A stretch of 64,000 nt of DNA from an uncultured Gammaproteobacteria bacterium (GTDB lineage: Bacteria; Patescibacteriota; Microgenomatia; CAZETR01; Amesbacteraceae): contig CAYHNU010000001.1 of assembly GCA_964358085.1 (NCBI GenBank), positions 11,220 to 75,219 of the forward strand, read 5' to 3'. Positions within the stretch are counted from its first letter, which is position 1; the number at the start of each line of letters is the position of its first letter. Positions 1 through 64,000 of the stretch are shown here, one piece after another. A program made the position numbers and the translations under genes. The notes under the pieces were generated by a model. It was not told the origin of the DNA. It saw only the letters and a program-made list of their open reading frames with translations, and did not search any database.

Positions 1-35
1 CACTCCGATATTCAACATCCAAATTCTCACTCTAG

Positions 36-1250
36 TTGCGCTTCTGGCCTTTATTTGGTTATTATGGCGCTATTATGCCAGAGATTAAACGTCCTCTCAT
101 AGTTGCGGCCATTTTCTATTTTTTCATCGCTCCTTTTTTCTTCCACCCCGATATCAAAATTATTTACTACCTCTCCCAATTTTTATCCCAGGGGACAGTC
201 AATATCTATCAGTATATCGCCGCCAATCCGGACAAAGCCCTGCTTGGCTCCTTTGTCTATCCGCCTTTGTCCTATTTTGTCATGGGGCTAGTTTACCCCG
301 TGGTTAATTTTTTGGCTGGCTCGGGATTTACTCCTTGGCTGGGTATGGGCAACGATGCCGTGGATATTGCCGGCATTTTCCGCTATTTGTTTCTCATCAA
401 AACTCCGCTCATTCTGGCTTTGTTAGCTACCGGTTGGGCGCTATCCCGGATATCCTCCCGGCGGGTAGTGCTGTGGATCTGGTTTTTTAACCCCATCACC
501 ATTTACGTAGTCGGCTTTATGGGCCAGATAGATATTTTACCGGTCTTGCTTTCTGTTTTGGCTCTGCTCCTTGCCAAACCCAAGCCGTTTTTGGCCGCCG
601 TACTTTTGGGATTGGGCGCAGCCCTCAAAACTTATCCACTCCTGCTTTTGCCTTTCCTGGCTCTCTTGTCCACTTCCAATCTTAAGCGGTCGGCTCTGAT
701 ATTTCTAGCTGGGTTGTCACCATATATTTTATTAGTCGCTCCATTTCTTACCACTCCAGCTTTTTATTCCGACACCCTAACCTCCGGGCTTACCCAGCGG
801 GTACTGCAACTCTCACTTCCCTTGGGTTATTCGGAAAACTTGTATCTAGTTCCGATAGTCTTAACTGGATTGCTCCTGGCCGCAGGTGTTTTGCACCGCG
901 GCCAAATTCACCGCTTGTCAGCTTACTGGATGGCCGCTTCTTTACTGCCGGTGGTTCTGTCTCACTTCCATCCCCAGTGGATTTTATGGTCCATGCCCTT
1001 TATTAGTCTGTGGATTGCTTCCAAATCGGACTGGCTGTCATTATTACTTTTTTCCGCCAGTTTTCTAGCGACAGTGTTTTTGTTTGCCGATAAATTTCTC
1101 ACCTGGGGACTGATTAGCCCCTTTAATCCCCAAATTCTCTTCCTGCCCGCTTTTTCAAATCCTTTATTGCAAAGCCTCTCTCACTCCGTCTTGGTGGGAG
1201 TTGGCTTGTGGATCAGCTTATGCGCGTGTTTTTCCTCGGACCGGTCATAG
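36..1250 (+). CDS. Polytopic membrane glycosyltransferase, GT-C type (GT87/DUF2029-like mannosyltransferase candidate)
   Basis: 404-aa ORF, about 10 hydrophobic segments. 'LLAKPKPFLAAVLLGLGAALKTYPLLLLPFLA' resembles DUF2029/GT87 polyprenyl-P-mannose-dependent transferases. Start is ambiguous (TTG at 36 or ATG at 75). Confidence 0.45.
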   Translation: MRFWPLFGYYGAIMPEIKRPLIVAAIFYFFIAPFFFHPDIKIIYYLSQFLSQGTVNIYQYIAANPDKALLGSFVYPPLSYFVMGLVYPVVNFLAGSGFTPWLGMGNDAVDIAGIFRYLFLIKTPLILALLATGWALSRISSRRVVLWIWFFNPITIYVVGFMGQIDILPVLLSVLALLLAKPKPFLAAVLLGLGAALKTYPLLLLPFLALLSTSNLKRSALIFLAGLSPYILLVAPFLTTPAFYSDTLTSGLTQRVLQLSLPLGYSENLYLVPIVLTGLLLAAGVLHRGQIHRLSAYWMAASLLPVVLSHFHPQWILWSMPFISLWIASKSDWLSLLLFSASFLATVFLFADKFLTWGLISPFNPQILFLPAFSNPLLQSLSHSVLVGVGLWISLCACFSSDRS

Positions 1251-1783
1251 TTTTAGCCGCTCTCGTCTTGGCTTCCTTGGCCAGCCGCAACCGGTTGGAT
1301 ACCGAAGTCTCCGGCAGTTCTTACTTACCACTCGTTGAAACCCGCCCCATCACTTTCACCCCCATCCATTCGGGTCTAAATATCATCCTTCTTCGCATGA
1401 AGAATCCGAACCTGGCGGACACGTCCGATTTTGTTTTTACACTTAAAGACCAAGCTAACCAGACAGTCCGGGAGCTTAATTTTTCCGGCCGCAACATCGG
1501 TGATCCCAGCGACGTCCGTTTGCAGTTTACCCCCATTCTGGATTCCGCTAATCAACCCCTGACTCTGACCATCATCTCTCCATCTACCTCCGTAAAAATC
1601 GAAAACGGTTTTCGTGCTTACTACCGCACTTCCGGTCTGTCACTTAATTTGGCCCCGCTTACCCGTGATCCTGTCTTTATGGTCGTGTGGGCGTTGCTTG
1701 TATTCGGGCTGACTCGTATCCCTGCGGATCCCAAGTCTTCCCCAAAGTTGCCTCTTCCGGCAAACTGTACACGCCGCCGATAA
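1208..1783 (+). CDS. Hypothetical membrane-anchored exported protein
   Basis: 191-aa ORF with N-terminal hydrophobic anchor 'VFFLGPVIVLAALVLASLA' followed by a soluble Ser/Thr/Pro-rich domain. Its 3' end overlaps the convergent gene 1677..3065 by about 107 bp, so it could be spurious. Confidence 0.3.
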   Translation: MDQLMRVFFLGPVIVLAALVLASLASRNRLDTEVSGSSYLPLVETRPITFTPIHSGLNIILLRMKNPNLADTSDFVFTLKDQANQTVRELNFSGRNIGDPSDVRLQFTPILDSANQPLTLTIISPSTSVKIENGFRAYYRTSGLSLNLAPLTRDPVFMVVWALLVFGLTRIPADPKSSPKLPLPANCTRRR

Positions 1784-3065
1784 ACAACGTGTTTGGCAGA
1801 TTTTGGTCGTCAGGCCAATATATTTTGCGAAATTCAAACTTGCCGAAGTCATATCCTTGCCGTGGTGCTTTTTGATATTCTTCCGGCGGTATTTTGAGAT
1901 AAAACAAAGTAAAAATATACGGCTGGGCCTGCCCAGTTTCCCACACCACGTGGCCATAATTATCGAGTATCGGAGAGATAATCCGCGCCACTTCTTTAAA
2001 TCCCCACTGCCAATCGCCGTAATGGTTATACGGCATCTGCCACAAGGCAGCCAGCACAAACCATCCCAAACTGATAACCGCCCAAGGAATAATCAGCCAC
2101 TTGAGCCATGTTTTAAGTTGTACCCACCCCACCGCGATTAACATGGTATTGGCCGCCCATAACGGCAGCACCCGCACCGGGTTGAACCAGCTCTGGGTAA
2201 TGACCGCCGGCAACGGGGCCAAAGCCAGCCAGGCCACTAACACTTTGTTTTTCCGCCAGTTTTTAATTAGCCACCAAATTCCTGATCCCCAGAAAAATAT
2301 TTCCCATCCGTAATACAGGCCAAATCCATCTACTCGTTGGTTGGGTTCATTGGTGCCCCGGACAAACAAGTTAGCTGGGGAAAAATACGAGAAATATTTC
2401 TGTCCTGCTTCCCGCCAGCTCCCGCCAGCCGATGTCCATCTGGCCCATCCCCCGCTAGACATAGCTATGCCGAACAGAACGATGGCTAAAATTACCCCCA
2501 AGCTCCGCCGGCCCCAGATGAGAAATGGCCATAAATAAATCTTAGCCGAGTGATAGGCAAACACATTTATTCCCGCTATCACCAACCCCAACGTATATTT
2601 CCCTTCTAGAATAAGACACATGGTCGCCAGGATTAATGTCAGAGACAAATTGGCTTCCCATGCCCCGCGCGAGTAAAAAATAGCCCACGGTTCGACAGCC
2701 ATCATTCCCGCCGCGATTAATCCTATTCGCTTCCCCAGCAACTTGGCTGAAATTAAATACAGCAAACCGATACTGGCCACTCCGGCCATCGCCGACAGTA
2801 ATCTGGTATTTATCTCGTTTAAGCCGAATATCCCCACAATCGGAGCCGTCAGATATGCATATAGCGGGGGTTTATAGTCATCGAACGAGCGCAACGATAG
2901 CGGCCACTTTGTTCCATACTCATCCGCCCCGGTTTTCCACAATGAATAAGCGTTATACCCTAGAGCCGCCTCGTCCCAGTTCACCGACCCCGGAGATTTG
3001 TCCAGCCAAACCAGCCGCAAGACGGCTCCCACCACCAGAATGACGATTAATATTTTGCGATCCAT
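1677..3065 (-). CDS. GT39/GT83-family (PMT/ArnT-like) polyprenyl-phosphate-sugar-dependent glycosyltransferase, paralog 1
   Basis: 462 aa, multi-TM. N-terminal loop 'WDEAALGYNAYSLWKTGADEYG', then 'YSRGAWEANLSL'. C-terminal module 'QPYIFTLFYLKIPPEEYQ' is shared with the paralogs at 4310, 7362, 8854 and 10410. ATG confirmed at 3065 (reverse complement). Confidence 0.7.
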   Translation of the reverse strand: MDRKILIVILVVGAVLRLVWLDKSPGSVNWDEAALGYNAYSLWKTGADEYGTKWPLSLRSFDDYKPPLYAYLTAPIVGIFGLNEINTRLLSAMAGVASIGLLYLISAKLLGKRIGLIAAGMMAVEPWAIFYSRGAWEANLSLTLILATMCLILEGKYTLGLVIAGINVFAYHSAKIYLWPFLIWGRRSLGVILAIVLFGIAMSSGGWARWTSAGGSWREAGQKYFSYFSPANLFVRGTNEPNQRVDGFGLYYGWEIFFWGSGIWWLIKNWRKNKVLVAWLALAPLPAVITQSWFNPVRVLPLWAANTMLIAVGWVQLKTWLKWLIIPWAVISLGWFVLAALWQMPYNHYGDWQWGFKEVARIISPILDNYGHVVWETGQAQPYIFTLFYLKIPPEEYQKAPRQGYDFGKFEFRKIYWPDDQNLPNTLFIGGVYSLPEEATLGKTWDPQGYESARIQATPTRP

Positions 3066-4267
3066 AATCCTTTTCCGTAGCCGTAAACCAACTCGTCATC
3101 GGCCTCTATTTTTTTAATAATTTTATCCTCCGGTATTCCCGCCATCTCCTTTGGTAAACCGACGTAAACATTTCCCGGGACGGGAGTAAATTCTCGCACC
3201 TCGATTTTTGAGTTGGGCAATATTTTGTAAAACTTTAACATCTCCTCCATTGGCCCGAATTTGCTCGTCACTACCACCCCCGGCACTTGATCTAGGTTAT
3301 CTTTTAGCCACAAATAAGTTTGCCGGTACAAATACACATCTGAATACTGCCACTTCAATTGATTAAAGAACATTTCTCTGTAAAAAAATCCGGCTCCAAC
3401 CAAGTATAAAGCACACACCAAACGCTTGTCCAAAACTTTCACCGCTTGGGCTACCAACATCACAATCGCTGGAATAAATAGTATCCCCCCGATCGTAAAA
3501 AATTTCTTGTCCAGAAATATTCCCCCCAGCCATCCGCCGATTATCCACCACTTTGTTCCTCCGGAACCGAACTTCACTAGCCCATAGATTATCACAGGCA
3601 CTTCCCAGTAATAGATAAGAGGCAATAATCCCTTGGGGGGCAAACCGCTCATTCCCGTTATTATCCTCGCGGCCAGGGGAGCAGTCCATTGTTCAAAATC
3701 CAGTAAAGCTATGCTTCTTTGTAAAACCGTGTTTATCGCCAGTCCTGGTTTGTTGTACAAGATTTTTCGCGCTAACGCCGGCAGGATATAAGTTTTTCCA
3801 GTGGCCAGAAAATTAGTTTTTTGGATTGCGTCTACTTTTTGGCCCAAGTAACCCCAGTTTAATTTATCAAACAAATTGTCGGTAGTGATTTTTGCCAAGC
3901 TCACCCGATCGGCTGCCAGGGCCAGTATCACAAGTACAATGGCCACAGCCTTTTGCCATCTTTTAGTGGCTGTCCAGGCCCATAATCCCGCCGCCAGAGC
4001 TGTCGTCTCCCATACGTGCCACAAGCTTAAGGTATTCAACCATGGATTAGCCGCTGCAATCACCGCCGCCCAGCCCGACCTGGTCTTTTTGGCCAGCAAG
4101 ATTACAATCACCGCCTGCGCGAGCCACCCCCAAATCCTAATTTGTGTCTCGCCCCATCCCCAACTTCCAAACCCTTGGGCCAACTCCACGCTTACCCCTA
4201 ACGGCTTTCCTATCGTCAGTCCCAATCGCACCACCATCACAATTCCTGCAGTAATTCCCGGCCACAT
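3047..4267 (-). CDS. Polytopic membrane protein, divergent relative of the PMT-like paralogs (shares only the C-terminal soluble module)
   Basis: About 406 aa with a multi-TM N-terminal half. C-terminal 'VVVTSKFGPMEEMLKFYKILPN' parallels the '...QPYIFTLFY..P' C-terminal domain of the neighbouring GT39-like proteins. Lacks the N-terminal DE-loop motif. ATG at 4265-4267 (reverse complement), TTG alternative at 4270. Confidence 0.45.
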   Translation of the reverse strand: MWPGITAGIVMVVRLGLTIGKPLGVSVELAQGFGSWGWGETQIRIWGWLAQAVIVILLAKKTRSGWAAVIAAANPWLNTLSLWHVWETTALAAGLWAWTATKRWQKAVAIVLVILALAADRVSLAKITTDNLFDKLNWGYLGQKVDAIQKTNFLATGKTYILPALARKILYNKPGLAINTVLQRSIALLDFEQWTAPLAARIITGMSGLPPKGLLPLIYYWEVPVIIYGLVKFGSGGTKWWIIGGWLGGIFLDKKFFTIGGILFIPAIVMLVAQAVKVLDKRLVCALYLVGAGFFYREMFFNQLKWQYSDVYLYRQTYLWLKDNLDQVPGVVVTSKFGPMEEMLKFYKILPNSKIEVREFTPVPGNVYVGLPKEMAGIPEDKIIKKIEADDELVYGYGKGLWIAKY

Positions 4268-4270
4268 CAA

Positions 4271-4300
4271 TTGATATTAAGCTCACGGACCTCGTATAAT
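4271..4300 (+). promoter_or_regulatory. Candidate sigma70-like promoter (TTGATA - 18 bp - TATAAT) in the divergent gap, driving the long plus-strand operon
   Basis: ttgata at 4271-4276 and tataat at 4295-4300, with an 18-bp spacer. ATG of the downstream gene at 4310. Confidence 0.3.
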
Positions 4301-4309
4301 CAAGTCTAC

Positions 4310-5860
4310 ATGCGCCGTTTACTGATTCTGGCCCTGGTCATCGGATCACTCACGCGTTTACTATGGCTCACTCGTTACCCGGTTGGATTTACTCCGGATG
4401 AAGCCGCTTTTGGCTACAACGCTTATTCTCTTCTGCTCACCGGCCGTGATGAATGGGGAGTCCCGTGGTGGCAATTGTTTTTTACCAACCTCCGTTCCTT
4501 TGGGGATTACAAACTCCCCCTTTACACTTTCTTGGCTATTCCTTCCGTTAAAATTTTCGGTTTGACTGAATTTGCTGTCCGTTTGCCCAACGCGGTCTTT
4601 GGCATTCTGGCCATAGGCGCCGTTTATCTGCTGGCCAATAAACTTTTTCCCCGCTCCGGTTCCATCGCCGCCCTCCTTCTGGCCATCTCTCCCTGGCATG
4701 TCCAGCTTTCCCGGGGGGCTTTCGAAGCCAATCTGGCTACCTTTCTCTTGCCTATGGGGATTTACCTGTTTCTAGAGAACAAGACCCTCTTTTCCACCCT
4801 ATTCTTTACCGCTGCCGCCTATTCCTATCATTCAGCCAGGCTAATTTTACCCTTCATTTTGGTCTTTATCTTTGTCAACTTCCGCAACAAATTCAAACCT
4901 CTCCTGCTTATTCCCCTTATAGTTTCACTATGGGGATTAAGTTCGGCCCGGGTGGCCGACGTGAGCATTTTCAGCCCCACTGATAACTGGTTGGGAGTGG
5001 CCACCCGCCGTTTTGAGGCCCGGGCTCTGGGTCTTCCGGACCAGATTGCCCGCGTTTTTTCCAACAAGCTGGTTTATTCCCTCTCCACTTTTTCTCAAAA
5101 TTATATTTCTTACTTTTCCCCCAATTTCCTTTTTACCTCTGGAGCTGGTGAGCCCTTTTACGGCATGATGCCGGGCAGGGGAGTGCTTTACTTAATTGAA
5201 CTGCCAATTTTGGTTTTGGCTCTGCTTTACTTTATCCGCAAACCCTCCCGATCAGTTTTCCTGTTACTAATACTCATAGCCCTGGCTCCTATCCCCGCCG
5301 CTCTGGCCAAAGGTCCGGGAGCCGCCGCCAACCGCGCCGTAATTATGCTTCCCTGGTTAATCATTCTTCTTTCCACCGCCATCGTCCGCCTCCCCCGCCA
5401 GTGGCTGACTCTCGTGATCGGCGCCTATATTACCAGCTTCGTTTTCTTTGGAGAGGATTATTTATACCACTCACCCTATCTTGCCGCTCCCTCCATGTCC
5501 TACGGCTGGCGGGATTTAATGCCGCGGCTTCAGGCCTTTACTGACCGTTTCCCCGACGTGCGTTTCAGCAGATCGCTCTCCGAGCCGCACATTTTCGTGG
5601 CCTTTTACACCCGCTTTGATCCCCGGGAGTATCAAAAAGCTTCTGCTTCTTGGCCTCGCAACGTTAAGTTTCTGGACCAATTCGACGGCTACTATTTAGG
5701 CAAATACCGGTTCGGAGTTATTCATCCCGCCGATCCGGTAACCATTCCTACTTTGTACATCGGCAAACCCGAAGATTTTTCGCCGGATTTCCCCGAATAT
5801 TTCCACATTAATTACCCGTCTTCCCGTCCAGCTATCATAGTTGCTCAGAAGCTTCCATGA
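4310..5860 (+). CDS. GT39/GT83-family (PMT/ArnT-like) glycosyltransferase, paralog 2
   Basis: 'PDEAAFGYNAYSLLLTGRDEWG', 'LSRGAFEANLATFLL', C-terminal 'EPHIFVAFYTRFDPREYQ'. Multi-TM. ATG at 4310 (TTG alternative at 4271). Confidence 0.7.
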   Translation: MRRLLILALVIGSLTRLLWLTRYPVGFTPDEAAFGYNAYSLLLTGRDEWGVPWWQLFFTNLRSFGDYKLPLYTFLAIPSVKIFGLTEFAVRLPNAVFGILAIGAVYLLANKLFPRSGSIAALLLAISPWHVQLSRGAFEANLATFLLPMGIYLFLENKTLFSTLFFTAAAYSYHSARLILPFILVFIFVNFRNKFKPLLLIPLIVSLWGLSSARVADVSIFSPTDNWLGVATRRFEARALGLPDQIARVFSNKLVYSLSTFSQNYISYFSPNFLFTSGAGEPFYGMMPGRGVLYLIELPILVLALLYFIRKPSRSVFLLLILIALAPIPAALAKGPGAAANRAVIMLPWLIILLSTAIVRLPRQWLTLVIGAYITSFVFFGEDYLYHSPYLAAPSMSYGWRDLMPRLQAFTDRFPDVRFSRSLSEPHIFVAFYTRFDPREYQKASASWPRNVKFLDQFDGYYLGKYRFGVIHPADPVTIPTLYIGKPEDFSPDFPEYFHINYPSSRPAIIVAQKLP

Positions 5861-7407
5861 AAAAAATCCTCTTACTGCTTCTCATCCCCACATTTTCTTT
5901 GATGTTGCGTCCCGGTATTTTTACGATGCACGATTTCCACGTCTTCCGCCAGTTTGAATTTGGCAAATGCGTTGCCGCCAAAACTTTTCCTTGCCGCTGG
6001 GCGCCGGATGCGGGGATGGGTTACGGCGAGCCGGTATTTAATTTCTACGGTCAGTTTCCTTACTGGATTGGCCAGATATTTCACGCCTTCGGTTTACAAA
6101 CAATTGATTCTGTCAAAGCCAATTTTATTTTGACAATAATAGTTTCAGCCGTGGCCATGTTTTACTTGGGCAAAAAATACTGGGGAAATCTAGGCGGGGT
6201 AGTAGCGGCTCTTTTTTATGTTTACGCTCCTTACCGGGCAGTGGACGTCTGGGTTCGCGGTTCTCTCAACGAAGCATATGCCCTGGCCTTATTTCCTTTG
6301 ATTTTTCTCTCGTTGGATAATTTCCTTGACGATCACCAACCCCGGCATCTCTGGTGGTTAGTTTTATTTGCTTCCGCTCTACTCATAACCCACAACATAT
6401 CCGCACTCATGATTGCCCCGTTTTTGGCTATATGGGTTTTCAAAAAATCTCCCGTGCCTTTCTCTCGCCTCATCGCCGCCGGAGCTGCCGTCTTTCTTTT
6501 AAGCGCTTTTTATTTGCTGCCCGTTATTTTTGAAAGTCACCTGGTTACTTTAAACCGCACCACCACCGACTATTATTCTTACCAGCTCCATTGGACCACT
6601 CTCAAGCAGCTCTTTATCTCCCGCTTTTGGGGTTATGGCGGCTCCGTTTGGGGCCCTAACGACACCATGAGTTTCTCCGTCGGTTACCTACAGTGGATCG
6701 TGCCGGTTCTAGTAGGTATATATTTTTTAATTAGGAAATTCAGGCATTCATTAGGTCAATTAGAAATTAGGTCAATTAGAAATTTTGCAGTATTCATTTC
6801 ATCAGCCTTCTTCGCTATTTTTCTCACTCACGGCAAGTCGGAATTTATCTGGAAACTTTTCCCTCCTTTAGCTTACGTCCAGTTCCCCTGGCGTTTCCTA
6901 GCCGTGGCAACCTTCTTTCTGGCCCTCTCTTCCGGCGCCATCGCGCAAGTGTTTCCCAAAAAATTATCAATCATCTTAATCAGCTTAGTTATCTTAATTA
7001 ACTTCTCCTTCTTCCGTCCCGATATTTGGCGTAACATCACGGACCGTGAACAATTTTCAGGAGCCTTGTGGGACGAGCAACGTTCTTCGGCTCTAAATGA
7101 TTTTTGGCCCCGCACAGCTCCCCAGTTACCCCGTTTTTTCGCCCCATCCCAACCTCAGGTTCTTCTTACTACAGATACTTACCAAAAAATCCAATACCCC
7201 ATTGTTTATTTCCCCGGCTGGAAATCGGAAGTTGAACTTTTCCCCTTCGGTCCGCTGGGTTTAATTACCGCCCGAGTCCCGCTAGACACGCAAATTACCC
7301 TGAAATTTACCGATACGCCTGTCCGGATCATCGGCAACATTACTAGTCTGGTCGCTGTGCTATGTCTCATCTTAAGTGGCTATTACTTATTGTCGCGGCG
7401 GGTTTAA
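5857..7407 (+). CDS. Large polytopic membrane protein of unknown function (possible GT-C glycosyltransferase)
   Basis: 516 aa, about 12 hydrophobic segments. N-terminal 'HDFHVFRQFEFGKCVAAKTFPCRWAPDAGMGYGEPVFNFYG'. ATGA overlap with the upstream stop. Contains a perfect 16-bp x2 tandem repeat at 6751-6782. Confidence 0.45.
   Translation: MKKILLLLLIPTFSLMLRPGIFTMHDFHVFRQFEFGKCVAAKTFPCRWAPDAGMGYGEPVFNFYGQFPYWIGQIFHAFGLQTIDSVKANFILTIIVSAVAMFYLGKKYWGNLGGVVAALFYVYAPYRAVDVWVRGSLNEAYALALFPLIFLSLDNFLDDHQPRHLWWLVLFASALLITHNISALMIAPFLAIWVFKKSPVPFSRLIAAGAAVFLLSAFYLLPVIFESHLVTLNRTTTDYYSYQLHWTTLKQLFISRFWGYGGSVWGPNDTMSFSVGYLQWIVPVLVGIYFLIRKFRHSLGQLEIRSIRNFAVFISSAFFAIFLTHGKSEFIWKLFPPLAYVQFPWRFLAVATFFLALSSGAIAQVFPKKLSIILISLVILINFSFFRPDIWRNITDREQFSGALWDEQRSSALNDFWPRTAPQLPRFFAPSQPQVLLTTDTYQKIQYPIVYFPGWKSEVELFPFGPLGLITARVPLDTQITLKFTDTPVRIIGNITSLVAVLCLILSGYYLLSRRV
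6751..6782. repeat. Perfect 16-bp x2 tandem duplication ttaggtcaattagaaa inside the CDS 5857..7407 (contains the ttagaaattag core)
   Basis: Direct read. Encodes SLGQLEIRSIRNF. Confidence 0.8.
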
Positions 7408-8864
7408 CTCTAAGGCTCGCTGCCATTAATTTTTTACCGCCTAGTCTCAACTGGGACGAAGTGTCACTGGGTTACAACGCTTATTCACTTCTCAAAACGG
7501 GCCGGGATGAATGGGGGACAATCCTGCCCACCATTATTCGCGCTTATGGAGACTACAAGTTACCTATTTACGTTTATTTAGCTGTTACTTCGCCGTTCTT
7601 TATCCGTTTACCTTCAATTATTTTCGGCACTCTGCTTATCATAGTTACATATCTATTAGGTCGACGGCTGGCTTCTCCGTTCGTTGGTCTGACTTCAGCT
7701 CTGCTGATAGCCATTTCCCCCTGGACCTGGTGGATATCCCGCATCGCTCTGGAGGCCAACGTGGGAGCCCTGCTTATCGCCATAGGCATCTACTGTCTAC
7801 TTGCCCGCAAACTTAATCTGGGAATACTTTTTCTGGGTCTATCCGTTTGGGCTTATAATTCCGCCCGCGTCTTCTCTCCGCTTTTCTTGACCGGCTACTG
7901 GTTAATCAATCGTCCCAAACTAACTCCTATCCACTATTCTCTAATTTCTATTTTCTTTATTCCTATGATTTTCCAACTCTTATCCTCCTCCGGCCAGGCT
8001 CGCTTAAACTGGCTGACCATTCTTGATTCTGGGGCCATCACCCAGATAAACCAGCTGCAATCCCGTCCCGGCGGCCGACTGGTGTACAACAAAGCCACTT
8101 ATTTCCTCTATCGCTTCGGCCAAAACTATATTTCCTATCTCTCTCCCAATTTCCTGTTTCTTAAAGGCGGCAATCATTATCAATTCAGTGTCCAAAACTA
8201 TGGCTTGCTATATTTAATTTGTCTGCCATTTTTTTATATTGGGATTTGGTATTTATTTAGAAATTATAAATTAGAAAGTAGAAATTCGTTGCTGTTGTGG
8301 TTACTGCTGGCGCCGGTCGCTGGCAGCCTTACCCGCGATGCACCCCACGTCCTGCGTGCCATCCCTTTGCTTCCTCTCCCCATGATCCTCACCGCCATCG
8401 GCCTGGACCGCTTCGGCCGCAATGTTAAGGTTCTCTTCTTCGTCGTCTTACTACTATCAACTATGAACTATTTATTCGTAACTAAAAGTTATCGCAATAA
8501 CTTTTCGGATGCCTGGCAATACGGTTATTCTCAAGTAATTCAATTTATTAAACCGCTGTATTCCCAATACGATCAAATCGTTTTTACCAAGAAATATGGC
8601 GAACCGCACGAATTCGTGGCTTACTTCTGGCCCTGGGATCCCGCCGATTTTTCCCAAAATAAGTCTTGGGACTACCACGCTAATTGGTATTGGGTGAACA
8701 GTCTGGACAAGATTAAGTTCGTCAACGATTGGGAGATTAGCACCATGGCGTTTAAACCAAACACTTTAGTTATTTCCAGTCCTGAAAGTGAAATTTCCGG
8801 CCGCGAGATAAAAAGGATTAATTTTCTCAATGGCCAGCCAGCCTTTATTATTTATGAAATCTAA
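7362..8864 (+). CDS. GT39/GT83-family (PMT/ArnT-like) glycosyltransferase, paralog 3
   Basis: 'WDEVSLGYNAYSLLKTGRDEWG', 'ISRIALEANVGALLI', C-terminal 'EPHEFVAYFWPWDPADFSQ'. ATG confirmed at 7362. Confidence 0.7.
   Translation: MSHLKWLLLIVAAGLTLRLAAINFLPPSLNWDEVSLGYNAYSLLKTGRDEWGTILPTIIRAYGDYKLPIYVYLAVTSPFFIRLPSIIFGTLLIIVTYLLGRRLASPFVGLTSALLIAISPWTWWISRIALEANVGALLIAIGIYCLLARKLNLGILFLGLSVWAYNSARVFSPLFLTGYWLINRPKLTPIHYSLISIFFIPMIFQLLSSSGQARLNWLTILDSGAITQINQLQSRPGGRLVYNKATYFLYRFGQNYISYLSPNFLFLKGGNHYQFSVQNYGLLYLICLPFFYIGIWYLFRNYKLESRNSLLLWLLLAPVAGSLTRDAPHVLRAIPLLPLPMILTAIGLDRFGRNVKVLFFVVLLLSTMNYLFVTKSYRNNFSDAWQYGYSQVIQFIKPLYSQYDQIVFTKKYGEPHEFVAYFWPWDPADFSQNKSWDYHANWYWVNSLDKIKFVNDWEISTMAFKPNTLVISSPESEISGREIKRINFLNGQPAFIIYEI
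8256..8287. repeat. AT-rich degenerate repeat tttagaaattataaattagaaagtagaaatt inside PMT-like paralog 3 (encodes FRNYKLESRN)
   Basis: Contains the ttagaaa/agaaatt cores seen at 6751, 13742 and 42941. Confidence 0.55.
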
Positions 8865-10413
8865 AATTCTGCTCATATTTATTGTTTTACTCGGGTCTGG
8901 ATTGAGATTGTTTCACTTAGGCTCTCGCCCATTGGGTTTCACTTGGGACGAAGCCGCACTCGGCTACAACGCCTACTCGCTTCTCAAAACCGGCCGTGAC
9001 GAATACGGAAAAATTTTGCCCGTGGTTCTCAAATCTTTCGGCGACTATAAACCCGGAGTTTATGCTTACCTGGCTGTTCCCAGCATCGCCACTCTCGGCC
9101 TGTCTGAATTTGCCACCCGCCTTCCCTCGGCCATTTTTGGCACCTTGCTCGTTATCGTTGTTTACCTTCTTACTCGAAACGCATTTACTGCTCTGCTTTT
9201 AGCCATCAATCCCTGGTCACTCTATTTCTCCCGTGGAGCGTGGGAAGCCAACATCGCTTTGGTTTTCACCACCCTGGGTGCCCTTTTGTTTATCAAACGC
9301 CGGTATTTAACATCGGCCCTCTTCTTTGGCCTGACATTTCTCACTTACCAAGGAGCTAAAATGTTCACCCCCTTGCTTCTGGTTTCCCTTTTTTTGATTT
9401 ACCGTCCCAATATTAAATTATTAATCAAACCCCTAATTTTCCTGTTTCTCCTGTTTCTCCCCATCCTCCTGGGTCTTGGCACCCAATCCGGCCGTTTGAA
9501 AGTCTTTAGTGTCTTCAGCTACACCCGCCGTCCTGACACCATTGTGGAAATAAAACGCCAGGACAAAAATAACCCTTTCCTTTTCACTCTCTTCGATTCA
9601 GAAATCATTGATCAGGGCAGGGGAGTGCTGCAAAGATATTTAAATCACCTCTCGCCTTATTTCCTGTTCTTCGCCGGTGATTGGCAAAACCTGCGCCATT
9701 CTGTTCCGTACTACGGTTACTTCCACCTCCCCGAAATACTGACCATTCTCATTGGCCTCGTCGTCTTACTACGAACCAATAACCAACTAACTAAGCTTCT
9801 GATAGCTTGGTTGCTTTTGGCTGCTTTGCCTTCGACTCTGTCACGCGACCTGGTCTCCGGCGTTCGCTCATTGCCCCTTCTCGTTCCGCTAATTATCATT
9901 TCCGGAATCGGCCTTGCCCAACTATTTCGTCATCGTTTCCTCTTATACTCTTACACTCTTATACTCTTGTTTTTCTTTGTTTATTATCTCGACTTATTTT
10001 ATGTTCACTCTCCCAATTTCACTGCCGCCGATATGCTTTATCCATACAAACCGGCCTTGACCCTGATTAAACAACATCTGGGGGAATATCAGCGAGTCAT
10101 TATCTCCGATAAGCTCGGCCAGCCATATATTTTTACCCTTTTTTATCTGCGCATTGACCCACTGGAGTACCAGCGTCAAAGCCAGTTGACAGCCAATCCC
10201 CAGGGGGACGTGGGCCATGTTGACCGCTTTGACCAATTTGTTTTTCGCCCGCTTTTTTTGCCCGAGGATAGGTATCTACGTTCCACAATTTTGATAGGGG
10301 ACAGATACGAGCTACCTGACCCAGATCTACCATCTATTCCCAACCTAGTCATGCTGGGGGACATTAAATATCCCAATGGCGCCCCGGGTCTGAAAGTGAT
10401 CGGTCTCAAGTGA
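8854..10413 (+). CDS. GT39/GT83-family (PMT/ArnT-like) glycosyltransferase, paralog 4
   Basis: 'WDEAALGYNAYSLLKTGRDEYG', 'FSRGAWEANIALVF', C-terminal 'QPYIFTLFYLRIDPLEYQ'. ATG at 8854 (earlier ATG at 8830 possible). Confidence 0.7.
   Translation: MKSKILLIFIVLLGSGLRLFHLGSRPLGFTWDEAALGYNAYSLLKTGRDEYGKILPVVLKSFGDYKPGVYAYLAVPSIATLGLSEFATRLPSAIFGTLLVIVVYLLTRNAFTALLLAINPWSLYFSRGAWEANIALVFTTLGALLFIKRRYLTSALFFGLTFLTYQGAKMFTPLLLVSLFLIYRPNIKLLIKPLIFLFLLFLPILLGLGTQSGRLKVFSVFSYTRRPDTIVEIKRQDKNNPFLFTLFDSEIIDQGRGVLQRYLNHLSPYFLFFAGDWQNLRHSVPYYGYFHLPEILTILIGLVVLLRTNNQLTKLLIAWLLLAALPSTLSRDLVSGVRSLPLLVPLIIISGIGLAQLFRHRFLLYSYTLILLFFFVYYLDLFYVHSPNFTAADMLYPYKPALTLIKQHLGEYQRVIISDKLGQPYIFTLFYLRIDPLEYQRQSQLTANPQGDVGHVDRFDQFVFRPLFLPEDRYLRSTILIGDRYELPDPDLPSIPNLVMLGDIKYPNGAPGLKVIGLK
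9441..9460. repeat. Perfect 10-bp x2 tandem duplication cctgtttctc in PMT-like paralog 4
   Basis: Direct read. Encodes FLFLLFL. Confidence 0.6.
9941..9969. repeat. Intragenic 8-bp tandem repeat (tcttaYac)x3.5 in PMT-like paralog 4
   Basis: tcttatac, tcttacac, tcttatac, tcttg. Encodes LYSYTLILL. Confidence 0.6.
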
Positions 10414-12005
10414 AAAATTTTTTGCTGATTCTCATTCTCGTCCTGGCATCCGTTTTACGGCTTTATAAACTTTCCTCCTATCCCGCCGGCCTGAACGCCG
10501 ACGAAGCGGCTCTGGGCTACAACGCCTACTCACTCCTTCTCACCGGAAAGGATGAGCATGGTCATCCTTGGCCGGTCAATCTGGAATCTTTTGGCGACTT
10601 CAAACCTGCCGGTTACGCGTATCTGCTTATTCCCTTTATCAAAGTTTTCGGCCTGACGGAATTCGCCGTCCGTCTCCCCTCGGCCGTCTTTGGGATATTG
10701 GGAGTGTTATTCATTTATTTATTAACTAAGGAATTAATTAACAAGGACTGTGGATTGATTGCAGCTCTTATGCTTACAATTTCGCCGTGGCACCTGCACT
10801 TCTCCCGCGGCGGTTGGGAAGTCAATGTAGCCACCACTCTCATACTTATCGGCGCCTGGCTTTTTCTTAAAAAACGCTTTGCCCTTTGCACTTTGCCTTT
10901 TGCCCTTTCTATGTACACCTACCAGTCTGCCCGCCTCATCGTTCCCCTCATGGGATTGGGTCTATTTTTTCTCTACCGCCCCAAACGAATTTTTATGGCT
11001 TTTGTTTTGGGCTTCTTACTCCTAATCCCTCTAACCTATAACCTAGTCACTACCGACGCCGCCTCCCGTTTGTCCGGCGTGGGGCTTCTGGCCGATGAGG
11101 GGCCTCTCAACCGGGCCAAGGAATTGCGCGGCCAGCATCCCGCTTGGAGCTCTCCTTTGTCCAGAATTTTACACAACCGCCCGGTTTTATATTCCATCCA
11201 ATTTTTGAAAAACTACACCGACCATTTTTTCGGCGACTTTCTTTTTGTTAACGGCGACGTTATACCCCGTAACCGCGTCCCCGAAACCGGCCTGCTCTAT
11301 TTCACCGACTTTATTTTCTTAGGGTTAGGAGCGGTTTATCTACTACGAACTATGAACCATGAACCAAGAACTAAATTGGTTTGGTTATGGCTTGCCATCG
11401 CCCCAATTGCTGCAGCTCTCACTTTCCAAACCCCCCACGCCCTCCGCGCCCAAAACATGGTCATCCCACTGACAATTATTTTGTCATTTGGCATTTATTC
11501 ATTTTTTATTGATTTAAAATTAAAAATTAAAAATTTAAAATTGTTCCGTTTAGTTATTGGAGGTTTTGTGATAGTTTATCTTTGGCAGGTGGCGCGCTAC
11601 TTGCACGAATATTACGTCCATTATCCCCAAACTTATCCATACGCCTGGGAATACGGCTTTAAAGAACTGGTGGCTTACGTGGGATCGGTTCAGGACAAAT
11701 ATGAAAAGATTTTAGTCACCGACAAATATGATCAGCCATACATCATTTTTCTCTTTTATTCCAAATACCCGCCCCAAAACTTCCAGGGCCGCCATACGCT
11801 GACTTTCCGCGACAAATACAACTTTTCCACTGTTCGTGACTACGACAAATTTCATTTTTCCGCCACCCCCTGGACAAAAGTCAGCGACATCCATTCGTCC
11901 CTCATAGTAGCCGCCCCGGAAGATATTCCCGACGTGGGTGTTAATATAGTTAAAACCATTAATTTCCCAAATGACCAACCAGCGTTTAAAATAATTAGTA
12001 ATTAA
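10410..12005 (+). CDS. GT39/GT83-family (PMT/ArnT-like) glycosyltransferase, paralog 5
   Basis: 'ADEAALGYNAYSLLLTGKDEHG', 'FSRGGWEVNVATTLI', C-terminal 'QPYIIFLFYSKYPPQNFQ'. GTG start overlapping the upstream TGA (GTGA). Confidence 0.7.
   Translation: MKNFLLILILVLASVLRLYKLSSYPAGLNADEAALGYNAYSLLLTGKDEHGHPWPVNLESFGDFKPAGYAYLLIPFIKVFGLTEFAVRLPSAVFGILGVLFIYLLTKELINKDCGLIAALMLTISPWHLHFSRGGWEVNVATTLILIGAWLFLKKRFALCTLPFALSMYTYQSARLIVPLMGLGLFFLYRPKRIFMAFVLGFLLLIPLTYNLVTTDAASRLSGVGLLADEGPLNRAKELRGQHPAWSSPLSRILHNRPVLYSIQFLKNYTDHFFGDFLFVNGDVIPRNRVPETGLLYFTDFIFLGLGAVYLLRTMNHEPRTKLVWLWLAIAPIAAALTFQTPHALRAQNMVIPLTIILSFGIYSFFIDLKLKIKNLKLFRLVIGGFVIVYLWQVARYLHEYYVHYPQTYPYAWEYGFKELVAYVGSVQDKYEKILVTDKYDQPYIIFLFYSKYPPQNFQGRHTLTFRDKYNFSTVRDYDKFHFSATPWTKVSDIHSSLIVAAPEDIPDVGVNIVKTINFPNDQPAFKIISN
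10877..10910. repeat. Intragenic 7-bp tandem repeat (ctttgcN)x4-5 in PMT-like paralog 5
   Basis: ctttgcc, ctttgca, ctttgcc, ttttgcc, ctttct. Encodes FALCTLPFALS. Confidence 0.6.
11344..11376. repeat. Motif ctacgaactatgaaccatgaaccaagaact (encodes LRTMNHEPRT) within PMT-like paralog 5
   Basis: 24 of 27 nt identical to 60661-60687. Related copy at 13756-13785. Confidence 0.7.
11516..11543. repeat. 28-bp heptad element aaaatta-aaaatta-aaaattt-aaaattg, in frame within the PMT-like gene (encodes LKIKNLKL)
   Basis: Differs from the 42937-42964 copy only at the first base of each heptad. Same reading frame. Confidence 0.8.
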
Positions 12006-12006
12006 C

Positions 12007-12843
12007 ATGAAGGACCAAAAGAAATTAGCCATATTTGAAGGGAAAAAGATTCGCCGGCATTGGAATGGTGAACAAGAAAAATGGTATTTCTCTGTCGTGG
12101 ATGTAGTATCCGCTTTAACAGATAGCATCGATCCAAGAAACTATTGGAAGGTTCTTAAAAACAGGTTAAAGAATGAAGGAAGCGAGGTGGTTACAAAGTG
12201 TAACCAACTGAAAATGCAGGCTGCAGACGACAAATATTATCTTACCGATGTAGCCGATACAGAAGTAATGTTTCGTATTATTCAGTCTATTCCTTCTCCA
12301 AACGCCGAACCGTTTAAACTCTGGTTAGCCAGGGTTGGCTATGAGCGGATCGAGGAGTCTCAAGATCCAGAACTGGCCATTAACCGGGCTTTAAAAGCCT
12401 ACCTGAGAAAGGGTTATAGCAGAGATTGGATTAACCAACGTTTAAAAAGCATTGAAATTCGAAAAGCCCTGACGGATGAATGGGAAAACAGAGGAGTTAA
12501 GGCTGGCGACGAGTTTGCCATTCTGACTGATGATATTACCTTTGCTTGGGCGGGGATAACTACCAAGCGGTATAAAAATTACAAAGGGCTTAAGAAGGAA
12601 AACCTGCGAGACAATATGACTAATTTGGAATTGGTCTTGGATATGCTGGCCGAAACGGCTACCACCGAAATTTCCCAAAAGCGTAAATCGCAGACATTTA
12701 TGGGTAATCGGCGAGTTGCGAAAGAGGGTGGAGGCATAGCCGGCAATGCCAGAAAACAGATTGAGGCCAAGACTGGCAGGAGAATTGTGAGTAAATACAA
12801 GTTTATCCCTGCAAGTGCTCGAAAAACATTAAAAAACGTATGA
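12007..12843 (+). CDS. DinD-like / BRO-N domain protein (DNA-damage-inducible protein D family)
   Basis: 278 aa. N-terminal 'FEGKKIRRHWNGEQEKWYFSVVDVVSALTDS...NYWKVLKNRL' matches the BRO-N/DinD pattern. Central 'FAILTDDITFAWAGITTKRYKNYKGLKKENL...LAETATTE' matches my recollection of E. coli DinD. Starts 1 bp after the upstream stop, and its stop overlaps the next start (ATGA). Confidence 0.55.
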   Translation: MKDQKKLAIFEGKKIRRHWNGEQEKWYFSVVDVVSALTDSIDPRNYWKVLKNRLKNEGSEVVTKCNQLKMQAADDKYYLTDVADTEVMFRIIQSIPSPNAEPFKLWLARVGYERIEESQDPELAINRALKAYLRKGYSRDWINQRLKSIEIRKALTDEWENRGVKAGDEFAILTDDITFAWAGITTKRYKNYKGLKKENLRDNMTNLELVLDMLAETATTEISQKRKSQTFMGNRRVAKEGGGIAGNARKQIEAKTGRRIVSKYKFIPASARKTLKNV

Positions 12844-13619
12844 AAAAAATAAAACTCTCCGTAGTTCTGGCCACTCACAACGAGGAGGCCAATATTGTGA
12901 GATGTCTTGAGTCGGTCAAAAACATCGCCGACGAGATAGTTATCGCTGACGAACAATCTTCGGATAAAACAGTGAAGATTGCCAAAAAATTTGCAGCCAA
13001 AGTTATCTCTGTCCCACATAACGATAACTTTCATATCACTAAAAATATCGCTATTGCGTCAGCAACAGGGGACTGGATTCTCCAACTGGATGCCGACGAA
13101 GTCGTCTCCCCCGAACTGGCCCGGGAAATCCAATCCCACCTGAAAGGTGGCCGGAAGGACTCCTTTCAGGTGAACGGCTATTGGATGAACAGAAAAAATT
13201 GGTTTTTAAATCGGTTCTTAACCAAAGGCGGTCAATACCCGGATCCCACTCTCCGCTTCTACCGCCGGGGACTAGGACACCTTCCGGCCGCAAATGTCCA
13301 CGAACAAGCTACCGTCAATGGACCGGTCGGCCGCCTCAAGCACGATTTACTTCACTATCACCACACCACCTTTTCTAAATACATGGATGGATTCAACCGC
13401 TATTCTTCTTTCGCCGCTTCTCAAATGCAAGCTCGTCATGAACCCCTTAATCTACTTAATGCACTTAATCACTTAATCCCTCTCCCCCTATTTACTTTTC
13501 TGAATATCTATTTCCGTCATCTAGGTATGGTTGATGGATATTCCGGATTTGTTTTTGCCCTCTTTTCCGGCCTCACCCATGCCGTTGCCTACATTAAATA
13601 CTGGCAAAGGTCATTATGA
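12840..13619 (+). CDS. GT2 glycosyltransferase, polyprenyl-phosphate sugar synthase-like (ArnC/GtrB-like, C-terminal TM helices)
   Basis: 'KLSVVLATHNEEANIVRCLESV', 'QLDADE' DxD-type motif, C-terminal hydrophobic pair 'LIPLPLFTFLNIYF...FVFALFSGLTHAVAYI'. Confidence 0.6.
   Translation: MKKIKLSVVLATHNEEANIVRCLESVKNIADEIVIADEQSSDKTVKIAKKFAAKVISVPHNDNFHITKNIAIASATGDWILQLDADEVVSPELAREIQSHLKGGRKDSFQVNGYWMNRKNWFLNRFLTKGGQYPDPTLRFYRRGLGHLPAANVHEQATVNGPVGRLKHDLLHYHHTTFSKYMDGFNRYSSFAASQMQARHEPLNLLNALNHLIPLPLFTFLNIYFRHLGMVDGYSGFVFALFSGLTHAVAYIKYWQRSL
13446..13477. repeat. Intragenic tandem repeat (cttaatNNN)x4 in the GT2 gene (encodes LNLLNALNHL)
   Basis: cttaat recurs at 13446, 13455, 13464 and 13472. 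Confidence 0.6.
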
Positions 13620-14605
13620 TCAAAGTCGGTTTTATTACATCTCCCCTGCACGACGCCAATGCTGCCCGCGGCGTCGGCTCCTACACCCGCCGCCTCCTAG
13701 AAAGACTCAAAGTTCAAAGTTCAAGGTTCAATATTGAGATTTTAGAAATTAAAAATGACCATGAACTACAAACTATGAACTATGAACTCGTCCACTACCC
13801 ATACTTCGACTTATTTCGGCATACCTTGCCAATTTTTAATAAATCCAAAATTGTAGTCACCCTTCACGATGTGATACCGTTGGAATTTCCTGATCACTAC
13901 CCCCCCGGTCTCCGCGGCAGGCTTAATCTGCAGTTGCAAAAATTGGCCCTGGCCAACGTAGAACGTGTCATTACCGTTTCCTATGCTTCAGTACAAGCAA
14001 TACGAAAGTATCTGCTTGTACCTCACGCTAAACTCAAACTGGTTTACGAAGCCGCCGACCCCATGTTTAAAAAGATTTCTAAACCCAAAAACAAATATCA
14101 TCTGCCCAAAAAATTCGTTCTCTACGTCGGAGATGTGAATTGGAATAAAAATATACCCAATTTAGTTAAAGCTTGTGAACAAATAAATTACCCATTGGTA
14201 ATAGTGGGTAAACAAGCAACTGAAGTAGAAAAACTGGACCTAAACCACGCTGAACTGCGGCATTTACAAGGAGTAGATTGGTCGGCCGTTATCCGCTCGG
14301 GTTTTGTGGCAGACGAAGATTTGGTACATATCTACAATTTGGCCACCGTTTACTGCCAGCCGTCCTTATCCGAAGGCTTTGGCCTGCCTGTCGTGGAAGC
14401 CCTGGCCTGCGGCACCCCTGTAGCCTGCAGCAATACTTCATCCTTGCCGGAAATAGCGGAGGATAACGCCACATATTTCAATCCCTATGACGTCGATGAT
14501 ATGTCCCAAGCTATAATTAACGCTAAGCCTCCACAAAGCAAGCCAATGTTTTCATGGGAGGAAACTGCCAAATTGACTCTGATGGTTTATCGGGAAATAT
14601 TATGA
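13616..14605 (+). CDS. GT4 (GT-B fold) glycosyltransferase
   Basis: C-terminal 'QPSLSEGFGLPVVEALACGTPVACSNTSSLPEIAED' is the typical GT4 E-x7-E region. ATGA overlap at both ends. N-terminal region carries repeat insertions (13708-13785). Confidence 0.65.
   Translation: MIKVGFITSPLHDANAARGVGSYTRRLLERLKVQSSRFNIEILEIKNDHELQTMNYELVHYPYFDLFRHTLPIFNKSKIVVTLHDVIPLEFPDHYPPGLRGRLNLQLQKLALANVERVITVSYASVQAIRKYLLVPHAKLKLVYEAADPMFKKISKPKNKYHLPKKFVLYVGDVNWNKNIPNLVKACEQINYPLVIVGKQATEVEKLDLNHAELRHLQGVDWSAVIRSGFVADEDLVHIYNLATVYCQPSLSEGFGLPVVEALACGTPVACSNTSSLPEIAEDNATYFNPYDVDDMSQAIINAKPPQSKPMFSWEETAKLTLMVYREIL
13708..13785. repeat. Composite repeat block in the GT4 N-terminus: (caaagtt)x3, then tta gaa att aaa aat core, then cat gaa cta caa act atg aac tat gaa ctc
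   Basis: Direct read. Encodes KVQSSRFNIEILEIKNDHELQTMNYEL. Confidence 0.7.
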
Positions 14606-15714
14606 AGTTTACAGCAATTCTAAAATATTTTGTCCTCTGGCAGGCGGCAATAATCATTATGGCCATTGCCGCCCAATATTCTTCCCTGCCTTTGCGGGAG
14701 ACGTATTTAGGCAGCGGTACCCAAGGGTATATGGAGAAACCTTGGTTCTACTCCCGGGAGAACTTCGACGGAATGCACTACACGTACATCGCCCGCCGGG
14801 GCTATGGCTACTCCCAACAGGCCTTCTTCCCCCTTTATCCGGCCATCATGCGCCGCATCATGACTTTGCCGATTCTCAACAACGCTGTTCTTGCTGGGAT
14901 CCTAGTCTCGGTAGTATCTTTCTTAGCCGGACTATACCTTTTTACCAAGCTCGCTCTATTAGATTACTCTCCTACAGTGATCAAGTGGACTGTTTTAGCA
15001 CTTTTGTTTTTTCCCACCAGTTTCTTCTTCACCTCCATTTATACCGAAGGTCTGTTCTTTTTCCTGACCATCGCCGCCTTTTACTCCGCCCGCACCCGCC
15101 GCTGGTTGCTGGCAGGCATATTTGGGGCCTTGGCCAGCTACACCCGCTTCATCGGCATTTTTCTCCTTCCCGCACTTCTTATCGAATGGTGGCAGCAGGG
15201 CCGCCGCTTTAGGCACTTCTTGCCTCTTCTTTTGATTCCACTTGGCCTGGGAATTTACATGAATTATCTAAATAAGACAGTAGGGGATCCGTTGGCCTTT
15301 TTCCACGTCCAGGTCAATTTTGCCCAGTTAAGAAGCGAGAAACTGATTCTCCTCTACCAAGTCTTCTGGCGTTACGTAAAAATGCTCTTTACCGTTAACC
15401 GGTCTGACCCCCTGTATTTGACCATTATCCTGGAACTTGTCACCGGAGTAGCCTTTCTAGCCACCACTGTCTACTCTTTCATCAAGCACCGTCTATCCTA
15501 CGCCGTCTTCAACTTCCTAGCCTACCTCACTCCCACTCTTACCGGTAGCTTCACATCTTTGCCCCGTTACGTCCTCCTCTGTTTCCCGTCGTTCTTGCTT
15601 ATCGGCGAATTATCGTCCCGCTCTCCCTTGGCTCGCAAGATCATTTTCGGCACCTTCGCCCTGGCCTTCATTATTTTTCTCTCCCTCTTCGCCCGGGGAT
15701 ATTGGGTATCATAA
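14602..15714 (+). CDS. GT-C membrane mannosyltransferase candidate, PIG-V (GT76)-like
   Basis: Multi-TM. 'FDGMHYTYIARRGY' resembles the conserved WDxxHYLxIAxxGY motif of the PIG-V/Mannosyl_trans2 family. ATG at 14602 overlaps the upstream TGA. Confidence 0.45.
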   Translation: MKFTAILKYFVLWQAAIIIMAIAAQYSSLPLRETYLGSGTQGYMEKPWFYSRENFDGMHYTYIARRGYGYSQQAFFPLYPAIMRRIMTLPILNNAVLAGILVSVVSFLAGLYLFTKLALLDYSPTVIKWTVLALLFFPTSFFFTSIYTEGLFFFLTIAAFYSARTRRWLLAGIFGALASYTRFIGIFLLPALLIEWWQQGRRFRHFLPLLLIPLGLGIYMNYLNKTVGDPLAFFHVQVNFAQLRSEKLILLYQVFWRYVKMLFTVNRSDPLYLTIILELVTGVAFLATTVYSFIKHRLSYAVFNFLAYLTPTLTGSFTSLPRYVLLCFPSFLLIGELSSRSPLARKIIFGTFALAFIIFLSLFARGYWVS

Positions 15715-16458
15715 ATGAATACAGCTGATTTATCGGTGGTCATGCCGGTATATAAACAAGAAAATAAAGTGGTGCTGTATCTTAAAAATTTGGATAAAAT
15801 TTTGGCAGAATTAAACATAAACTATGAAATTATTTGTGTAGTTGATGGTTTTTTAGATAATACTTTTAAAAATGCAAAAAAATACATTAATAAAAGAATT
15901 AAAGTAATTGGTTATGAGAAAAACCAGGGTAAAGGTAACGCGGTTAGATTTGGAATGTCACACGCGAAAGGAAAGATAATAGGTTTTGTAGACGGAGGAT
16001 TTGACCTTAAATATACATCGATTCCCTTAGCTTTGAAACACATGAAGTGGTATGACGCGGATATTATTATTGGGTCCAAACGCCATCCAGCATCCAAAGT
16101 AGCATATCCCTGGCAAAGGCGAATTTTGTCCTGGGGATATCAGATAGGAGTGAGGTTGTTATTTGGAATTAATATCCGGGATTCACAAGTAGGCATTAAG
16201 TTTTTTAAACGCGAAGTGATAAAAAAAATAATGCCTAAACTTTTGATAAAGGAGTTTGCTTTTGATATCGAAATGTTAGCGGTTGCCAACAGAATGGGCT
16301 TTTCCCGGATTTATGAATTTCCTATTGAATTGGAATTAGAATTTGGCACATCTTCAATTGCATCAATTGGTTTTTTTAAAACTGTTTGGAACATGCTGTG
16401 GGACACCTTGGCCGTCTTTTACCGTCTGGAAATCCGGCACTACTACGACGATGTGTAA
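15715..16458 (+). CDS. GT2 glycosyltransferase (short, DPM1/GtrB-like)
   Basis: 'LSVVMPVYKQENKV', 'VVDGFLDNT', 'GKGNAVRFGMSHAKG', 'FVDGGFD'. 247 aa soluble GT-A. Confidence 0.6.
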   Translation: MNTADLSVVMPVYKQENKVVLYLKNLDKILAELNINYEIICVVDGFLDNTFKNAKKYINKRIKVIGYEKNQGKGNAVRFGMSHAKGKIIGFVDGGFDLKYTSIPLALKHMKWYDADIIIGSKRHPASKVAYPWQRRILSWGYQIGVRLLFGINIRDSQVGIKFFKREVIKKIMPKLLIKEFAFDIEMLAVANRMGFSRIYEFPIELELEFGTSSIASIGFFKTVWNMLWDTLAVFYRLEIRHYYDDV

Positions 16459-18208
16459 TTTTTTAGTAGCGGCCATACTATTTTTTATTTTGGTTCCCGG
16501 CGTATATGCTTCGGAGGAATTTATAAATATTGTCAATCCGGTGCGGACTTCTACTTATAACTCCAATCCAGCAGCCAGCCTGCGGGCCCAGTACAGCATA
16601 ATTTCCCAATACCGGTTAGCAGCAACTTGGTTATTGACCTACGATGTATTAGGCCGACCGGAAATGGTCACCGAATTTAAAAAATTCTCGCCCAATCAAG
16701 AACTCGGTATTTTCTTAGAGATTGCTCCTGGATTTGCTAAAGCTGCGGGAGTTGAGTATCACAATACCGGTTCTTGGCATTTTGCCAACGCAGTATTTTT
16801 ATCCGGTTACACACAAGAAGAAAGAATCAAGTTCATGGATACGGTATTTGCCAAGTTTAAAGAACAATTTGGTTACTACCCAGTTTCCGTCGGGTCCTGG
16901 TGGACGGATAGTTATTCCCTAAGTTACATGAGACAAAAATACGGTATTATTGCCAATCTGGGGGTTGCCGACCAGTACTCGACTGATAATTATCAGGTGT
17001 GGGGGACTTATTGGTCCACCCCCTATTATCCCAGCAAACTTCACGCCGGTATTCCGGCGGCCAGCCCGGACAATAAAATAGGAGTAGTCACTCTCCAATG
17101 GGCTCCCCGCGAGCCTCGGCGGGGGTATTACAGCAGTCTATATAGTACCCAAGATTATTTCACCACTCCAAAGCTTGATGTCAATTATTTCTCCCAGCTG
17201 ATCGATATATTTTCTCAAGTCACAGTTGGTTTAGAAAGCGATTTCACCCCCGATGTTTATGGGGGTGAATATGCCAAACAAATGCAGATTGTGACTCAAA
17301 AAAGCGCAACCAAGGTGACCATGAAAAACTTTGCCGAATGGTACACAGATAAATTTCCCGGGATATCACCAGAACAAAAGATCGAATCGGACGGTATGGT
17401 CTGGTATCAATCACCTTTTTACAGGTTGGGCATAGACAAAACAAACAGCAAAATCATTGATTTCAGAATTTATCCCGCGGATTATAGAGAGCCTTATTAT
17501 TTATGGCCAAATAGAGAAAAAGATTTGCGCATAAATATTCCCTCTTTGATTGATTCCATCCAAAACCCTTCAGAAATTTGGAATATCACAGACCTAAATA
17601 TCAAGACTATGCCAAAATATTTTGAATCCGCAAATAAACCTCCCCAAAGATTTTTCAAATCAAACTTTATTTTGGTAAAGAAATCAGGCAATACTTGGCG
17701 CGTAGAGATAAGTAACAACTTTAAAGACGGAGAGATATTTAGCGATTGGAGTCTGGAAACGAAACACTTATTCAAATCCTCTAAAAATCTCATCAAAACA
17801 ATGATTTCTTTTGACTGGAATAAATTCAAAAAAGAAAAATACTGGATTTCTCCGGAGGAACTAATAGCTTTGGAAAAATTTAGATTAATGCCAAAAGGCA
17901 AGGTATTAGTTTACGACCACGAGTGTCTGCAATGTGAATATTTCGGAAAATATCGCCCGGCAGCATTTGCCAATTCTCGGAAATACGTAAGCAGATTTTC
18001 CCAAAAAACAATAATTTATAATTACTCTGTGTTTAAAGCCAAAGATAGACCCACAGCTAAAAAGCAATTACAAAAAACTGGGGCTAAATACGTTTACTTA
18101 GTTAAGTATAATCAATATCAGGAATCGTTACCATTTTCACCGGGGGATTTGGGAGTTGAGAAGATATTCGAAAATGCCAATGTACAAATATGGATCAAAA
18201 AGATATAA
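16451..18208 (+). CDS. Hypothetical exported protein (signal peptide), unknown function, embedded in glycan locus
   Basis: ATG at 16451 gives 'MCNFLVAAILFFILVPGVYASEEF', a signal-peptide-like N-terminus. About 585 aa, Tyr/Trp-rich soluble domain. I did not recognise a family. Confidence 0.45.
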   Translation: MCNFLVAAILFFILVPGVYASEEFINIVNPVRTSTYNSNPAASLRAQYSIISQYRLAATWLLTYDVLGRPEMVTEFKKFSPNQELGIFLEIAPGFAKAAGVEYHNTGSWHFANAVFLSGYTQEERIKFMDTVFAKFKEQFGYYPVSVGSWWTDSYSLSYMRQKYGIIANLGVADQYSTDNYQVWGTYWSTPYYPSKLHAGIPAASPDNKIGVVTLQWAPREPRRGYYSSLYSTQDYFTTPKLDVNYFSQLIDIFSQVTVGLESDFTPDVYGGEYAKQMQIVTQKSATKVTMKNFAEWYTDKFPGISPEQKIESDGMVWYQSPFYRLGIDKTNSKIIDFRIYPADYREPYYLWPNREKDLRINIPSLIDSIQNPSEIWNITDLNIKTMPKYFESANKPPQRFFKSNFILVKKSGNTWRVEISNNFKDGEIFSDWSLETKHLFKSSKNLIKTMISFDWNKFKKEKYWISPEELIALEKFRLMPKGKVLVYDHECLQCEYFGKYRPAAFANSRKYVSRFSQKTIIYNYSVFKAKDRPTAKKQLQKTGAKYVYLVKYNQYQESLPFSPGDLGVEKIFENANVQIWIKKI

Positions 18209-19212
18209 ATTTTCCCGGAGTTAGCATCATTATTCCGGTTTTAAATAACGAACGTACTATCAAAAAGTGCTTGGAAGGTATTACGCTTCAAGATTATCCT
18301 AAAAACAAAGTCGAGGTCCTGATTCTTGATGGGGGAAGCACTGACAAAACCATAGCAATCGCAAAATCTTTTAGAAGCATAAACCTCCACATTGTAAAGG
18401 GTGGTTATCGCAACAATATGGAGGCCAGGAGATCTATAGGCTTCCGAAAAGCAAAGTACAATTTAGTATTGGTTTTGGATTCGGACAATTACTTATACAG
18501 TTCAGATAGTCTTCGAAAGTTAGTCAAGCCCATGCTCGGCGAGGATCATCTGATTGGGTCATTCACTCTTCACTACCACTATGATTCCCAATTGCCGTTT
18601 TTTACTAGATATATATCTTTATTTGGCAACCATGATCCCGTTGCCTATTATCTACACAAAGCTGATCGGCAAAAAATTACTCAAAAAACTTGGCCACACA
18701 AAAACCAAATTGTGTCTACAAAACCGGAATGGACTGTCGTCCAATTTAATAAACAAAATTTCCCAACCCTCGGCAGCAACGGGTTTCTCATAAACAAGAA
18801 ATATCTGCGCTTAAAAAATCTTAAACCGGAGAATTTTTTACATACTGATATTCTCTATGATCTTCTCGATAGGGGGTTAAATAAATATGCGGTGGTTGAT
18901 GCTCAAGTTGTTCACGATAGCAGTTCCAGCATTAAACGACATTTAGAAAAAAGGTATGAATATATGCAACTTCACCATATTTCTCTGGCTAAAATAAGGC
19001 GCTATAAAGTCTTCGATTCCAACTCGCCTCAGGATCGTTTCCATCTTACCAAATTTATTTTTTATACCATTACTATTGTCAAGCCTCTCCATGAATCAAT
19101 CGAGGGATTCTTCAAAAAACCCGACCTCGCCTGGTTTATTCACCCCTTTTTGTGCTGGGCATTTTTAATCACTTATTCATTTGCAGTAGTCAATCCTCAC
19201 AAAAAAAGATGA
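18190..19212 (+). CDS. GT2 glycosyltransferase with C-terminal membrane segment
   Basis: 'VSIIIPVLNNERTI', 'LDGGSTDKT', 'LDSDN'. C-terminal hydrophobic 'WFIHPFLCWAFLITYSFAVV'. Confidence 0.6.
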   Translation: MDQKDINFPGVSIIIPVLNNERTIKKCLEGITLQDYPKNKVEVLILDGGSTDKTIAIAKSFRSINLHIVKGGYRNNMEARRSIGFRKAKYNLVLVLDSDNYLYSSDSLRKLVKPMLGEDHLIGSFTLHYHYDSQLPFFTRYISLFGNHDPVAYYLHKADRQKITQKTWPHKNQIVSTKPEWTVVQFNKQNFPTLGSNGFLINKKYLRLKNLKPENFLHTDILYDLLDRGLNKYAVVDAQVVHDSSSSIKRHLEKRYEYMQLHHISLAKIRRYKVFDSNSPQDRFHLTKFIFYTITIVKPLHESIEGFFKKPDLAWFIHPFLCWAFLITYSFAVVNPHKKR

Positions 19213-20324
19213 ACATATTAATTCTGAATTGGAAGGACCTTAAGCATCCACAAGTAGGGGGAGCTGAAATCATAGTTTACGAATTGGCAAAGAGGCTGGT
19301 ATCGATGGGACATGAAGTAACATGGTTTTGTAGAATCTTCAAGTATGGAAAGCCAGAAGAAATCATCAACGGAATTAAAGTTGTAAGAAGAGGTAATTTA
19401 ATAACCATGTATCTTCACGCGCCGGTATACTATTGGAAACTTCAGAAAAAACCAGACGTGGTAGTAGACATATCTAATACCATATATTGGCAAACCCCTT
19501 TATGGGCTTGGAAATCCGAAAAAATTGCTTATCTTAATCAATTGGCACAAGAAGTTTTTTATTACGAGTATCCAATCTTGATATCTCGATTTGGTAAGTT
19601 AATAGAAAAACTTCAGTATTTAGTATATTTAAATACAAAGTTTGTTTGTTACGCCCAGAGTACAAAAACAGACTTGATATCAATGGGAATAAACAATTCC
19701 AAAATAAGCGTATTCTCATTGGGAGTTGATCACGATAGATACTTTCCCGGTAAAAAGTCAAAAACTCCATTATTTATATGCGTTAACCGACTGGTGAAGA
19801 TGAAAAGAACCGATTTGGCTATCAGAGCTATGGGTGAAGTTTGTAAAAACTTTCCCAAAGCCAGATTAGTAATCGTAGGATATGGTTACGATAGAATAAG
19901 GCTTGAGAAATTAAGAGACAGTTTAGGTCTGGAAGACTCAGTGAGATTTGCGGATGAAAACATTTTGTTTTTCACCAAAAACTCAAACGACAAAAAAGTT
20001 TCACTTATGCAACAAGCTTGGGCATTAGTTTTTCCTTCAGTCAAAGAGGGATGGGGGATGACAGTTACTGAAAGTGCTGCCTGTGGGACTCCGTCTATTG
20101 TAACCGACGTGACAGGCCTTAGAAATTCTGTACTTAAAAATGAAACAGGTTTGGTGGTATCCGCCAATCCAACAGTGGAAGAACTTTCGGAAGCTATGGA
20201 AAATATACTCTCTGATTCTAACTTAAGAAACCGGCTATCGAAAAACGCACTAAAATACGCACAGAAATTTACTTGGGACAAAAGTTGTCAGCAATTCCAA
20301 AAAATCATCACCCACACATCATGA
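19209..20324 (+). CDS. GT4 glycosyltransferase, member 1 of a tandem triplet
   Basis: 'MNILILNWKDLKHPQVGGAEI...', C-terminal 'FPSVKEGWGMTVTESAACGTPSIVTDVTG'. ATGA overlaps at both ends. Confidence 0.65.
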   Translation: MNILILNWKDLKHPQVGGAEIIVYELAKRLVSMGHEVTWFCRIFKYGKPEEIINGIKVVRRGNLITMYLHAPVYYWKLQKKPDVVVDISNTIYWQTPLWAWKSEKIAYLNQLAQEVFYYEYPILISRFGKLIEKLQYLVYLNTKFVCYAQSTKTDLISMGINNSKISVFSLGVDHDRYFPGKKSKTPLFICVNRLVKMKRTDLAIRAMGEVCKNFPKARLVIVGYGYDRIRLEKLRDSLGLEDSVRFADENILFFTKNSNDKKVSLMQQAWALVFPSVKEGWGMTVTESAACGTPSIVTDVTGLRNSVLKNETGLVVSANPTVEELSEAMENILSDSNLRNRLSKNALKYAQKFTWDKSCQQFQKIITHTS

Positions 20325-21451
20325 ATATCTTAATGCTTTCCTGGAGAGGACCAGGTCATCCCAACTCCGGTGGTGCAGAAATAAACACGCTTGAAAATGT
20401 CACTGCATGGACCAATGCCGGACACAGCGTTACCTGGTTCACCTCGACCTTTCCGGGGGCAATCCCTTTCGAAGTTGTTAATAAAGTGAAAATTGTTAGA
20501 CGCGGATCCCAAAATTTTAAAGTTAATTTAGCAGCATTTACTTGGTACCTCTCTGGATCCCATGAGAAATTTGACATCGTCGTTGATCAATTCCATGGAT
20601 TACCCTTCTTTACTCCTCTGTACGTTAAGGTTCCTAAACTTGCATTTATTCATGAAGTAGCCCGTGAGGTTTGGTGGTTAAACCCCTGGCCTAAACCGTT
20701 TAACCTCATTCCAGCTATAGTCGGCAGCTTTCTTGAGCCGTGGATATTTCGCATTCTTTACAAAAAGATTCCTTTTATGACAGTATCTAATTCAACCAAA
20801 GAAGATTTAATTAAATACGGAATTCCTGAAAAAAACATATCGGTATTTCTTAGCGGAGTTAATCTTTCTATTCCGTCTCCTTTACCAACCAAAAACAAGG
20901 TTCCAACGATTGTATTTTTAGGAGCATTATCTAAAGACAAGGGAATTGAAGACGCGTTACTCACCTTTTCTTTTATTAGTAAACTCCGTCCATCTTGGAA
21001 ATTCTGGGTGATAGGTAAGGGGGAAACTAACTATCAACTCTATTTAGACACTCTTTGTCAGAAACTGCAGGTAGACAAAAAGGTCAAGTTTTTGGGCCCG
21101 GTATATTCATTGAAGAAATTTAAGCTACTGTCACGGTCGCACATTTTGATTAATCCTTCGATCCGTGAGGGCTGGGGCCTGGTCAATATTGAAGCCAACG
21201 CCGTAGGAACTCCGGTAGTAGGATACTATGTTCCGGGTACTAAGGATTCAGTTCGTCATCAAGTTACCGGTCTCCTCTGTCCTCCACATCATCCGGAATT
21301 GCTGGCCAGAAATGCGATTCGGTTGATTGAAGACAAAAAATTATATAAACGACTTGTCTCCAATTCTCTGCGCTGGAGTAAACAATTTTCTTGGGACAAG
21401 TTTACTAAACAAAGCTTAACTCTTATTGAAAACCTAGCGGGCAAGAAATGA
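20321..21451 (+). CDS. GT4 glycosyltransferase, member 2 of a tandem triplet
   Basis: 'MNILMLSWRGPGHPNSGGAEI', 'NPSIREGWGLVNIEANAVGTPVVGYYVPG'. Confidence 0.65.
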   Translation: MNILMLSWRGPGHPNSGGAEINTLENVTAWTNAGHSVTWFTSTFPGAIPFEVVNKVKIVRRGSQNFKVNLAAFTWYLSGSHEKFDIVVDQFHGLPFFTPLYVKVPKLAFIHEVAREVWWLNPWPKPFNLIPAIVGSFLEPWIFRILYKKIPFMTVSNSTKEDLIKYGIPEKNISVFLSGVNLSIPSPLPTKNKVPTIVFLGALSKDKGIEDALLTFSFISKLRPSWKFWVIGKGETNYQLYLDTLCQKLQVDKKVKFLGPVYSLKKFKLLSRSHILINPSIREGWGLVNIEANAVGTPVVGYYVPGTKDSVRHQVTGLLCPPHHPELLARNAIRLIEDKKLYKRLVSNSLRWSKQFSWDKFTKQSLTLIENLAGKK

Positions 21452-22578
21452 ACATTCTTATGCTTTCCTGGCGCGGTCCCGGCCACCCCAACTATGGCGG
21501 AGCCGAGATCGTTTCACATGAACATGCCAAAGCCTGGGTAGCTGCTGGTCACCAAGTAACCTTATTCACCTCCTATTTTCCTGGCGTTCCTCAAGAAGAG
21601 TTTGTTGACGGGGTGAAAATAATTCGCAGTGGAAACCAACTAATTACGATTCAACTTGCGGCTATGTATTGGTATTTGTTTGGCCGCCATTCCAAATATG
21701 ATTTGGTTATTGATCAATTTCATGGTATCCCTTTTTTTACTCCGCTTTTTGTCAGAACCAAAAAATTGGCATTTATCCATGAAGTGGCTAAAGAAGTTTG
21801 GTGGATAAATCATTTACGCTTCCCCATTAATTACATATTTGGCACAGCCGGGTTTATTTCCGAACCCTTAATTTTTCGATTTTTTTATCGTCACATCCCT
21901 TTTTTTACCGTATCCCAGTCCACAAAACAAGATTTGATCAAGTGGTCCATCCCTGCTTCAAATATTCATATAATACCTAACGGAGTCACCACTTTACCTG
22001 CTAAATTTGCCAAAGAAAAAATCCCAACCGTGATTTTTTTAGGCGCTATCGCTCAAGATAAGGGAATTGAAGATACACTGTTTGCCTTTTCACACATTGT
22101 CAAACTACATCCCCAGTGGCGTTTATGGGTTGTTGGTAAGAGTGAACCGACCTATCAGGCTAAGCTGGATGAACTCGGCCTTCACTTAGGAATTAATTCT
22201 CGGCTCAAATTCTGGGGCTTTGCGAATGAGCCAAAAAAATTCGAACTTTTATCCCGGGCCAATGTGATGCTTAACCCATCAGCCAGAGAAGGCTGGGGAT
22301 TAGTGAATATTGAAGCTAATTCCGTCGGCACACCCGTTGTCGCCTACGATGTTCCCGGTTGTCGTGACTCTATCCAAGACCAGATCACCGGATTTCTTTG
22401 TCCCAAAGGCGATATTTCCTGTCTTGCTAAAACCTGCGTCCGCCTTGTGAGTGATAATAAGTTGTATGAAAAAATGTCAGCTCAAGCAATAAAATGGTCT
22501 CAGCAATTTTCCTGGACCAAATCAACTTCTATTAGCCTCAAGCTTATTGAGACTTTACACACAACAAATCCGCGTTGA
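21448..22578 (+). CDS. GT4 glycosyltransferase, member 3 of a tandem triplet
   Basis: 'MNILMLSWRGPGHPNYGGAEI', 'NPSAREGWGLVNIEANSVGTPVVAYDVPG'. N-terminus nearly identical to member 2. Confidence 0.65.
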   Translation: MNILMLSWRGPGHPNYGGAEIVSHEHAKAWVAAGHQVTLFTSYFPGVPQEEFVDGVKIIRSGNQLITIQLAAMYWYLFGRHSKYDLVIDQFHGIPFFTPLFVRTKKLAFIHEVAKEVWWINHLRFPINYIFGTAGFISEPLIFRFFYRHIPFFTVSQSTKQDLIKWSIPASNIHIIPNGVTTLPAKFAKEKIPTVIFLGAIAQDKGIEDTLFAFSHIVKLHPQWRLWVVGKSEPTYQAKLDELGLHLGINSRLKFWGFANEPKKFELLSRANVMLNPSAREGWGLVNIEANSVGTPVVAYDVPGCRDSIQDQITGFLCPKGDISCLAKTCVRLVSDNKLYEKMSAQAIKWSQQFSWTKSTSISLKLIETLHTTNPR

Positions 22579-23404
22579 AGAGTGAATCCTGGGGGTAATC
22601 TATCAATATTTTTTGAATTGAAAGGGTAGACACTTTTTTGGTAATGTTATTGATTTCGAAAATTTTGAATTTACTCTTCTTAAGAAGATTTAGATACTCC
22701 CGACCAGAACTTCCACACAGGCGCAACCCTCTTGGCCAGAACTCGGTTAAAAGCTTCAGTTTTTTACTTTTCCTTATTATTTCTGATGCACCAGTTAAAG
22801 TTTTTGTCTCCGAGCCTTGAATGTCCATCTTAATGACATTAATTCTTTTCTCTTTATTTTTTAAAAAAGTGTCCAATTTGATTGTACCTATAGAAATAGA
22901 TACCCGATTGCCTTCTGGGTCATAAATACGTTGATCGCCGAAATTGTCTTCATTACTCAAAAAAAGTTTGGCAGTACCATCTCTATCCGACACGGCTTTG
23001 TTAATTAGTACTACGTTTTTATATCCATTTAACTCCACGTTTTTTTTAAGTAATTCGAAATTTTTGGGAAGTGGTTCAAACGCATATACCCTTCCTTTAT
23101 CCCCCACTTTTTTCGCGGCAATTAATGTGTAATACCCAATGTGTGCTCCTATATCAACGACAATGTCTCCCAAATTAATACTTTGTTTAAAAAGTTCCGT
23201 TTCAAATTCTTCCCATTTTCCACTCAACAATAACTCCAGTGAAATAACTCGGTCATCTTTATCAATATACATCCGGTGGCCATCGACTATTACTGATTCT
23301 GGTTTAAAAAAATTTATAATTCTGGAGGCGATGTTCTTAGTATGAGGATTTTCATAGATGGGGTGTACGATTTTCCATAAAATTCCTCTAAACATAAGTA
23401 CCAT
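22544..23404 (-). CDS. FkbM-family SAM-dependent methyltransferase
   Basis: 'VVDIGAHIGYYTLIAAKKVGDKGRVYAFEPLPKNF'. The 'FG(N/T)...D(I/V)(E/Q)G.E' tail 'KMDIQGSET' is typical of the Methyltransf_21/FkbM family. Confidence 0.6.
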   Translation of the reverse strand: MVLMFRGILWKIVHPIYENPHTKNIASRIINFFKPESVIVDGHRMYIDKDDRVISLELLLSGKWEEFETELFKQSINLGDIVVDIGAHIGYYTLIAAKKVGDKGRVYAFEPLPKNFELLKKNVELNGYKNVVLINKAVSDRDGTAKLFLSNEDNFGDQRIYDPEGNRVSISIGTIKLDTFLKNKEKRINVIKMDIQGSETKTLTGASEIIRKSKKLKLLTEFWPRGLRLCGSSGREYLNLLKKSKFKIFEINNITKKVSTLSIQKILIDYPQDSLFNADLLCVKSQ

Positions 23405-23453
23405 TATACAGCCAAAATACTTTGTTGTTTGGTGTTAGAATAAGAAGTTATAC

Positions 23454-24431
23454 ATGGCAGTAGAAGCTCGAATTAATACAGTCTCTAATGGGGACACGGA
23501 GATTCTCGTCCCCCTGCACGGAGGTACCTATCAAGTGGTTTGGGAACGTTCTTGGGGGAGTGGTGTTTTTAATCCTTCCCCAAATCAATTTTCAGACTTT
23601 GCCCGAGGCATTAATTATGTAAAAGGGGGCGAGCACAAACTTCTTTTTGGTGTCACTCTTAACGGTGCCTGCCCGGCCGATTGTCTGGATTGCCCCTTCG
23701 GGCGCACAATTATGGCAAAACTTTATACCAGTCTAACTGACAAACAACTCACCCTAGCTCGTCCAATCAGCTCTTCAGAATTACAATCTGCTCTCGAGCG
23801 TGCAAAAGAAATAGCCATAAAGAATGGTATTCTAAGCCAAAACGAAGTGTTTGCAGCAGGAGCCCTTCTGGCGGGAGATCCTGGTTATAGCCCTCACATT
23901 CCCGACCTCATAGCCACGGTTAGCGGTTTTACTGGTTGTGAAGCCTGCCGTTGGTCTACGGTTGCGCCCGATACTGAAAACAATGTCTTGGGGGCTTTTA
24001 TAGAGGGAGCAACTCGAGCCAAGGAAGCCAACCCGACCCACACGCTCAGTTTTCAAGTCTCCCTTCATAGTACCGACCATCAGGAACGTATCAACCACAC
24101 GGGTGTTTCTCGTCTTCTGTCGATGCAAGAAATCTCAATGACATCTCAAAGAATCAGAAAAATTACTGGTAGAAAATTATCTCTTTCCTTTGTATTGCAT
24201 GAAGGATCTGTATTAGATCCACAAGTATTAAATGATAATTTCTCTCCTGACAACAACCTTATCTCTCTACGACCTATCTATTCTCGCATTACCAATCCCA
24301 TAAATCCGGACAGGTTGATAGAACTTTATTCAAAATTAAGAAGCGACAATTGGGATGTGGTTTATATGCCCCCAAGTCAAAGCTATACAGAAGGTGGGCG
24401 GCCAATTGAATTACACAACATGAGAAGCTAG
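23454..24431 (+). CDS. Hypothetical protein with CX3CX2C cysteine motif (possible divergent radical-SAM-like or metal-binding enzyme)
   Basis: 325 aa. 'GVTLNGACPADCLDCPFGR' = C-x3-C-x2-C, plus a later 'GCEACRW'. Visibly higher GC than flanking genes. Lone plus-strand gene between two minus-strand genes. Confidence 0.35.
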   Translation: MAVEARINTVSNGDTEILVPLHGGTYQVVWERSWGSGVFNPSPNQFSDFARGINYVKGGEHKLLFGVTLNGACPADCLDCPFGRTIMAKLYTSLTDKQLTLARPISSSELQSALERAKEIAIKNGILSQNEVFAAGALLAGDPGYSPHIPDLIATVSGFTGCEACRWSTVAPDTENNVLGAFIEGATRAKEANPTHTLSFQVSLHSTDHQERINHTGVSRLLSMQEISMTSQRIRKITGRKLSLSFVLHEGSVLDPQVLNDNFSPDNNLISLRPIYSRITNPINPDRLIELYSKLRSDNWDVVYMPPSQSYTEGGRPIELHNMRS

Positions 24432-25216
24432 GCGGGTGGATTGTAATAGCCCATTGCTGCCTTAATGGCCATTAAGAGGACATCAATTTTTTTTCTAAAT
24501 CCCACAATCTTAGTAGGGGTTTTGCCCTGCGGAGGGTAACATCGCACAACTGGAATCTCGACACTTCGTAGTCCCAATCGGTTGGCGCGAGCGGTCACAT
24601 AAAACAAAATTTCGTAATTGCTAAAAACATTTCTAAATAATTTCAACCTTGAATTAAGAAGTAATTTTCGGCTATGGGCCCGAAAACCATTACTTGTGTC
24701 CGTGTATATCTTACCAGCCGCTAAATTGAGAATTGGAGTGAACAAGTATCTGTTTGCAAATTTCCTTTCTAGCGGGGTATTGACCGCCCGGCCACCTTTT
24801 GCGTATCTGGATCCTTGAATATAATCAAAACCCTCATCTAGTTTTTTTATAAAACTCGAAATTGCTTCTACCCCATCTTTACCATTTCCATCCATCTGCA
24901 CTACCCCTCGATAACCATTTTTAAGCGCAAAGGTATAAGCCATCCGGTACTGCGCCCCCAATTTGCCCGGACCGGTTTTTACAAGCAAAGCTGTCACTCC
25001 TTGATTTTTCAAAAATTTCGGATCAGTCGAACCGTCAGTGCTACCTCCGTCGGCAATAATAATGTCCACCAACTTCGCATACTTCTTTACTTTTTGTAGT
25101 TGTTTCTTAAACTTATCTCCTTCATTAATAACAGGGATGACCAGACAATATTTGGTCTTTCTTTTCTTAAACTCGATCTTTTTAAAACTCGGCACCTCCC
25201 AATCCTTTTTCACCAC
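24428..25216 (-). CDS. GT2 polyprenyl-phosphate sugar synthase (DPM1/GtrB-like)
   Basis: 'YCLVIPVINEGDKF', 'IIADGGSTDGS', 'VVQMDGNG', 'GSRYAKGG'. 262 aa soluble. Divergently paired with the GtrA-like gene. Confidence 0.65.
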   Translation of the reverse strand: MVKKDWEVPSFKKIEFKKRKTKYCLVIPVINEGDKFKKQLQKVKKYAKLVDIIIADGGSTDGSTDPKFLKNQGVTALLVKTGPGKLGAQYRMAYTFALKNGYRGVVQMDGNGKDGVEAISSFIKKLDEGFDYIQGSRYAKGGRAVNTPLERKFANRYLFTPILNLAAGKIYTDTSNGFRAHSRKLLLNSRLKLFRNVFSNYEILFYVTARANRLGLRSVEIPVVRCYPPQGKTPTKIVGFRKKIDVLLMAIKAAMGYYNPPA

Positions 25217-25291
25217 TCAATTATACAGAAGAACTTACAACATCTGTATAATTGTCTTGTGGTACAAACTTTTATACAATTCGTGCGGTTT

Positions 25292-25648
25292 ATGTTTGTG
25301 GGCGGATTGGCAGTAGGGGTTGATTTTGTGGTTTATTTTGGGTTGTTATTTTTACTACCAGTTATTCCTATTTCTTTGGCCAAAGCTATATCTTACATCT
25401 GTGGAGCAACTGTTTCATTTATTGGCCACCGGTATTTTGTATTTGAAGCCCACGACCGCCACCCGCAGCATCAAATCCTGCCCTTCAGTGTTCTCTACAG
25501 CAGTTCTTTAGTAGCCAATAACTTAACCAACCTAGTTATTTTAAATCTGACGGGAGTAAAAATCTTGGCCTGGTTTGTGGCCATCTGCTTATCAACTACA
25601 ATAAATTATCTGGGCATGAAATTTGGGGTGTTCAGGAAAATTAATTAA
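25292..25648 (+). CDS. GtrA-family small membrane protein (polyprenyl-P-sugar flippase-like)
   Basis: 118 aa, 4 TM. 'FVRFMFVGGLAVGVDFVVYFGLL', 'GHRYFVFE'. 'KILAWFVAICLSTTINYLGMKFGVF' is typical of GtrA-like proteins. ATG at 25292. Confidence 0.6.
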   Translation: MFVGGLAVGVDFVVYFGLLFLLPVIPISLAKAISYICGATVSFIGHRYFVFEAHDRHPQHQILPFSVLYSSSLVANNLTNLVILNLTGVKILAWFVAICLSTTINYLGMKFGVFRKIN

Positions 25649-25692
25649 ATCATACCTCTTTACACTTTATAAAAATATGATATATATGACGT

Positions 25693-26733
25693 ATGAAAGT
25701 TTTAGTGACAGGTGGAGCGGGATTTGCAGGAAGTCATGTTTGTGAGTATTACAAAAACGCCGGAGCAAAAGTTATTGCTTATGACAGCTTAACTAAATTT
25801 GAACTGCGTCGTACTGGATATTCTACAGAAAAAGCTCGATTTCATAATGTAGACTTTCTAAAAAAGATAGGTATTGATGTTGTTAAAGAAGACATTCGGG
25901 ACCGGGAGACACTGGAGTCATACGCAAAAAAAGCTGATTTTATTATTCATACAGCCGCCCAACCAGCGATGACTATTTCTTGGGAAGATCCGGAATTGGA
26001 TTTCACCACCAACGTCGTGGGGTCATTTAATGTACTAGAAATTGCACGTAAATATAAAATACCTACAGTATCTTGTGCGACCATTCACATTTATGGCAAC
26101 AAAATCAATGATGAGGTCAAAGAAGGGAAAACTCGCTATATCAGACGCCCAACAGAGATTGATGAAAATCATAGATTAGTTGAAGGATTGTTGACCCCAT
26201 TGCATGCTTCTAAACACACCCTAGACCTTTACACTCAAACTTACATCGATACATACAAACTCCCTTTGGCGTCTTTTAGACTCACAGGTCTGTATGGATC
26301 TCGTCAATTCGGTGGTGAAGATCATGGTTGGGTGGCCAATTTCGCCATTCGTTCCGTCATGGGTTATCCATTAACTATCTTTGGTACCGGCAAACAAGTG
26401 CGAGATATTTTGCATATTTCAGATCTTACCCGAGCTTTCGACGCTTTTTACAAAAAACAAAAAGCCGGAGTGTACAATATTGGCGGGGGAACTAAAACCA
26501 CTCTCTCACTAATTGAATGTATCCATTTGATTGAAAAAATATTGGGCAAGAAATCTAAAATTAAATACCAGCCTTCGCGGATGGGGGACTTGGTATATTT
26601 TGTTTGTAACACGACCAAAGCCCAGAAAAATCTAGGCTGGTCTGCCAAAGTTACTCCGGATAAAGGTGTTAGGGAACTAGTTAATTGGGTTCAAGAAAAT
26701 AAACATCTTTTCGAGATCAAAGATGCAAAGTAG
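25693..26733 (+). CDS. NAD-dependent sugar-nucleotide epimerase/dehydratase (extended SDR; CDP-paratose-epimerase/UDP-Glc-4-epimerase-like)
   Basis: 'MKVLVTGGAGFAGSH' Rossmann motif. 346 aa extended SDR length. Confidence 0.65.
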   Translation: MKVLVTGGAGFAGSHVCEYYKNAGAKVIAYDSLTKFELRRTGYSTEKARFHNVDFLKKIGIDVVKEDIRDRETLESYAKKADFIIHTAAQPAMTISWEDPELDFTTNVVGSFNVLEIARKYKIPTVSCATIHIYGNKINDEVKEGKTRYIRRPTEIDENHRLVEGLLTPLHASKHTLDLYTQTYIDTYKLPLASFRLTGLYGSRQFGGEDHGWVANFAIRSVMGYPLTIFGTGKQVRDILHISDLTRAFDAFYKKQKAGVYNIGGGTKTTLSLIECIHLIEKILGKKSKIKYQPSRMGDLVYFVCNTTKAQKNLGWSAKVTPDKGVRELVNWVQENKHLFEIKDAK

Positions 26734-27502
26734 TGTCAAGATCGGTGTCATTCCTGCCGCTGGATCTGGTAGACGACTGGGTTATCTATCGGGACTTCTT
26801 CCTAAAACCTTATTTCCTCTATACGACCGTCCTATCATTCATTACGTTGTAGATCAAATGCAGAAGGCGGGGATTGAAGACATTTACATTATTGTTAATG
26901 TTTACAAAGAAAAAGTCATAGAGTACTTCAAGCCAGTGCAAATGGATCTGAGATCCAATATTCATTTTATCGAGCAGAAGGAGTTAAATGGTACCGGGGA
27001 GTCCATTCTTTTAGCTGAAAAATATGTAAAAAAGGAACCTTTCATGGTCATATACGGTGACGATTGTACTATTACTGAGTCACTGGAGCCCATGATCAAT
27101 AATTTTTTAAAGACTAACGCTTCAGTAATGGAGGGTGTGGTCAAAGAGACGGATTTAGACATACTTCGACATACATGCTCTGTAAAAATGGCTAAAAATG
27201 GCAAAATGATCGAGATTATTGAAAAACCCGAATTCCCCCCTTACATGCTTAGGGGCTGTGGGGTTTACTTATTTAGACCCGATATTTTTTCTCAAATCAG
27301 ACAAACTCCAATTCATCCAATTCGTAAAGAAAGAGAAATTACATACACTATCAATAACCTTGCAAAACAAAATAAGGCATATGGGTTTCTAATAAATGGT
27401 TACAACATTAACATTAATGATTACGATGAATTACTTAAAGCCAGTCAGCTTCTAAAGGATAGTAAAAAGAATTCAAAAAAGGTTATTGAAGTTCTCTTCT
27501 AG
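26723..27502 (+). CDS. Sugar-1-phosphate nucleotidyltransferase
   Basis: 'IGVIPAAGSGRRLGYLSGLLPKTLFPLYDRPIIHYVV' is the G-x-G-x-R-L NTP_transferase signature. Confidence 0.6.
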   Translation: MQSSVKIGVIPAAGSGRRLGYLSGLLPKTLFPLYDRPIIHYVVDQMQKAGIEDIYIIVNVYKEKVIEYFKPVQMDLRSNIHFIEQKELNGTGESILLAEKYVKKEPFMVIYGDDCTITESLEPMINNFLKTNASVMEGVVKETDLDILRHTCSVKMAKNGKMIEIIEKPEFPPYMLRGCGVYLFRPDIFSQIRQTPIHPIRKEREITYTINNLAKQNKAYGFLINGYNININDYDELLKASQLLKDSKKNSKKVIEVLF

Positions 27503-27503
27503 A

Positions 27504-28346
27504 TTATCTTGGTCTCGAAAGATAAACCAATGGAGTATACAAGCCCCGAGACGCCAACCATTTTAGAAAACCACCCATCTTCAAGGTGCGAATAATCTTA
27601 GAAATAAATTGAATGTAAATACTACGACCGTAAATCTCGTTTGATGTCAACTGACGCGACCACTCTGGCAGACCTAAGTTTTCAAATTCAAATCCTTGTT
27701 TCCTTAAAGCTAACTCAACCGATTTATGTGTTACAAATCTTAGCTCGTCAAAAAACTTCTTATTAGTTCTTCCGGCAAGTTGGCAACACCACCATTTCCA
27801 TATGTCTGGACCGGGAGGGAAAAAGATATAAAAATGTGGTTCATAAGGAATATTATAATTCGGTGTTTCAATAAATAATCTTCCCTCTTTTTTGATTACT
27901 TTTCGCAACTTTCTTAAATAATCATTTAGGTCAGCGACATGCTCAACTGTTTCGAAAGAGGAAATAAAATCGAATTTCCCCTTTAATCTAAAGGCATCAG
28001 GAGTAGATTGAATTCTGGAGGGAGAAATATTATTTGCTCTCAGCATTTCTTTTGCAATATTTCGGGCAACGGGATCAATTTCGTATCCGTAATAATTATA
28101 TCCGGCCAAATTGGCTGCAGCCACAAGTGTGCCTATACCGCAACCGGCGTCCAAACAAATATTATTCTGTCTCACTCCAATCACTTTCAATCTTTTTATT
28201 TGTACAATTGCACTTTCCAATCTGTGTTTAGCAAAATCTGACATTGCGTACGATTTGGGAATAACTCCGCTATAAGTGGCTTCATAGTATTTGACAATTT
28301 TTTCCCACAGATACTGGGAAATTTTTACTTTATTAATTTTTAACAT
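27504..28346 (-). CDS. Class I SAM-dependent methyltransferase
   Basis: 'CLDAGCGIGTLVAAANLAGYNYYGYEIDP' (motif I). 280 aa. Confidence 0.6.
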   Translation of the reverse strand: MLKINKVKISQYLWEKIVKYYEATYSGVIPKSYAMSDFAKHRLESAIVQIKRLKVIGVRQNNICLDAGCGIGTLVAAANLAGYNYYGYEIDPVARNIAKEMLRANNISPSRIQSTPDAFRLKGKFDFISSFETVEHVADLNDYLRKLRKVIKKEGRLFIETPNYNIPYEPHFYIFFPPGPDIWKWWCCQLAGRTNKKFFDELRFVTHKSVELALRKQGFEFENLGLPEWSRQLTSNEIYGRSIYIQFISKIIRTLKMGGFLKWLASRGLYTPLVYLSRPR

Positions 28347-30099
28347 TTTTTAATTTTCTTAATAGTTCTCTTTTTTCATCAGTTACGTCTATTAAATTTC
28401 TACTTTGAAGTCTGTACACGTAGATGTTTTCTAATTTTACCGGAAAGTAGGGGCCTGGCATAAATCTCTTTAATGATTGTCCGTCCAAATACGCCGACTC
28501 CACCTCTAGCCAAATATTAGTAGCAGCGATATTGTACCAAGGAGCGAAATCAAATTGGAAGGATGCAATCACTGGAAACCCAAAAATAAAGGCATGTTGT
28601 AAAATTTCGGGATCATCTCCCTCAAAATAAAATACTAAAGGCTCTTTGGGGTTGCCAAAGTTCTTAGCCCGTTTGATTGAACCTCTTAATCGATCTGTAA
28701 GTTCAATTCCCCTAACTTCTGACAAGTGATATAGGTATCTATAGCTGGTTTTGGCGTGCAGGCTAAACAACAGTCCAAACATCATAATCAAAACTAACTT
28801 TCTTTTTAAATCTGTTTTAGTGGCCAGTGGTACAGCCATAAGCCAGGCAAGCCCGGCTCCTGAAACGATCAAATATCTACCGGTTATTTCATACAAAAAG
28901 CCAGGGTTGCGCAGCCAAGGCGCAATGAAGCCACCAATCATCATAAAAACGGACAGCACCAATATCAATCGCAAATTATTTTGCCCTTTTAGTTGGATCC
29001 ACCATAAAATTACCCAGATTAAGAAATATCCACCAATTAAATAGGTAAATAGTTCAAATGGTTCTACGGGTGAGGAAGTTTTTGCTATAAATTCTTGCCA
29101 CACATATGCAGTCCAGCCGCCACCCACGAGGAGTCCACTAACTAGTTCGATCCTTTTTGACTTAAAGAAAACCAGCCAGATTGCAAAGCCGGCAAAGACG
29201 GGAATAACCGCTCTTCTAAAAGTTCTAGGCAGTCCCCAATGCTCAAGCCTCTGGTACATAAAATCATTGGGTAAAATAATCTTGCCAAGTTGGCTTATGG
29301 GAGAAAGAAAGATTTTATAATTTTTTTCTTGGTAATGTTTGATGACTAAGCCGTAGTTTTTGATAAGAGCGGCCGTGCCGCGAGCACCGACTGCCCCCCC
29401 AATACTGGTATATTTTAGAATCGATGTAGTAAGAAGAATATATAATCCAATTCGAAAAACCGTTAGAACTGTTTTCTTCCAGTTGAAATTTGTTATCAGC
29501 CAGTATATTTCCAAACCAATCATCAGGGCTGGCAAAAACAGCATGCGGATAGGCTGGGAAATGATGGCAATTACAAATAGTAATGCCAAAATTGTCCATA
29601 TCCAAAGATTATTTTTAGAGCGGGTTATAGTAAAAACACCTAACAAGGTATTCATAACCGCAATGGCCGCGTAGGACGGCATGTTAAATGACCAGTCGGT
29701 TGTTTCCAGACCTGTCACTGTTATAGAAAAAAACGCTGCCGATCCCAGACTAGCCCATTTGTTTCTAGTCAATTTATATACTGGCCATAAAAAAGACAAC
29801 GATGCCGTAAGCCTTAATAAAAAAGAAAAAATATAATAAACCTTATGATTAAATCCAAAATAGTGGTGAATAGTAGCAGTCAACGTATCCATTGGTCCAT
29901 AGTCGCTAAAGAAAAATGACAAGTTGTTCAGTTTTTCACCCCCCCATCCATTTGTATAAAAATCGTATCTCCACAGGCCTAAATAGTCATCGCCAGTCAA
30001 AGCTAAATTAAAGCTAGGTAGTAGGGTGACAAAATATATGCCAAATAATAAGAAAATCCCCACGACCCAAAATTTATGCGTTTTCATAAACATCATCAT
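28333..30099 (-). CDS. Polytopic membrane protein, GT-C-like candidate (shares the GDD N-terminal loop with the giant membrane proteins)
   Basis: 588 aa, at least 12 hydrophobic segments. 'LALTGDDYLGLWRYDFY' near the first loop, comparable to 'GGDDMRLYYMYP' at 46224 and 'GGDDSRLFYLYP' at 48442. Confidence 0.45.
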   Translation of the reverse strand: MMMFMKTHKFWVVGIFLLFGIYFVTLLPSFNLALTGDDYLGLWRYDFYTNGWGGEKLNNLSFFFSDYGPMDTLTATIHHYFGFNHKVYYIFSFLLRLTASLSFLWPVYKLTRNKWASLGSAAFFSITVTGLETTDWSFNMPSYAAIAVMNTLLGVFTITRSKNNLWIWTILALLFVIAIISQPIRMLFLPALMIGLEIYWLITNFNWKKTVLTVFRIGLYILLTTSILKYTSIGGAVGARGTAALIKNYGLVIKHYQEKNYKIFLSPISQLGKIILPNDFMYQRLEHWGLPRTFRRAVIPVFAGFAIWLVFFKSKRIELVSGLLVGGGWTAYVWQEFIAKTSSPVEPFELFTYLIGGYFLIWVILWWIQLKGQNNLRLILVLSVFMMIGGFIAPWLRNPGFLYEITGRYLIVSGAGLAWLMAVPLATKTDLKRKLVLIMMFGLLFSLHAKTSYRYLYHLSEVRGIELTDRLRGSIKRAKNFGNPKEPLVFYFEGDDPEILQHAFIFGFPVIASFQFDFAPWYNIAATNIWLEVESAYLDGQSLKRFMPGPYFPVKLENIYVYRLQSRNLIDVTDEKRELLRKLKNVKN

Positions 30100-30116
30100 T
30101 ATAATATAATCCCCTC

Positions 30117-30950
30117 ATGGTCAAATCACTGGTATCAATCATTATTCCGACATATAACGAGGAAAAAGTTATTGATCGTTTGCTTGTGTCTATCAATAAT
30201 CAGTCTTATCCCAGAATTGAGAGTCTAGTTATAGACGATAGTTCTACGGACGGGACTCTCAAAATAGCTTCTCAAATAGCCACGGTTGTCATCAAGAGAA
30301 AACATGCCGAGAGGAGTATTCAAAGAAACTACGGAGCCTCGATATCTCACGGAGAATATTTGCTCTTTTTGGACGCTGATATGCAACTTGCCCCCGATGT
30401 TGTTTCAGAGTGTATTCAAAGAATACAAAGTGATGCAAGTATTGGGGCAATAGCTATCCCTGAACAGCCAATCGCCAGTAATTTTCTAGAAAAAGTCAAA
30501 GCCTTCGAGAGGTCTTTTTATAGTGAAAAAGGAGATCCAGATACAGATGCCGCTAGGTTTTTCCCAAGGAAACTATTTCAAAAGGCGGGTGGATATGACG
30601 AGACGATTACCGGTCCTGAAGACTGGGACTTGCCAGAAACTATCGTCAAGATGGGCTACAAAATAGGCCGAATTTCCACTCGCATAAGGCATTACGAAAG
30701 GATTCCGTCGCTTTTAAGTCTTATTAAAAAAAAGTATTACTACGGTCTTTCATCACACCGATATTTTAAAAAACACAACCTTTCAATAGTTGGTCCCAAG
30801 ACCATCTATTTTTTACGCCCCGTATTTTACAAAAACTGGCGGCAGTTAGTCCGTAATCCGATTCTTACAGTCGGTATGCTCGTGGTACTCGCATTAGAAC
30901 AATTATTTGGGGGATTAGGATATTTAGTTGGAAAAATTAAGCGGGTATGA
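30117..30950 (+). CDS. GT2 glycosyltransferase with C-terminal TM (ArnC/GtrB-like)
   Basis: 'VSIIIPTYNEEKVIDRLL', 'VIDDSSTDGT', 'FLDADM'. C-terminal 'ILTVGMLVVLALEQLFGGLGYLVG'. Confidence 0.65.
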   Translation: MVKSLVSIIIPTYNEEKVIDRLLVSINNQSYPRIESLVIDDSSTDGTLKIASQIATVVIKRKHAERSIQRNYGASISHGEYLLFLDADMQLAPDVVSECIQRIQSDASIGAIAIPEQPIASNFLEKVKAFERSFYSEKGDPDTDAARFFPRKLFQKAGGYDETITGPEDWDLPETIVKMGYKIGRISTRIRHYERIPSLLSLIKKKYYYGLSSHRYFKKHNLSIVGPKTIYFLRPVFYKNWRQLVRNPILTVGMLVVLALEQLFGGLGYLVGKIKRV

Positions 30951-32050
30951 AAATTCTTCAGCTTACATCTCATTACTATCCAAATCTGGGAGGGGTAGAG
31001 ACTCATCTTCAAGACTTGGTCAAAGAATTAACAAAAAAGAAACATCAAGTATTCGTTCTGACTTATCGGCCATTATCTACTAATTCTTCATGGTCAATTT
31101 GGGAGAACTCCTCGTTCTTAAAAGTTTTTCGTATTCCATGGTTTCCCGGGCTATTTAATAAATTGTCCACCTATTCAGCTTTAGAATTTTTGTACTTGGT
31201 ACCCGGGTTGTTTATTATTCTCCCATTTATATTAATTTTTTTTAAACCCCGGGTAATTCACTCTCATGGGCTGGTTGCCGGATTTGTAGGAGCCTTTTGG
31301 GGAAAATTATTTGGCATCCATACGGTGATTTCTACCCACTCCATTTATCATTTTCCAAAGTCTGGGCTATACCGTGCCGTGTCTAAACATATCTTCTTGA
31401 TGACGAACCAAACTTTGTGTTTGTCCAACCAATCGGTATCTGAAATAGTAAGCTTGGGTATACCAGCTAACCATGTTCATAGATTTACTTACTGGGTCGA
31501 TTTAGACAAGTTCAAGCCAATGTCCAAATCCATCGCAAAGAAAAAATTGAAATGGAAAAGCAAATTCTGCGTATTGTTTGTGGGTAGGTTGGTAAAAGAG
31601 AAAGGAATCATGATATTAGACGAAGCGGCCAGTGCTCTGAAAAAACACGACATTTTAGTTTATGTGGCTGGAAGTGGACCAGAGTTTAGAAACATAAAAA
31701 ATTGCATTCTTCTGGGGTCAGTTTCGCAAGAAAAGTTACCGATATATTACAATGCAGCCGATTTATTAATAGTTCCCTCTATTCATGAGGAAGGATTTGG
31801 TCGGGTCATTCTCGAGTCATTGGCCTGTGGTACTCCAGTCGTAGCAGCCAATCGGGGAGCCATACCCGAAGCCATGGATAATACAGTGGGAAAATTGATT
31901 GATATCACGCCAAAAAATATCGCCAAAACTATTAACGATCTTTATCAACATACCCAATTGCTTGCTAAGTTGGCGAAAAAGTCCCATTCTTTTGCTACTC
32001 GATTTTATTCTCCTGCCAATATTATTGAAATAACCTCTTCATATGAATAA
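30947..32050 (+). CDS. GT4 glycosyltransferase
   Basis: 'MKILQLTSHYYPNLGGVETH', 'VPSIHEEGFGRVILESLACGTPVVAANRGAIPE'. ATGA overlap. Confidence 0.65.
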   Translation: MKILQLTSHYYPNLGGVETHLQDLVKELTKKKHQVFVLTYRPLSTNSSWSIWENSSFLKVFRIPWFPGLFNKLSTYSALEFLYLVPGLFIILPFILIFFKPRVIHSHGLVAGFVGAFWGKLFGIHTVISTHSIYHFPKSGLYRAVSKHIFLMTNQTLCLSNQSVSEIVSLGIPANHVHRFTYWVDLDKFKPMSKSIAKKKLKWKSKFCVLFVGRLVKEKGIMILDEAASALKKHDILVYVAGSGPEFRNIKNCILLGSVSQEKLPIYYNAADLLIVPSIHEEGFGRVILESLACGTPVVAANRGAIPEAMDNTVGKLIDITPKNIAKTINDLYQHTQLLAKLAKKSHSFATRFYSPANIIEITSSYE

Positions 32051-33017
32051 ATATCCCAAGGTCAGTATAATTATTCCTCTGTATGTAATTTCAGATAGAT
32101 TTTTTGAGGACCTTATCAAATTTAACAATCTCGATTATCCTAACTTTGAAATATTGATAGTCTGCGATCAAAAAGTTGCCCTGCCTCGATTCAAGAAGAT
32201 CAAGGCCAGACTTATACTTACCGGTCAATCTAATACTGGTCCTGCCGAAAAAAGGGATATTGCCTTAAAGTATGCCAAAGGTGAATTTTGTGCTTTTATT
32301 GACGATGATGCGTATCCCCATCCCTTGTGGCTAAAAAACGCCGTCCCCAATTTTTTAGACACCTCCATAGTTGCCGTGGGAGGACCTGGAGTAACTCCTC
32401 CAGAGGATACTTATTGGGGACAGATGACCGGTTTGGTCTATGGGTCATTTTTTTGCAGTGGTTTTGCCCAGTATCGGTTTGTAAAAGGAAAAAGACAATA
32501 CGTCAGAGACTACCCCGCCTATAACCTTTTAATCAGGAAAACTGCACTTCTCAAAGTTGGCGGATACGGAAATCATTTTTATGGCGGAGAAGATACTTTT
32601 TTGTGTTTGAAACTGGTTAAGAAGGGGTTCAAGATCTTTTATGATCCTAATGTTTTGATCTTTCACCATCGCAGGCCCTTATTTGTCAGTTACTTAAAAC
32701 AAATAGCCAATGTGGGTAGACATAGGGGATATTTTGCCCGCGTTTTTCCCCAGACCTCCTTCACTTGGGAATACTTTATTCCTTCAATTCTAGCTATAAG
32801 CCTAATCGCTTTAATAGTGCTATCTCCATTTCAAACTTGGGCGCAACTTCTCTTGTTTACCTTACTTCCGTTCTTTTATTTACTTGCTATATTGTCTGTA
32901 ATTAATAAAACAAACATACTAGATGCTCTAATTGTCTCCACAGGCATAATTCTTACCCACATGGTCTATGGATTGAATTTTATTCAAGGCTACCTTACCA
33001 AACAGTTACTGCGATAG
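32043..33017 (+). CDS. GT2 glycosyltransferase with C-terminal membrane domain
   Basis: 'VSIIIPLYV', 'FIDDDAYP', 'GGPGVTPPEDTYWG'. C-terminal TM helices 'FIPSILAISLIALIVLSPF...LLPFFYLLAILSVI'. Confidence 0.55.
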   Translation: MNKYPKVSIIIPLYVISDRFFEDLIKFNNLDYPNFEILIVCDQKVALPRFKKIKARLILTGQSNTGPAEKRDIALKYAKGEFCAFIDDDAYPHPLWLKNAVPNFLDTSIVAVGGPGVTPPEDTYWGQMTGLVYGSFFCSGFAQYRFVKGKRQYVRDYPAYNLLIRKTALLKVGGYGNHFYGGEDTFLCLKLVKKGFKIFYDPNVLIFHHRRPLFVSYLKQIANVGRHRGYFARVFPQTSFTWEYFIPSILAISLIALIVLSPFQTWAQLLLFTLLPFFYLLAILSVINKTNILDALIVSTGIILTHMVYGLNFIQGYLTKQLLR

Positions 33018-34040
33018 GCCTAAGACCTTCTTGATAATCTCTCGTCCCTTACTTCTACTTATAAATCCCCATAACAAAACGTCAGTTATAACCAAAGATA
33101 CTACTGGTCTCCACATAAAAGCCCAGTCGGATTTGACAAATGATTCCCACAATCCTCTCACTAGTTCCGGAAAAAATAAATTTGCATAGACAATCCAGTA
33201 AATAATCTTATCCAGGTCCTTCGGACTGTTAATATCAAACCAAGCATATTTTTTGTCGGTTGTAGAGAAATAATTACCATCCAAGTTTCTTAATCTTTTC
33301 TTGATTAAGTTCCTAAGGCTGGTTACATGATAATGTCTTAATTTTGCTTTCGGCACGTAAGCAAAATTGTGCCAACCGGCTGCTACCACTACCTCCAAAG
33401 CATCAAGATCATAAAAACCCGCTATTTTATCCACCTCTGTTTTCAATAGTTCCTTTTTCTTGTACATAATTCTTCCGCAGGGGGGAATCTTGCCCGGTTC
33501 GAACCAACATAGCTGATAGTTATCAAACTCAGCCACTACAGTATTGGCAATATCATTGGAAAAGAAACGATAAATTGGATCCCTCTGTAATGGGTCATGA
33601 GAAATAAATCGTAAAAGCGAATTGTCTATCTTTGGCAGGCAATCCAAGGCAAACTCTTTGGTAAAACTACCAACTATTTCCTGATCCTTAAGCATTGGCT
33701 CAATCATTAATTGAAAAAAGTTATCTACACATATTTCCATATCCGCGTCCATAAAATAAACAAATTCTCCTCTCGCCATTCTTAATCCAAGCCCTTTATT
33801 AAATTCGGTCCAATACGAGACTGGATGTTGATGTTTACTACGATCGATGTCTATAATTTCTGCTCCGAATTTCCGAGCTAACCCATTGGATCCATCCGTC
33901 GATCCATCGTCCATCAACAAATACTCGATCCTTTCCCTTGGATAAGTCTGTTTAGCTAGGGATGTAAACAATCTCTGCAGATTCTGTTCCTCGTTCAAGA
34001 CTGGTATAATTATCGACAATAAAGGCTTAATAGAACTCAT
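33006..34040 (-). CDS. GT2 glycosyltransferase
   Basis: 'LSIIIPVLNEEQNLQRL', 'LMDDGSTDGS', 'FMDADM'. 344 aa with a C-terminal hydrophobic segment. Confidence 0.6.
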   Translation of the reverse strand: MSSIKPLLSIIIPVLNEEQNLQRLFTSLAKQTYPRERIEYLLMDDGSTDGSNGLARKFGAEIIDIDRSKHQHPVSYWTEFNKGLGLRMARGEFVYFMDADMEICVDNFFQLMIEPMLKDQEIVGSFTKEFALDCLPKIDNSLLRFISHDPLQRDPIYRFFSNDIANTVVAEFDNYQLCWFEPGKIPPCGRIMYKKKELLKTEVDKIAGFYDLDALEVVVAAGWHNFAYVPKAKLRHYHVTSLRNLIKKRLRNLDGNYFSTTDKKYAWFDINSPKDLDKIIYWIVYANLFFPELVRGLWESFVKSDWAFMWRPVVSLVITDVLLWGFISRSKGREIIKKVLGLSQ

Positions 34041-34078
34041 GTTGTTAATTTATACTCGTATCAATTATATCCTACAAT

Positions 34079-34759
34079 ATGGATAAGAAGGATTTTTTAG
34101 GGATTACCTCCGTACCTATTGATGAATATCTAAAGCATGACTACTATCAAAAAATAATCGAATATATACGGGGAAAAAAGCTTCTGGATGTGGGCTGTAT
34201 CGATGACGGTCAAGACGATGTAAACAAGGTTAGACTTTGGAATCATTGGCTATTGTTTAAGGTAAGCAAAAGTATAACTGGCATTGACGTGCGGGTTGGT
34301 CCCATCAAGCAATTGAAGCAAATAGGGTTTAATGTTGTCAGGATGGATGCTCAAAATATGAGGTTCAAAGACAAATTTGAAGTGATTTTTGCGGGCGAAT
34401 TGATCGAGCACCTACCCAACCCAGGGCTATTCCTGCGCAGTGCAGCCAACTTGCTAGACAAGAATGGGTTGATAATATTATCTACACCCAACCCCTTTTC
34501 CCTAAACAGAATAGTGAGAGTATTCCAATCTCTGACCAATGAGCCCGCCGTAAATCCTGATCATACTATGTACTTATCACCCCAAAACATTCGGACTTTG
34601 GCAAAAAAATGCGATTTGGCCGTAATAAGAATTGATTACGCCCACTTTCCATTTACGCGCAACAATCTATTAATTATTTTAAACAAAATCGGCTGCAAAC
34701 TTATTGGCGACAGGTTCAAAGAACAAATGTTAGTTTTTATCCAAAAAAGTTATAGATGA
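34079..34759 (+). CDS. Putative SAM-dependent methyltransferase (atypical motif I)
   Basis: 'KKLLDVGCIDDGQDD' and 'FEVIFAGELIEHLPNP' (methyltransferase motifs I and post-II). 226 aa. Confidence 0.45.
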   Translation: MDKKDFLGITSVPIDEYLKHDYYQKIIEYIRGKKLLDVGCIDDGQDDVNKVRLWNHWLLFKVSKSITGIDVRVGPIKQLKQIGFNVVRMDAQNMRFKDKFEVIFAGELIEHLPNPGLFLRSAANLLDKNGLIILSTPNPFSLNRIVRVFQSLTNEPAVNPDHTMYLSPQNIRTLAKKCDLAVIRIDYAHFPFTRNNLLIILNKIGCKLIGDRFKEQMLVFIQKSYR

Positions 34760-35520
34760 ACCCGTTTACAAAGACTCCGTTTTATCACTATTTTTTAGCT
34801 TTTGACTTAATTTCTAATCCAACAGCTAAAGTGTTAGACTTCGGCTGCGGCAGCGGCCAGTTCCTAGGAAAGTTACACGCGAAGGTCAAAAATGTATACG
34901 GTTACGACGTGGACCCGGAAAAAATTAACTTAGCACAACATCTCCATCCCCATGTCAAATTTAAATTAGGTAGAGTTGGTGCGCCTTTACCATATCCAGA
35001 TGCAACATTTGATGTTGTCAACATGTTTCATATCTTAGAACATGTATCCTCGGAAACAATGGCCATATTAGAAACCCATAGGCTGCTTAAAAAAAATGGC
35101 CTTCTTTTTCTAGCTTCACCTTATCAGGGACTTTTTTCTTGGGCAGATGCGGCGAACCTTCGATACCGCTTTCCCAACCTTCACAAATGGTTTTTTATTA
35201 CTTTTTTGGGAAAATATGAATATGAAAGACGATTTGTTAGTCGTCGTTCAATTGGAATGTATGGCGACTGTACAGATAATCGAAACTGGCACAAGCACTA
35301 CACCGAAGGAGAATTGCGCCAACTACTTGGAAATAAATTTACCATTACTGAAGTTCATAAGTTTTCGCTCTTTTATCCATTCCTGCTTATTCCCTACAAC
35401 TTAATCAACTATTTTTTTAAACCCAAATTCAACTCCATTCTTTGGCTGATTCACTTGGACAACTTAATTAATGCCGGAGGATGGTCTTACAATTTCCTAA
35501 TTGTAGCCAGAAAAAAATGA
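34756..35520 (+). CDS. Class I SAM-dependent methyltransferase
   Basis: 'VLDFGCGSGQFLGKL', 'FDVVNMFHILEHV'. ATGA overlap. Confidence 0.6.
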   Translation: MNPFTKTPFYHYFLAFDLISNPTAKVLDFGCGSGQFLGKLHAKVKNVYGYDVDPEKINLAQHLHPHVKFKLGRVGAPLPYPDATFDVVNMFHILEHVSSETMAILETHRLLKKNGLLFLASPYQGLFSWADAANLRYRFPNLHKWFFITFLGKYEYERRFVSRRSIGMYGDCTDNRNWHKHYTEGELRQLLGNKFTITEVHKFSLFYPFLLIPYNLINYFFKPKFNSILWLIHLDNLINAGGWSYNFLIVARKK

Positions 35521-37508
35521 AATGGTTTCTCACTAGCATTGTTCTATCCTTAAGTTTAGTAGCCATTTGGATGGGGCCCAAAAAGATGTTGGCTCATGCG
35601 GAAGAAGGTCTGCCATTTTATAATCCCTCACGCACTTTCCAAATATACAAGTATATCTGGCAAGACTCGAATTTGGGATTCATTAACCCCTTCTTAACTT
35701 CCAGGCTCACGCTTTACGGGTTCTCTGCCTGGCTTAATTCATTTGAGATCCCTAGCCAGGAGTTGTTTTTCTTTATATTAATTTTAACCCCCCTTGTCGT
35801 TATTCCTCCTCTATCCCAAACTCTCTTTCCCACCTTAAATGGCTCGGTTGGAAAATTTGCCGCTCTTTTTTATGTTTTTAACCTATTTGTCCTAACTCAA
35901 GTCTGGCACCGCTTCATCTACCCGCTGATTTTCCTGTGGTCATATCTCCCTTTGTTTCTTCTACTCTGGCTTAAATGGTTGGAAACAAGAGAAAAGAAGT
36001 ATTTATTTTATTTCATATTATCCAATTTCATTTTTTCAGATGTTTACGGATTAACCTCTTCCATCTTTGCTCTCTGGATACCGGCTGGAATTCTCTGGTT
36101 CAAGAACAGGCGAATCATTCCGGCCGTGGTAGCAATATTTCTCTGGTTAGTGACAACCGTTTGGTGGTGGTACCCATTAGTTGCCATAAAAGATAATCGC
36201 TTTAATAAATTTTTAAACCCGGCTCAAAATTTAATCTCACTTGTAGATGTCAGTAAATACTATCTTAATTCCGACATTTTATTATTAAAGCAAAAATATT
36301 ATTTTTCTCCCCAAACCATCTGGTTCAACTTTTTTTCCCGCCTACCCATAAATTATCTTAGCTGGATTTTTCCCATCTTACTTGCAATTGGTTCAGTTTG
36401 GGCTATCAAATCCAGATCAGGCAGACTATTAATTATTTGGCTTGTAATTGGTTGGTTTTTTATCAAAGGAGCCAATCCTCCTTGGGGTACCCAATTTTAC
36501 GAATGGTTGTTTAAGACCTTTCCCTTCACCATGGTCGTACGCAATCCCTACGAGAAACTTGGAGTGATTTTTCTTCTCCCTTATTGTCTGCTCATGGCTT
36601 TCGGTCTTTCCCGCATTCCACTCCGCTTCGGTAAGATACTTGTGATTTTTCTTGTCGGTTTTGTTTTACTGCGCCCCATGTGGACAGGCCAGGTTTTTTC
36701 CGGCTACCAAGTCCAAGTGCCTTCTTCATATAGTTTAGCAAATAGTTATCTTAACTCCGGTAGCAATTTACGTCTTTTGCAACTACCCTTTTTGCACGGA
36801 GCCGGGACCCAATACACCTGGGGTTATGGCGGCGAAGAACCGTCCAACTTCTTCTTTGATCGTCCATCCCTCTCTGGCACTTACTTTTCTCCCACCGATC
36901 CCTACTTATTTCTTTACAAATACATGCGTTCTCCCAAGACTTACCGCCTGCTCCAGCTCCTTGCTGTAGACACCATAGTTCTTCACAAAGATACTTTACC
37001 GGGACCAGCTTATCAGGAAAACTATGCTGGCTCTCGGGCCCTGCTTAGCCAAATGGAGCATATAAGTCTTGCTAAAACATTCCCCGATCTAGATATTTAC
37101 CAATTAAATCCCAATTTGCCAATTGGCTGGGGATATTTATCAAATCGGACGTTTTCCATCCCATCTCTTTCAGACGGCTTTGATTTGGTAGTCAACAACG
37201 ATTTGTTTAAACTCCATAGCGACTCGTTTGTGCTTTCACCCCAAAACCCAAAGAATCTTGGCGATAGCTTACCAAACTACACCATTACCAAGTTGTCACC
37301 AATTCGATACCTTTACCGCATCAAGCAAGCCACCTCCCCTTATATACTTATTTTGTCCCAAAATTTTAATCTCGGCTGGACGGCCGCCATAGATAAAAAA
37401 GAACTAGAAAATCATTTCCCAATTAATGGGTACGCCAATGGTTGGCTAGTTGATAAACCTGATGACTATGTTATTGATGTAAGTTTTAAAGCCTGGCCAT
37501 GGGATTAA
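35517..37508 (+). CDS. Large polytopic membrane protein with C-terminal extracytoplasmic domain (GT-C-like candidate)
   Basis: About 663 aa. N-terminal multi-TM domain. C-terminal '...FNLGWTAAIDKKELENHFPINGYANGWLVD' resembles the C-termini of the giant proteins ('GFANGWEIN', 'GYANLWEIN'). ATG at 35517 overlaps the upstream TGA. Confidence 0.5.
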   Translation: MKWFLTSIVLSLSLVAIWMGPKKMLAHAEEGLPFYNPSRTFQIYKYIWQDSNLGFINPFLTSRLTLYGFSAWLNSFEIPSQELFFFILILTPLVVIPPLSQTLFPTLNGSVGKFAALFYVFNLFVLTQVWHRFIYPLIFLWSYLPLFLLLWLKWLETREKKYLFYFILSNFIFSDVYGLTSSIFALWIPAGILWFKNRRIIPAVVAIFLWLVTTVWWWYPLVAIKDNRFNKFLNPAQNLISLVDVSKYYLNSDILLLKQKYYFSPQTIWFNFFSRLPINYLSWIFPILLAIGSVWAIKSRSGRLLIIWLVIGWFFIKGANPPWGTQFYEWLFKTFPFTMVVRNPYEKLGVIFLLPYCLLMAFGLSRIPLRFGKILVIFLVGFVLLRPMWTGQVFSGYQVQVPSSYSLANSYLNSGSNLRLLQLPFLHGAGTQYTWGYGGEEPSNFFFDRPSLSGTYFSPTDPYLFLYKYMRSPKTYRLLQLLAVDTIVLHKDTLPGPAYQENYAGSRALLSQMEHISLAKTFPDLDIYQLNPNLPIGWGYLSNRTFSIPSLSDGFDLVVNNDLFKLHSDSFVLSPQNPKNLGDSLPNYTITKLSPIRYLYRIKQATSPYILILSQNFNLGWTAAIDKKELENHFPINGYANGWLVDKPDDYVIDVSFKAWPWD

Positions 37509-38245
37509 AAACAAAAAAATTTAAAAATTGGATCATATCATATCTAAATGAAGCTGAATTAGACGAAATGTTAAAAGAACTTTATGAAAAGAAATACTAC
37601 GATTGGCAAAGTTCAAAAAGTGATCCTGTAATTTTCGATGTAGGCGCATTGATTGGAGAAACAGTTCTATATTTTAAAGAGTTATATCCCAAGGCTCGAA
37701 TCACTGCCTTTGAGCCCAGTCCTCGTAGTTTTAAACTGCTCGAAAGAAACGTTTCTCAAAATCACCTTTCTAATGTCCGTTTAATTAATGTCGCGGTGGC
37801 AAAAAATAACGGGAAAATGAATTTTTATATCAGTAAATCTGAAAATAATCCCTGGGGGAGGGGAGATTCGTTGAAAGAAAACAGATTCAATAACAAGAAA
37901 AAATCTAAAGTAATTAAGGTTTCAACAGTGAAGCTGTCCGATTATATAAAAGAGAAAATAGACTTGCTTAAACTTGACATCGAAGGAGCCGAGACTGAAG
38001 TTATTCAAGAAATTGAACCAAGGCTAAAACATGTTAAACAAATAATTTTAGAATTTCATGCCAGCGTTTATAATCCTGAAAATAGTTTACCTAAAATCAT
38101 GGAAATTTTGAAAAAACATGGATTTAAGACTAAAATCTATCTTAGCCGTTGGTTATTGCCGAATTTTGCTGCCAGTTCAATACTAATATTTTTATCAATC
38201 CTTAAAATAGATGAATATTGGCTTCGTATCTATGCAAAGCATTAA
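37499..38245 (+). CDS. FkbM-family SAM-dependent methyltransferase
   Basis: 'IFDVGALIGETVLYFKELYPKARITAFEPSPRSF', 'KLDIEGAETEV'. Confidence 0.6.
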   Translation: MGLKTKKFKNWIISYLNEAELDEMLKELYEKKYYDWQSSKSDPVIFDVGALIGETVLYFKELYPKARITAFEPSPRSFKLLERNVSQNHLSNVRLINVAVAKNNGKMNFYISKSENNPWGRGDSLKENRFNNKKKSKVIKVSTVKLSDYIKEKIDLLKLDIEGAETEVIQEIEPRLKHVKQIILEFHASVYNPENSLPKIMEILKKHGFKTKIYLSRWLLPNFAASSILIFLSILKIDEYWLRIYAKH

Positions 38246-38804
38246 TGAACATTTTATTTCGTCGGGTAAGTTGATCAAGCAATCACTATCCAAGTTACGC
38301 GACCCCATCAGTCAAGCAGCCAAGTTAATCTCTAAAACTTTTAACTCCGGAGGAAAACTTTTGATTTGTGGTAATGGGGGAAGTGCGGCCGATTCTCAAC
38401 ATTTTGCAGCTGAACTGGTAGGGCACTATTTGACGGAACGAAAACCATTAGCGGCCATAGCCCTTACCACCAACACTTCTTCGTTAACAGCAATAGGAAA
38501 CGATTACGGATTTGATAAAGTTTTTTCTCGCCAAGTTGAGGCATACGCAACAAAAGGCGATGTGCTTTTTTGTATTAGTACCAGCGGTAACTCCGCAAAT
38601 GTAATTGCCGCCGCCAAAACTGCTAAATCATTACAAGTCAAAACAATTGGTCTGACAGGCAACAAGGGAGGTAAGCTAAAATCCCATTGCGACATTAATC
38701 TCATTGTTCCATCAAACCATACTCCCTTTATTCAGGAAATTCATCTCGTTACTATACACATAATCTGCGATCTGGTAGAATCAGGTCTTCTTTCTTCGAT
38801 ATGA
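38232..38804 (+). CDS. gmhA: Sedoheptulose-7-phosphate isomerase (SIS domain, GmhA-like)
   Basis: 'GGKLLICGNGGSAADSQHFAAELVG', 'GDVLFCISTSGNSANVI'. About 190 aa. Confidence 0.7.
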   Translation: MQSINEHFISSGKLIKQSLSKLRDPISQAAKLISKTFNSGGKLLICGNGGSAADSQHFAAELVGHYLTERKPLAAIALTTNTSSLTAIGNDYGFDKVFSRQVEAYATKGDVLFCISTSGNSANVIAAAKTAKSLQVKTIGLTGNKGGKLKSHCDINLIVPSNHTPFIQEIHLVTIHIICDLVESGLLSSI

Positions 38805-40522
38805 AAGTCGTAATCTTATGTGAAGGCTTTGGCACTAGGCTGTCGTCAATAGTTTCCGATAGACCCAAACCTTTAGCCCCGATTGCGGGAAAACCTTTCA
38901 TAGAACACGTCATAAAATGGCTTTGTAGGTACGGTTACAAAGACATAATTTTCTGTGTTAGCTATAAGGCTGACCAAATTATAAAATTTGTGGGAGATGG
39001 TAAGAAATTCGGTATCAAGGCAACATATTCCAGAAGATCCCAACCTTCGGGAACAGGTGGGGCTATCAAGTTTGCCAGTCAACTCTTAAATGGCAAAGAT
39101 GAAAGAGTATTGGTACTTAATGGAGACACTTTATTTGACATTAACTTAAATAAATTTGTTGAATTTCATGATAAAAATAAATCGTTTGCAACTATCGCCC
39201 TTAGTCACGTTTTGGATGTGCATCAATACGGGGAAGTCAGTATCGATTCCGGCTATCAACTAACCAAATTCAGCGAAAAAAACCCAGAAAGCCTATTAAA
39301 TCCCCATGCCGGATTGGTTAATGGTGGTGTCTATCTGCTCAGCCGGGAAGCCTTAAATATATTAAGCAATCTCCAGCCCCCTTTCTCGATAGAGAAAGAC
39401 TTTTTCTCTGTTCAGGTTAACACCCAAAAGATCTTCGGATACGTTTCAGACATAACCCATTACGATATGGGGACACCGTCTGGTTATCGCAAAACTGACA
39501 GAATTTTAAGCGGACAGGAAGAAATCATTATTCGCAGCCGGGCTCCGTTAAGAATTTCTTTTGGAGGGGGAGGCACTGATGTGCCGCCTTTCGATCAAAA
39601 ATATGGCGGCTGTGTGCTTAATTGCACGATCAATAAGTATGTTTATGGTTTACTGAAGCTTCGTGACGACAAAAAAATAAGATTGGTTTCTTCAGACTAT
39701 CGTTTGTCGGTTGTATACAGTGACATTAAGCACTTGGAATTTGATGGACACCTGGACCTCATAAAAGGAATAATCAAGAGGGTAGATGTCAATTATGGAT
39801 TTGAACTTGAAATCAGATCGGATGTCCCACCCAATAGCGGGATGGGATCAAGCGCCAGCGTTTGTGTAGCCGTTATAGGTCTGTTTAACCATTTATTAGT
39901 TGAAAGCAAAATGACTAAATCTCAAATCGCTGAACTTGCATACAAAGTAGAAGTGGAAGATCTCAAAAACCATGGAGGAAGACAGGATCAATACGCTTCG
40001 GTATATGGGGGGCTTAATCTTTTTGAATTCAGAGGAGGCGATTTTGTCAAAGTTAGCCCTTTAAACCCAAAGAGAGAGATCTTTCTCGAGTTAGAAAGGA
40101 ACACTGTATTAGTCTACACGGGGAAAAGAGGAATTTCCGGATTACAACATGACAATAATGAAATTTCTCTACGCAAAAGAACCGAATATTTACAGGCAAT
40201 AAAAATTTTAGGATATGAATCATTTGATTCTTTAATGAGGGGGGATATAAATCGGTTCGGAAATATACTTGAGGAAACTTGGGAGTTAAAGAAAAAAGCA
40301 TTCCCTCAATCAAGCAACAAGTATATTGATTCTTTGTATTTAGCTGCAAAAAAAGCCGGCGCCATTGGAGGGAGAGTAGCCGGTGCGGGGGGCGGGGGAC
40401 ATATGGTCTTTTATTGCCGTCCCGGGACTGAGCATAAGGTGACTAAAGTGTTACAAGCCATGGGTACCAAGTCAGTAGATTTTAGTTTTGATTACCAAGG
40501 ATTAGAAACATGGGAAGTTTGA
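38801..40522 (+). CDS. Bifunctional heptose-1-phosphate nucleotidyltransferase (N-terminal, HddC-like) / D-glycero-D-manno-heptose-7-phosphate kinase (C-terminal GHMP kinase, HddA-like)
   Basis: N-terminal 'MKVVILCEGFGTRLSSIVSDRPKPLAPIAGKPFIEH' (NTP_transferase). C-terminal 'PPNSGMGSSASVCVAVIG' (GHMP ATP motif) and 'AGAGGGGHMVFYC'. 573 aa fusion. ATGA overlap with gmhA. Confidence 0.6.
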   Translation: MKVVILCEGFGTRLSSIVSDRPKPLAPIAGKPFIEHVIKWLCRYGYKDIIFCVSYKADQIIKFVGDGKKFGIKATYSRRSQPSGTGGAIKFASQLLNGKDERVLVLNGDTLFDINLNKFVEFHDKNKSFATIALSHVLDVHQYGEVSIDSGYQLTKFSEKNPESLLNPHAGLVNGGVYLLSREALNILSNLQPPFSIEKDFFSVQVNTQKIFGYVSDITHYDMGTPSGYRKTDRILSGQEEIIIRSRAPLRISFGGGGTDVPPFDQKYGGCVLNCTINKYVYGLLKLRDDKKIRLVSSDYRLSVVYSDIKHLEFDGHLDLIKGIIKRVDVNYGFELEIRSDVPPNSGMGSSASVCVAVIGLFNHLLVESKMTKSQIAELAYKVEVEDLKNHGGRQDQYASVYGGLNLFEFRGGDFVKVSPLNPKREIFLELERNTVLVYTGKRGISGLQHDNNEISLRKRTEYLQAIKILGYESFDSLMRGDINRFGNILEETWELKKKAFPQSSNKYIDSLYLAAKKAGAIGGRVAGAGGGGHMVFYCRPGTEHKVTKVLQAMGTKSVDFSFDYQGLETWEV

Positions 40523-41337
40523 AATGCTTACTAGCTAATACTGGGGATATGGCGCTAAAACGCCGAGCCAGAAGAATAATTACCGAGCTAGACCCCAAGT
40601 CCGGAGACAAGATTCTGGATATCGGTTGTGGAGATGGCTACTATCTTCATATTCTCTCCCACTTAAACATTTCCAACCTGAACCTGTCCGGCACAGATAA
40701 TGACATTAATGGGTTAAATAAAACCAGAAAAAATCTCGATAATCCGAAAATCAAAGTTTATCCTGGCGATTTGATGAAAAAACTCCCATTTGAAAATAAC
40801 AGTTTCGATAAAGCAGTTATGTCCGAAGTAGCCGAGCATTTGCCAAACGACATCAAAGGACTCAAGGAAGTCTACCGAATTCTTAAGCCAGGTGCGATTC
40901 TAAGTCTCACGGTGCCCCACGCAAACTATCCCCTTCTTTGGGACCCACTAAATTGGCTACTCGAAAGGTTATTCGGTGTTCATGTTAAATCTGGTTTCTT
41001 TGCCGGACTTTGGAATCAACATATTCGGCTATATCAGCCCGCTCAAATAGAACGCGTTTTGAAAAAAGCCGGTTTCAAAGTAGAGAAACTTGAATCACTC
41101 ACCTTTTGGTGTTTACCCTTTAACCATTATTTGGTCAACCTCGTCGCACGCTATCTTGCCCGTCAATATAGACAGGGTACTCCAAATGTTTCACTTAATA
41201 AATTTACAATCGCTTCTGCCAAACCATTTTTACTAAATGCTGCCTTTTACATTGTTAATCTCCTAGATCGTCTTAACGATATTTTGCAGCCAAGAGGCAT
41301 TGGAGTTTCGGTATTTGTAAAAGCGATTAAAGTATGA
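40510..41337 (+). CDS. Class I SAM-dependent methyltransferase
   Basis: 'KILDIGCGDGYYLHIL', 'FDKAVMSEVAEHLPND', 'LKPGAILSLTVP'. Confidence 0.6.
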   Translation: MGSLKCLLANTGDMALKRRARRIITELDPKSGDKILDIGCGDGYYLHILSHLNISNLNLSGTDNDINGLNKTRKNLDNPKIKVYPGDLMKKLPFENNSFDKAVMSEVAEHLPNDIKGLKEVYRILKPGAILSLTVPHANYPLLWDPLNWLLERLFGVHVKSGFFAGLWNQHIRLYQPAQIERVLKKAGFKVEKLESLTFWCLPFNHYLVNLVARYLARQYRQGTPNVSLNKFTIASAKPFLLNAAFYIVNLLDRLNDILQPRGIGVSVFVKAIKV

Positions 41338-42158
41338 AGCAGCTAATAGCAAAGATTTGCGACAATCTTTGTTTTGATAAAATATTTTTACTTACTGAGA
41401 ATTTGTCTCTTTTGGAGAAAGTAAAGTATACATTCAGAAAATATTTAACAATAATATTTGGACGGAAAGAAATAGTATATTTAGGTAAGGTTTTCAAATT
41501 TGATAACTCCTTTACTCCAGTGCTTTTGCAAAGTTATCCCCATGAGATTGGTACATTGGATAGAGAAATAAATTTGAATACGATTCATTCGGTTTTGGAT
41601 ATAGGGGCAAATATAGGTCAGTGGTCATTCACATTGAAGTCTTTATTTTCTCATCTGAACGTAATATCACTTGAGCCTAACCCTAAAGTTTTTCCCCTGT
41701 TGCGCGAGAATGCAAAGGGTTTTTCTAAGTGGAAATGTTACAATTTTGGGGTAGGTGATGGGGGTAGACACAAGTACATATATTATTCAGGGAATGGCTC
41801 TTCAGAAGCTAGTATTTATAACAAAATTAGCACCAACAATAAGAAAAAAGATAAAATAGTACCAGTACGCCTAGTAGTTTTAAATAATGGAAAAATAGGT
41901 GGAACTCAAATACCCAATTCGTTTGATTTAGTAAAAATTGACACTGAAGGGTCTGAGCTTGAAGTGTTACATTCAATTAGTAAACTTCATTTTAAGTACT
42001 TGGAAGTAGAAGTATCACTTAAACGAAATAGAGGAGTAACTGTAAAGGATGTCAAAAACTTTTTTAAAAGGCATACTCGTTTTCAGCCAAAATTATTACA
42101 TTTAGATATATTTAATAGTAATTCACCTGTAGCTGATGCAATTTTTTCATTAACATGA
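41334..42158 (+). CDS. FkbM-family SAM-dependent methyltransferase
   Basis: 'VLDIGANIGQWSFTLKSLFSHLNVISLEPNPKVF', 'KIDTEGSELEVL'. ATGA overlaps at both ends. Confidence 0.6.
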   Translation: MKQLIAKICDNLCFDKIFLLTENLSLLEKVKYTFRKYLTIIFGRKEIVYLGKVFKFDNSFTPVLLQSYPHEIGTLDREINLNTIHSVLDIGANIGQWSFTLKSLFSHLNVISLEPNPKVFPLLRENAKGFSKWKCYNFGVGDGGRHKYIYYSGNGSSEASIYNKISTNNKKKDKIVPVRLVVLNNGKIGGTQIPNSFDLVKIDTEGSELEVLHSISKLHFKYLEVEVSLKRNRGVTVKDVKNFFKRHTRFQPKLLHLDIFNSNSPVADAIFSLT

Positions 42159-43363
42159 AGATAAATAAGATTTATTTTTGGTCAATGGCTTCCCATGGCG
42201 CTGGAATTTCTGGAGGCGACAGAATCTTTATGGAATTTGTCAAAAGATGGAGGACAAAGCATCCAGTTACGGTTGTAACTTGGGCAGAAGGGGAGTCCAT
42301 GATGGCTAGAAACAACCTTCTTGAATCCGCAAATGTTTCCTTTCAACGTCTATTGGTTCCAAAAATTATTCGCTTTAATTTTTTATTGTGCTATCTATAT
42401 AGAATAATTATTGGTATTTTCACTGCACTAACCATGCGTCTTGATAGCCCATTAGAACTGTATTTATATTCCTCTTCCGAGTTTTGGATGGACTCACTAC
42501 CTTCTTTTATTTTAAAACTTCGTTACCCCACTATCAATTGGATTGCAACCTGGTACCAAACCGCTCCAAATCCTCTTGTTGGTTTTTCAAATGGCCGTTA
42601 TCGCATAACGGCTTTATTACTATGGCTTTCTCAATTACCAATTAAGCCATTAATTGGTAATTTTGCCGATGTTGTTTTGGTAAACAACGATACCGAAAAA
42701 AAGATATTCCCAAAATCTCAAACAATTGTAGTTTTGGGCGCAGTTGACACCAAACTGATTGAAACCTATATTGCTAAAAATCCTAAAACAAAAAAGAAGT
42801 ATGCAGCTGTCTTTCAAGGTAGATTTCATCCCCAAAAAGGAGTAGTGGAACTCATAGATGTATGGAAAAAAGTGGTTGAGAAAATCCCGGATGCCAAATT
42901 GGCCATGATAGGGGATGGCCCGCTTATGGAAAGTGTGAAATTAGAAATTAGAAATTTGAAATTGGAGAATAATGTTAAATTGTTAGGATATGTTTTTGAC
43001 GGCGATGAGAAATACAAACTATTTGCTCAAAGCAAAATTGTAGTTCACCCGGCCTTTTATGATTCTGGGGGTATGGCCTCGGCTGAAGCTATGGCCTTTG
43101 GTTTACCTTGCATAGGCTTTAATTTACCCGCTTATGAATCGTATTATCCCAAAGGTATGATTAAAATCCCCATCGGTGACTTGAATTCCTTTGCTGAAAC
43201 GATAGTTGACCTACTTAAAAATAATTCCAAACGAAATCTCGTGGGGAATCAGGCGGGAAAATTTATTCGTGGGTCTTATTCTTGGGACTATCGTGCTCGA
43301 GAGATTTTACGGCAAATAGTTGGAACGACAAATCCGGAAAGAAAAAAAGTAGAATCTCAGTAA
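42155..43363 (+). CDS. GT4 glycosyltransferase
   Basis: 'FQGRFHPQKGVVELIDVWKKV', 'HPAFYDSGGMASAEAMAFGLPCIGFNLPAY'. Contains the 28-bp (gaaattN)x4 element at 42937-42964. Confidence 0.6.
   Translation: MKINKIYFWSMASHGAGISGGDRIFMEFVKRWRTKHPVTVVTWAEGESMMARNNLLESANVSFQRLLVPKIIRFNFLLCYLYRIIIGIFTALTMRLDSPLELYLYSSSEFWMDSLPSFILKLRYPTINWIATWYQTAPNPLVGFSNGRYRITALLLWLSQLPIKPLIGNFADVVLVNNDTEKKIFPKSQTIVVLGAVDTKLIETYIAKNPKTKKKYAAVFQGRFHPQKGVVELIDVWKKVVEKIPDAKLAMIGDGPLMESVKLEIRNLKLENNVKLLGYVFDGDEKYKLFAQSKIVVHPAFYDSGGMASAEAMAFGLPCIGFNLPAYESYYPKGMIKIPIGDLNSFAETIVDLLKNNSKRNLVGNQAGKFIRGSYSWDYRAREILRQIVGTTNPERKKVESQ
42937..42964. repeat. 28-bp heptad element gaaatta-gaaatta-gaaattt-gaaattg, in frame within the GT4 gene (encodes LEIRNLKL)
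   Basis: Direct read of the sequence. Near-identical copy at 11516-11543. Confidence 0.8.
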
Positions 43364-43964
43364 CAGCCGAAAATAACCCCCAAAATATCCAAGGAGAGAA
43401 TCTGATTGATGCTTCGTCGTTTCGTAAATATTTAAGTCCTCTCAAGCCATATACTTGGTACCCCATATCTTGGAGGTCTTTTTTACTCCAACCTGAATGA
43501 TGAACTTGATACGGATTGCCATCATACGCCTTTTGATCAATGTAGCCTTGAGGAGTCATTAATATAACTTTTTTACGCGCGATCTTCTCCATCTGGGAAA
43601 TCATTTTTAAGGCCTCTTGCTTTGTTAAGTGCTCGATAACATCGATTGATATTAAGGTGTCAAAACTTTTATTTTTGTAATACTTACCTAGTTTTCTTAC
43701 ATCTCCTAATTTGTAAGTATCGTGATAGTGATTTCTTTTGCTAATCTCTATGCACCTAGGATAGATGTCAATTCCCTCACTGGAAAAAGTTTTAGCAAGT
43801 CTTCCCAGAGATGAGTCATTGCCACATCCAACATCCAGAACGCTTTTTGAGTTAGCCAATTCTTTTTCCAGTCTTGAAAAAAAGAAAATATTTTCAAATT
43901 GGCGAAAAAAATTTTTAAATCGTTCTTTTTTATTGTGATTTAGAAAAAGCTTTGGAAAATTCAT
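43263..43964 (-). CDS. Class I SAM-dependent methyltransferase
   Basis: 'VLDVGCGNDSSLGRLAKTF', 'FDTLISIDVIEHLTKQE'. ATG chosen at 43964 (reverse complement); the ORF extends to 44018. 3' end overlaps the convergent gene 42155..43363 by about 100 bp. Confidence 0.5.
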   Translation of the reverse strand: MNFPKLFLNHNKKERFKNFFRQFENIFFFSRLEKELANSKSVLDVGCGNDSSLGRLAKTFSSEGIDIYPRCIEISKRNHYHDTYKLGDVRKLGKYYKNKSFDTLISIDVIEHLTKQEALKMISQMEKIARKKVILMTPQGYIDQKAYDGNPYQVHHSGWSKKDLQDMGYQVYGLRGLKYLRNDEASIRFSPWIFWGLFSAVTEILLFFFPDLSFQLFAVKSLEHDSPKNKTHE

Positions 43965-45144
43965 TATCCCAAGTATTGACTTTTGCAAATTTAAGTAATA
44001 CTTTATGCATCTTAACATATAATATTGGGCTAGAAAACAGTGTTATAACAGCGTCGGTCAGCCCCTCTTTGTTGTCCGGAGCAATGATAGATCCCCCTAT
44101 TTCTTGTAAATTTTTTCCCAATGGCGGTACCGCAGTGGTAATAATTGGTAGCCCTGCTGCGGCATATGATCTCATTTTTGAAGCGTCGGCATATTTTCTA
44201 GTAGAGTCTGGAAAATCTCGATATGGAGCAACTGCTACATAGCAATGGCTAAGAATTTCTGCCATATCAATGTTTTTTACAACATAACCGTAAAAAACCA
44301 CCTTAGATTCGATTCCCAAAGATTTAACCAAGTTTTTCAATCGTTCAAGGTTTTTTTGTCCACCTCCAATAACGTGGAGTGTTGTTTTAGCAAATTTTTT
44401 AAGAACCAAAGGCATGGCCTCAATTGCTAGATCAGGTCCACTTTCTTCTCCAAGCGTTCCCATGTATACGAGAGAAAAAGGAAGCCGTTTATTTATAGGG
44501 GCAGAAAGTAATTGTTGTGGGTATATTCCAATAGGAACATGGATGACCGGAGATGATTTCTTTTCATCTAAGCCCAATGCAATTCTGGCTGGTTGCATAG
44601 CTTTTGATACGTCCCAAATGTAATCAGCGTGTACGGCACAATATTGATCTAAGAATAAATATATTTTATTAAAGATACCTTTGTATCTGCTTGGCGAATA
44701 GTCCAAGACATAGTATATGACTTTATTAACTTTTCCCAATTTCTTTAGTATTATGCCGGCTAACGTGTTAATACATTCTAGTCCAATGAAATAATCGTAT
44801 TTGAATTTATTCATAAGTGTCCAATCAAACACAGAAAAGAAATCTCTTATCTTGAAAAAAAGCTGTGTCCCTTGAAAATTAGTCAATTTTAAAAAGGGCA
44901 ATAATAAAAACATCCACCAAGAAGAAGAATGGGAAACGTATTTTAATTGTTGATTGGAATACTCTTCAATTATCGGCATGACGACCTCACTTCCTGGGTG
45001 TGGCTGATCAATCAGGACAAGACGTTTAACGCGGGGCACTAAGAAATCCCTCAAGGGTTCAACGTTTCCATTGGTTGGCATACGTGTGCCGTTTGTCCAC
45101 ATGGAAAACGTTACAAATAGTATCGTTGAGTTTTTAGATAGCAT
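43930..45144 (-). CDS. GT4 glycosyltransferase
   Basis: 'LHVIGGGQKNLERLKNLV', 'VAPYRDFPDSTRKYADASKMRSYAAAGLPIITTAVPP'. Confidence 0.6.
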   Translation of the reverse strand: MLSKNSTILFVTFSMWTNGTRMPTNGNVEPLRDFLVPRVKRLVLIDQPHPGSEVVMPIIEEYSNQQLKYVSHSSSWWMFLLLPFLKLTNFQGTQLFFKIRDFFSVFDWTLMNKFKYDYFIGLECINTLAGIILKKLGKVNKVIYYVLDYSPSRYKGIFNKIYLFLDQYCAVHADYIWDVSKAMQPARIALGLDEKKSSPVIHVPIGIYPQQLLSAPINKRLPFSLVYMGTLGEESGPDLAIEAMPLVLKKFAKTTLHVIGGGQKNLERLKNLVKSLGIESKVVFYGYVVKNIDMAEILSHCYVAVAPYRDFPDSTRKYADASKMRSYAAAGLPIITTAVPPLGKNLQEIGGSIIAPDNKEGLTDAVITLFSSPILYVKMHKVLLKFAKVNTWDNEFSKAFSKSQ

Positions 45145-46207
45145 TTAAATTAGCTAAAAAGATAGATGCCGTTTTTTTCCAACTGAAAGCAGAAGCACGT
45201 TTTAATCCCTTTTCTTTAAGGCTATTTCGAAGGTTCTTGTCTTTTAAAGTTTTAAGCATTGCCGTTGTTAACTCCGTTTGGTTTTTCACCAAAATTCCTG
45301 CATCTCCTACTAATTCCGTAAGCGAAGAATTGGCATATGAGATCACCGGAGTCCCACACTTCATGGCTTCTAAAATAGGCAGGCCAAATCCTTCGTACAG
45401 TGAAGTACAAACAAATATGTCTGCTCCACAATATAAACTAGACAATTGGGAATAATCTGGCCTGCAAACGTAGATAATTTTATCGTAAATACCTAATTTT
45501 TTTGATAACTGAACGATTTCTTGATAATTTTTGCCTTCTGTGATGCCCACAATTACCAATTGAAGGGATTTATTTAACTGTTCACATACTTCCGAAAAAG
45601 CCAATAATAAGTCGACCATATTTTTTCGAGGAATGAATGTGCCGGGAAATGCAAGGGCAAACGGTTGATTAATGTTGTATTGTTTTAAATTGATCACTAT
45701 TTTCTGAGTAGGTTGAATACAAATTTCATCTGGTGAAGCAAGAGGGGTTATAAAAATCTTATGGGGGTCAATTTTTAGAATTTTAATAATGTCGTTTTTG
45801 GAGTTTTTGGAGAATGTAGATATCTTTACAGCTCTGTGAGCTGAAATAAAATACATGATAAATAAATAAATCTTAGTTATACCCAAGATACCAGAATCGT
45901 AAACAAACGACATGTCTGGAATAGTCAGGACTATGGGAACAGAAAGTAAAAATGGTATGGGTGGATTTAAAAAAATACCTATGTTGAATTTTTTTTCTCT
46001 AAATACATTAAACAATTTAATTTGTAACCAATATTGTTCGCTGATCAACCACCACAACCCTCCCCAACGCTTTGTTGTTTGATCTTTTAAAATAAAATAT
46101 TGATTTTTCTTGTCAATTATTCGTAGATTATTAATCAACCTTTGGGCATAGACGGCCATACCACCTTTGTGGTTAGATACAATTCTAAAGTCTACTCCAA
46201 TATTCAT
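45134..46207 (-). CDS. GT4 glycosyltransferase
   Basis: 'MNIGVDFRIV...', 'VCTSLYEGFGLPILEAMKCGTPVISYANSSLTELVGD'. Confidence 0.6.
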   Translation of the reverse strand: MNIGVDFRIVSNHKGGMAVYAQRLINNLRIIDKKNQYFILKDQTTKRWGGLWWLISEQYWLQIKLFNVFREKKFNIGIFLNPPIPFLLSVPIVLTIPDMSFVYDSGILGITKIYLFIMYFISAHRAVKISTFSKNSKNDIIKILKIDPHKIFITPLASPDEICIQPTQKIVINLKQYNINQPFALAFPGTFIPRKNMVDLLLAFSEVCEQLNKSLQLVIVGITEGKNYQEIVQLSKKLGIYDKIIYVCRPDYSQLSSLYCGADIFVCTSLYEGFGLPILEAMKCGTPVISYANSSLTELVGDAGILVKNQTELTTAMLKTLKDKNLRNSLKEKGLKRASAFSWKKTASIFLANLNAI

Positions 46208-46223
46208 ATGTTAAGATTCTAGC

Positions 46224-48449
46224 ATGAGAAAAGTAATTATTATTCTAATAATATTGGCACTCGGTATTACCCCATTACTTACACAGGGTAATTTATATTT
46301 TGTAGGAGGAGACGACATGAGACTTTACTACATGTATCCCAAGGAATACATCCAAAATTTACTTTTGAATATAGTAACCGACAATTCAATTAGTGGAGGC
46401 AATATGGGCTACTATCCTGCCACCCATCCGGTTCCTCTAGTTGCATTAATATGGTTGGTAAAGACGCTAGTGCCTGCTAATACGCAGTTTGTTATGTATG
46501 GAATAAATTGGTCATTGTCCTTCCTCTTCTTCTACTTATTAATGGGTTTCTGGATATCAGATAAGTCTCGATTCAGTTTTTTTGCCAAAGTGGCTTCATG
46601 TCTGATTTATATATTTTCCCCATTTCTGTTCATGACCTTCTATAAACATCAAATGATCGTATTATTTTTAATAACCGCTTTCCCGGGGGTATTATATTTT
46701 TTTATCAAAAGTGTTCGACAACGTAATCCCCTATACGTTTTTTCGGCTTGTTTAATAATCTCTATCTTTAGTACTAATCTAAGCTCAATTCCGTGGATGC
46801 TTCCAATGTTTATTACAAGTACCCCATTGTTGTTTTGGGAGTTTTATAAGGACAAAAAGACTTTCTTTTGGCATGCCATTATTTTTGTAATTTGCTACTT
46901 TTTATTAAATATTTCCTGGATATTCCATTTAGTTTACTTGACTATCTATAATACTGGTTTAGTAGATGGTTTGAGTAGCTATCTTACGCCAGAGTTTTTG
47001 AAAGCAAATATTGCTGGTATTTTGGGGACATCCCGCCAATACAGTCCACTTAATGGTGTAGTTAGTCAACTGGTTATTGGGCTTACAAAAAACCTAACTA
47101 TAGTTTCATATGTCAATTTAATATTTATTTTCTTGATTGTTGCAGCTGGAGTTTTTATCAAAAAAGAGAGAAACAATATTTTAATTTCAGGATTCATTTT
47201 GGGTTTATTATCGCTACTTATTTCATGGATCATGTTAGCTCCCAATATTCAGACTTGGGGGCCTGATGCGTTCATCTGGTTATCTCTTAGAGTGCCCTTC
47301 TTTACCATGTTTAGAAATATGTCTGATAAATTTGCCTTACCAATGGCCTTTTTTTATGCTCTAACTTTGGGATCAAGCTTGGTAATTTTGGCCAATAGGT
47401 TTGCCAACAAGGCCTTACGATTGATTGTGCGTTGTTCGCTAAGTGTTGTAATTTTGATAAATATTTATCCACTACTGCAAAATCGATCTGAACATGTTGG
47501 GGTGGCAGCCAAGATGTCAGGTAGTTTTAATGATGATTTTAATGCCTTGGCTGATTATTTATTGACGTTAAAGAACCCATCAAGAATATTGTGGTTGCCA
47601 CTAAACTTTCCATCTTTTATTAATATTGAAGACAAGTATAATCCCGGTCATTATTACTCTGGCCCTTCACCCTTGCGTTTTTTAAGCAATCGTCAAGATT
47701 ATGCTGGACAATTTAGTTTTATTTCTTCAAATGACTTTGGAATTGCTGATAAGATTTTTCCTATGATAGATGCCAAAGATTTTAAAAGTTTTGGCAAACT
47801 AATTCAATTACGAAACGCGAGATATATCATTTTAGATAAGCAACAGCTTCCGGAGACTATGAAGCCATATCTTTATAACCACTACAGCATTGAATATGGG
47901 AAGTTAAAGATGCAAACAGAAGAATTTGTTAATGAATTCATTGGAAAGAAGCTTCAAGAATTTGGCACACGCTATGTTTTATATGAGATTAATCCGAAAT
48001 ATAATAATGATCGAATATATTTAACTGATAGTTACGAAATTTTTCCTAAAAACTTGCCAAATATTGAATACGAAAAAGTATCTGATTCTTTATACAATAT
48101 TAGCCTGAAAAGTATTAGTAAATCACGGAAATTAGTGTTTTTGGACTCTTACTATAAAGATTGGACACTTTATGTAAAAGGAGATTCAGAGACAAAGGCA
48201 TACCAAAAAGGTAAAAACGTTCCTGTCCAAGGATTTGCCAACGGTTGGGAAATTAATTTAGATGAGATTATAAAGAATTTTTCCAAGGGTTACTATACTA
48301 CCAACATGGACGGGTCAATAAATATTAAAATGACTCTCTACTTCGAACCCAGCAAATATAACAAGCCTACGCGTATTATTAGCGCGATGACCTTTGTAAT
48401 ACTTGGTTTGTCTCAATTGATTTTACTTGCAAAAAGAAACAATGTTTAA
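46224..48449 (+). CDS. Giant polytopic membrane protein, paralog 1 of 3 (GT-C-like; YfhO/AftD-type architecture hypothesis)
   Basis: 741 aa. 'LYFVGGDDMRLYYMYPKEY', 'FRNMSDKFALPMAFFYAL', C-terminal 'VQGFANGWEINLDEI'. More than 12 TM segments plus a C-terminal soluble domain. Confidence 0.55.
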   Translation: MRKVIIILIILALGITPLLTQGNLYFVGGDDMRLYYMYPKEYIQNLLLNIVTDNSISGGNMGYYPATHPVPLVALIWLVKTLVPANTQFVMYGINWSLSFLFFYLLMGFWISDKSRFSFFAKVASCLIYIFSPFLFMTFYKHQMIVLFLITAFPGVLYFFIKSVRQRNPLYVFSACLIISIFSTNLSSIPWMLPMFITSTPLLFWEFYKDKKTFFWHAIIFVICYFLLNISWIFHLVYLTIYNTGLVDGLSSYLTPEFLKANIAGILGTSRQYSPLNGVVSQLVIGLTKNLTIVSYVNLIFIFLIVAAGVFIKKERNNILISGFILGLLSLLISWIMLAPNIQTWGPDAFIWLSLRVPFFTMFRNMSDKFALPMAFFYALTLGSSLVILANRFANKALRLIVRCSLSVVILINIYPLLQNRSEHVGVAAKMSGSFNDDFNALADYLLTLKNPSRILWLPLNFPSFINIEDKYNPGHYYSGPSPLRFLSNRQDYAGQFSFISSNDFGIADKIFPMIDAKDFKSFGKLIQLRNARYIILDKQQLPETMKPYLYNHYSIEYGKLKMQTEEFVNEFIGKKLQEFGTRYVLYEINPKYNNDRIYLTDSYEIFPKNLPNIEYEKVSDSLYNISLKSISKSRKLVFLDSYYKDWTLYVKGDSETKAYQKGKNVPVQGFANGWEINLDEIIKNFSKGYYTTNMDGSINIKMTLYFEPSKYNKPTRIISAMTFVILGLSQLILLAKRNNV

Positions 48450-51400
48450 TTTCGTATTTTTTGTCAGGCTATTGGCAATTTGGGGAACGATTTTAGTTGT
48501 TTTTACTACTTTTTCTGTATACCAAGATATTAAACAGAATAAGCTGCTGAATTATACCGATACATATTCATCTTCTTCGGTGGATATTAAATCAGAATAT
48601 AAATCTTCTGGTATTTTAAAGTACGTATTTAAATTTTTGGCGCATGATGACTATCTTGGAACAATGACGTTTAAGTATTTCCGTCTTCGGGAAAATCAAG
48701 GACAGGTAATTTTTAGAATTAAAGAAATCTCTCAAAAAGATTGGTATGCTGAAAACCGTTATGATTTCTCTTACTTCGTCAATGATGATATTTATCAATT
48801 TGGTTTTCCTGAAATAAAAAATTCCAAAGGCAAACAGTTTATTGTTGAATTTGAAATTGTTTCCCAGACATTAATGAAAGATCAGAGATCACTAGACCTA
48901 AAGACAGCACCAATTTTAACCGTTAAATACGTATTTCCGCGCGATACTTACTACAAATCAGTTGGGAAGCTGTCAACAATTGTTTTAAACAGATCCATTT
49001 CAGTATTGACCGAGATGGATTATGTTAAGGTGTTTATTTCTTCGTTCCTAATTGCCATGTTTTTCCTTATTGCCCTTAGTCGTCAAGAAAATGAAACCGG
49101 GCCAAAAATAATAATTCGACAAAAGGTTTTACAAAAAAACGTACAAATTTTGAGTAATTGGACAAATAAAATTAATCCCTTTATTGTCCCTGGAGTTGTT
49201 TTGATAATCTTGTCGTTAGGATTTGTCTCTGGTAATTATGTATTGGCTGAACGAATGTCAGTTCAATTGTGGGCTACCTTATTTGGAAGTGTTGTTTTTT
49301 ACATTCTTCAGGTAACTATCTTTAATAGGCTGTCAAATTTGATAAAACATATTAATACAATTAGTGCTAATACTCTATCGATTTTGGACGACTTAATGAA
49401 CAAAAAACTTTTGTTATTAATGGGGACACTGTTTGTAATAGTATCGGGTATGTCTGCCACATATTATTTAGGTGGAGATGATTCCCGTTTATTTTACTTA
49501 TACCCTCAAGAATTTTTGGACAACTATATATCTAAAATTGTGTCCGATACTGGAGTTAGTCAACTTACAAACCTTATTCCTCCAACATCATTATCGGCCT
49601 TTACGATAATTATGATAGGCCTAAGAAACATATTGTATCAGTTCAATCTTCAGGCGTTGTTAAATTCGGCAAATCTTGTAGGTGGATTTTTTGCCTTTTA
49701 TTATTTATTAAATTACTTATTGAAACCAACAGATAAATACGAACGCGTAATTTGCGTCTTGGCTTCGTTTATGTATGTTTTTTCTATTTTTAATTTTTAT
49801 ACTCTATTAAATTCCAGATTGATAGCGGAATATTTAATAAGCTTGTTTCCACTATCTTTATATTTAGGTATTAAGGCAATACGTGAAGGAAAATTTTATT
49901 TATTTATTTTGGCTACACTTATTTGGTCGGCCTTTAGTTTCCTTTCCGTCACTCTTCCTTTATCTGGCGCAGTTTTGATTACTTCTATTCCTTTACTTAT
50001 TTTCGCGACATGGAAACACAAAATCAGGATAATTGCATATTTAGTGGGAGCAGGTCTACTGTTTGCTGTTCTAAATTTACATTGGTTTATGTTTATCCCG
50101 TATACAAACTTTTCTAAAAACATACCCGGTTCGTATACACCAAGCCTTACTTCTGTGGAATTCCGCAAGCAAAATGAGATTGGTATCAGAACAGTTTCCG
50201 ACATAAATAATAGTTTCTTTCCATTGCTAAATTCGTATCATCGAAAAATTCAGATAAATTTTAATTGGCCCCATTTACCTATATATTTATCTTGGTATTC
50301 AAAAATCTTAATACTTGGATATTTATTGATAGCTGTAGTCATCATAGCCGGCATTAGGATAGAAAAGAATAAACAAAGAAAAGGTATTTATGTTGCCTTA
50401 GTGATTAATTTTGTTTTAGCCGTTTATTTTTTTACGGTCAACATTGGTCCTTGGGGAGTTGATGTATTCTTGTGGTTGTCTAATCATATTCCTGGGTTTG
50501 TAATTTTCCGCAACATGTTTGATAAATTCGCATATGCAATGGCATTCCAATGGGCATTCTTAATTTCAGTCAGCTTAATTGTCATTGTTAAGTCCATTAA
50601 AAAAACTATGTTTAAAGAATATTTGTTATTTGCAATTTTTTTGATTGCAATAATCAATGCCAAACCCTTCCTTTTGAGAGAATTTGTAAATCTGCCGTAC
50701 TGGACTAGTAAATATAGCCATGATGGGATTACAGCTTTTAATAGTGATTATTTAGATTTGCTAAAATTTGTAAAAAATCAAGATGGCGTTGGTCGTTATT
50801 TATCACTACCTTTGTTAACTGGCAATAGTGTGATTGTAGAGGGAGAAAAACAAAAGGACCATTATTACGCTGGTGTATCACCACTTTTATTATTAACTGG
50901 TAAGAACGATATGTCTGGACTAATGAGCTTTGGTGAACATTCAAATAAAGTTTTTAAATGGCTTACTAAAAAAGATTACGATAGTTTTGGACAATTATTA
51001 CAACAATATAACGTTAAATATATAATTTTAAGTAACTCAACGTCTGAAGATCTTCAGCCAAGTTTCATGTTTTCTGATGGTTTGTTTTACTTGCAGACTA
51101 AAAGTTTTTATCAAAGCATAATTGGTCAGAAAGTAAGAGATTTTGGATCCAGGTACAGTTTATTTGAAATAAATTCTAAATATTTAAGTGAAAAGATATA
51201 TATTACCGATAGCCCTGGATCGTTTGTAAATCAAGAGGCCAATTTGTCTTTTAAAAAACTTGCTACTCATGAATATGAAATCGAAGTCTCGGATCTTAGA
51301 AAACAACTTTCACTGGTATTCTTAGACCCTTATCTTAAAGAATGGCAATTGCTCACACCGAGTGGAAAAGAACTGTCCACTGAATATCATCACCCTGTTT

Positions 51401-51630
51401 TTGGCTACGCCAATTTATGGGAAATTAATCCTCAAATTATTCAGATTGACTTTCCTAAGTCAGATTATCAAATAATGTCAGATGGAAGTTTGAAATTAAA
51501 GTTAAAGCTATACTTTCAACCATATAATTATTTTTGGACAGTAAATATTATATCTGCATCGGCATATGCGTTAGGAATAGCTTATGTATTGTTATCTATA
51601 TTCATTAAATTTATTAAAAAACAGAAATGA
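48442..51630 (+). CDS. Giant polytopic membrane protein, paralog 2 of 3 (extra N-terminal soluble domain)
   Basis: About 1062 aa. 'YYLGGDDSRLFYLYPQEF', 'FRNMFDKFAYAMAFQWAF', C-terminal 'VFGYANLWEINPQI'. ATG at 48442 (TTG alternative at 48427). Very AT-rich. Confidence 0.55.
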   Translation: MFNFVFFVRLLAIWGTILVVFTTFSVYQDIKQNKLLNYTDTYSSSSVDIKSEYKSSGILKYVFKFLAHDDYLGTMTFKYFRLRENQGQVIFRIKEISQKDWYAENRYDFSYFVNDDIYQFGFPEIKNSKGKQFIVEFEIVSQTLMKDQRSLDLKTAPILTVKYVFPRDTYYKSVGKLSTIVLNRSISVLTEMDYVKVFISSFLIAMFFLIALSRQENETGPKIIIRQKVLQKNVQILSNWTNKINPFIVPGVVLIILSLGFVSGNYVLAERMSVQLWATLFGSVVFYILQVTIFNRLSNLIKHINTISANTLSILDDLMNKKLLLLMGTLFVIVSGMSATYYLGGDDSRLFYLYPQEFLDNYISKIVSDTGVSQLTNLIPPTSLSAFTIIMIGLRNILYQFNLQALLNSANLVGGFFAFYYLLNYLLKPTDKYERVICVLASFMYVFSIFNFYTLLNSRLIAEYLISLFPLSLYLGIKAIREGKFYLFILATLIWSAFSFLSVTLPLSGAVLITSIPLLIFATWKHKIRIIAYLVGAGLLFAVLNLHWFMFIPYTNFSKNIPGSYTPSLTSVEFRKQNEIGIRTVSDINNSFFPLLNSYHRKIQINFNWPHLPIYLSWYSKILILGYLLIAVVIIAGIRIEKNKQRKGIYVALVINFVLAVYFFTVNIGPWGVDVFLWLSNHIPGFVIFRNMFDKFAYAMAFQWAFLISVSLIVIVKSIKKTMFKEYLLFAIFLIAIINAKPFLLREFVNLPYWTSKYSHDGITAFNSDYLDLLKFVKNQDGVGRYLSLPLLTGNSVIVEGEKQKDHYYAGVSPLLLLTGKNDMSGLMSFGEHSNKVFKWLTKKDYDSFGQLLQQYNVKYIILSNSTSEDLQPSFMFSDGLFYLQTKSFYQSIIGQKVRDFGSRYSLFEINSKYLSEKIYITDSPGSFVNQEANLSFKKLATHEYEIEVSDLRKQLSLVFLDPYLKEWQLLTPSGKELSTEYHHPVFGYANLWEINPQIIQIDFPKSDYQIMSDGSLKLKLKLYFQPYNYFWTVNIISASAYALGIAYVLLSIFIKFIKKQK

Positions 51631-51926
51631 TTGTATTAATGATTATTTTGGTTTTTTTTGATGCGTTTTTTTTGCCCGCTAAAAATCTCTTTTCCAATTT
51701 AATTTTTGTTTTAATCTTAGGGTTGGGAATTTGGAAAATCCATTATTATAAAAATTGGTTCATGTTGTCTTTAGTTTTTATTACCGCAGCAGTTGTCTTT
51801 TATTTGATTGGTAGTGAGTCTGCAAATGAAGTTATTGTCCAGAAGTTTTCGGACTGGACATTGATATCATTATTATTGGGTGCGTTGCGGTTGATCAAAT
51901 TACCAAATGATAAAAATAGGATTTAG
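51627..51926 (+). CDS. Small hypothetical membrane protein
   Basis: 99 aa with 3 hydrophobic segments. ATGA overlap with the upstream stop. Confidence 0.3.
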   Translation: MIVLMIILVFFDAFFLPAKNLFSNLIFVLILGLGIWKIHYYKNWFMLSLVFITAAVVFYLIGSESANEVIVQKFSDWTLISLLLGALRLIKLPNDKNRI

Positions 51927-52064
51927 TTTTTTTTCGTTTTTTTTGGCTTTAACAAGTCTTCTGTTGTGGTTTGGAAAGACGGCTAAAGCTCAATTTTTGA
52001 TAGAGATAGCTTTTGGCGTGATTGCAACATGTTTAGTTAGTTATTTATTTAGATTGACCAGAAA

Positions 52065-54647
52065 ATGATTCCCTTAATCGGTGCACATGACTTTCCATAT
52101 CTTTTTTTAGATCAAGCTGCTGGCCTGTTTAGATTGCCTCTTACTTGGGCGACACAAAGCCATGACTCTCTGGGGGTATTTACTTTATCTACTCTCTGGA
52201 ATTGGCCATACGGACTTCTTTACGGATTGGCTGGAAAAATCGGCTTAAACTTTACTCTTTCTACATTATTTTTCGGCATTCTCCCCGTATTTATCTTAGG
52301 CTGGTTTACTATTGGCAAACTACTCAAAAGCCATTCTCTCTCATCTCCTGCAAGATTTGTGGGTCAATTCCTATTTATAGCCAACACATACATCCTGATG
52401 CTCATTGATGGAGGCCAACTTAGTCTGGCCGTAGCCTATTCTTTCTTCCCTCTGGTTATTCTTTATCTTCCCTCCCGATTAAACTTTGTTTTGGCTATCA
52501 TTGCCATATCTTTCCTCGATATTCGTTATTTATACATCTTATTTATACCCATTGGCTTAAAAATATTTTTCGATTTTCGTCATACATTTAAATACTTAAT
52601 TACCGGATTATTCACGGGCTTAATTCTTATAGGTCTTCATAGTTATTGGATTTTGCCTTCCATCCTCTCCAAAGGTCCCTCTTTGCCCTCTACTTATACT
52701 CGTCCTGCTCAAGTAGACGCCCTTAGTTTTGCTAGCCTCTCTCATGCCTTTCTGTTGATTCATCCTCACTGGCCAAAGAATATTTTCGGCCAAGTAGCTA
52801 CTCCGTCGCCCTATTTCCTTCTCCTACCCATCCTTACCTTCCTTCCATTAGTCGTGTTTCGCAAAAATGTCACAATTGGTTATTGGTCAACACTAGCCAT
52901 CATCGCAGCCTTTCTTGTGAAGGGGAGTGGCTCACCTTTTCCTCAAGTATATAGTTGGTTGTTCTCTCATATTCCTGGTTTTTCTCTTTTTCGCGATCCG
53001 ACAAAATTTTTCCCCTTACTCGCCTTGTCATATAGTGTGTTGATCGCCTTTTCGGCAGACTTTATCTACATGCGCCGCAGGTCTTGGTTTATATTTATTC
53101 CTTTGTATTTAACGCTCCTGTTGGTCCCTATTTTTTTAGGTGAAACAACCGGCTTGTTTTCAAAAGCTCGTAATCAAGACTCTTATCTCAAGTTGGCAAG
53201 CTTTATGAACAACGATCTTTCTCCCGGAAGCTTGCTATGGGTGCCCTCCAAACCCCCCCTTGGCTATTCCAGCCCCACCCATCCGTCCATAGACGCCTTA
53301 ACTTTACTCGACAAAAGACCATTCGCCACTGGGGTGGTAGGTAGCTATGAACTCTTAAACTTTCTACGCGACGCTACCTATTCGGGAGAGCTTCTCAATA
53401 TCGCATCCATAAAATATTTAGCCATATCTAGCGTTGATCCCAAAAGGGACAGCTTAAAAATTGAAGACATTCAATACCGCGATATTTTTACTAAACAACT
53501 AACCTCCTTACCTTGGGTCAGCTCATATCAGAAATTTGGTCCTGTCACCCTCTTGCAAACCAAAATCCATCAACCCCTCTTTTTTATTCCGTCTACTACA
53601 ACTTTTGTGGTCGGTCCCGATGATATTTATAATACAGAAGTTAAATTGAGCAATAAGGCCCTAGTTTTTGTGGAAAGCCAACCTAATCTATTATCTCAAA
53701 TTCGCCAATTTCCTCAAGCCAAAATTCTTTTAAATCATAAAACTAATCTGGATGCAGCTGCCGCCCTTCTCCCCCGCGAAAGCTTTCTCTTTCCCAGCCC
53801 ACTTTTAAATTTTAGTCCTGATTCTTCCGGATGGTGGAAGAGGGAAGCGTCGGATTTAATTTCCTGGCGGGACTTTCTCCAACAAAAGTATAATTTAGAT
53901 AATCAAGATTTTGATTATGGAGGAGGATGGTCGATCTCGGAAGGCGCGCATACTTTAACGGTAAAACAGTCATCCAGTTGCCAATCGGATTGTATTCTTC
54001 TAGCTCGGGTCATGACTAGCCCCCAAGGAGGAAAAATACACTTTTCTAATTCCCAGCAAGCAATAGGTGAAATAGATACTATCAACTCCAATCCATCCCC
54101 ATCCACCATAACTCGTAAACTCACAGGTTATCAAGACACAGCCGACCAAATCTTTACTTACAATCGGGCGGATTTTCTCTGGCATGAAGTTGGCCAGCTA
54201 TCTGATTCCTCGCCAATTAGTATTTCCACCGAAGGCAATATTAATGTTGTAAATTCTCTGGCTGTTATTCCGTCGCGCTCATGGGAAAAACTTAAATCTC
54301 AAGCGGTCCAATTGGTAACAATTGCGTCTTCGCCTTCCAATGACAACCCCCAAGTGTCTTACCAGCAATTAGGCCCCGCTCATTATCGTGTAAAGGTGAC
54401 TGGATTGACCCATCCCGCGACTCTGGCTTTTGTTCAAAATTACGATCCTTTTTGGAAACTATCCGGCCAAACGCCCATTCCTTTATACGGTATGATTAAT
54501 GGCTTTTCCATTCCTGGCGCCGGTGAATATGATCTAATTTTTTCACCGCAGAAATATGTGAATTTTGGATTGGCAATAAGCGTTACAACTCTTCTTGTCT
54601 TGTTATTACTCCTATATAATGGCCATCGTAAACATGATTCAAAATAA
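52065..54647 (+). CDS. Giant polytopic membrane protein, paralog 3 of 3 (large C-terminal soluble domain)
   Basis: 860 aa. 'LFRDPTKFFPLLALSYSV' parallels the FRNMxDKFA motif of paralogs 1 and 2. C-terminal 'LYGMINGFSIPGAGEYDLIF', then a final TM 'LAISVTTLLVLLLLLY'. Confidence 0.5.
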   Translation: MIPLIGAHDFPYLFLDQAAGLFRLPLTWATQSHDSLGVFTLSTLWNWPYGLLYGLAGKIGLNFTLSTLFFGILPVFILGWFTIGKLLKSHSLSSPARFVGQFLFIANTYILMLIDGGQLSLAVAYSFFPLVILYLPSRLNFVLAIIAISFLDIRYLYILFIPIGLKIFFDFRHTFKYLITGLFTGLILIGLHSYWILPSILSKGPSLPSTYTRPAQVDALSFASLSHAFLLIHPHWPKNIFGQVATPSPYFLLLPILTFLPLVVFRKNVTIGYWSTLAIIAAFLVKGSGSPFPQVYSWLFSHIPGFSLFRDPTKFFPLLALSYSVLIAFSADFIYMRRRSWFIFIPLYLTLLLVPIFLGETTGLFSKARNQDSYLKLASFMNNDLSPGSLLWVPSKPPLGYSSPTHPSIDALTLLDKRPFATGVVGSYELLNFLRDATYSGELLNIASIKYLAISSVDPKRDSLKIEDIQYRDIFTKQLTSLPWVSSYQKFGPVTLLQTKIHQPLFFIPSTTTFVVGPDDIYNTEVKLSNKALVFVESQPNLLSQIRQFPQAKILLNHKTNLDAAAALLPRESFLFPSPLLNFSPDSSGWWKREASDLISWRDFLQQKYNLDNQDFDYGGGWSISEGAHTLTVKQSSSCQSDCILLARVMTSPQGGKIHFSNSQQAIGEIDTINSNPSPSTITRKLTGYQDTADQIFTYNRADFLWHEVGQLSDSSPISISTEGNINVVNSLAVIPSRSWEKLKSQAVQLVTIASSPSNDNPQVSYQQLGPAHYRVKVTGLTHPATLAFVQNYDPFWKLSGQTPIPLYGMINGFSIPGAGEYDLIFSPQKYVNFGLAISVTTLLVLLLLLYNGHRKHDSK

Positions 54648-55296
54648 ATATTTGGGATATTTTAAAAAGCATTATCACGCAAAGTTTAGCGCTGAGGATA
54701 TAGAATCATCACAAAAATGGTTATATCCACAATGGAAATTAATCAAAGAAAAGACAACATTATCAAAAAAAAGCAAAGTGCTGGAAATTGGCGCAGGTTT
54801 TGGAGGTTTCTATAGTTATTTATCTCAAGTGATCGAAGGTAACTCGTATACGGGTATAGAATTAGATAAAGAAGTTGTTAAATTTTGTAAGGATTTTTTT
54901 AAAACCGGAAACTTTACGAACATAAGCATCGAGAGATTCAACTCCAAAAATAAGTTCAACTACATTTTTGCCTTCGAAGTTCTCGAGCACCTAAATGATC
55001 CTTTTGAAACCATTGGTAAAATACACTCTTTACTAGACAAAACAGGTGTATTTGTAGGAACTTCTCCTTACCCATATCTAAAAAATGTTTTTGCCGATCG
55101 CACGCATAGATACGTACTCCATCCTGTAAATTGGACTAAACTTTTTATAGAGGCAGGTTTCAAGCATGTTTCGATTTATCCTATGAGTTTCATACCGTTT
55201 ATTTGGAGACTCAATAAACATCTTAATTTTAGAATACCATTTTATATTCCTTTCAATGGTTTTATTTCCACTGCCCTTATAATTGCATCAAAATGA
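54595..55296 (+). CDS. Class I SAM-dependent methyltransferase
   Basis: 'VLEIGAGFGGFYSYL', 'FNYIFAFEVLEHLNDP'. Start uncertain (54595, 54619 or 54634). Confidence 0.55.
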   Translation: MSCYYSYIMAIVNMIQNKYLGYFKKHYHAKFSAEDIESSQKWLYPQWKLIKEKTTLSKKSKVLEIGAGFGGFYSYLSQVIEGNSYTGIELDKEVVKFCKDFFKTGNFTNISIERFNSKNKFNYIFAFEVLEHLNDPFETIGKIHSLLDKTGVFVGTSPYPYLKNVFADRTHRYVLHPVNWTKLFIEAGFKHVSIYPMSFIPFIWRLNKHLNFRIPFYIPFNGFISTALIIASK

Positions 55297-55958
55297 AGGC
55301 AACAGACTTATCCTTATTCAATTTCTATAATCAAAAACATTTGACTGAAATTTCGAAAAAGGGATACTATAAAGAGCTGTCGTTATCCCAAAAACTACAA
55401 ATAATTGATGTTGCTTGTAACGATGGCACATTGACTAAAATATATAATAAATATGGAGATATTTATGGTGTTGATATGAATAAGAGATCGGTTACGGCCT
55501 GTAGAAAAAAGGGTATAGTTTGCATACATTCAGATATTGATTCTTTACCAGTAAAGTATCAGAATAAATTTGATGTTGTGGTTGCCACGGATATAATTGA
55601 ACATGTATTTAATACTGACAAATTCTTAATTAATCTAAAGAAGCTTCTTAGACCATGTGGGACATTACTGCTTACTACGGCAAACGTGGCCTCTATCGGC
55701 AGAAGAATAATGCTACTTCTTGGCAAGAATCCATTTCTAGAATATTCGACTAGATATCCAAATGTCGAAATTAACGTGGGTCACATTCGATACTACACAG
55801 TAAAAGATATGAAGATTCAACGGTCAGGATTGGGATTTAAGGACATCCGTATATATGGTGACAAGATAAATATTACAAGCACTATTTCGATTCCTCATGT
55901 AATTGCAAAGTGGTTTCCAAATATCTCCAGATACATGTTTGTGGAGTGCAGGATATAA
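55293..55958 (+). CDS. Class I SAM-dependent methyltransferase
   Basis: 'IIDVACNDGTLTKI', 'FDVVVATDIIEHVFNTD', 'LRPCGTLLLTT'. ATGA overlap. Confidence 0.55.
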   Translation: MKATDLSLFNFYNQKHLTEISKKGYYKELSLSQKLQIIDVACNDGTLTKIYNKYGDIYGVDMNKRSVTACRKKGIVCIHSDIDSLPVKYQNKFDVVVATDIIEHVFNTDKFLINLKKLLRPCGTLLLTTANVASIGRRIMLLLGKNPFLEYSTRYPNVEINVGHIRYYTVKDMKIQRSGLGFKDIRIYGDKINITSTISIPHVIAKWFPNISRYMFVECRI

Positions 55959-55971
55959 TTGTGTAGAGCAA

Positions 55972-57240
55972 ATGAACCAAAAACTCTTGGCCATATTCCA
56001 AACCCAAACATTGCGGCAATCGATTATCACAATTGTATCCACTTTTACCACCGCCGGCTTGGGCGCGGTATTTTATCTCCTTCTGGCCAGGATTATAGGT
56101 GCCCATGAATATGGATTATTCTCGGTAGTAGTTTCAATCTTGACCATTATTGTAACCTTTACTGACGTGGGTATGGGACAGGGGTTAGTTAAATTTGTAG
56201 CGGAAAATAGCGGCAGCGATAAATATCAACCTTATGTCAAAATTGCCCTGTTCACCAAAATTGCTATCGGCCTGGTGGTCAGTTTGGTTCTGTGGGCGTT
56301 TGCGAAGTCCCTGGCGGTTTCTCTCCTGCGCCAGCCGGAGGTAGCCAAGCTCCTGTCTATCACCGGATGGGGAGTTCTATCGATCATGCTTTTTAGTCTT
56401 TCCATATGTGTTTTTCAGGGACTGCAGAAGTTTATGCTCTGGGGCGGGCTGCAGGTTGGAGCTAATTTTTTCCGACTGCTTCTCCTCGGTTTTCTTCTGC
56501 TCGTCGCGGTGAAAATTGATTCAGTTTGGATGTTGGTCCTGTTTATTGCCGCTCCGCTTTCCGGATTTTTACTTTCCTGGTTTTGGCTGCCGGTCAGTAT
56601 TCTTAAAGCCAAAGTTACTTCCGTTCACTGGCACAATTTTTGGAATTTTAACAAGTGGACTGCCGCGCTTGGTATCACGGCCACTCTTGCTAGCCGCCTG
56701 GATACTCTACTCACCGCCCGATTTCTAACTCTATCTCAAACCGGTGTTTACGCCATGGCCATCACCATGGTGGCTTTTTTGCCCCAGCTGTCTTCGGCCA
56801 TCGGAGCCGTGACCGCGCCTAAATTTGCTTCATTTTCTGACTCCGATCACTCTCAAAAATATCTTGTCAAATCCACTCTTTTTTCGTTTGGTATTAGTGT
56901 AGGTGTGGCCCTAGCCATGATTCCGGCGGCCATGCTTGTCATCCGGTTTACCGGTCGGGATTTTTCTGCCTCTTTTACACCTTTCTTAATTCTGCTTCTG
57001 TCACTGGCAATATTCACTTCGCTTAACCCCGTCCGCGACAGCATTTTATATTTTTACAAACGCCCCCAGTTCTTCTTTTGGGCCAATCTCGCTCAAGCCG
57101 CTATCATTGTTGGGGCCGGGTTTTTGCTCATTCCCCGTTTCGGGGTCATTGGCACATCGTTGGCAGTGTTAATTAGCCACGTGTTTTTCGCTATCGCCAG
57201 TTGGTGGGAATATGAAAATTGTCGCGCACACGCTAGTTAA
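55972..57240 (+). CDS. Polysaccharide/oligosaccharide flippase, MOP superfamily (Wzx-like)
   Basis: About 422 aa, 12-14 TM. 'SIITIVSTFTTAGLGAVFYLLLARIIGAHEYGLFSVVVSI' is a typical Polysacc_synt N-terminus. ATG at 55972. Confidence 0.6.
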   Translation: MNQKLLAIFQTQTLRQSIITIVSTFTTAGLGAVFYLLLARIIGAHEYGLFSVVVSILTIIVTFTDVGMGQGLVKFVAENSGSDKYQPYVKIALFTKIAIGLVVSLVLWAFAKSLAVSLLRQPEVAKLLSITGWGVLSIMLFSLSICVFQGLQKFMLWGGLQVGANFFRLLLLGFLLLVAVKIDSVWMLVLFIAAPLSGFLLSWFWLPVSILKAKVTSVHWHNFWNFNKWTAALGITATLASRLDTLLTARFLTLSQTGVYAMAITMVAFLPQLSSAIGAVTAPKFASFSDSDHSQKYLVKSTLFSFGISVGVALAMIPAAMLVIRFTGRDFSASFTPFLILLLSLAIFTSLNPVRDSILYFYKRPQFFFWANLAQAAIIVGAGFLLIPRFGVIGTSLAVLISHVFFAIASWWEYENCRAHAS

Positions 57241-58021
57241 AAACGAACAAAGATGGGTGTGGTATGCAATAACCTCGGTTATTGATTTTGTAGATGAAAT
57301 TAAAGTATGGGATACAGGATCAAGCGATCAAACATTAGAGGTGGTTAAATCGATTGAGTCGCCTAAACTGACCATTAGGCAAACTTTGACTAAAAACCCA
57401 AAAGCCATAACGGCAATTAGACAAAAGATGCTTGAGGAAACAACAGGGGGGTGGGTTTTGATTTTGGACGGAGACGAAATTTGGACCGAAGGAGCCATTA
57501 GAGAGTCTCGTAAACTTATTGAGGGCGAAAAAAGTCTGCGATATTTGGCCAATAGGTACATTAATTTTATGGGTGACGTTTATCACACTCAAGATCCAAA
57601 AGCGGAAATGTACAATATTGCGGGTTTTAAAGGAAATGTAAATTTGAGGCTGGTCAATTTAGACGCCTACAAAAAAGTAAGTTTTGAGGGTGACTTAAGC
57701 AATGAGTGGATGGCTGACGAAAACGGGAATAAATTGCAAGATGAATCCATGGGGGTAGCTATAGTTGAGGAACCTTATCTTCATGCCACCAGACTTCCCA
57801 GATCGGGAAGTGAAACAGGTGATGAAATAACGTTTATGCGAAAAACGAAATATAAATGTGATTTGGGAACACGGTTTCCCAAAAATTTTATATATCCTAA
57901 AGTATTTTATTTCCCCAAACCAATTAATGTTCCCAGTCCATGGGCGAGGAGAAGTATTACTTTTGTAGCAAACGCAGCTTGGCAAACGCCCCTTCGCGCC
58001 ATAAAAAACTATGTCCTATAA
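57212..58021 (+). CDS. GT2-like glycosyltransferase
   Basis: 'MKIVAHTLVKNEQRWV', 'WDTGSSDQT', 'ILDGDE'. 269 aa. Confidence 0.5.
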   Translation: MKIVAHTLVKNEQRWVWYAITSVIDFVDEIKVWDTGSSDQTLEVVKSIESPKLTIRQTLTKNPKAITAIRQKMLEETTGGWVLILDGDEIWTEGAIRESRKLIEGEKSLRYLANRYINFMGDVYHTQDPKAEMYNIAGFKGNVNLRLVNLDAYKKVSFEGDLSNEWMADENGNKLQDESMGVAIVEEPYLHATRLPRSGSETGDEITFMRKTKYKCDLGTRFPKNFIYPKVFYFPKPINVPSPWARRSITFVANAAWQTPLRAIKNYVL

Positions 58022-58775
58022 CCGTCGTAAATACTATGCCCTAGCTGCAAAAGCCAGTAAGCAGATAGGGGAGCATCCTGGCCTTTTGTATTTACAGAAA
58101 ATTGCCGGCCAGTCATCTAAGGTGTTAGATGTAGGTTGTGGCGAAGGGTCACGTTTAGTAACTTTGTTGCCTCCAGGCCAGTTTGCTTGGGGAGTGGATA
58201 TTGACAAATACGCTATCAATCTTGCCAAAAAACAGTATCCGGATCAGCATTTTCAAATCTATTCAGGAGAAAAATTGCCTTATAAATCAAATACCTTTGA
58301 TCTAGTTTATTCTGCTTTTGTTCTCGAGCATGTCCAAATTCCGGCAAATTTATTAAATGAAATGATCCGCGTCTGCCAGCCCAGAGGGAGCGTCATCCTT
58401 CTTTGTCCGAATTTCGGTGCTCCGAACAGAAGATCCCCAAATTCAATTCAAAATTCCATTTCAAAGCTCCTCACAGGTTTTATTAACGATTTTTTCAGTA
58501 CTTCTATTTTCCGTTGGGAAAAGGTCCAACCTAAACCGGTTTACAATCTGCCGGACGACGACACAACAATTGAACCTTATTTATTATCGCTCATTCGTTA
58601 TTTCCAAAGCAAAAAATTAACAATTAATTTAGCATCGTCTTTATGGAATCTGGAAGTACCAAGCCTTAATCCTCGAAAAATAATTGTCAAAATACTAGGC
58701 CAGTTAGGCATTTTTCCATTTAAATACTGGGGTCCTCAAATTTTTGTTTCAGCCATTAAAACCGTATCTGACTAA
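58011..58775 (+). CDS. Class I SAM-dependent methyltransferase
   Basis: '[16 protein letters not shown]', '[14 protein letters not shown]', '[13 protein letters not shown]'. Confidence 0.6.
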
Positions 58776-59453
58776 ACACCACACCGTCCACAGGCCGTCT
58801 TTCCAATTGATCTTTTTTCCTTCAGCATAGCTTCTTCCGGAGTAACTAATTCCCACTTCATAAATCCGTACTCCCATTCGAGCGACTTTAATTGTAAATT
58901 CCGGCTCAACGCCAAACCTTTTTTCCTGCAAGTTCAACTTATTAGCCACGTCTTTAGTAAAAGCCTTGTAGCAAGTCTCAATATCCGTCAGATTCAAATT
59001 TGTCAGACAATTGGACAGTAGCGTGATAAATTTATTACCCACATAGTGCCAGAAATATAACACCCGATGCGGCTGGCCTCCGGTAAACCTGGATCCAAAC
59101 ACCACGTCGGCTTTCTTGGCCAAAATCGGCGCCAGCAATAATTCGTATTCATCAGGATCGTATTCCAAATCTGCATCCTGAATTATAAACGTGTCCCCGG
59201 AAGCTATTTTTAGCGCATCTCTCACTGCCGCCCCCTTCCCCTCGTTCTTGGATTTATTAATCGTTTTTAATTTTTTGGATCTTGAACTTTGCTCGCGAAG
59301 CGCGACGGAGTCGATCTTGAACCTTGTCTTATCGGTAGATCCATCATTCACCACAATTATTTCTTTAACTAATTTGTTAGATTGCACTTTTCGAAGTACT
59401 CGGGCAATTGTCTTTTCCTCGTTGTACGCTGGTATAATTACAGTTAGTTTCAC
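58749..59453 (-). CDS. GT2 polyprenyl-phosphate sugar synthase (DPM1/GtrB-like)
   Basis: '[18 protein letters not shown]', '[10 protein letters not shown]', '[11 protein letters not shown]', '[10 protein letters not shown]'. 234 aa soluble. Confidence 0.65.
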
Positions 59454-59468
59454 AAATCAGATTATACA

Positions 59469-60464
59469 ATGAAGATCGCCATTTTGAGCTTTTATTCTGG
59501 TAATCTCTATCGTGGCGTTGAGACTTATGTCCACGAGCTTAGTAATTGTTTGGTTAATTTGGGAGAACAAGTGGTTGTGTATCAAAATGGTCAGAAGCAT
59601 AAGAATTCAAAATACACGACGGTTTCTATTGGATTACCAATTGACTGGTCTCGGCTTGGTGGGGGGTGGACACCGTGGGATTATTGGAAATTGTTAGTTA
59701 AAAACTTTACGAAGATCTCCTTGCAAAAAATTGATCCAGACACTGAGATAATAATACCAACAAATGGAATGTGGCAGAGCTTGTATAGCCGTTTGTGGGC
59801 ATGGAGGAATAAAAAAAAGATGGTGATTTCCGGACAATCGGGGCCTGGATTAGACGATAGAATAAATTTATGGACTTTTCCGGATATGTTTGTTGGAATG
59901 ACGGATTATCAATGCCAATGGGCCAAAAAAGCTAATCCATTTGTAAAAATTGTAAAAATTCCCAATGGAGTGGATTTAGATAAATTTACTCCCGCCACAG
60001 AACCTATCAAACTCAACCTAAAAAAGCCTATCATCCTAAATGTGGGCGTGGTGACACCATTTAAACGCCAAGATCTTTTGCTTGATGCGGCTAAAAAAAT
60101 TAAAGCCTCAGTCTTATTAGTTGGAAAGGGAGGAACTATGGATTTTGTTCATTCAGATATGCCGAAAGTATATACGGCATGCGATTTATTTTCTTATCCT
60201 ACGTCACCTCAAGAATCTTTCGGCATCGCCATGCTGGAAGCCATGGCCAGCGGACTGGCTGTGGTAGCTACCGACGACCCTATTCGTCGGGAAATAGTAG
60301 GGGAAGCAGGCTTGTTTGTCGACCCAACAAATGCCACAGCTTACGCCCAAGCTTTAAAAAAGGCATTGCATATCAGCTGGGGCGATAAGCCCCGCCGGCA
60401 GGCCGAAAAGTTTTCCTGGGACAAAATTGCTAAACTTTATGATCTCTGTTTCCATAATTGCTAA
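59469..60464 (+). CDS. GT4 glycosyltransferase
   Basis: 'YPTSPQESFGIAMLEAMASGLAVVATDDPIRREIVGEAG'. Confidence 0.6.
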   Translation: MKIAILSFYSGNLYRGVETYVHELSNCLVNLGEQVVVYQNGQKHKNSKYTTVSIGLPIDWSRLGGGWTPWDYWKLLVKNFTKISLQKIDPDTEIIIPTNGMWQSLYSRLWAWRNKKKMVISGQSGPGLDDRINLWTFPDMFVGMTDYQCQWAKKANPFVKIVKIPNGVDLDKFTPATEPIKLNLKKPIILNVGVVTPFKRQDLLLDAAKKIKASVLLVGKGGTMDFVHSDMPKVYTACDLFSYPTSPQESFGIAMLEAMASGLAVVATDDPIRREIVGEAGLFVDPTNATAYAQALKKALHISWGDKPRRQAEKFSWDKIAKLYDLCFHNC

Positions 60465-61077
60465 AGATAAATCCGTTATCCTTCCGAGTTGTCTGGAAAG
60501 CGTTCGGCAGGTGTTTGACGACGTGGTTATCGTTACCAACGCCGACCATAAATTTATAAATTACGCTGACCAAAAAAATTACGCAGCAAGCAAATGCAAA
60601 TACGACTGGGTTTTGTCTTTAGACGCGGACGAAGAGCTTTCTCCAGAGCTTATCCACGAACTACGAACCATGAACCATGAACTATACGCCGCCTTTAAAA
60701 TCCCCAGATTAAATATCATTTTTGGCCGTCCCATGTTCCACACTAACTGGGAACCCTCTGCCGATACCCACATCTGGTTATATGACAAGACCAAGTGCAA
60801 ATGGGAGGGCAATGTTCACGAAGAAGTCGTCGCCAATGGCCCGGTGGGAACTTTACGGGCTCGCAAAATTCATCACAGTTACCAGACCGTTGAAGAATTT
60901 ATGGACAAAATGAACAATTACACCTCCCGCGAAACTAAAATAGTCAATCCGCTTTTTGATTTTCTCCGTCGCTACATCTGGCACAAGGGATTTTTGGACG
61001 GTTGGCACGGGTTATTCTTAAGTTATTTGATGGCTGTTTATCATACAGTGACATGGGTAAAGAAAAATTCTTCCTGA
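60439..61077 (+). CDS. GT2-like glycosyltransferase (short, LPS-core-type family 2 architecture)
   Basis: 'MISVSIIAKDKSVILPSCLESV', 'LSLDADEELSPEL'. ATG at 60439 overlaps the upstream gene by 26 bp. Contains the ctacgaaccatgaaccatgaacta motif. Confidence 0.5.
   Translation: MISVSIIAKDKSVILPSCLESVRQVFDDVVIVTNADHKFINYADQKNYAASKCKYDWVLSLDADEELSPELIHELRTMNHELYAAFKIPRLNIIFGRPMFHTNWEPSADTHIWLYDKTKCKWEGNVHEEVVANGPVGTLRARKIHHSYQTVEEFMDKMNNYTSRETKIVNPLFDFLRRYIWHKGFLDGWHGLFLSYLMAVYHTVTWVKKNSS
60661..60687. repeat. Motif ctacgaaccatgaaccatgaactatac (encodes LRTMNHELY) within the GT2-like gene
   Basis: Direct read. Shares ctacgaacNatgaaccatgaac with 11344-11376. Confidence 0.7.
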
Positions 61078-62372
61078 TCTTAATTCTTATTCTGGGGTTG
61101 GGTTTGCGCTTGATTAAATTAGATCAAAGTTTTTGGTTGGATGAAGCCTCACAGGCCCAACTCTCTTCCATGTCTCTTTCCCAGATCTGGTCTAATCGTC
61201 CCGGAGATTTCCAGCCCCCTCTGTTTTATTTCCTCGCCCACTACTGGCTGCAACTTGGTCGGTCCGAAACTTGGCTGCGCCTACTACCGGTTTCTTTCGG
61301 CCTTCTAAACATCGCAACAATTTACTACCTGGCCAAGGCAATCAATCCCAAATTGGGTCTGATTGCCGCTTTCTTGCTGGCCACTAATCCCTTCCATGTC
61401 TATTACTCCCAGGAATTTCGCATGTATTCGTTACTTGCCCTCTTGGGAACCCTTTCTATGTGGGCCTTTTATAAAAAACACTGGTCTCTCTTTCTGCTCA
61501 ACGCTCTTCTGTTATACACTCACTACGCGTCTGTCTTTCTTATTGCTTCCCAATTTGTTTACTCTCTCGTCTTTAACCGCAAGTTAATTAAATACCTTAC
61601 TTGGCACTTAGCCCTTAGCACTGTCCTATATTCCCCTTGGCTTCCCCAATTCCGGCATCAGCTCCAATCAGGAGCCAACATCGATACTTATTTACCGGGG
61701 TGGCGAAGTATCTTAACTCTTTCCCCGCTTAAATCCCTGCCCTTGATATTGTTTAAGTTTGTCGCCGGCCGCATAGACCTGCTCCCTAGATATATCTACG
61801 CCGTATATATCGCCTTTGTACTCCTAGTCACCGCTGCAGGTTTGCTCCTGGCCCGGGGCAAGCGCCGCCTGCTCTACACCTGGCTGTTTGTCCCCATAGC
61901 GGGCAGTATTCTTGTCTCCTTTTTCATTCCCCAAACCCAGCCGTTCCGCTTGATTTTTACTCTGCCAGCTTTGATCATCCTTTTGGCCGAAGTTACCATT
62001 AGATTTCCCAAAATATTTCTGACTCTGCTTATTTATATTTCCATCGTCGGCAATTACACCTATTTCACCCGCCCCCGCCTGCAGCGGGAACAGTGGCGAG
62101 AGAGTCTGGAGTTTATCCGCAGCCAACCTGCCACCATGGTGGTTAAGTTCCCCGGTCCCTTTGCTCCCATGACCTGGTATGCTCCGGATCTGCCGGTGAT
62201 TACTGCGTCCTCTTTCCCGGCTGAAATAGCTGATTTTTACCTTTTCCAATATCTATCTGGCCTGACTGACCCGCAATATAAAATCGACTCCCAAGTTCAG
62301 GCCGCAGGTTACATCTTACAAAAAAGGTATAATTTCGAAGGAGTGGGTTTTATTGACTATTATCAAAAATGA
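61053..62372 (+). CDS. GT39/GT83-like polytopic glycosyltransferase, divergent sixth paralog
   Basis: 'FLILILILGLGLRLIKLDQSFWLDEASQA', 'YYSQEFRMYSLLALLGTL'. Multi-TM plus a C-terminal soluble domain. ATG at 61053 (TTG alternative at 61002). Confidence 0.5.
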   Translation: MGKEKFFLILILILGLGLRLIKLDQSFWLDEASQAQLSSMSLSQIWSNRPGDFQPPLFYFLAHYWLQLGRSETWLRLLPVSFGLLNIATIYYLAKAINPKLGLIAAFLLATNPFHVYYSQEFRMYSLLALLGTLSMWAFYKKHWSLFLLNALLLYTHYASVFLIASQFVYSLVFNRKLIKYLTWHLALSTVLYSPWLPQFRHQLQSGANIDTYLPGWRSILTLSPLKSLPLILFKFVAGRIDLLPRYIYAVYIAFVLLVTAAGLLLARGKRRLLYTWLFVPIAGSILVSFFIPQTQPFRLIFTLPALIILLAEVTIRFPKIFLTLLIYISIVGNYTYFTRPRLQREQWRESLEFIRSQPATMVVKFPGPFAPMTWYAPDLPVITASSFPAEIADFYLFQYLSGLTDPQYKIDSQVQAAGYILQKRYNFEGVGFIDYYQK

Positions 62373-63331
62373 AAGTTGGTTTAGACGTTTCATCTATTAT
62401 TTACGGTACTGGTGTTTCCAATTACACCTTGGAGCTGCTGCAACACCTGCCGCAGGAAATTGTTGTCCCCTTTGGCTTTTCTCTGCGCCGACGGCAAGAT
62501 CATTTTTTTCCGTTTCCGCCGACGCTGATGCATTATCTCTGGAATAAACTCCACATCGTCAACGTAGAAACTTTAATTGGTAAAATCGACGTCTATCACT
62601 CTTCTGATTGGACCCAGGGACCCAGTCGAGCAAAAAAAGTTACCACTGTTCACGATCTATCCCCCTTTTTATATCCGGCTGAAACCGACCCCCAAATTGT
62701 GGCAGTCCACACTGCCCGTATGAAATGGGTAGTTAAAGAGTGCGATAAAATAATCTGTGTTTCTAACTCTACGGTCGGGGATCTGCACAGGCTATTTCCC
62801 CAGACTGTAGGGAGGACAATCGTTATTCCCGAGGCCTTAGCCGATAAATATTTGACTCTCAAGCCCCAAATTACCAAAAATGCCAATTACGTTTTTGCTA
62901 TCGGTGCCCGCCAGCCACGTAAAAACATTGACCGCCTGAAAAAAGCCTGTGAGAACATACACCAAAAATTAATCGCTGTCGGAGAAGGAAGTGATATTGG
63001 GTACGTTTCAGACCAGGACTTAGTTAATTATTTAGCCGGCGCCTCGGCTTTTGTATATCCGTCTTTATATGAAGGTTTTGGGTTACCCATTTTAGAAGCT
63101 TTCCACTACAAAATCCCCGTTGCCTGTTCAAACACTTCTAGTTTGCCCGAAGTAGCGGGTGACGCCGCCGCCTATTTTGATCCCTTGTCCGTCGAATCCA
63201 TAGCCGCCGGCATAACCCGGGCCATTAAAGACCGGGAGCGGTTAATCGCAGCGGGTAGCAAGCAGTTAGCCAAATTTAGTTGGGATAATGCCGCCCAGGA
63301 AACCCTCAAAGTTTACCAATCACTATGCTAA
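62369..63331 (+). CDS. GT4 glycosyltransferase
   Basis: 'MKVGLDVSSIIYGTGVSNYTLELL', 'YPSLYEGFGLPILEAFHYKIPVACSNTSSLPEVAGD'. ATGA overlap. Confidence 0.6.
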   Translation: MKVGLDVSSIIYGTGVSNYTLELLQHLPQEIVVPFGFSLRRRQDHFFPFPPTLMHYLWNKLHIVNVETLIGKIDVYHSSDWTQGPSRAKKVTTVHDLSPFLYPAETDPQIVAVHTARMKWVVKECDKIICVSNSTVGDLHRLFPQTVGRTIVIPEALADKYLTLKPQITKNANYVFAIGARQPRKNIDRLKKACENIHQKLIAVGEGSDIGYVSDQDLVNYLAGASAFVYPSLYEGFGLPILEAFHYKIPVACSNTSSLPEVAGDAAAYFDPLSVESIAAGITRAIKDRERLIAAGSKQLAKFSWDNAAQETLKVYQSLC

Positions 63332-64000
63332 TCGGAATTGATGCCAACGAAGCCAATCTCACTCCCAATTTAGTGGGCATAAATGAGTATGCCTATAATT
63401 TGCTGTGGGCAATTTACAATCTGAAATCAAATCACAAATTCGTGACTTATCTGAAGACCCCGCCTCAAAAATCCCTCCCACCTGAAAGGTGGGATTGGAA
63501 GTATCGGGTTATCCCTTTCCCCAAATTCTGGACCCAAACCCGCTTACCGTGGGATTTATATACCCACCAACCCCGTCCGGATGTGTTTTTCAGTATGACT
63601 CATTACGCACCCCGTTTTTCGCCCATTCCCACAGTCGTGGCCATTATGGATTTGGGTTTCTTGCAAACTCCCGAACAGTTCACTTCCAAAGACTTTAATC
63701 AATTAAAGAGCTGGACAGCTTACTCTGTCAAAAATGCTGCCAAAATAATCGCCATTTCTCAATATACAAAACAGGATATTATTAAAAATTATCACCGCGA
63801 CCCGCAAGACATTGTGGTTACATTATTAGGCTATAACACGAAACTCTTTAAACCGAGCCACAAGCCCCGTAAGCCTTATATTCTGTTTTTAAGTAGTTTA
63901 AAGCCCAACAAAAACGTCGAGGGTCTTATCCGCGCTTTTTATAACCTAACACCTAGAACCTATAACCTAGTCATCGCCGGTAAAAAGGCTTGGCTGTACG
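63325..64000 (+). CDS. GT4 glycosyltransferase (3'-truncated by the window edge)
   Basis: ATG at 63325 gives 'MLIGIDANEANLTPNLVGINEYAYNLL...'. Same N-terminal architecture as 62369 and 13616. Open to the end of the window. Confidence 0.5.
   Translation, partial: MLIGIDANEANLTPNLVGINEYAYNLLWAIYNLKSNHKFVTYLKTPPQKSLPPERWDWKYRVIPFPKFWTQTRLPWDLYTHQPRPDVFFSMTHYAPRFSPIPTVVAIMDLGFLQTPEQFTSKDFNQLKSWTAYSVKNAAKIIAISQYTKQDIIKNYHRDPQDIVVTLLGYNTKLFKPSHKPRKPYILFLSSLKPNKNVEGLIRAFYNLTPRTYNLVIAGKKAWLY

Follow-up and report, generated by a model that had tools for sequence, protein, structure and literature searches.

A mosaic glycan locus of an Amesbacteria-related groundwater bacterium with eleven methyltransferases and a conserved methyltransferase-heptose module

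Introduction

Does a dense run of methyltransferase (MT) genes within a glycan locus point to one heavily methylated polymer or to several glycans that are each methylated lightly? The question is raised by a 64-kb stretch of DNA (the window) from a 111-kb contig of an ultra-small uncultivated bacterium, recovered from the 0.1 µm fraction of Hainich groundwater; the closest genome is Ca. Amesbacteria (CPR/Microgenomates). A first-pass annotation had listed eleven SAM-dependent MTs here, three of them of FkbM type, had called such a number within one glycan locus exceptional, and had proposed a heavily O-methylated glycan. That interpretation is partly supported by our analysis, whose new point is a conserved MT-heptose module.

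Results and discussion

Identity of the methyltransferases

All eleven ORFs are genuine SAM-dependent MTs at the listed positions, and HMM scans assign three to the FkbM type and eight to class I (Table 1). The former exceed the Pfam gathering score of Methyltransf_21/FkbM (PF05050) and also pass NCBIfam TIGR01444 fkbM_fam (cut-off 37.7 bits), while each of the latter scores above the gathering thresholds of two or more of the models Methyltransf_11/23/25/31/12. None of the eleven reaches an NCBIfam cut-off for RNA or small-molecule equivalogs, the other assignment that the annotation had considered. Among window ORFs of at least 150 aa there is no further MT; a twelfth is found further along the contig, some 8.7 kb after the window ends (L010:17635-18381). 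Pairwise identity is at most 36% and limited to the SAM-binding core, so that the MTs are not recent duplicates. Buried hydrophobic helices aside, all of them lack TM segments. Characterised members of the FkbM family (FkbM, RfbT, NoeI) are O-methyltransferases, and the predicted structure of the second FkbM-type protein (AF2 pLDDT 95) has its best PDB fold match in a structure of this family, that of the uncharacterised protein 2py6.

Table 1. Features of the locus discussed in the text (positions within the window).
Feature	Coordinates	Strand	Evidence
FkbM-family MT 1	22544..23404	-	PF05050 3.9e-21; TIGR01444 115 bits; motif VVDIGAHIG
GT2 polyprenyl-phosphate-sugar-synthase-like (-), GtrA-family membrane protein (+)	24428..25648	-/+	PF00535; PF04138 GtrA 1.2e-18
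NAD-dependent sugar-nucleotide 4,6-dehydratase/epimerase, sugar-1-phosphate nucleotidyltransferase	25693..27502	+	PF01370 6.9e-40; PF00483 3.4e-26
Class I MT	27504..28346	-	Methyltransf_23 7.2e-20, Methyltransf_11 6.1e-14; motif LDAGCGIG
Class I MT, first gene of operon 34079-43363	34079..34759	+	Methyltransf_23 1.4e-11, Methyltransf_11 1.2e-08; motif I VGCIDDG
Class I MT	34756..35520	+	Methyltransf_11 1.7e-18; motif LDFGCGSG
GT-C-fold membrane glycosyltransferase, AftD-like	35481..37508	+	about 7 TM segments; predicted structure
FkbM-family MT 2	37499..38245	+	PF05050 7.3e-21; TIGR01444 114 bits
GmhA, D-sedoheptulose-7-phosphate isomerase	38211..38804	+	TIGR00441 222.9 bits (cut-off 209.45)
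HddC (N-terminal guanylyltransferase)-HddA (C-terminal GHMP kinase) fusion	38801..40522	+	PF00483 and GHMP_kinases_N/C
Class I MT, UbiE-like core	40510..41337	+	Methyltransf_23 2.3e-18, Methyltransf_11 7e-17
FkbM-family MT 3	41334..42158	+	PF05050 1e-13; TIGR01444 77 bits
GT4 glycosyltransferase	42155..43363	+	PF00534 3.5e-29; conserved in relatives
Class I MT	43263..44018	-	Methyltransf_23 1.5e-09, Methyltransf_31/11/25; motif I GCGND
Two GT4 glycosyltransferases	43930..46207	-	PF00534/PF13692; conserved in relatives
Two paralogous polytopic membrane proteins, 741 and 1067 aa	46224..51630	+	9 and 14 TM segments
860-aa polytopic membrane protein	52065..54647	+	8 TM segments
Class I MT	54595..55296	+	Methyltransf_23 1.5e-13, Methyltransf_12 1.1e-11
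Class I MT	55293..55958	+	Methyltransf_31 1.4e-13, Methyltransf_11 6.5e-13; motif I VACNDG
Wzx-type flippase of lipid-linked oligosaccharide	55903..57240	+	PF01943 3.9e-19, PF13440 2.2e-18; 10 TM
Class I MT	58011..58775	+	Methyltransf_11 7.2e-20; no equivalog cut-off reached

Architecture of the locus

The glycan locus covers at least 82 kb and runs past the window. With the sole exception of one Bro-N protein, all window genes with an assignable function are glycan-related: Pfam and NCBIfam recover about 20 GT2/GT4 glycosyltransferases (GTs), Wzx, GtrA, a 4,6-dehydratase-like enzyme, a nucleotidyltransferase and GmhA. About 15 GT-C-like membrane proteins add to these, and Wzy_C, an acetyltransferase, ManC and the twelfth MT follow downstream on the contig. 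An initiating phosphoglycosyltransferase was not found in the window. Coding density is about 99%, with start/stop overlaps that give an operon-like packing of MT and GT genes; the MTs share overlapping operons with GT and sugar-nucleotide genes.

Strand switches and GC steps (0.31-0.47) set the sub-clusters apart, and each has sugar-nucleotide genes of its own: a deoxyhexose-type pair at 25.7-27.5 kb, a heptose cassette at 38-40.5 kb and, downstream, ManC. Three or more modules thus make up a mosaic, whose products are probably several glycoconjugates and not a single one.

On the left, FkbM MT 1 is convergent to three consecutive GT4 genes. The neighboring GT2 enzyme, which NCBIfam matches best to AglJ and to dolichyl-P-hexose transferase without reaching either cut-off, would together with GtrA supply lipid-linked sugar donors to GT-C enzymes. 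The deoxyhexose-type pair is closest in NCBIfam to dTDP-glucose 4,6-dehydratase and to RmlA-long/GlmU-type models, all below cut-offs, and the adjoining MT shares an operon with a 588-aa polytopic membrane protein (28333-30099, minus strand). On the right, the 860-aa membrane protein, with no Pfam match and a weak MmpA-family match far below cut-off, heads an operon with two MTs and Wzx.

The central module (33-52 kb) holds the AftD-like GT-C enzyme, FkbM MT 2, GmhA and the HddC-HddA fusion, a class I MT, FkbM MT 3, GT4 genes and a further class I MT. The GT-C gene product has no Pfam match, and its homologues carry PF11847; a GT-C fold is predicted by the AF2 model (pLDDT 90.6), for which the best PDB match is AftD (6w98, TMq 0.63), followed by STT3, PglB and ArnT. 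Its gene overlaps at the 3′ end with that of FkbM MT 2, a candidate heptose O-methyltransferase. The fusion is closest in NCBIfam to HddA (1.4e-68) and HddC (3.3e-46), both below equivalog cut-offs, it has a counterpart of 93% identity in Ca. Amesbacteria GW2011_GWC2_45_19, and it would serve the GDP-D-glycero-alpha-D-manno-heptose route; a search for a GmhB phosphatase over about 82 kb of contig sequence and in the other GDP-type loci found none. The 3′ end of the GT4 gene closing the operon overlaps by 101 nt with the class I MT at 43263, last gene of a minus-strand operon with two GT4 genes. The two membrane proteins that follow lack Pfam matches and lie in an island of 31-34% GC; they are 30% identical to each other and, with the first matching the GT-C enzyme at E 5e-6, they are its distant paralogues.

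Conservation of the central module

Synteny with relatives is confined to the central module, whose order (GT-C, FkbM, heptose-activation cassette, MT, optional FkbM, GT4, MT) is kept in four related genomes (L007, L012, L013 and L014). All four have orthologues of the GT-C enzyme, of the two membrane proteins and of the class I MTs at 40510 (73-80% identity), a conserved partner of the heptose cassette, and at 43263 (71-81%). Orthologues of FkbM MT 2 are 65-71% identical and always adjoin a heptose cassette. FkbM MT 3 is a variable member, with an orthologue in L014 only (68%) and none in L007, L012 and L013, and the MT at 34079 is absent at the corresponding position in L012 and L013. The cassette itself is either of GDP type (HddC-HddA) or of ADP type, the latter with an HldE-kinase domain and an adenylyltransferase-GmhB fusion, both above cut-offs, and a GT9 heptosyltransferase, and the flanking orthologous MTs are retained in either case. 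Such differences among close relatives, in MT set and in heptose-activation chemistry, fit diversifying selection on surface-glycan decoration.

Methyltransferase density

With 6 MTs in 21.7 kb, the L001 stretch of the locus exceeds 15 unrelated FkbM-centered metagenome loci, which have 1-3 MTs each (mean 1.6, FkbM itself counted); this background comprises these 15 loci only, each of at least 15 kb and centered on FkbM homologues, and MTs were detected with home-made HMMs that recovered 8/8 in leave-one-out runs (E<=1e-12). Orthologous Microgenomates loci have 3-5 MTs, and the conserved module alone 4-6 within about 10 kb. The density is about 2-4 times that of other FkbM loci, so that "exceptional" is apt as to degree; part of it is a lineage trait of Microgenomates. 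Methylated surface glycans are probably made, by known chemistry at an unusually high MT density.

Interpretation

We favor, at somewhat better than even confidence, the view that this DNA forms the core of a supercluster for surface glycans, at least 82 kb long, in which the MTs methylate sugars and the central module leads to an O-methylated heptose glycan. The eleven MTs would act as soluble cytoplasmic SAM-dependent enzymes co-transcribed with GT2/GT4, GT-C, Wzx and sugar-nucleotide genes, each on one position, most probably a hydroxyl, of a particular sugar. Their acceptors may be NDP-sugars or, on the cytoplasmic side of the membrane, a lipid-linked oligosaccharide of undecaprenyl type; once methylated, the intermediates would be flipped by Wzx, and on the outer side GT-C enzymes would extend or transfer them. 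By analogy with the 6-O-methyl-heptose of Campylobacter jejuni, the central module most likely builds a glycan with O-methylated heptose. The case for glycan methylation is strengthened for this module because FkbM abuts GmhA and HddC-HddA, a linkage conserved in four genomes and paralleled by Cj1423-Cj1426; the single heavily methylated glycan of the first-pass annotation fares worse against a mosaic locus.

A serious contender, to which we give a lesser though substantial chance, is that several independent, lightly methylated glycans from at least three juxtaposed clusters explain the MT count, and not one hydrophobic polymer. The modular layout, the synteny limited to the central module and the three MTs that Tannerella forsythia spends on two methyl groups (PMC6120980) all speak for it; against it, the single conserved module already has its 4-6 MTs. 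The methyl groups would here be terminal caps that stop elongation or one to two decorations per repeat unit. As to caps, the window has neither an ABC transporter nor a WbdD-like terminator architecture, which argues against a classical capping system. This reading overlaps with the one that we favor and does not exclude it.

It is unlikely that many of the class I MTs modify phosphate (WbdD- or MeOPN-like), amino groups, carbon, lipid or protein instead of sugar hydroxyls. O-methylation is not readable from the MT sequences as against N-, C- or phosphate methylation: the class I MTs match generic domain models only, and their sub-threshold best matches in NCBIfam and the PDB are mixed (UbiG, BioC, the DVU_1556 family, CFA synthase, phosphoethanolamine N-MT, and 3bus, presumably the sugar O-MT RebM). 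PDB sequence matches are confined to the SAM core, including that to 3bus, the best for the MT at 40510. A DegT aminotransferase lies upstream in relatives, so amino sugars do occur in this lineage; in the window, however, neither an aminotransferase nor an MT-fused kinase domain nor phosphoramidate genes were found. The three FkbM MTs, moreover, belong to a family with O-methyltransferase members. For Cj1426 this activity is documented (PMC3546167, PMC9112162).

More doubtful still is that a sizeable fraction of the MTs are paralogues in decay, without activity or without an enzymatic role, or passengers acting on unrelated cellular substrates. Motif I is atypical in the class I MTs at 34079, 55293 and 43263, which may be weak or inactive to judge from these residues, and MT content varies among relatives, some of which lack 34079/34756 and FkbM MT 3. 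Yet all eleven ORFs are full-length, with the same sequence on several independent assemblies, overlapping start and stop codons tie the MTs into GT operons, the MT at 43263 keeps a high identity in all four related genomes even with its variant motif, and neither frameshifts nor homopolymer tracts were found.

For polymethylated polysaccharides that stay in the cytoplasm, like MGLP and MMP of mycobacteria (the analogy drawn in the first-pass annotation), nothing speaks but the high MT count and the GT4 enzymes. Such products are very improbable here: Wzx, Wzy_C, GtrA, the GT2 enzyme resembling polyprenyl-P-sugar synthases and the GT-C enzymes, about 15 in number, point to export and extracytoplasmic assembly, and no MGLP/MMP equivalog matched in NCBIfam.

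Comparison with known systems

Mycobacterial AftD shares the GT-C fold with the GT-C enzyme of the central module and has, in addition, extra carbohydrate-binding modules and an ACP partner; our enzyme lacks both, is half the size (675 against about 1400 aa) and is 14% identical. The FkbM-family sugar O-methyltransferases RfbT of Vibrio cholerae and NoeI of rhizobia have the Methyltransf_21 domain in common with our FkbM MTs, which also give weak secondary matches to the RfbT model PF05575; at 17-19 bits these fall below its gathering score of 27.9, which rules out RfbT-family membership. With WbdD O-antigen capping the locus shares the idea of methylation terminating glycan chains; in contrast to this ABC-dependent system, the window has no Wzm/Wzt transporter and the MTs carry no kinase or coiled-coil extension.

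The capsule locus of C. jejuni has a KpsMT ABC export context, whose place is taken here by GT-C enzymes. In strain NCTC 11168, the heptose 6-O-methyltransferase Cj1426 adjoins hddC (Cj1423), gmhA2 (Cj1424) and hddA (Cj1425), and the heptose modification gives phage resistance (PMC3546167); its annotation places Cj1426 in the FkbM family (PMC9112162). Both loci thus place an FkbM MT beside GmhA, HddA and HddC among surface-polysaccharide genes, a likeness by family and gene context, and in both methyl content varies, between strains in C. jejuni and between relatives here. They differ in that HddC and HddA are fused here, the cassette is flanked by as many as four to six MTs, no poly-G phase-variation tract was found in the locus, and sister genomes carry an ADP-heptose cassette with a GT9 transferase.

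The 27-kb polycistronic general protein O-glycosylation cluster of T. forsythia combines GTs and Wzx with MtfJ, MtfO and MtfY, which decorate an S-layer protein glycan, three MTs serving two methyl groups (PMC6120980), so that methyl groups cannot be counted from the MT genes. The mixture of GTs, Wzx and several MTs recurs in our locus, with eleven MTs in 36 kb against three in 27 kb and with a heptose pathway that the T. forsythia cluster lacks. In the Gram-positive-like envelope of a CPR bacterium, an S-layer protein glycan would also be the most likely kind of target.

Family membership of the methyltransferases

The first-pass annotation had counted eleven SAM-dependent methyltransferases (MTs) here, three of them of the FkbM type, and the Methyltransf HMM scan that it proposed bears this out: all 11 ORFs are present where it placed them, and every one passes family models as a genuine SAM-dependent MT. 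The three FkbM ORFs exceed the curated cut-offs of both Pfam PF05050 (22.7 bits) and NCBIfam TIGR01444 (37.7 bits). All eight class I ORFs, named by their start in the window (27504 and 43263 on the minus strand; 34079, 34756, 40510, 54595, 55293 and 58011), score above several generic Pfam gathering scores (Methyltransf_11/23/25/31/12). Motif I is canonical (D/E-x-G-x-G-x-G) in 27504, 34756, 40510, 54595 and 58011 and variant in 34079, 43263 and 55293. Membership in RNA or small-molecule MT subfamilies, which would have spoken against a glycan role, is not indicated: all eleven stay below the NCBIfam equivalog cut-offs (for UbiG, UbiE, BioC, RsmA, TrmB, CFA synthase and others), with best scores of 20-55 bits where 100-650 are required. 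Scanning all window ORFs of at least 150 aa returned no further MT; a twelfth is encoded further along the contig, ~8.7 kb outside the window.

The MTs are single-domain proteins of 221-286 aa, all soluble according to a hydropathy scan. Their pairwise identity is at most 36% and confined to the SAM-binding core, so their high number does not stem from recent gene duplication. Phase variation of the Cj1426 kind was also considered and discarded, since no homopolymer of at least 9 A/T or at least 7 G/C occurs within any MT gene.

Among the three FkbM proteins, 37499 was modelled (AF2, pLDDT 95). The model has the predicted class I Rossmann MT fold of the nearest solved FkbM-family structure, 2py6 (best PDB fold match, E 1.7e-8, TMq 0.54), which is itself uncharacterised and uninformative on the substrate. 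A C-terminal hydrophobic tail, a candidate membrane anchor in the hydropathy scan, was rejected for this protein: helix 222-234 lies buried in the confidently predicted fold, and a core beta-strand comes after it. Searching PDB sequences with phmmer gave no match for FkbM 37499; for five other MTs, matches were confined to the SAM core of mixed enzymes, among them 3bus (which we take to be the sugar O-MT RebM), an entry deposited under the name D-glucose O-methyltransferase, UbiG and CFA synthases, and do not inform on substrate.

Coordinates of features discussed in the text (window positions unless a related locus is named)
Feature	Position	Strand	Evidence or content
FkbM MT	22544-23404	-	Pfam Methyltransf_21/FkbM E 3.9e-21, 76 bits; TIGR01444 115 bits
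FkbM MT	37499-38245	+	Pfam Methyltransf_21/FkbM E 7.3e-21, 76 bits; TIGR01444 114 bits
FkbM MT	41334-42158	+	Pfam Methyltransf_21/FkbM E 1e-13, 52 bits; TIGR01444 77 bits
GmhA isomerase	38211-38804		TIGR00441 222.9 bits (cut-off 209.45)
HddC-HddA fusion	38801-40522		best NCBIfam matches HddA (1.4e-68) and HddC (3.3e-46), short of the 600- and 300-bit equivalog cut-offs
GT4	42155-43363	+	
Class I MT	43263-44018	-	
Wzx flippase	55903-57240		
Five PMT_2/GT39-like GT-C genes	1677-12005		nearly tandem, mutual identity 30-36%
Sixth, distant PMT_2/GT39-like copy	61002-62372		
Bro-N domain protein	12007-12843		between GT-C gene and GT2 gene; stops/starts overlap
Low-GC island	46224-51926		31-34% GC vs 41% for the window
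ADP-type cassette	L012:10734-14389		GmhA, GT9 heptosyltransferase, PfkB kinase, adenylyltransferase-HAD fusion (Pfam)
ADP-type cassette	L014:6243-9897		GmhA, GT9 heptosyltransferase, PfkB kinase, adenylyltransferase-HAD fusion (Pfam)

Methyltransferase density

As a control we took 80 metagenome loci around FkbM homologues (29-44% identity) and counted MT ORFs by means of an FkbM HMM together with class I HMM/phmmer queries; a leave-one-out trial on the window's own MTs recovered 8/8 at E<=1e-12. The 15 control loci of at least 15 kb hold 1-3 MTs per ~20 kb (mean 1.6, seed FkbM counted) and orthologous Microgenomates loci hold 3-5, against 6 in a 21.7-kb stretch of the window and 11 in the 36 kb from 22544 to 58775. 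The density is thus real and high, ~2-4x that of other FkbM-containing loci in this small control sample (15 loci). The number had been called exceptional; in degree it is, and part of it is a lineage trait of Microgenomates.

A conserved module around a heptose cassette

Orthologues of FkbM 37499 form a tight group (59-79% identity) with a gap beneath it (next <=44%). We compared four orthologous loci, L007 (Rifle Amesbacteria), L012 (Microgenomates Gr01-1014_16), L013 and L014 (GCA_000402715.1), with the central module of the window (~33-52 kb). The common order is GT2, a 665-aa membrane protein, FkbM, heptose cassette, class I MT, an optional FkbM, GT4, reverse-strand MT, two reverse-strand GT4s and a 741-aa protein; the last is kept in all four relatives and is followed by a ~1060-aa protein where the sequence reaches far enough (window, L013). 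The convergent GT4 and MT genes of the window overlap at their 3' ends by 101 nt (43263-43363), and an identical 101-nt overlap is found in L012, L013 and L014.

Within the window, three MT genes border the heptose genes (FkbM 37499, MT 40510 of class I and FkbM 41334), their start and stop codons overlapping. FkbM 37499 adjoins GmhA and the HddC-HddA fusion, and its position beside a heptose cassette is repeated in L007, L012, L013 and L014. The fusion joins HddC (guanylyltransferase) and HddA (GHMP kinase, heptose-7-P kinase) in one 573-aa protein, transferase first, and is kept in L007 (93%) and L013 (62%), which like the window carry the GDP-type cassette. Judged by its sequence, GmhA plus HddC-HddA would provide the GDP-D-glycero-alpha-D-manno-heptose route, the HddA and HddC halves scoring below their equivalog cut-offs. 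No HAD/GmhB homologue for the 1,7-bisphosphate phosphatase step was detected in the window and its flanks L008 and L010 (~82 kb of contig), nor in the GDP-type L007 and L013; GmhB may be encoded elsewhere in the genome.

The cassette of L012 and L014 is instead of the ADP type. For L012, the locus scored against NCBIfam, the kinase passes the HldE kinase domain model TIGR02198 (355.7 > 345) and the adenylyltransferase-HAD fusion passes the GmhB cut-off NF006506 (191 > 178). Across this swap the bordering MTs remain orthologous (65-81% identity), which suggests that they are functionally tied to a heptose-containing glycan. Other MTs come and go: 34079 and 34756 were not found in L007, L012 and L013, L014 having only a distant 178-aa MT upstream, and FkbM 41334 is present only in the window and L014 among the five loci. 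Such differing sets are consistent with diversifying selection on surface decoration.

Membrane proteins and GT-C enzymes

Pfam gives no match for w35481 (named by its start), the gene translationally coupled to FkbM 37499, but its homologues carry PF11847. Its confident AF2 model (pLDDT 90.6) has an N-terminal part with ~7 or more TM helices and a beta-rich, predicted extracytoplasmic domain at the C terminus, and Foldseek places it closest in the PDB to AftD, a mycobacterial GT-C arabinofuranosyltransferase (TMq 0.63), then to STT3, PglB and ArnT. The predicted GT-C fold derives wholly from the PF11847 matches of the homologues and this fold search; aligning the w35481 family with the PMT_2 paralogues in hhalign gave no significant match (3% probability). 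Two distant paralogues, w46224 and w48427, are polytopic membrane proteins of 741 and 1067 aa, 30% identical to each other and lacking Pfam or NCBIfam matches. Both sit in the low-GC island, ahead of a 99-aa ORF with three TM segments. The module thereby joins cytoplasmic tailoring (MTs, GT4s) to extracytoplasmic GT-C steps.

The hydropathy scan finds ~15 polytopic GT-C-like proteins in the 64-kb window of this bacterium of reduced genome, including the tandem PMT_2/GT39-like GT-C array and proteins of GT87, PIG-V and PTPS_related type, the latter lying near the array. At E<=1, Pfam returned nothing for the large membrane ORFs save one sub-threshold PMT_2 match for 7362-8864, and no match for 16343-18208 (621 aa), 23454-24431 (325 aa), 28333-30099 (588 aa) or 52065-54647 (860 aa). 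For the 860-aa protein, the MmpA family of trehalose-lipid delivery proteins gives a weak match that stays under its threshold (43 bits vs a cut-off of 210).

Extent and mosaic structure of the locus

The window holds 57 closely packed ORFs (coding density ~99%, widest intergenic gap 138 nt). Its genes were matched exactly at ~21.7-85.7 kb of a 111,441-bp contig from well H41 in the Hainich groundwater, 0.1 µm filter fraction (ENA ERZ1292624), and were found again on several independent assemblies. The name of the contig gives its coverage as ~13x. Homologues come from sources named 'Patescibacteria group' and 'Microgenomates group', and among reference genomes the MAG Candidatus Amesbacteria GW2011_GWC2_45_19 is nearest, its 573-aa fusion protein being 93% identical; this places the organism in CPR/Microgenomates.

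Apart from one Bro-N protein, all window genes with an assignable function are glycan-related. They include ~20 GT2/GT4 glycosyltransferases, a polyprenyl-P-sugar-synthase-like GT2 with GtrA, and sugar-nucleotide genes (4,6-dehydratase/epimerase, nucleotidyltransferase, GmhA and the NTP-transferase/GHMP-kinase fusion). The Bro-N domain is usually phage- or virus-associated and DNA-binding. Among window ORFs of at least 150 aa we found neither an ABC_tran match nor an initiating phosphoglycosyltransferase, and nothing relevant emerged when the window was scanned for Rfam families, tRNAs and tandem repeats.

The run of glycan genes extends upstream by at least 8 kb, where L008 holds more GT-C and GT2 genes, and downstream by at least 10 kb (L010:10957-20963, contig ~85-95 kb), with GT4s, a hexapeptide acetyltransferase, a Wzy_C polymerase/ligase-like protein, a GT2, the twelfth MT and ManC. 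This brings the supercluster to a length of at least 82 kb. It is a mosaic of at least three modules, as seen from its strand switches and GC steps, its separate sugar-nucleotide genes and its partial synteny. Per-gene GC is highly uneven (0.31 to 0.47), and GC and AT skew are strongly negative across the GT-C array at 1-12 kb, a pattern in keeping with horizontal exchange of a mosaic glycan locus and with T-rich coding for membrane proteins.

Proposed route and its readings

With cytoplasmic SAM and soluble MTs, methylation would have to precede flipping and act on NDP-sugars or lipid-linked intermediates. These would be exported by Wzx, possibly with other proteins, and then be extended or transferred by GT-C enzymes using polyprenyl-P-sugars from the GT2/GtrA pair.

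The first-pass annotation had read the eleven MTs as serving one heavily O-methylated glycan. This interpretation is partly supported and takes a sharper form: the central module is a predicted, conserved O-methyl-heptose-type module within a CPR surface-glycan supercluster. In a mosaic of at least three modules, several methylated glycans are just as likely as a single heavily methylated one. Neither is the number of MTs the number of methyl groups: Tannerella forsythia employs three MTs for two methyl groups (PMC6120980).

A bolder and, in our view, rather improbable reading is that in an ultra-small CPR bacterium one glycan supercluster takes up about a tenth of an assumed ~1-Mb genome and yields an unusually densely O-methylated, heptose-containing surface glycan, mostly GT-C-assembled, relatives exchanging MTs and heptose donor (ADP-beta vs GDP-alpha) in a fixed scaffold, with methylation as a diversifying surface code in episymbiotic CPR. 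A life attached to host cells is generally assumed for CPR/Patescibacteria. If this reading were true, the Ca. Amesbacteria glycan, being so densely methylated, would be hydrophobic and lectin- or phage-evasive, and the code would serve host attachment or phage escape.

To our knowledge, almost nothing has been reported on the surface chemistry of these bacteria, and a literature search for glycan methylation in Patescibacteria or Amesbacteria found nothing on topic. The locus is an extreme case of a glycan cluster with tailoring MTs in a lineage of unexplored surface chemistry. Its unusually dense set of such enzymes offers concrete targets for heterologous expression (FkbM 37499, MT 40510, GmhA/HddC-HddA), and the ADP/GDP cassette swap, with the methylation scaffold conserved around it, makes a tidy natural experiment in glycan-locus diversification. 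In one survey of freshwater CPR, Paceibacteria were the only group reported to have ADP-heptose synthesis (PMC9166423); here heptose biosynthesis is encoded by a Microgenomates lineage.

Comparison with known systems

Sugar O-methylation in surface-glycan clusters is already well known, and the locus extends this knowledge rather than overturning it. The mycobacterial MGLP/MMP polysaccharides, first suggested as the analogy, fail in their defining feature: theirs is a cytoplasmic product without export machinery, whereas the window and its contig carry export and extracytoplasmic assembly genes (Wzx, Wzy_C, GtrA, ~15 GT-C proteins). A chain-terminating MT of the WbdD type is also disfavoured, as window ORFs of at least 150 aa include no ABC transporter (Wzm/Wzt) and the MTs are single-domain, without kinase or coiled-coil fusion. 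The T. forsythia O-glycan cluster differs in density, with three MTs in 27 kb (PMC6120980) against 11 in 36 kb here.

The closest likeness is to the Campylobacter jejuni NCTC 11168 capsule, in which Cj1423-Cj1425 (HddC, GmhA2, HddA) are followed by Cj1426, a heptose 6-O-methyltransferase whose modification gives phage resistance (PMC3546167) and which is annotated as FkbM family (PMC9112162). In both, an FkbM-family MT adjoins heptose nucleotide-activation genes within a glycan locus, and by this analogy FkbM 37499 may be the counterpart of Cj1426.

Follow-up and report, generated by a model that had tools for sequence, protein, structure and literature searches.

Gene content and composition of the locus

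The window, a stretch of 64,000 nucleotides, carries on its plus strand (23454 to 24431) an ATG-to-stop open reading frame of 325 amino acids, which encodes a soluble radical SAM-like protein of RlmN/Cfr fold with no predicted transmembrane segments. The preliminary description of a lone plus-strand gene between minus-strand methyltransferase and GT2 genes is borne out by the annotation of both neighbors. On the upstream side, a divergent minus-strand gene (22544 to 23404) separated by a 49-bp spacer encodes an FkbM-family SAM methyltransferase (PF05050, 76 bits; TIGR01444, 115 bits). On the downstream side, a convergent minus-strand gene (24428 to 25216), whose 3′ end overlaps that of the radical SAM-like gene by 4 nt, encodes a GT2-like protein of 262 amino acids that resembles polyprenyl-phosphate glycosyltransferases (PF00535, 28.3 bits). 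The best NCBIfam matches of this protein (AglJ, dolichyl-P hexose transferase, and ArnC) are all far under cutoff, and its best PDB matches, the Pyrococcus DPM synthase (5mlz; E value, 1.3e-4) and ArnC, have E values of only 1e-4 to 1e-3.

Three plus-strand genes lie beyond the GT2-like gene. The first (25280 to 25648, start approximate) encodes a small membrane protein of the GtrA family (PF04138, 67.8 bits) with three predicted transmembrane segments, a proposed polyprenyl-P-sugar flippase; the listed open reading frame begins at 25100, and the PF04138 match starts at its residue 63. The second (25693 to 26733) encodes an extended SDR similar to CDP-tyvelose 2-epimerase (PDB 9rl0, E value of 6e-51; 1orr, E value of 1.4e-41), in which the catalytic tyrosine is replaced ("TPLHASK"), the Tyr of the "sPYgcSK" motif being aligned to L170. 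The third (26723 to 27502) encodes a sugar-1-phosphate nucleotidyltransferase of the Glc-1-P UTP/dTTP type, whose NCBIfam matches (Arch_glmU N-terminal domain, RmlA_long, and GalU) are all under cutoff and whose PDB matches are YngB and RmlA. The window also includes five PMT_2/GT-C genes, with PMT_2-type GT-C genes 11 to 19 kb upstream.

The radical SAM-like gene had been described as GC-richer than its AT-rich flanks. With a GC content of 45.2% it does exceed both flanking genes (34.8% and 41.3%), but it is not compositionally distinct from the open reading frames of the window (mean, 40.4 ± 4.9%; z = +0.97; rank 13 of 55). The surplus resides in the first (GC1, 0.528) and second (GC2, 0.445, the maximum in the window) codon positions and thus reflects amino acid composition. 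The GC3 value is ordinary (38.3%; rank 30 of 55; z = −0.3) and gives no sign of foreign acquisition. Because GC3 is ordinary and the position and orientation of the gene are kept in its relatives, the earlier suggestion of a foreign origin, or of a mere metal-binding protein, is unsupported, and a foreign origin was rejected.

Conserved synteny and distribution of the family

In every one of the 11 loci (34 to 98% identity), the GT2-like gene lies next to the radical SAM-like gene, converges on it, and overlaps it. The pair of SDR and nucleotidyltransferase genes occurs beside the radical SAM-like gene wherever the contig reaches that far, and the nucleotidyltransferase gene follows the SDR gene in all related loci. 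The SDR orthologs are 78 to 93% identical with an invariant Tyr-less motif, which was also found in about 50 metagenome loci. The other partners are less constant: GtrA is present in the window and in loci L001, L002, L015, L020, and L031 and is absent from some other loci, while the FkbM gene adjoins the radical SAM-like gene in the majority of loci but is absent nearby in L014 and 7 kb away in L010. One homologous locus, L026, displays the same arrangement, a GT4 gene convergent with the GT2 gene and followed by the SDR and nucleotidyltransferase genes, without the radical SAM-like gene, which is thus an optional accessory of the cluster. It also encodes the fastest-evolving protein of the module (34 to 59% identity versus 61 to 91% for the GT2, SDR, and nucleotidyltransferase proteins).

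The radical SAM-like family is rare, comprising approximately 30 clusters at 50% identity among 1.84 billion representatives, while the GT2 family has more than 6,000 members. Among 185,579 species genomes it was detected in 2, and a locus search with alignment A1 recovered only two genomes, both already known. The most divergent members came from the search of representatives, and a further homolog search with alignment A2 added only P0028 and P0044. Close family members occur solely in envelope-glycan loci of the CPR. Two proteins, P0028 and P0029, are the most distant relatives and are encoded in loci that are not glycan related; P0029 adjoins an RsmE-like RNA methyltransferase gene and housekeeping genes. 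Functional inference was based on the remaining members, leaving out these two and P0027, whose context was too short. In the literature that we searched, we found no description of this radical SAM-like family or of cysteine-less RlmN-like enzymes, nor of any GtrA/FkbM/GT2 module that includes a radical SAM enzyme.

Cluster motif and radical SAM fold

The C-x3-C-x2-C motif noted previously corresponds to C73-x3-C77-x2-C80 in 'NGACPADCLDCPFGR', the sequence of the motif in the window protein. The predicted [4Fe-4S]/SAM cluster loop, CPADCLDC (23670 to 23693, plus strand), is invariant in all 26 aligned homologs and aligns to C125, C129, and C132 of RlmN. Among the 55 long open reading frames of the window, only this one contains a CX3CX2C motif; at a Cys frequency of 0.72%, approximately 1.2e-4 such motifs are expected per 325-amino-acid protein, and the motif is not due to chance. 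In the predicted structure, the three cysteines lie in the loop that follows strand 58-65. Radical SAM proteins usually have an aromatic residue ahead of the third cysteine; in this family the position is occupied by Asp or Gly.

The only other cysteines of the window protein are C162 and C165, with none beyond residue 165. Together they form the second pair ("GCEACRW") to which the preliminary description had drawn attention, and an auxiliary cluster or SPASM domain built on this pair was considered. This reading is rejected because neither residue is conserved in the wider family: C162 is invariant in the close clade only, roughly half of the clade has Ser in place of C165, and one family member (P0022) has three cysteines in total. 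Neither SPASM nor Fer4_12 was matched, and the search for PF04055 and SPASM proposed earlier returned no match for the window protein at an E value of ≤1; SPASM or twitch cysteines are absent. C162 is located at the N-terminal end of predicted strand 162-169 and would thereby sit on the side of the barrel far from the cluster.

Features of the radical SAM superfamily that were recovered are a partial or full (β/α) TIM-barrel core in the predicted structure and a cluster motif accompanied by SAM-binding motifs in the alignment to RlmN/Cfr. The equivalent of the radical SAM "GGE" motif is G141-D142-P143 (23874 to 23882, plus strand), aligned to the "GEP" of RlmN (G179-E180-P181); G141 never varies, and at least 90% of sequences have D142. 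The segment Q201-V-S203-L-H205-S-T-D...R212 (24054 to 24089, plus strand) is the equivalent of the RlmN/Cfr SAM-site motif "SLHA..de.R" and aligns to S233-L-H235...R242 of RlmN; Q201, S203, and R212 are invariant in the family alignment (n = 26). Overall, C73, C77, C80, G141, S168, S203, and R212 are all invariant and match residues of the cluster and the SAM1 site in RlmN/Cfr, and the cluster cysteines together with G141, D142, S168, S203, H205, and R212 are kept down to 23% identity. Mutagenesis in Cfr identified SLH as the SAM1 site, with S212A abolishing and H214A lowering resistance, and mutation of the corresponding cluster and SAM1-site residues inactivates Cfr (PMC2836569).

Relationship to RlmN and Cfr

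The window protein matched no Pfam model (E ≤ 1) and no NCBIfam model (E ≤ 10), so that TIGR00048 and TIGR04432 were not reached at cutoff, and a PDB sequence search returned no match. The family profile found only nonsignificant matches among PDB sequences, falling on the YydG and HydG cluster loops. PF04055 was the sole recurrent Pfam family, matched below threshold in 9 of the 26 family members, and only the remote homolog P0038 exceeded its gathering score (29.5 bits). The missing PF04055 match is a limit of HMM sensitivity and not a structural criterion. Three remote homologs (P0032, P0034, and P0038) match the RlmN/Cfr NCBIfam models, and hhalign connected the family to Escherichia coli RlmN with an E value of 1.7e-4 (probability of 99.9% via a bridging alignment). 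Fold and sequence comparison likewise placed RlmN/Cfr closest, with shared family motifs (PDB 3rfa, 5hr7, and 9p0p, and the RlmN-like 6fz6), at an identity of approximately 12 to 16%.

The two groups differ in the residues and domains that serve RNA methylation. RlmN and Cfr carry a C-terminal methyl-carrying cysteine (RlmN C355/Cfr C338), which is essential for class A methylation (PMC12887959, PMC2836569) and is absent from the window protein and from the tails of all 26 sequences. The flexible C-terminal tail of the window protein (residues 309 to 325, '..GGRPIELHNMRS'; 24378 to 24428, plus strand; pLDDT of <50 for residues 309 to 318 and 323 to 325) aligns to the "DIDAACGQL" region of RlmN, and 'GGRPIELHNMRS' thus stands in place of the tail with the catalytic C355. 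The resolving cysteine in strand β1 (RlmN C118/Cfr C105) is also missing, with G66 or L64 at this position by alignment, both of them invariant non-Cys residues in the close clade. Instead, the family has two invariant residues of its own, Glu319 in the mobile tail (26 of 26 sequences) and Arg273, which occupies the position of Ile in the RlmN segment "NLIPWNP"; a tyrosine, Y292, is shared by at least 90% of sequences. No counterpart was found for the helical N-terminal RNA-binding domain of RlmN, and residues 1 to 57 are predicted to form three strands and one short helix. At its start, the profile alignment pairs query residue 54 with residue 110 of RlmN, leaving the first ∼109 residues of RlmN without aligned counterpart, and RlmN residues 1 to ∼95 are unmatched in alignment A3. 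Charge and pI were uninformative as a proxy for RNA binding (pI of 6.15 for the window protein, 6.56 for E. coli RlmN, and 5.5 to 8.6 across the family). The family appears to have retained the RlmN/Cfr lineage scaffold while losing the RNA-binding domain at the N terminus and the two cysteines used in catalysis.

A phmmer search with the window protein also detected remote RlmN-like proteins (P0033, P0034, P0038, P0040, and P0042; E values of 1e-4 to 1e-6), among them radical SAM-isochorismatase fusions. Like the window family, these proteins have "LQFSLHSTD..R" and "G[ED]P..N," are of similar overall length, and lack the C118 equivalent, but they retain a cysteine in the C-terminal "CGQ" that corresponds to C355, while the window family has neither. 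Genomic context differs too, RlmN and Cfr being found in housekeeping or resistance settings and the window family in glycan clusters.

Comparison with sugar-modifying systems

Sugar-tailoring radical SAM enzymes that rely on neither a Cys donor nor methyl transfer (DesII, AprD4, BtrN, viperin, and BlsE) are clearly more distant in fold from the window protein than RlmN/Cfr and have no detectable sequence relationship to it. BtrN and AprD4 possess an auxiliary cluster that the window protein lacks, and all five serve antibiotic or antiviral pathways, in contrast to the cell-envelope clusters of the window family. In gene content, the module is a possible counterpart of three-component systems such as GtrB/GtrA/GT-C and ArnC/ArnT, as it encodes a GT2-like protein similar to DPM synthase, GtrB, and ArnC, a GtrA-family protein, and PMT_2-type GT-C enzymes. 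As in the systems with DprE1/E2 or the ORF13 auxiliary epimerases, an accessory modifier is present in some clusters only (PMC11127046). In the known three-component systems, the auxiliary role falls to epimerases of the SDR or flavoenzyme type or to a deformylase, whereas the candidate in the window module is radical SAM-like. Our literature search found no described radical SAM enzyme acting as auxiliary modifier in three-component glycosylation.

Proposed function and alternative explanations

The best reading of the locus is a rare, optional radical tailoring of a nucleotide- or polyprenyl-phosphate-linked sugar in Microgenomates. The gene probably encodes a functional but highly divergent radical SAM enzyme of the RlmN/Cfr lineage that was recruited as an optional glycan-tailoring enzyme in these CPR bacteria. 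Since the RNA-methyltransferase cysteines are missing and the genes lie in clusters for surface sugar chains, the protein probably acts on a sugar rather than on RNA. This partly supports the glycan-modifying radical enzyme of the preliminary description, as far as the radical SAM/RlmN-like fold and the glycan-locus synteny are concerned, while of the reactions proposed there, C-methylation of the RlmN/Cfr type is ruled out by the missing catalytic cysteines and cysteine-dependent epimerization is unlikely, no cysteine outside the cluster being conserved.

We infer the sugar substrate, its nucleotide or lipid linkage, what E319 and R273 do, and the reaction itself, which may proceed as follows. 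The adjacent nucleotidyltransferase would first activate a hexose, to be processed by the atypical SDR. The CX3CX2C [4Fe-4S] cluster would bind SAM, and its reductive cleavage would yield a 5′-deoxyadenosyl radical that takes hydrogen from a hexose carbon. A base could then deprotonate the resulting α-hydroxyalkyl radical, and the ketyl radical would either lose the neighboring hydroxyl (deoxygenation or dehydration) or undergo net oxidation to a keto-sugar. The convergent DPM-synthase/ArnC-like GT2 would load the hexose onto polyprenyl phosphate, GtrA would flip the polyprenyl-P-sugar, and the GT-C enzymes would install the sugar; the FkbM enzyme may add an O-methyl group before or after the radical step. 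We favor such ketyl or deoxygenation chemistry on two grounds, the lack of any cysteine that could serve as hydrogen donor or methyl carrier and the invariant Glu319 and Arg273, both read from the alignment. DesII, AprD4, viperin, and BtrN exemplify ketyl-type deoxygenation, dehydration, or oxidation.

An epimerase that inverts one stereocenter of an NDP- or polyprenyl-P-sugar by hydrogen abstraction and re-donation would fit the partner SDR, which lacks its catalytic Tyr and may not epimerize by itself. We regard it as rather unlikely, since the radical SAM epimerases known to us use a cysteine as hydrogen donor and the family conserves none outside the cluster; Y292 may be a Tyr donor. Auxiliary epimerases of lipid-linked sugars do diversify three-component glycosylation systems (PMC11127046). 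A sugar C-methyltransferase with a methyl relay other than the methyl-cysteine of RlmN, fed possibly by FkbM or by a second SAM, would agree with descent from a class A scaffold, which binds two SAM in turn (PMC2836569), and with the FkbM gene that adjoins in most loci. The absence of a conserved Cys as methyl carrier, the lack of a cobalamin-binding or HemN-like domain (by Pfam and in the single-domain model of 325 amino acids), and the loci L014 and L010, where FkbM is absent nearby or 7 kb distant, make this quite unlikely. Bacterial glycans do include C-methyl branched sugars; we know of no precedent for sugar C-methylation by such a relay.

If the glycan-cluster position were incidental, the protein could instead modify RNA or another nucleic acid in the manner of RlmN/Cfr, for example by a non-cysteine route. 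RlmN and Cfr are its nearest structures and remote sequence relatives, and P0029 lies beside an RsmE-like RNA methyltransferase gene and housekeeping genes. This is very unlikely in view of the loss of both class A methylation cysteines (PMC2836569, PMC12887959), the missing counterpart to the helical N-terminal domain, the tight convergent linkage to the GT2-like gene in all 11 loci across 34 to 98% identity, and the presence or absence of the gene in homologous clusters (L026), a behavior unlike that of a housekeeping RNA modifier. It is highly improbable that the protein is a degenerate, noncatalytic Fe-S or metal-binding scaffold or regulator, possibly of foreign origin. Its lack of HMM matches, its rapid evolution within the module, and its dispensability in some clusters (L026) would suit that role, but metal binding by itself does not require the cluster cysteines and SAM-site residues that persist to 23% identity, and the ordinary GC3 and conserved synteny show no sign of recent foreign origin.

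Implications

Radical SAM enzymes are a known kind in which unassigned families are common, so one more such family is unremarkable in itself. To our knowledge, the RlmN/Cfr scaffold has so far been associated only with RNA methylation and antibiotic resistance. The window family has shed exactly the residues that define RlmN/Cfr chemistry and kept the radical-generating site, and it would represent a clean natural case of scaffold repurposing. We put forward, as a tentative possibility, that within the RlmN/Cfr lineage it would be the first known to have a carbohydrate instead of RNA as substrate, a cysteine-free enzyme that edits a polyprenyl-P- or NDP-linked hexose and cooperates with the Tyr-less SDR and the GT2 resembling DPM synthase in making a so far undescribed rare sugar on the Microgenomates surface. 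Among systems of the GtrB/GtrA/GT-C type, it would likewise provide the first auxiliary modifier of the radical SAM kind. The linked SDR, of a widespread Tyr-less "PLHxSK" subfamily, stands beside it as another atypical enzyme.

CPR bacteria cannot be cultured alone, and their surface chemistry is almost unknown. Glycans have been documented to diversify when auxiliary enzymes for lipid-linked sugars are gained or lost (PMC11127046). As the radical SAM-like gene comes and goes in homologous clusters, gene content predicts a definite chemical difference in glycan between strains that carry it and those that lack it.

A radical SAM motif in a gene of ordinary composition

The ORF at 23454-24431 (plus strand) reads from ATG to stop as a protein of 325 aa (here the RS-like protein), in which NGACPADCLDCPFGR forms C73-x3-C77-x2-C80. 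This CX3CX2C motif, pointed out in the preliminary description, is found in 1 of the 55 long ORFs of the window, whose residues are 0.72% cysteine, and its expected occurrence by chance is ~1.2e-4 per protein of equal length. Chance does not account for the motif, and C73, C77, and C80 are invariant across 26 homologs with identities down to 23%. The second cysteine pair noted at the same time (GCEACRW) did not prove to be a family feature: C162 is invariant in the close clade only, C165 alternates with Ser, and neither is kept in the wider family. The homolog P0022 has three cysteines altogether.

The gene had also been described as GC-rich and possibly foreign, a view that is not supported by its GC content of 45.2% (z = +0.97 versus the window ORFs) or by its GC3 profile, which is ordinary (38.3%, 30th of 55). 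The GC surplus comes from the first two codon positions, with GC2 (0.445) at the window maximum, and therefore reflects a protein rich in Gly/Ala/Pro/Arg. The compositionally distinct unit is the whole surface-glycan region, not the RS-like gene alone. GC3 changes stepwise along the window, from mostly 0.43-0.61 in the flanks (36-15714 and 55903-63331) to 0.26-0.44 in almost every ORF of the central glycan cluster (15715-55958). Two adjacent ORFs of 741 and 1067 aa (46224-51630, plus strand), with ~9 and ~14 predicted TM segments, have the lowest GC of the window (0.32-0.34).

Family relationships and predicted fold

The RS-like family is small. Among 5.8 billion clusters there are 15 close homologs, each either unnamed or labeled "hypothetical," and those with organism names come from Microgenomates and Amesbacteria MAGs. 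A search of 1.84 billion representatives (50% identity) gave 30 clusters at E<=1e-3 and 13 at E<=1e-30, and the gene is present in 2 of 185,579 species-representative genomes. The window protein itself had no match in Pfam (E<=1), the Radical_SAM model PF04055 included, in NCBIfam (E<=10), or in the PDB sequence set. When the 26 members were scanned singly, PF04055 was the sole recurrent family, with subthreshold matches in 9; the remote homolog P0038 exceeds its gathering score. The NCBIfam models for RlmN and Cfr are matched by the remote hits P0032, P0034, and P0038, with scores of 33-47 bits that fall far short of the cutoffs.

The family profile aligned over 218 columns with Escherichia coli RlmN (E = 1.7e-4). 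When RlmN was combined with remote hits in a bridging alignment, the probability was 99.9% (E 7e-34, 252 columns). The query had itself been used to find the bridging sequences, which makes this second figure partly circular, and the bridging alignment serves residue mapping only. An AlphaFold2 model built from a 16-sequence alignment predicts, with confidence, the radical SAM fold suggested as a possibility in the preliminary description (pLDDT 83.5, pTM 0.87). The modeled N terminus has three strands and one short helix, followed by strand 58-65 and a long loop bearing the three cysteines; the core alternates helices and strands up to strand 302-304, and the C-terminal tail (residues 309-325) is of low confidence. 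By homology to RlmN, the cysteines would converge in three dimensions, and the probable positions of E319 and R273 come from the same comparison.

Comparison with RlmN and Cfr

Much of the radical-generating site of these class A RNA methyltransferases is kept. C73/C77/C80 correspond to RlmN C125/C129/C132, G141-D142-P143 to the GGE motif G179-E180-P181, "RWS168T" to "LSTS," "Q201-V-S203-L-H205-S-T-D...R212" to the RlmN/Cfr "AISLHAPNDEIR," and "ISLRP" to "INLIP." In Cfr, S189 and the SLH-motif residues S212 and H214 have been assigned to the radical-generating SAM site; resistance is abolished by S212A, considerably lowered by S189A, and moderately lowered by H214A (PMC2836569).

The determinants of class A methylation, which needs C355/C338 and C118/C105 (PMC12887959; PMC2836569), are lost. 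RlmN C118 aligns with G66 (bridging alignment) or L64 (direct profile), the C355 tail ("DIDAACGQL") corresponds to GGRPIELHNMRS and is Cys-free in every family member, and nothing aligns with RlmN residues 1-109, a stretch that includes its helical N-terminal domain. The protein therefore has an RlmN-like radical-generating platform that cannot use the methyl-cysteine mechanism, and for this reason we leave it outside the RlmN/Cfr family. Two invariant residues of the family lack an RlmN counterpart: R273, at the end of a core strand where RlmN has Ile, and E319, on the mobile C-terminal tail.

Among remote homologs, the "CGQ" cysteine is kept in P0033, P0034, P0038, P0040, and P0042 and absent in P0031, P0032, P0036, and P0043. 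P0038 and P0042 are fusions of an RlmN/Cfr-type radical SAM protein with an isochorismatase domain at the C terminus; as in P0033, P0034, and P0040, this equivalent of C355 is kept and that of C118 is missing. Such proteins are another uncharacterized offshoot of the class A scaffold.

A conserved but optional gene of a glycan module

As first described, the gene lies between two minus-strand genes, an FkbM-family methyltransferase (22544-23404; PF05050 76 bits, TIGR01444 115 bits) 49 bp upstream and a GT2-like gene (24428-25216; PF00535 28 bits) whose 3' end overlaps its own by 4 nt. The neighborhood was examined in loci with homologs of 98% to 34% identity (window, L001, L002-4, L005, L012, L013, L014, L010/11, L015, L020, L031, and L038). 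Sequence past the RS-like 3' end is available for 11 loci, and in every one the same GT2-like gene (257-272 aa) comes next, encoded on the other strand with a 3' overlap of 4 to 33 nt. At a distance of 1-3 kb, the seven loci reaching that far (window, L001, L002, L005, L010, L014, and L015) have an SDR gene (344-348 aa) with a sugar nucleotidyltransferase (255-259 aa) directly after it; the pair also occurs in L020 and L031, and the SDR of L038, at a distance of ~3.6 kb, stands at the end of the contig. FkbM adjoins the RS-like gene in most cases, roughly half of the loci have GtrA (PF04138), and GT4 genes and large polytopic membrane proteins flank the module.

Upstream in the window, three consecutive overlapping GT4 paralogs of 390, 392, and 376 aa (19152-22578, plus strand) include a last pair with a nearly identical N terminus (MNILMLSWRGPGHPN.GGAEI), and the same pair or triplet precedes the gene in related loci. 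Locus L010 has an HD-domain protein (9713-10873, 386 aa) between GT2 and SDR, in the place held elsewhere by GtrA/FkbM, and L038 has a cupin-domain protein after GT2 (2470-3207).

The partners also occur without the RS-like gene. The GT2 family has >6000 members in CPR genomes, and in L018 (Blackburnbacteria) GT2 occurs without the RS-like gene. A metagenome scan with the SDR gave 64 loci; among those with >=3.3 kb upstream of the SDR, the RS-like gene is present only in L020 and L038 and absent in about 15, and L031, with shorter upstream sequence, also carries it. In L026 (identities: SDR 81%, GT2 63%, nucleotidyltransferase 70%), GT4 converges directly on GT2, as it would in the RS-bearing L014 if the RS gene were removed. 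Within the module, the RS-like protein evolves fastest, at 59% identity versus 73-91% for its partners in L020 and 34% versus 61% and 80% in L038. The lone plus-strand gene of the preliminary description thus occupies a conserved, optional cassette position and does not represent a recent insertion.

Partner genes and the proposed glycan pathway

The GT2-like protein has only two relatives in the PDB, dolichol-P-mannose synthase of Pyrococcus (E 1.3e-4) and ArnC (about 1e-3), and its homologs carry the label "dolichol-phosphate mannosyltransferase" in some sources. The SDR (25693-26733, plus strand) is closest to CDP-tyvelose 2-epimerase (E 6e-51), and the nucleotidyltransferase to Glc-1-P uridylyl- and thymidylyltransferases. 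Five tandem paralogous ORFs (4271-12005, plus strand; ~500-530 aa, 7-8 predicted TM each) have PMT_2 matches, some weak, with PMT or STT3 in one; they look like a GT-C-type glycosyltransferase array, which would use polyprenyl-P-sugar donors.

In the SDR (window, L001, L002, L005, L010, L014, L015, and L020-L071), Leu-His replaces the catalytic Tyr of YxxxK ("[ST]PLHxSK") and the Lys is retained. This motif is invariant in ~50 metagenome loci at 47-93% identity, the nucleotidyltransferase usually comes directly after the SDR, and SDR orthologs in RS-bearing loci are 78-93% identical, much more conserved than the RS-like protein. A conserved membrane protein (562-588 aa, ~8 TM) had no Pfam or NCBIfam match and could be a dedicated transferase or polymerase for the sugar of the module. 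It is encoded at 28333-30099 (minus strand, 588 aa) in the window, convergent with the nucleotidyltransferase as in several loci, and in L001 (12850-14610), L014 (11614-13308), and L015 (12954-14642). The GtrA ORF as listed (25100-25648, plus strand) has a TTG start and a 117-nt overlap with the 5' end of the divergent GT2; since its Pfam match begins at residue 63 and orthologs have 121-134 aa, the true start is probably near 25280.

Proposed function

A confidently predicted radical SAM fold with conserved SAM-site residues and cluster motif, together with obligate linkage to a polyprenyl-P-glycosyltransferase-like gene in a putative NDP-sugar-to-lipid-to-GT-C pathway, suggests that the RS-like protein is probably a catalytically active radical SAM enzyme of glycan tailoring; a noncatalytic Fe-S protein is highly improbable. 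The most remote relatives lie outside glycan loci, P0028 in an archaeal-type context and P0029 beside an RsmE-like gene, and we accordingly limit the proposed glycan role to the clade of at least 34% identity. The context of P0029 would suit RNA modification, but the clade itself is linked to GT2 in 11/11 loci, and we consider this function very unlikely.

As a glycan-tailoring enzyme, the protein would make a 5'-deoxyadenosyl radical that abstracts hydrogen from a sugar carbon of an NDP-hexose or, because of the GT2 linkage, possibly of a polyprenyl-P-hexose. The RS-like family has no cysteine for methyl carriage, hydrogen donation, or a second cluster. With no thiol available, simple epimerization and RlmN-type methylation are disfavored; epimerization of the sugar seems unlikely, and a noncanonical C-methylation decidedly doubtful. 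The invariant carboxylate on the mobile tail and the invariant arginine would be consistent with ketyl chemistry in which a base assists and the sugar is anchored by phosphate, and DesII, AprD4, viperin, and BtrN are precedents for ketyl-type radical SAM chemistry. The outcome would be dehydration/deoxygenation, or oxidation to a keto-sugar, and FkbM would then O-methylate. We propose this specific ketyl-type chemistry only tentatively.

Unassigned radical SAM families are numerous, and our literature search turned up no paper that describes the RS-like family or places a radical SAM enzyme within a module of this kind. The partner genes together resemble the GtrB/GtrA/GT-C and ArnC/ArnT systems, whose logic is to pass an NDP-sugar to polyprenyl phosphate, flip it, and install the sugar outside the membrane. 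Auxiliary enzymes that act on the lipid-linked sugar are gained and lost, diversifying the glycan (PMC11127046). Found in CPR envelope-glycan clusters, the RS-like protein is probably a radical SAM enzyme that retains the RlmN/Cfr scaffold without its class A determinants, which have been lost.

Follow-up and report, generated by a model that had tools for sequence, protein, structure and literature searches.

In a groundwater ultra-small bacterium resembling "Candidatus Amesbacteria" (Microgenomates, Patescibacteria), a very large genomic island for cell-surface glycosylation carries a gmhA gene followed by a gene encoding an HddC-like nucleotidyltransferase and an HddA-like kinase on one polypeptide. 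This alpha-route cassette for heptose activation lies in a slot of exchangeable content, bordered on each side by a conserved methyltransferase gene. Known pathway logic is not overturned, as the fusion is a variant of known chemistry, and the system has two peculiarities: no phosphatase gene lies nearby, and its nucleotide-base pocket is remodelled. How heptose is activated for LPS, capsules, and S-layer glycans is textbook knowledge, and NDP-heptoses, whose nucleotide moiety varies, have recently become important as innate-immune agonists. Coordinates refer to the window, that is, the whole 64,000-nt stretch of DNA analyzed.

A gmhA gene coupled to a nucleotidyltransferase-kinase fusion

The coding features of the cassette are as follows.

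38211..38804, + strand: gmhA, D-sedoheptulose-7-phosphate isomerase of the SIS fold (TIGR00441, Pfam SIS_2)
38801..40522, + strand: 573-aa fusion of an N-terminal HddC-like sugar-1-phosphate nucleotidyltransferase and a C-terminal HddA-like heptose-7-phosphate 1-kinase
38801..39505, + strand: nucleotidyltransferase domain, residues 1-235, HddC-like (NF049965, PDB 6jq8)
38822..38824, + strand: Glu8 codon; Glu8 stands where the GGxGTR nucleotide loop has its first Gly (Gly9 in Yersinia HddC)
39035..39037, + strand: Arg79 codon, aligned without gaps to the guanine-reading Glu80 in Yersinia HddC (6jq8)
39527..40519, + strand: GHMP kinase domain, residues 243-573, HddA/WcbL-like (NF049969, PDB 3k85/4n3o/4usk)

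The gmhA-like ORF encodes 197 aa from 38211 and 190 aa from an alternative ATG at 38232, the latter being the gene call on the source contig. Its product passed the GmhA membership threshold of the TIGR00441 equivalog (222.9 bits; cut-off, 209.45), matched Pfam SIS_2/SIS (SIS_2, 3e-31), and is about 58 to 62% identical to the GmhAs of Campylobacterota and 63 to 97% identical to GmhA homologues carried by Microgenomates contigs. It belongs to the GmhA family and is predicted to have the isomerase activity. The ATG of the fusion gene (38801-38803) overlaps the gmhA TGA (38802-38804) in an ATGA, within the sequence ...tcgatATGAaagtc..., so that the translational coupling proposed in the sequence-only reading stands, with both ORFs as described there.

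In the fusion, Pfam places NTP_transferase at residues 2-231, GHMP_kinases_N at 320-404, and GHMP_kinases_C at 476-553, and the two motifs quoted in that reading, GxGTRL and PPNSGMGSSAS, are present at G9-F-G-T-R-L14 and P343-P-N-S-G-M-G-S-S-A-S353. An AlphaFold model (mean pLDDT, 85.7) contains two folded domains and no third, and a fold search with it gave WcbL, HddA, and Yersinia HddC as top matches. A phosphatase domain hidden within the fusion was considered and rejected, as the nucleotidyltransferase extends to about residue 235, the kinase begins at 243, and two domains are all that the model contains. Because the inter-domain orientation of the model is unreliable (pTM, 0.66), we make no claim of substrate channelling.

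The fusion is not an assembly artefact, since at least 12 contigs, drawn from several samples, carry the identical protein and dozens of homologues, 38 to 93% identical, share its architecture. The single-polypeptide form recognized earlier is thus real, but it is not rare in sequence space: our homologue search showed it to be common in CPR/DPANN metagenomes. A literature search found no paper describing an HddC-HddA protein of this form. Nucleotidyltransferase-kinase fusions probably arose several times, although multiple independent fusions are only suggestive because the clustering by identity and UPGMA is crude. A single-protein search of genome contigs returned one locus, L005, and a metagenome search yielded chiefly unfused HddA loci, with L011 as the one additional fusion from the same clade. 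In the unfused loci, gmhA is usually adjacent, gmhB lies one gene away, and hddC is directly upstream of hddA. Other fusion partners of HddA were examined as possible phosphatases and rejected, being CBS pairs or inteins.

The kinase half resembles HddA

The best model for the kinase half was HddA (NF049969), at 231.9 bits, yet below the equivalog cut-off of 600; the next best GHMP kinase model reached 88 bits, with mevalonate kinase at 76 and galactokinase at 69. The HddA-like character first read from the sequence therefore holds, and neither galactokinase nor mevalonate kinase, named at the time as competing assignments, matches better. The top PDB matches were HddA/WcbL structures (E 7e-58 to 1e-53); residues 243-573 align with them end to end (3k85 at 3e-58, 4n3o, and 4usk; E 3e-58 to 9e-54), with a fold TM of 0.81 to 0.90 overall and 0.85 to 0.90 for WcbL and 3k85. 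The fusion kinase differs from these in being attached to a nucleotidyltransferase, in an identity of only 32 to 36%, and in its score below the equivalog cut-off. The mutationally validated WcbL residues R13, D22, S118/S119, Q162, and D163 correspond to R251, D260, S350/S351, Q395, and D396 of the fusion and are invariant in our alignment (A1), while at the third serine position (WcbL S120) the fusion has Ala, matching the family consensus GLGSSAS. Of the 40 columns conserved at 90% or more across 141 solo HddAs, 39 are kept. By these features the kinase half is a typical HddA and would phosphorylate heptose-7-phosphate at O1.

The nucleotidyltransferase half has a remodelled base pocket

HddC (NF049965) was likewise the best model for the nucleotidyltransferase half, at 157.7 bits, below the equivalog cut-off of 300 and by a small margin above a ManC-type model (143.7 bits). 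Residues 1-232 align with Yersinia HddC (6jq8, E 4e-30; 5xhw also matched), the fold superposing with a TM of 0.88 and an rmsd of 2.5 Å. The catalytic set G9, G11, R13, K23, D109, E159, K160, and D222 is retained, T12 and L14 are also conserved, and the GxGTRL loop, K23, D109, EK159-160, and D222 are in common with the Yersinia enzyme. The earlier assignment as HddC-like is supported, with HddC and not a thymidylyltransferase as best match.

The departures from Yersinia HddC are Glu80 to Arg79, Gly9 to Glu8, and Leu84 to Ser83, and the HddC motif ExEPLGTGGA reads RSQPSGTGGA. The equivalent of Glu80 is Glu in 27/27 solo HddCs, 46/49 archaeal fusions, and 11/11 proteins of the sister subclade, versus 0/9 in the window subclade, where it is Asn or Arg in 9/9. 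Position 8 is Gly in 89% of solo HddCs, 48/49 archaeal fusions, and 11/11 sister-subclade proteins, and Glu only in the window protein, P0001, P0002, and P0006, always alongside Arg79. Covarying changes at positions 8, 82, and 83 accompany the replacement of Glu80 in the same pocket. Because the guanine-selecting Glu has given way to a covarying Glu8/Arg79 pair, this half may use another nucleotide instead of GTP or alongside it. When the 62-aa base-pocket loop was searched against the PDB, no solved nucleotidyltransferase had an Arg or an Asn at the discriminating site, which left no basis for assigning NTP specificity by analogy.

We regard a canonical GDP-heptose enzyme, as assumed in the original GDP-heptose assignment, as unlikely, though not implausible. 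HddC is the overall best match, and a ManC-type GDP-mannose pyrophosphorylase gene 10 kb downstream of the fusion indicates that GDP-sugars are used in the island. Against it stand the distribution of Glu at this position and the covarying pocket changes; moreover, the same position is Gln in our alignment of the dTTP-using RmlA. The UTP-using GlmU and GalU also have Gln there. The Yersinia enzyme itself speaks on both sides: Glu80 contacts guanine N1 and N2 through two hydrogen bonds, and GTP use drops strongly in the E80Q mutant, but the GTP preference depends on several factors, and single mutants gained no use of pyrimidines (PMC6981941). The GDP part of the earlier assignment is accordingly not secure.

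Relation to HldE and Fkp-type fusions

HldE of the ADP-L,D-heptose beta pathway combines a PfkB kinase with a cytidylyltransferase-like (rfaE domain II) nucleotidyltransferase, uses ATP as nucleotide, and yields a beta anomer. It resembles the fusion in carrying steps 2 and 4 of the four-step heptose activation on one chain, with the GmhB step on a separate protein. It differs in domain order and in its folds, which are unrelated to the GHMP kinase and NTP_transferase seen here; the HldE-type domains PF00294 and PF01467 had no match in the fusion or anywhere in the roughly 82 kb searched, and were seen only in the sister-genome cassette of L091/L092 described below. As they share step logic with unrelated folds, the fusion and HldE are convergent analogues rather than homologues. 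The opposite domain order pointed out in the sequence-only reading is literally true but not meaningful, given that HldE is non-homologous and that an N-terminal nucleotidyltransferase followed by a C-terminal GHMP sugar-1-kinase, as found here, is how Fkp-type fusions are usually arranged. The arrangement also parallels unfused loci, where hddC precedes hddA.

That order is shared with the Bacteroides L-fucokinase/GDP-fucose pyrophosphorylase Fkp and with the zebrafish glucuronokinase/pyrophosphorylase DrGKUP, each a single chain. The kinase part of Fkp matches residues 329-551 of the fusion. Sequence similarity to these enzymes is weak (62 to 64 bits), and Fkp differs in being 949 aa long with extra domains and in superposing poorly over the whole chain (rmsd, 29 Å). 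In Fkp and DrGKUP, which serve free-sugar salvage, the nucleotidyltransferase acts directly on what the kinase produces (PMC3938481).

The cassette occupies an exchangeable slot

The genes framing the cassette are listed below.

35481..37508, + strand: polytopic membrane protein, 675 aa, no Pfam match, upstream frame gene of the slot
37499..38245, + strand: FkbM-family methyltransferase, conserved left border of the slot (PF05050, 7e-21)
40510..41337, + strand: class I SAM methyltransferase, conserved right border (Methyltransf_23/11/25)
41334..42158, + strand: second FkbM-family methyltransferase, frame gene (PF05050, 1e-13)
42155..43363, + strand: Glycos_transf_1 (GT4-type) glycosyltransferase, frame gene (PF00534, 3.5e-29)

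The left-border FkbM gene overlaps the gmhA start, and the right-border gene overlaps the fusion stop by 13 nt. Orthologues of the left border lie directly upstream of the cassette in L005, L006, L091, and L092 (65 to 71% identity), and orthologues of the right border lie directly after it in these four loci and L011 (73 to 80%). The 675-aa membrane protein has orthologues at the same position in the same five loci (55 to 68%), the second FkbM protein has one in L092 (68%), and the glycosyltransferase has one in all syntenic loci (63 to 75%). This glycosyltransferase is a candidate user of the activated heptose.

In the sister Microgenomates loci L091 and L092, the same syntenic slot holds a self-sufficient beta-route cassette consisting of gmhA, GT9, HldA, and HldC::GmhB, in which HldA scored 355.7 on TIGR02198 (cut-off, 345) and the GmhB domain 191.4 (cut-off, 178). 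The two cassettes are alike in lying between orthologous methyltransferase genes, with gmhA products 63 to 76% identical and flanks 55 to 81% identical. They differ in that the beta cassette has a non-homologous kinase and nucleotidyltransferase, its own GmhB fused to the nucleotidyltransferase, and a dedicated GT9 heptosyltransferase, whereas the window cassette has neither these HldA/HldC proteins nor GmhB nor GT9. Scans of the window for tRNAs and Rfam families found nothing, and neither promoter nor terminator predictions in 34000-46500 rose above the level of shuffled sequence (37 versus 37.9 and 9 versus 10.8), which makes them uninformative on operon structure.

The 7-phosphatase and the proposed pathway

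Searches of the window upheld the earlier observation that no GmhB is present. Pfam found no HAD or other phosphatase family in any window ORF of at least 110 aa, a strict HAD motif-I scan of the window in six frames gave 0 matches, and phmmer --max with genuine GmhBs gave nothing better than E ~2. A GmhB HMM built from 111 sequences (positive controls, 189 to 248 bits) gave a best E of 0.85 on the window plus L010 and L095, or about 82 kb of the 111-kb contig. The unannotated ORFs at 1208-1783, 23454-24431, and 3047-4270 were examined as candidate phosphatases and matched neither NCBIfam nor the GmhB HMM. Among the window-clade loci L005, L006, L007, and L011, no GmhB was found within 10 kb of the fusion.

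The fusion loci of archaeal type, L008 and L009, have a genuine GmhB directly adjacent (the L009 HAD protein scored 196.3 bits on NF006506; cut-off, 178). In those loci, then, the fused enzyme operates together with GmhB, and fusion itself is no GmhB bypass; the adjacent gmhB also argues against direct kinase-to-nucleotidyltransferase handover in these relatives. A textbook parallel to the window is the Campylobacter jejuni capsule cluster hddC-gmhA-hddA (Cj1423-1425), in which alpha-heptose genes are likewise clustered without gmhB, although there the genes are separate, the product is proven GDP-heptose, and the genes belong to an LPS-bearing Gram-negative species rather than a CPR bacterium. 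Its gmhB (Cj1152) lies outside the capsule cluster, in the LOS cluster, and the capsule pathway borrows the phosphatase from this beta-pathway locus (PMC10680097). Given the C. jejuni cluster without gmhB and the archaeal loci with it, the fusion alone does not imply the unusual pathway organisation that had been raised as a possibility.

We consider the following scheme probable. GmhA would convert sedoheptulose-7-phosphate to heptose-7-phosphate, and the HddA domain of the fusion, using ATP, would phosphorylate it at O1 to heptose-1,7-bisphosphate, a step we infer because the validated catalytic and sugar-binding residues are fully retained. The 7-phosphate would be removed by a phosphatase encoded outside the island, and the HddC-like domain would then join heptose-1-phosphate with an NTP, so that the fusion would link steps 2 and 4 and leave step 3 to another protein. 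Step 3 would most likely be supplied by a GmhB encoded at another genomic site, perhaps within a beta-type module such as that of C. jejuni, or by some redundant phosphatase, GmhB being partly redundant in Escherichia coli and Klebsiella (PMC9302095). Microgenomates do have stand-alone GmhBs, inside beta modules, and the pathway genes are dispersed in close relatives, as L005 (fusion, 93% identical) and L006 lack gmhA within 10 kb; gmhA is adjacent to the fusion in L011 and 1.7 kb upstream in L007. Presumably, a glycosyltransferase of the island would transfer the activated heptose, and the flanking methyltransferases (FkbM and class I) would O-methylate it. Counting against the scheme as a whole are the scores of both halves below their equivalog cut-offs (231.9/600 and 157.7/300) and the slim ManC margin, and against an off-island phosphatase the lack of GmhB or HAD matches in about 82 kb and of GmhB within 10 kb across the window clade. 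The syntenic beta cassette, which carries its own GmhB, suggests that heptose cassettes tend to self-sufficiency.

These last points could instead reflect a GmhB-independent route in the window clade, which we consider doubtful. In such a route, which would have no dedicated 7-phosphatase, the nucleotidyltransferase would accept heptose-1,7-bisphosphate and form NDP-heptose-7-phosphate, its 7-phosphate being removed later or kept in the glycan, or an unrelated non-HAD phosphatase would act; the remodelled pocket would be part of the altered enzyme. GmhB is absent near every window-clade member and present with the archaeal fusions and the beta cassette, the kinase product feeds the nucleotidyltransferase directly in Fkp and DrGKUP, and a commentary on Tang et al. 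points out that viral and eukaryotic heptose pathways lack dedicated phosphatases (PMC11461863). However, a GmhB missing from 82 kb may still be encoded elsewhere in the genome, the lack of gmhA near the fusion in L005 and L006 indicates scattered pathway genes, the clade-specific changes lie in the base pocket and not obviously in the sugar pocket, and we found no precedent for an HddC-type enzyme using a bisphosphate.

That the fusion instead works like Fkp in the salvage of a different sugar, such as free heptose, mannose, or another hexose, with gmhA otherwise used or recently inserted, would fit L005 and L006, in which neither gmhA nor gmhB lies within 10 kb of the fusion, the nearly equal ManC-type score, and the sub-cut-off scores of both halves, but is improbable in view of the retained WcbL heptose-binding and catalytic residues and HddA-conserved positions, the lead of HddA over all other GHMP kinase models, the proximity of gmhA in the window, L011, and L007, and the unambiguous heptose cassette with GT9 heptosyltransferase in the same slot of sister genomes.

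Beyond the off-island phosphatase scheme, we speculate, with low confidence, that the Amesbacteria-type subclade has a third way of activating heptose, in which the fused enzyme, through a rebuilt pocket (Glu8/Arg79 or Asn79 instead of the guanine-reading Glu), would yield a non-GDP NDP-alpha-heptose, possibly from the 1,7-bisphosphate without GmhB, and in which slot interchange with the beta cassette would produce strain-level variation of a heptose surface glycan.

Implications for surface glycans of CPR bacteria

CPR bacteria (Patescibacteria) lack LPS, and if our reading is correct, these LPS-less bacteria invest in heptose-containing, probably methylated, surface glycans. The exchange of alpha- and beta-type heptose supply cassettes at a fixed slot would be a simple route to surface-glycan diversification. 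Likewise, a lineage of HddC type would have given up its guanine determinant, which predicts an undescribed NDP-alpha-heptose, with Glu8/Arg79 offering a two-residue hypothesis for NTP specificity, and the missing GmhB would allow the dispensability of the 7-phosphatase step to be tested directly.

Gene layout and domain assignment of gmhA and the fusion

The genes encoding GmhA and the 573-aa fusion lie in an array of overlapping genes, as follows.

37499-38245, plus strand: FkbM methyltransferase gene, the upstream neighbor, overlapping gmhA
38211-38804, plus strand: gmhA, 197 aa; translation from an inner ATG at 38232 yields the 190-aa protein annotated on the source contig
38801-40522, plus strand: HddC-HddA fusion gene, 573 aa, in the same direction as gmhA
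40510-41337, plus strand: methyltransferase gene, the downstream neighbor, with a 13-nt overlap with the fusion stop

The fusion start codon sits on the gmhA stop codon in an ATGA overlap (the DNA reads ...tcgatATGAaagtc...), an arrangement consistent with translational coupling, and the following two genes downstream also have 4-nt overlaps. Scans for consensus promoters and terminators returned the level of the shuffle background and were uninformative. Because several samples yielded the same 573-aa protein, identical in sequence, on a total of 12 or more contigs, it is not an assembly artifact.

GmhA scored above the curated gmhA equivalog cutoff of TIGR00441 (222.9 versus 209.45 bits). 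The fusion comprises NTP_transferase (residues 2 to 231), GHMP_kinases_N (320 to 404), and GHMP_kinases_C (476 to 553) domains. For the kinase half (residues 243 to 573), the top NCBIfam model was HddA (NF049969; 231.9 bits), with much weaker runner-up GHMP kinase models (Fkp, 88 bits; mevalonate kinase, 76 bits; galactokinase, 69 bits), and all three solved HddA/WcbL proteins in the PDB aligned end to end (E values of 3e-58 to 9e-54). For the nucleotidyltransferase (NTase) half (residues 1 to 231), the top model was HddC (NF049965; 157.7 bits), by a narrow margin over the ManC-type mannose-1-phosphate guanylyltransferase model (143.7 bits) and ahead of RmlA-long (99.8 bits); its closest PDB match was Yersinia HddC (E value of 4e-30). 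Both halves fell below the strict equivalog cutoffs (600 bits for HddA and 300 bits for HddC) and are therefore divergent family members rather than close orthologues. An AlphaFold model, computed with 14 homologues as input, had a mean pLDDT of 85.7 and two folded domains, and as predicted it leaves no room for a third domain; its best fold matches were WcbL, Campylobacter jejuni HddA, and 3k85 (TM scores of 0.81 to 0.90) and Yersinia HddC (TM score of 0.88).

The ORFs, the ATGA overlap, and the domain models thus agree with the sequence-only reading, in which gmhA is translationally coupled to a gene for an HddC-like N-terminal half and an HddA-like C-terminal half; neither galactokinase nor mevalonate kinase matched the kinase half better, nor did RmlA match the N-terminal half better. 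The description of the fusion as a "reversed" HldE did not hold. Like HldE of the beta pathway, the fusion has the kinase and NTase steps on one chain and, in the pathway proposed below, leaves the phosphatase step to a separate protein, but the folds are unrelated, and the fusion is a convergent analogue. The order of an N-terminal NTase and a C-terminal GHMP kinase is the same in Fkp and zebrafish DrGKUP.

Conserved kinase residues and an altered nucleotide-base pocket

Mutagenesis of WcbL found R13, D22, S118 to S120, Q162, and D163, the last proposed as the catalytic base, to be essential (PMC4691232). In a HMMER alignment, these residues correspond to R251, D260, S350/S351, Q395, and D396 of the fusion, which are invariant across an alignment of 14 fusions. 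Further, in an alignment of 141 stand-alone HddA homologues, 40 columns reach at least 90% conservation, and the window protein matches 39 of them, the sole departure being a conservative L348M. With the validated residues and these columns in place, the kinase half is an ordinary HddA.

The NTase half likewise retains its catalytic set (G9, G11, R13, K23, D109, E159, K160, and D222), whereas its base-recognition site is not retained. Guanine is read in Yersinia HddC by Glu80, within the motif E-x-E-P-L-G-T-G-G-A, through two hydrogen bonds to N1 and N2 of the base, and E80Q strongly reduces GTP use (PMC6981941). In an ungapped alignment, this position is Arg79 in the window fusion (R-S-Q-P-S-G-T-G-G-A). 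Glu occupies it in all 27 stand-alone HddCs encoded beside hddA, in 46 of 49 archaeal fusions, and in 11 of 11 members of the sister subclade (P0009 to P0019), compared with none of nine in the window's own subclade (66 to 93% identity), where it is Arg in four and Asn in five. Perfect covariation links position 79 to position 8, where the GGxGTR nucleotide loop has its first glycine: Glu8 occurs only with Arg79, and Gly8 occurs with Asn79 or, in all other proteins, with Glu79. Positions 82 and 83 shift together with this pair.

RmlA aligns a thymine-reading Gln at the same position, and GlmU and GalU have a uracil-reading Gln at its equivalent. Since readers of guanine, thymine, and uracil all sit here, the position is the general base discriminator of the NTase fold, and a PDB search found no solved enzyme with Arg or Asn at it. 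Given the replacement of Glu80 by Arg79 and the covarying pocket residues, GTP cannot be called with confidence as the nucleotide of the window enzyme. An unchanged preference for GTP, with which the best match to HddC is compatible, seems rather unlikely given the loss of the guanine-reading Glu throughout the subclade.

A missing 7-phosphatase and an exchangeable cassette slot

The absence of a GmhB (the HAD 7-phosphatase) from the window, also reported from sequence alone, was confirmed by every search. Among window ORFs of at least 110 aa, all scanned with Pfam, neither HAD nor any further phosphatase family turned up; a six-frame search with a strict regular expression for HAD motif I had no match; and phmmer --max searches with true GmhBs of related loci, covering all stop-to-stop frames, reached a best E value of about 2. 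The absence extends to roughly 82 kb when ~10 kb downstream (L010) and ~8 kb upstream (L095) on the source contig are included: over this span, an HMM trained on 111 GmhB sequences, which scored six positive controls at 189 to 248 bits, gave a best E value of 0.85. That contig is 111,441 bp long and comes from the 0.1-um fraction of the Hainich aquifer, and the window takes up about 21.7 to 85.7 kb of it. No gmhB was within reach of the fusion at the window or at L005, L006, L007, and L011, the other loci of its clade.

Two syntenic Microgenomates loci, L091 and L092, were reached through GmhA homologues. They share with the window a frame of a roughly 666-aa membrane protein, an FkbM methyltransferase, gmhA, and a class I methyltransferase, continuing with a further FkbM methyltransferase (in L092, not L091), GT1, three minus-strand genes, and the 741-aa protein; frame protein identities are 47 to 81%, mostly >60%. 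Where the window has the fusion, flanked by gmhA and the class I methyltransferase gene, these loci have three other genes.

Slot gene 1: GT9 heptosyltransferase family
Slot gene 2: HldA-type PfkB kinase (TIGR02198, 355.7 bits versus a cutoff of 345)
Slot gene 3: HldC-type NTase fused to GmhB, 336 to 342 aa (NF006506, 191.4 bits versus a cutoff of 178)

The third gene, a fusion of an HldC-type heptose-1-phosphate adenylyltransferase (rfaE domain II) to GmhB, lies at L091:12628-13656 and L092:8887-9897. A commentary on Tang et al. 2024 (PMC11461863) lists three HENase architectures (alone, with a kinase, and with an isomerase/kinase), none of which is this NTase-phosphatase combination.

As judged from gene families, one slot holds either an alpha-type cassette (HddA and HddC), without phosphatase and GT9, or a self-sufficient beta-type cassette (HldA and HldC). 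This alternation supports both a heptose-containing glycan as the product of the island and a real phosphatase gap in the alpha cassette rather than a missed annotation. Stand-alone GmhBs in Microgenomates, e.g., on an 820-kb Candidatus Daviesbacteria contig, likewise belong to beta-type modules, alongside GT9 and a PfkB kinase. At the Candidatus Daviesbacteria locus L093 (CP066688.1), positions 8641-10017 encode a 458-aa protein with a PfkB heptokinase-like domain and a cupin (MannoseP_isomer/Cupin_2), with genes for a free-standing GmhB and a GT9 immediately 3' of it; within 10 kb of this gene there is neither an SIS-type GmhA nor an HldC, and the cupin might substitute for the isomerase.

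Proposed heptose activation pathway

As the most likely pathway, we propose that GmhA would form heptose-7-phosphate, that the HddA domain would convert it to the alpha-1,7-bisphosphate, that a 7-phosphatase encoded elsewhere would strip the 7-phosphate, and that the HddC-like domain would then yield NDP-heptose. Family membership and conserved catalytic residues support the first, second, and fourth steps. For the third, we draw on C. jejuni, whose capsule cluster includes hddC-gmhA-hddA and whose gmhB (Cj1152) belongs to the LOS/ADP-heptose cluster (PMC10680097), on E. coli and Klebsiella, where an unidentified redundant activity makes GmhB only partly required (PMC9302095), and on gmhA, which is likewise dispersed in close relatives of the window.

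A GmhB-independent route would fit the phosphatase gap and has a counterpart in viral and eukaryotic beta-route heptose pathways, from which the dedicated phosphatase is absent (PMC11461863). We consider it unlikely. At the archaeal-type fusion loci L008 and L009, gmhB directly adjoins the fusion gene (L009 GmhB, 196.3 versus 178 bits for NF006506 and 162.5 versus 149.6 bits for TIGR00213), and the fused enzyme evidently partners GmhB there. That the fusion acts on another sugar, as the nearness of the ManC-type model might allow, is very improbable for a protein with an ordinary HddA kinase in a slot of heptose cassettes.

Distribution of the fusion and of pathway genes

The closest reference is Candidatus Amesbacteria GW2011_GWC2_45_19 (L005; LCKS01), with a fusion 93% identical to that of the window. 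In metagenomes, fusions of this architecture are common, with forms of about 570 to 600 aa at 93% to 37% identity, and about a dozen full-length fusions occurred among the best 150 matches (50%-identity representatives). In a roughly 677-aa form (e.g., P0041 and P0122), a CBS pair lies between the HddC and HddA halves; the CBS-bearing forms whose source names an organism are from DPANN archaea (Pacearchaeota and Nanoarchaeota). Many archaeal HddA homologues have a CBS pair, either N-terminal (P0136, P0152, and P0189; about 450 to 550 aa) or between the halves, which suggests nucleotide-responsive control of heptose activation in DPANN archaea. One HddA homologue, P0192 (1,097 aa), is split by intein and LAGLIDADG homing-endonuclease domains.

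In unfused loci, gmhA is mostly beside hddA with gmhB about one gene off, and hddC is often immediately 5' of hddA, the domain order of the fusion. When kinase domains were clustered crudely by identity, the nearest neighbors of each fusion group were stand-alone HddAs (the P0058 kinase is 70% identical to one of them), which suggests that the fusion arose several times.

Cassette content differs between near relatives. In L005 (9232-11722) and L006 (9255-11713), the fusion directly follows an FkbM methyltransferase gene with no gmhA within 10 kb; pathway genes are thus not always kept together in genomes of the window's clade. L006 and L011 have an additional minus-strand GT4 gene after the fusion. 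After Microgenomates homologues, the top organism-named matches to the window GmhA (38211-38804) are from Campylobacterota (Helicobacter, Campylobacter, and Aliarcobacter), at about 58 to 62% identity, which is high across such distant phyla and may reflect horizontal transfer.

The surrounding glycosylation island

By its predicted gene content, the stretch of roughly 82 kb examined is throughout a glycosylation island, with many GT2 and GT4 enzymes, GT87-like and PIG-V-like genes, GtrA, a Wzx-type flippase, a Wzy-like polymerase, about a dozen methyltransferases, and five tandem GT-C-like membrane proteins. The last are encoded at 4271-12005 by co-directional ORFs of about 500 to 530 aa, several matching PMT_2, PTPS_related, or STT3-like GT-C families, and resemble an array of paralogous, polytopic glycosyltransferases. 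Amid the island, 12007-12843 encodes a Bro-N domain protein, whose family is characteristic of phages and viruses. A second sugar-nucleotide module at 25693-27502 encodes an RmlB/GalE-like 4,6-dehydratase/epimerase (TIGR01181, 154 bits, under its cutoff) and then an overlapping 259-aa NTP_transferase (top models Arch_glmU and rmlA_long); a ManC-type GDP-mannose pyrophosphorylase is encoded shortly past the window (L010:20552-). Three very large ORFs at 46224-54647 (741, 1,067, and 860 aa) had no Pfam match; orthologues of the 741- and 1,067-aa proteins, 56 to 80% identical, occur in the syntenic loci reaching that far, and these large proteins may serve the island as glycosylation substrates of surface or S-layer type.

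Implications

Our literature search found no published description of an HddC-HddA fusion, and source records give such proteins generic names only. For beta-route enzymes, single residues can shift the nucleotide identity of NDP-heptose, and HddC-type enzymes were outside the scope of that work (PMC11461863). A non-GDP, possibly GmhB-independent, route of heptose activation in the window organism is a speculative reading to which we give low confidence. The pathway chemistry and both domains were already known; what is new is a documented HddC-HddA fusion clade in CPR bacteria, its loss of the guanine determinant, in which two residues change together, and the exchange of alpha and beta cassettes at a fixed slot.
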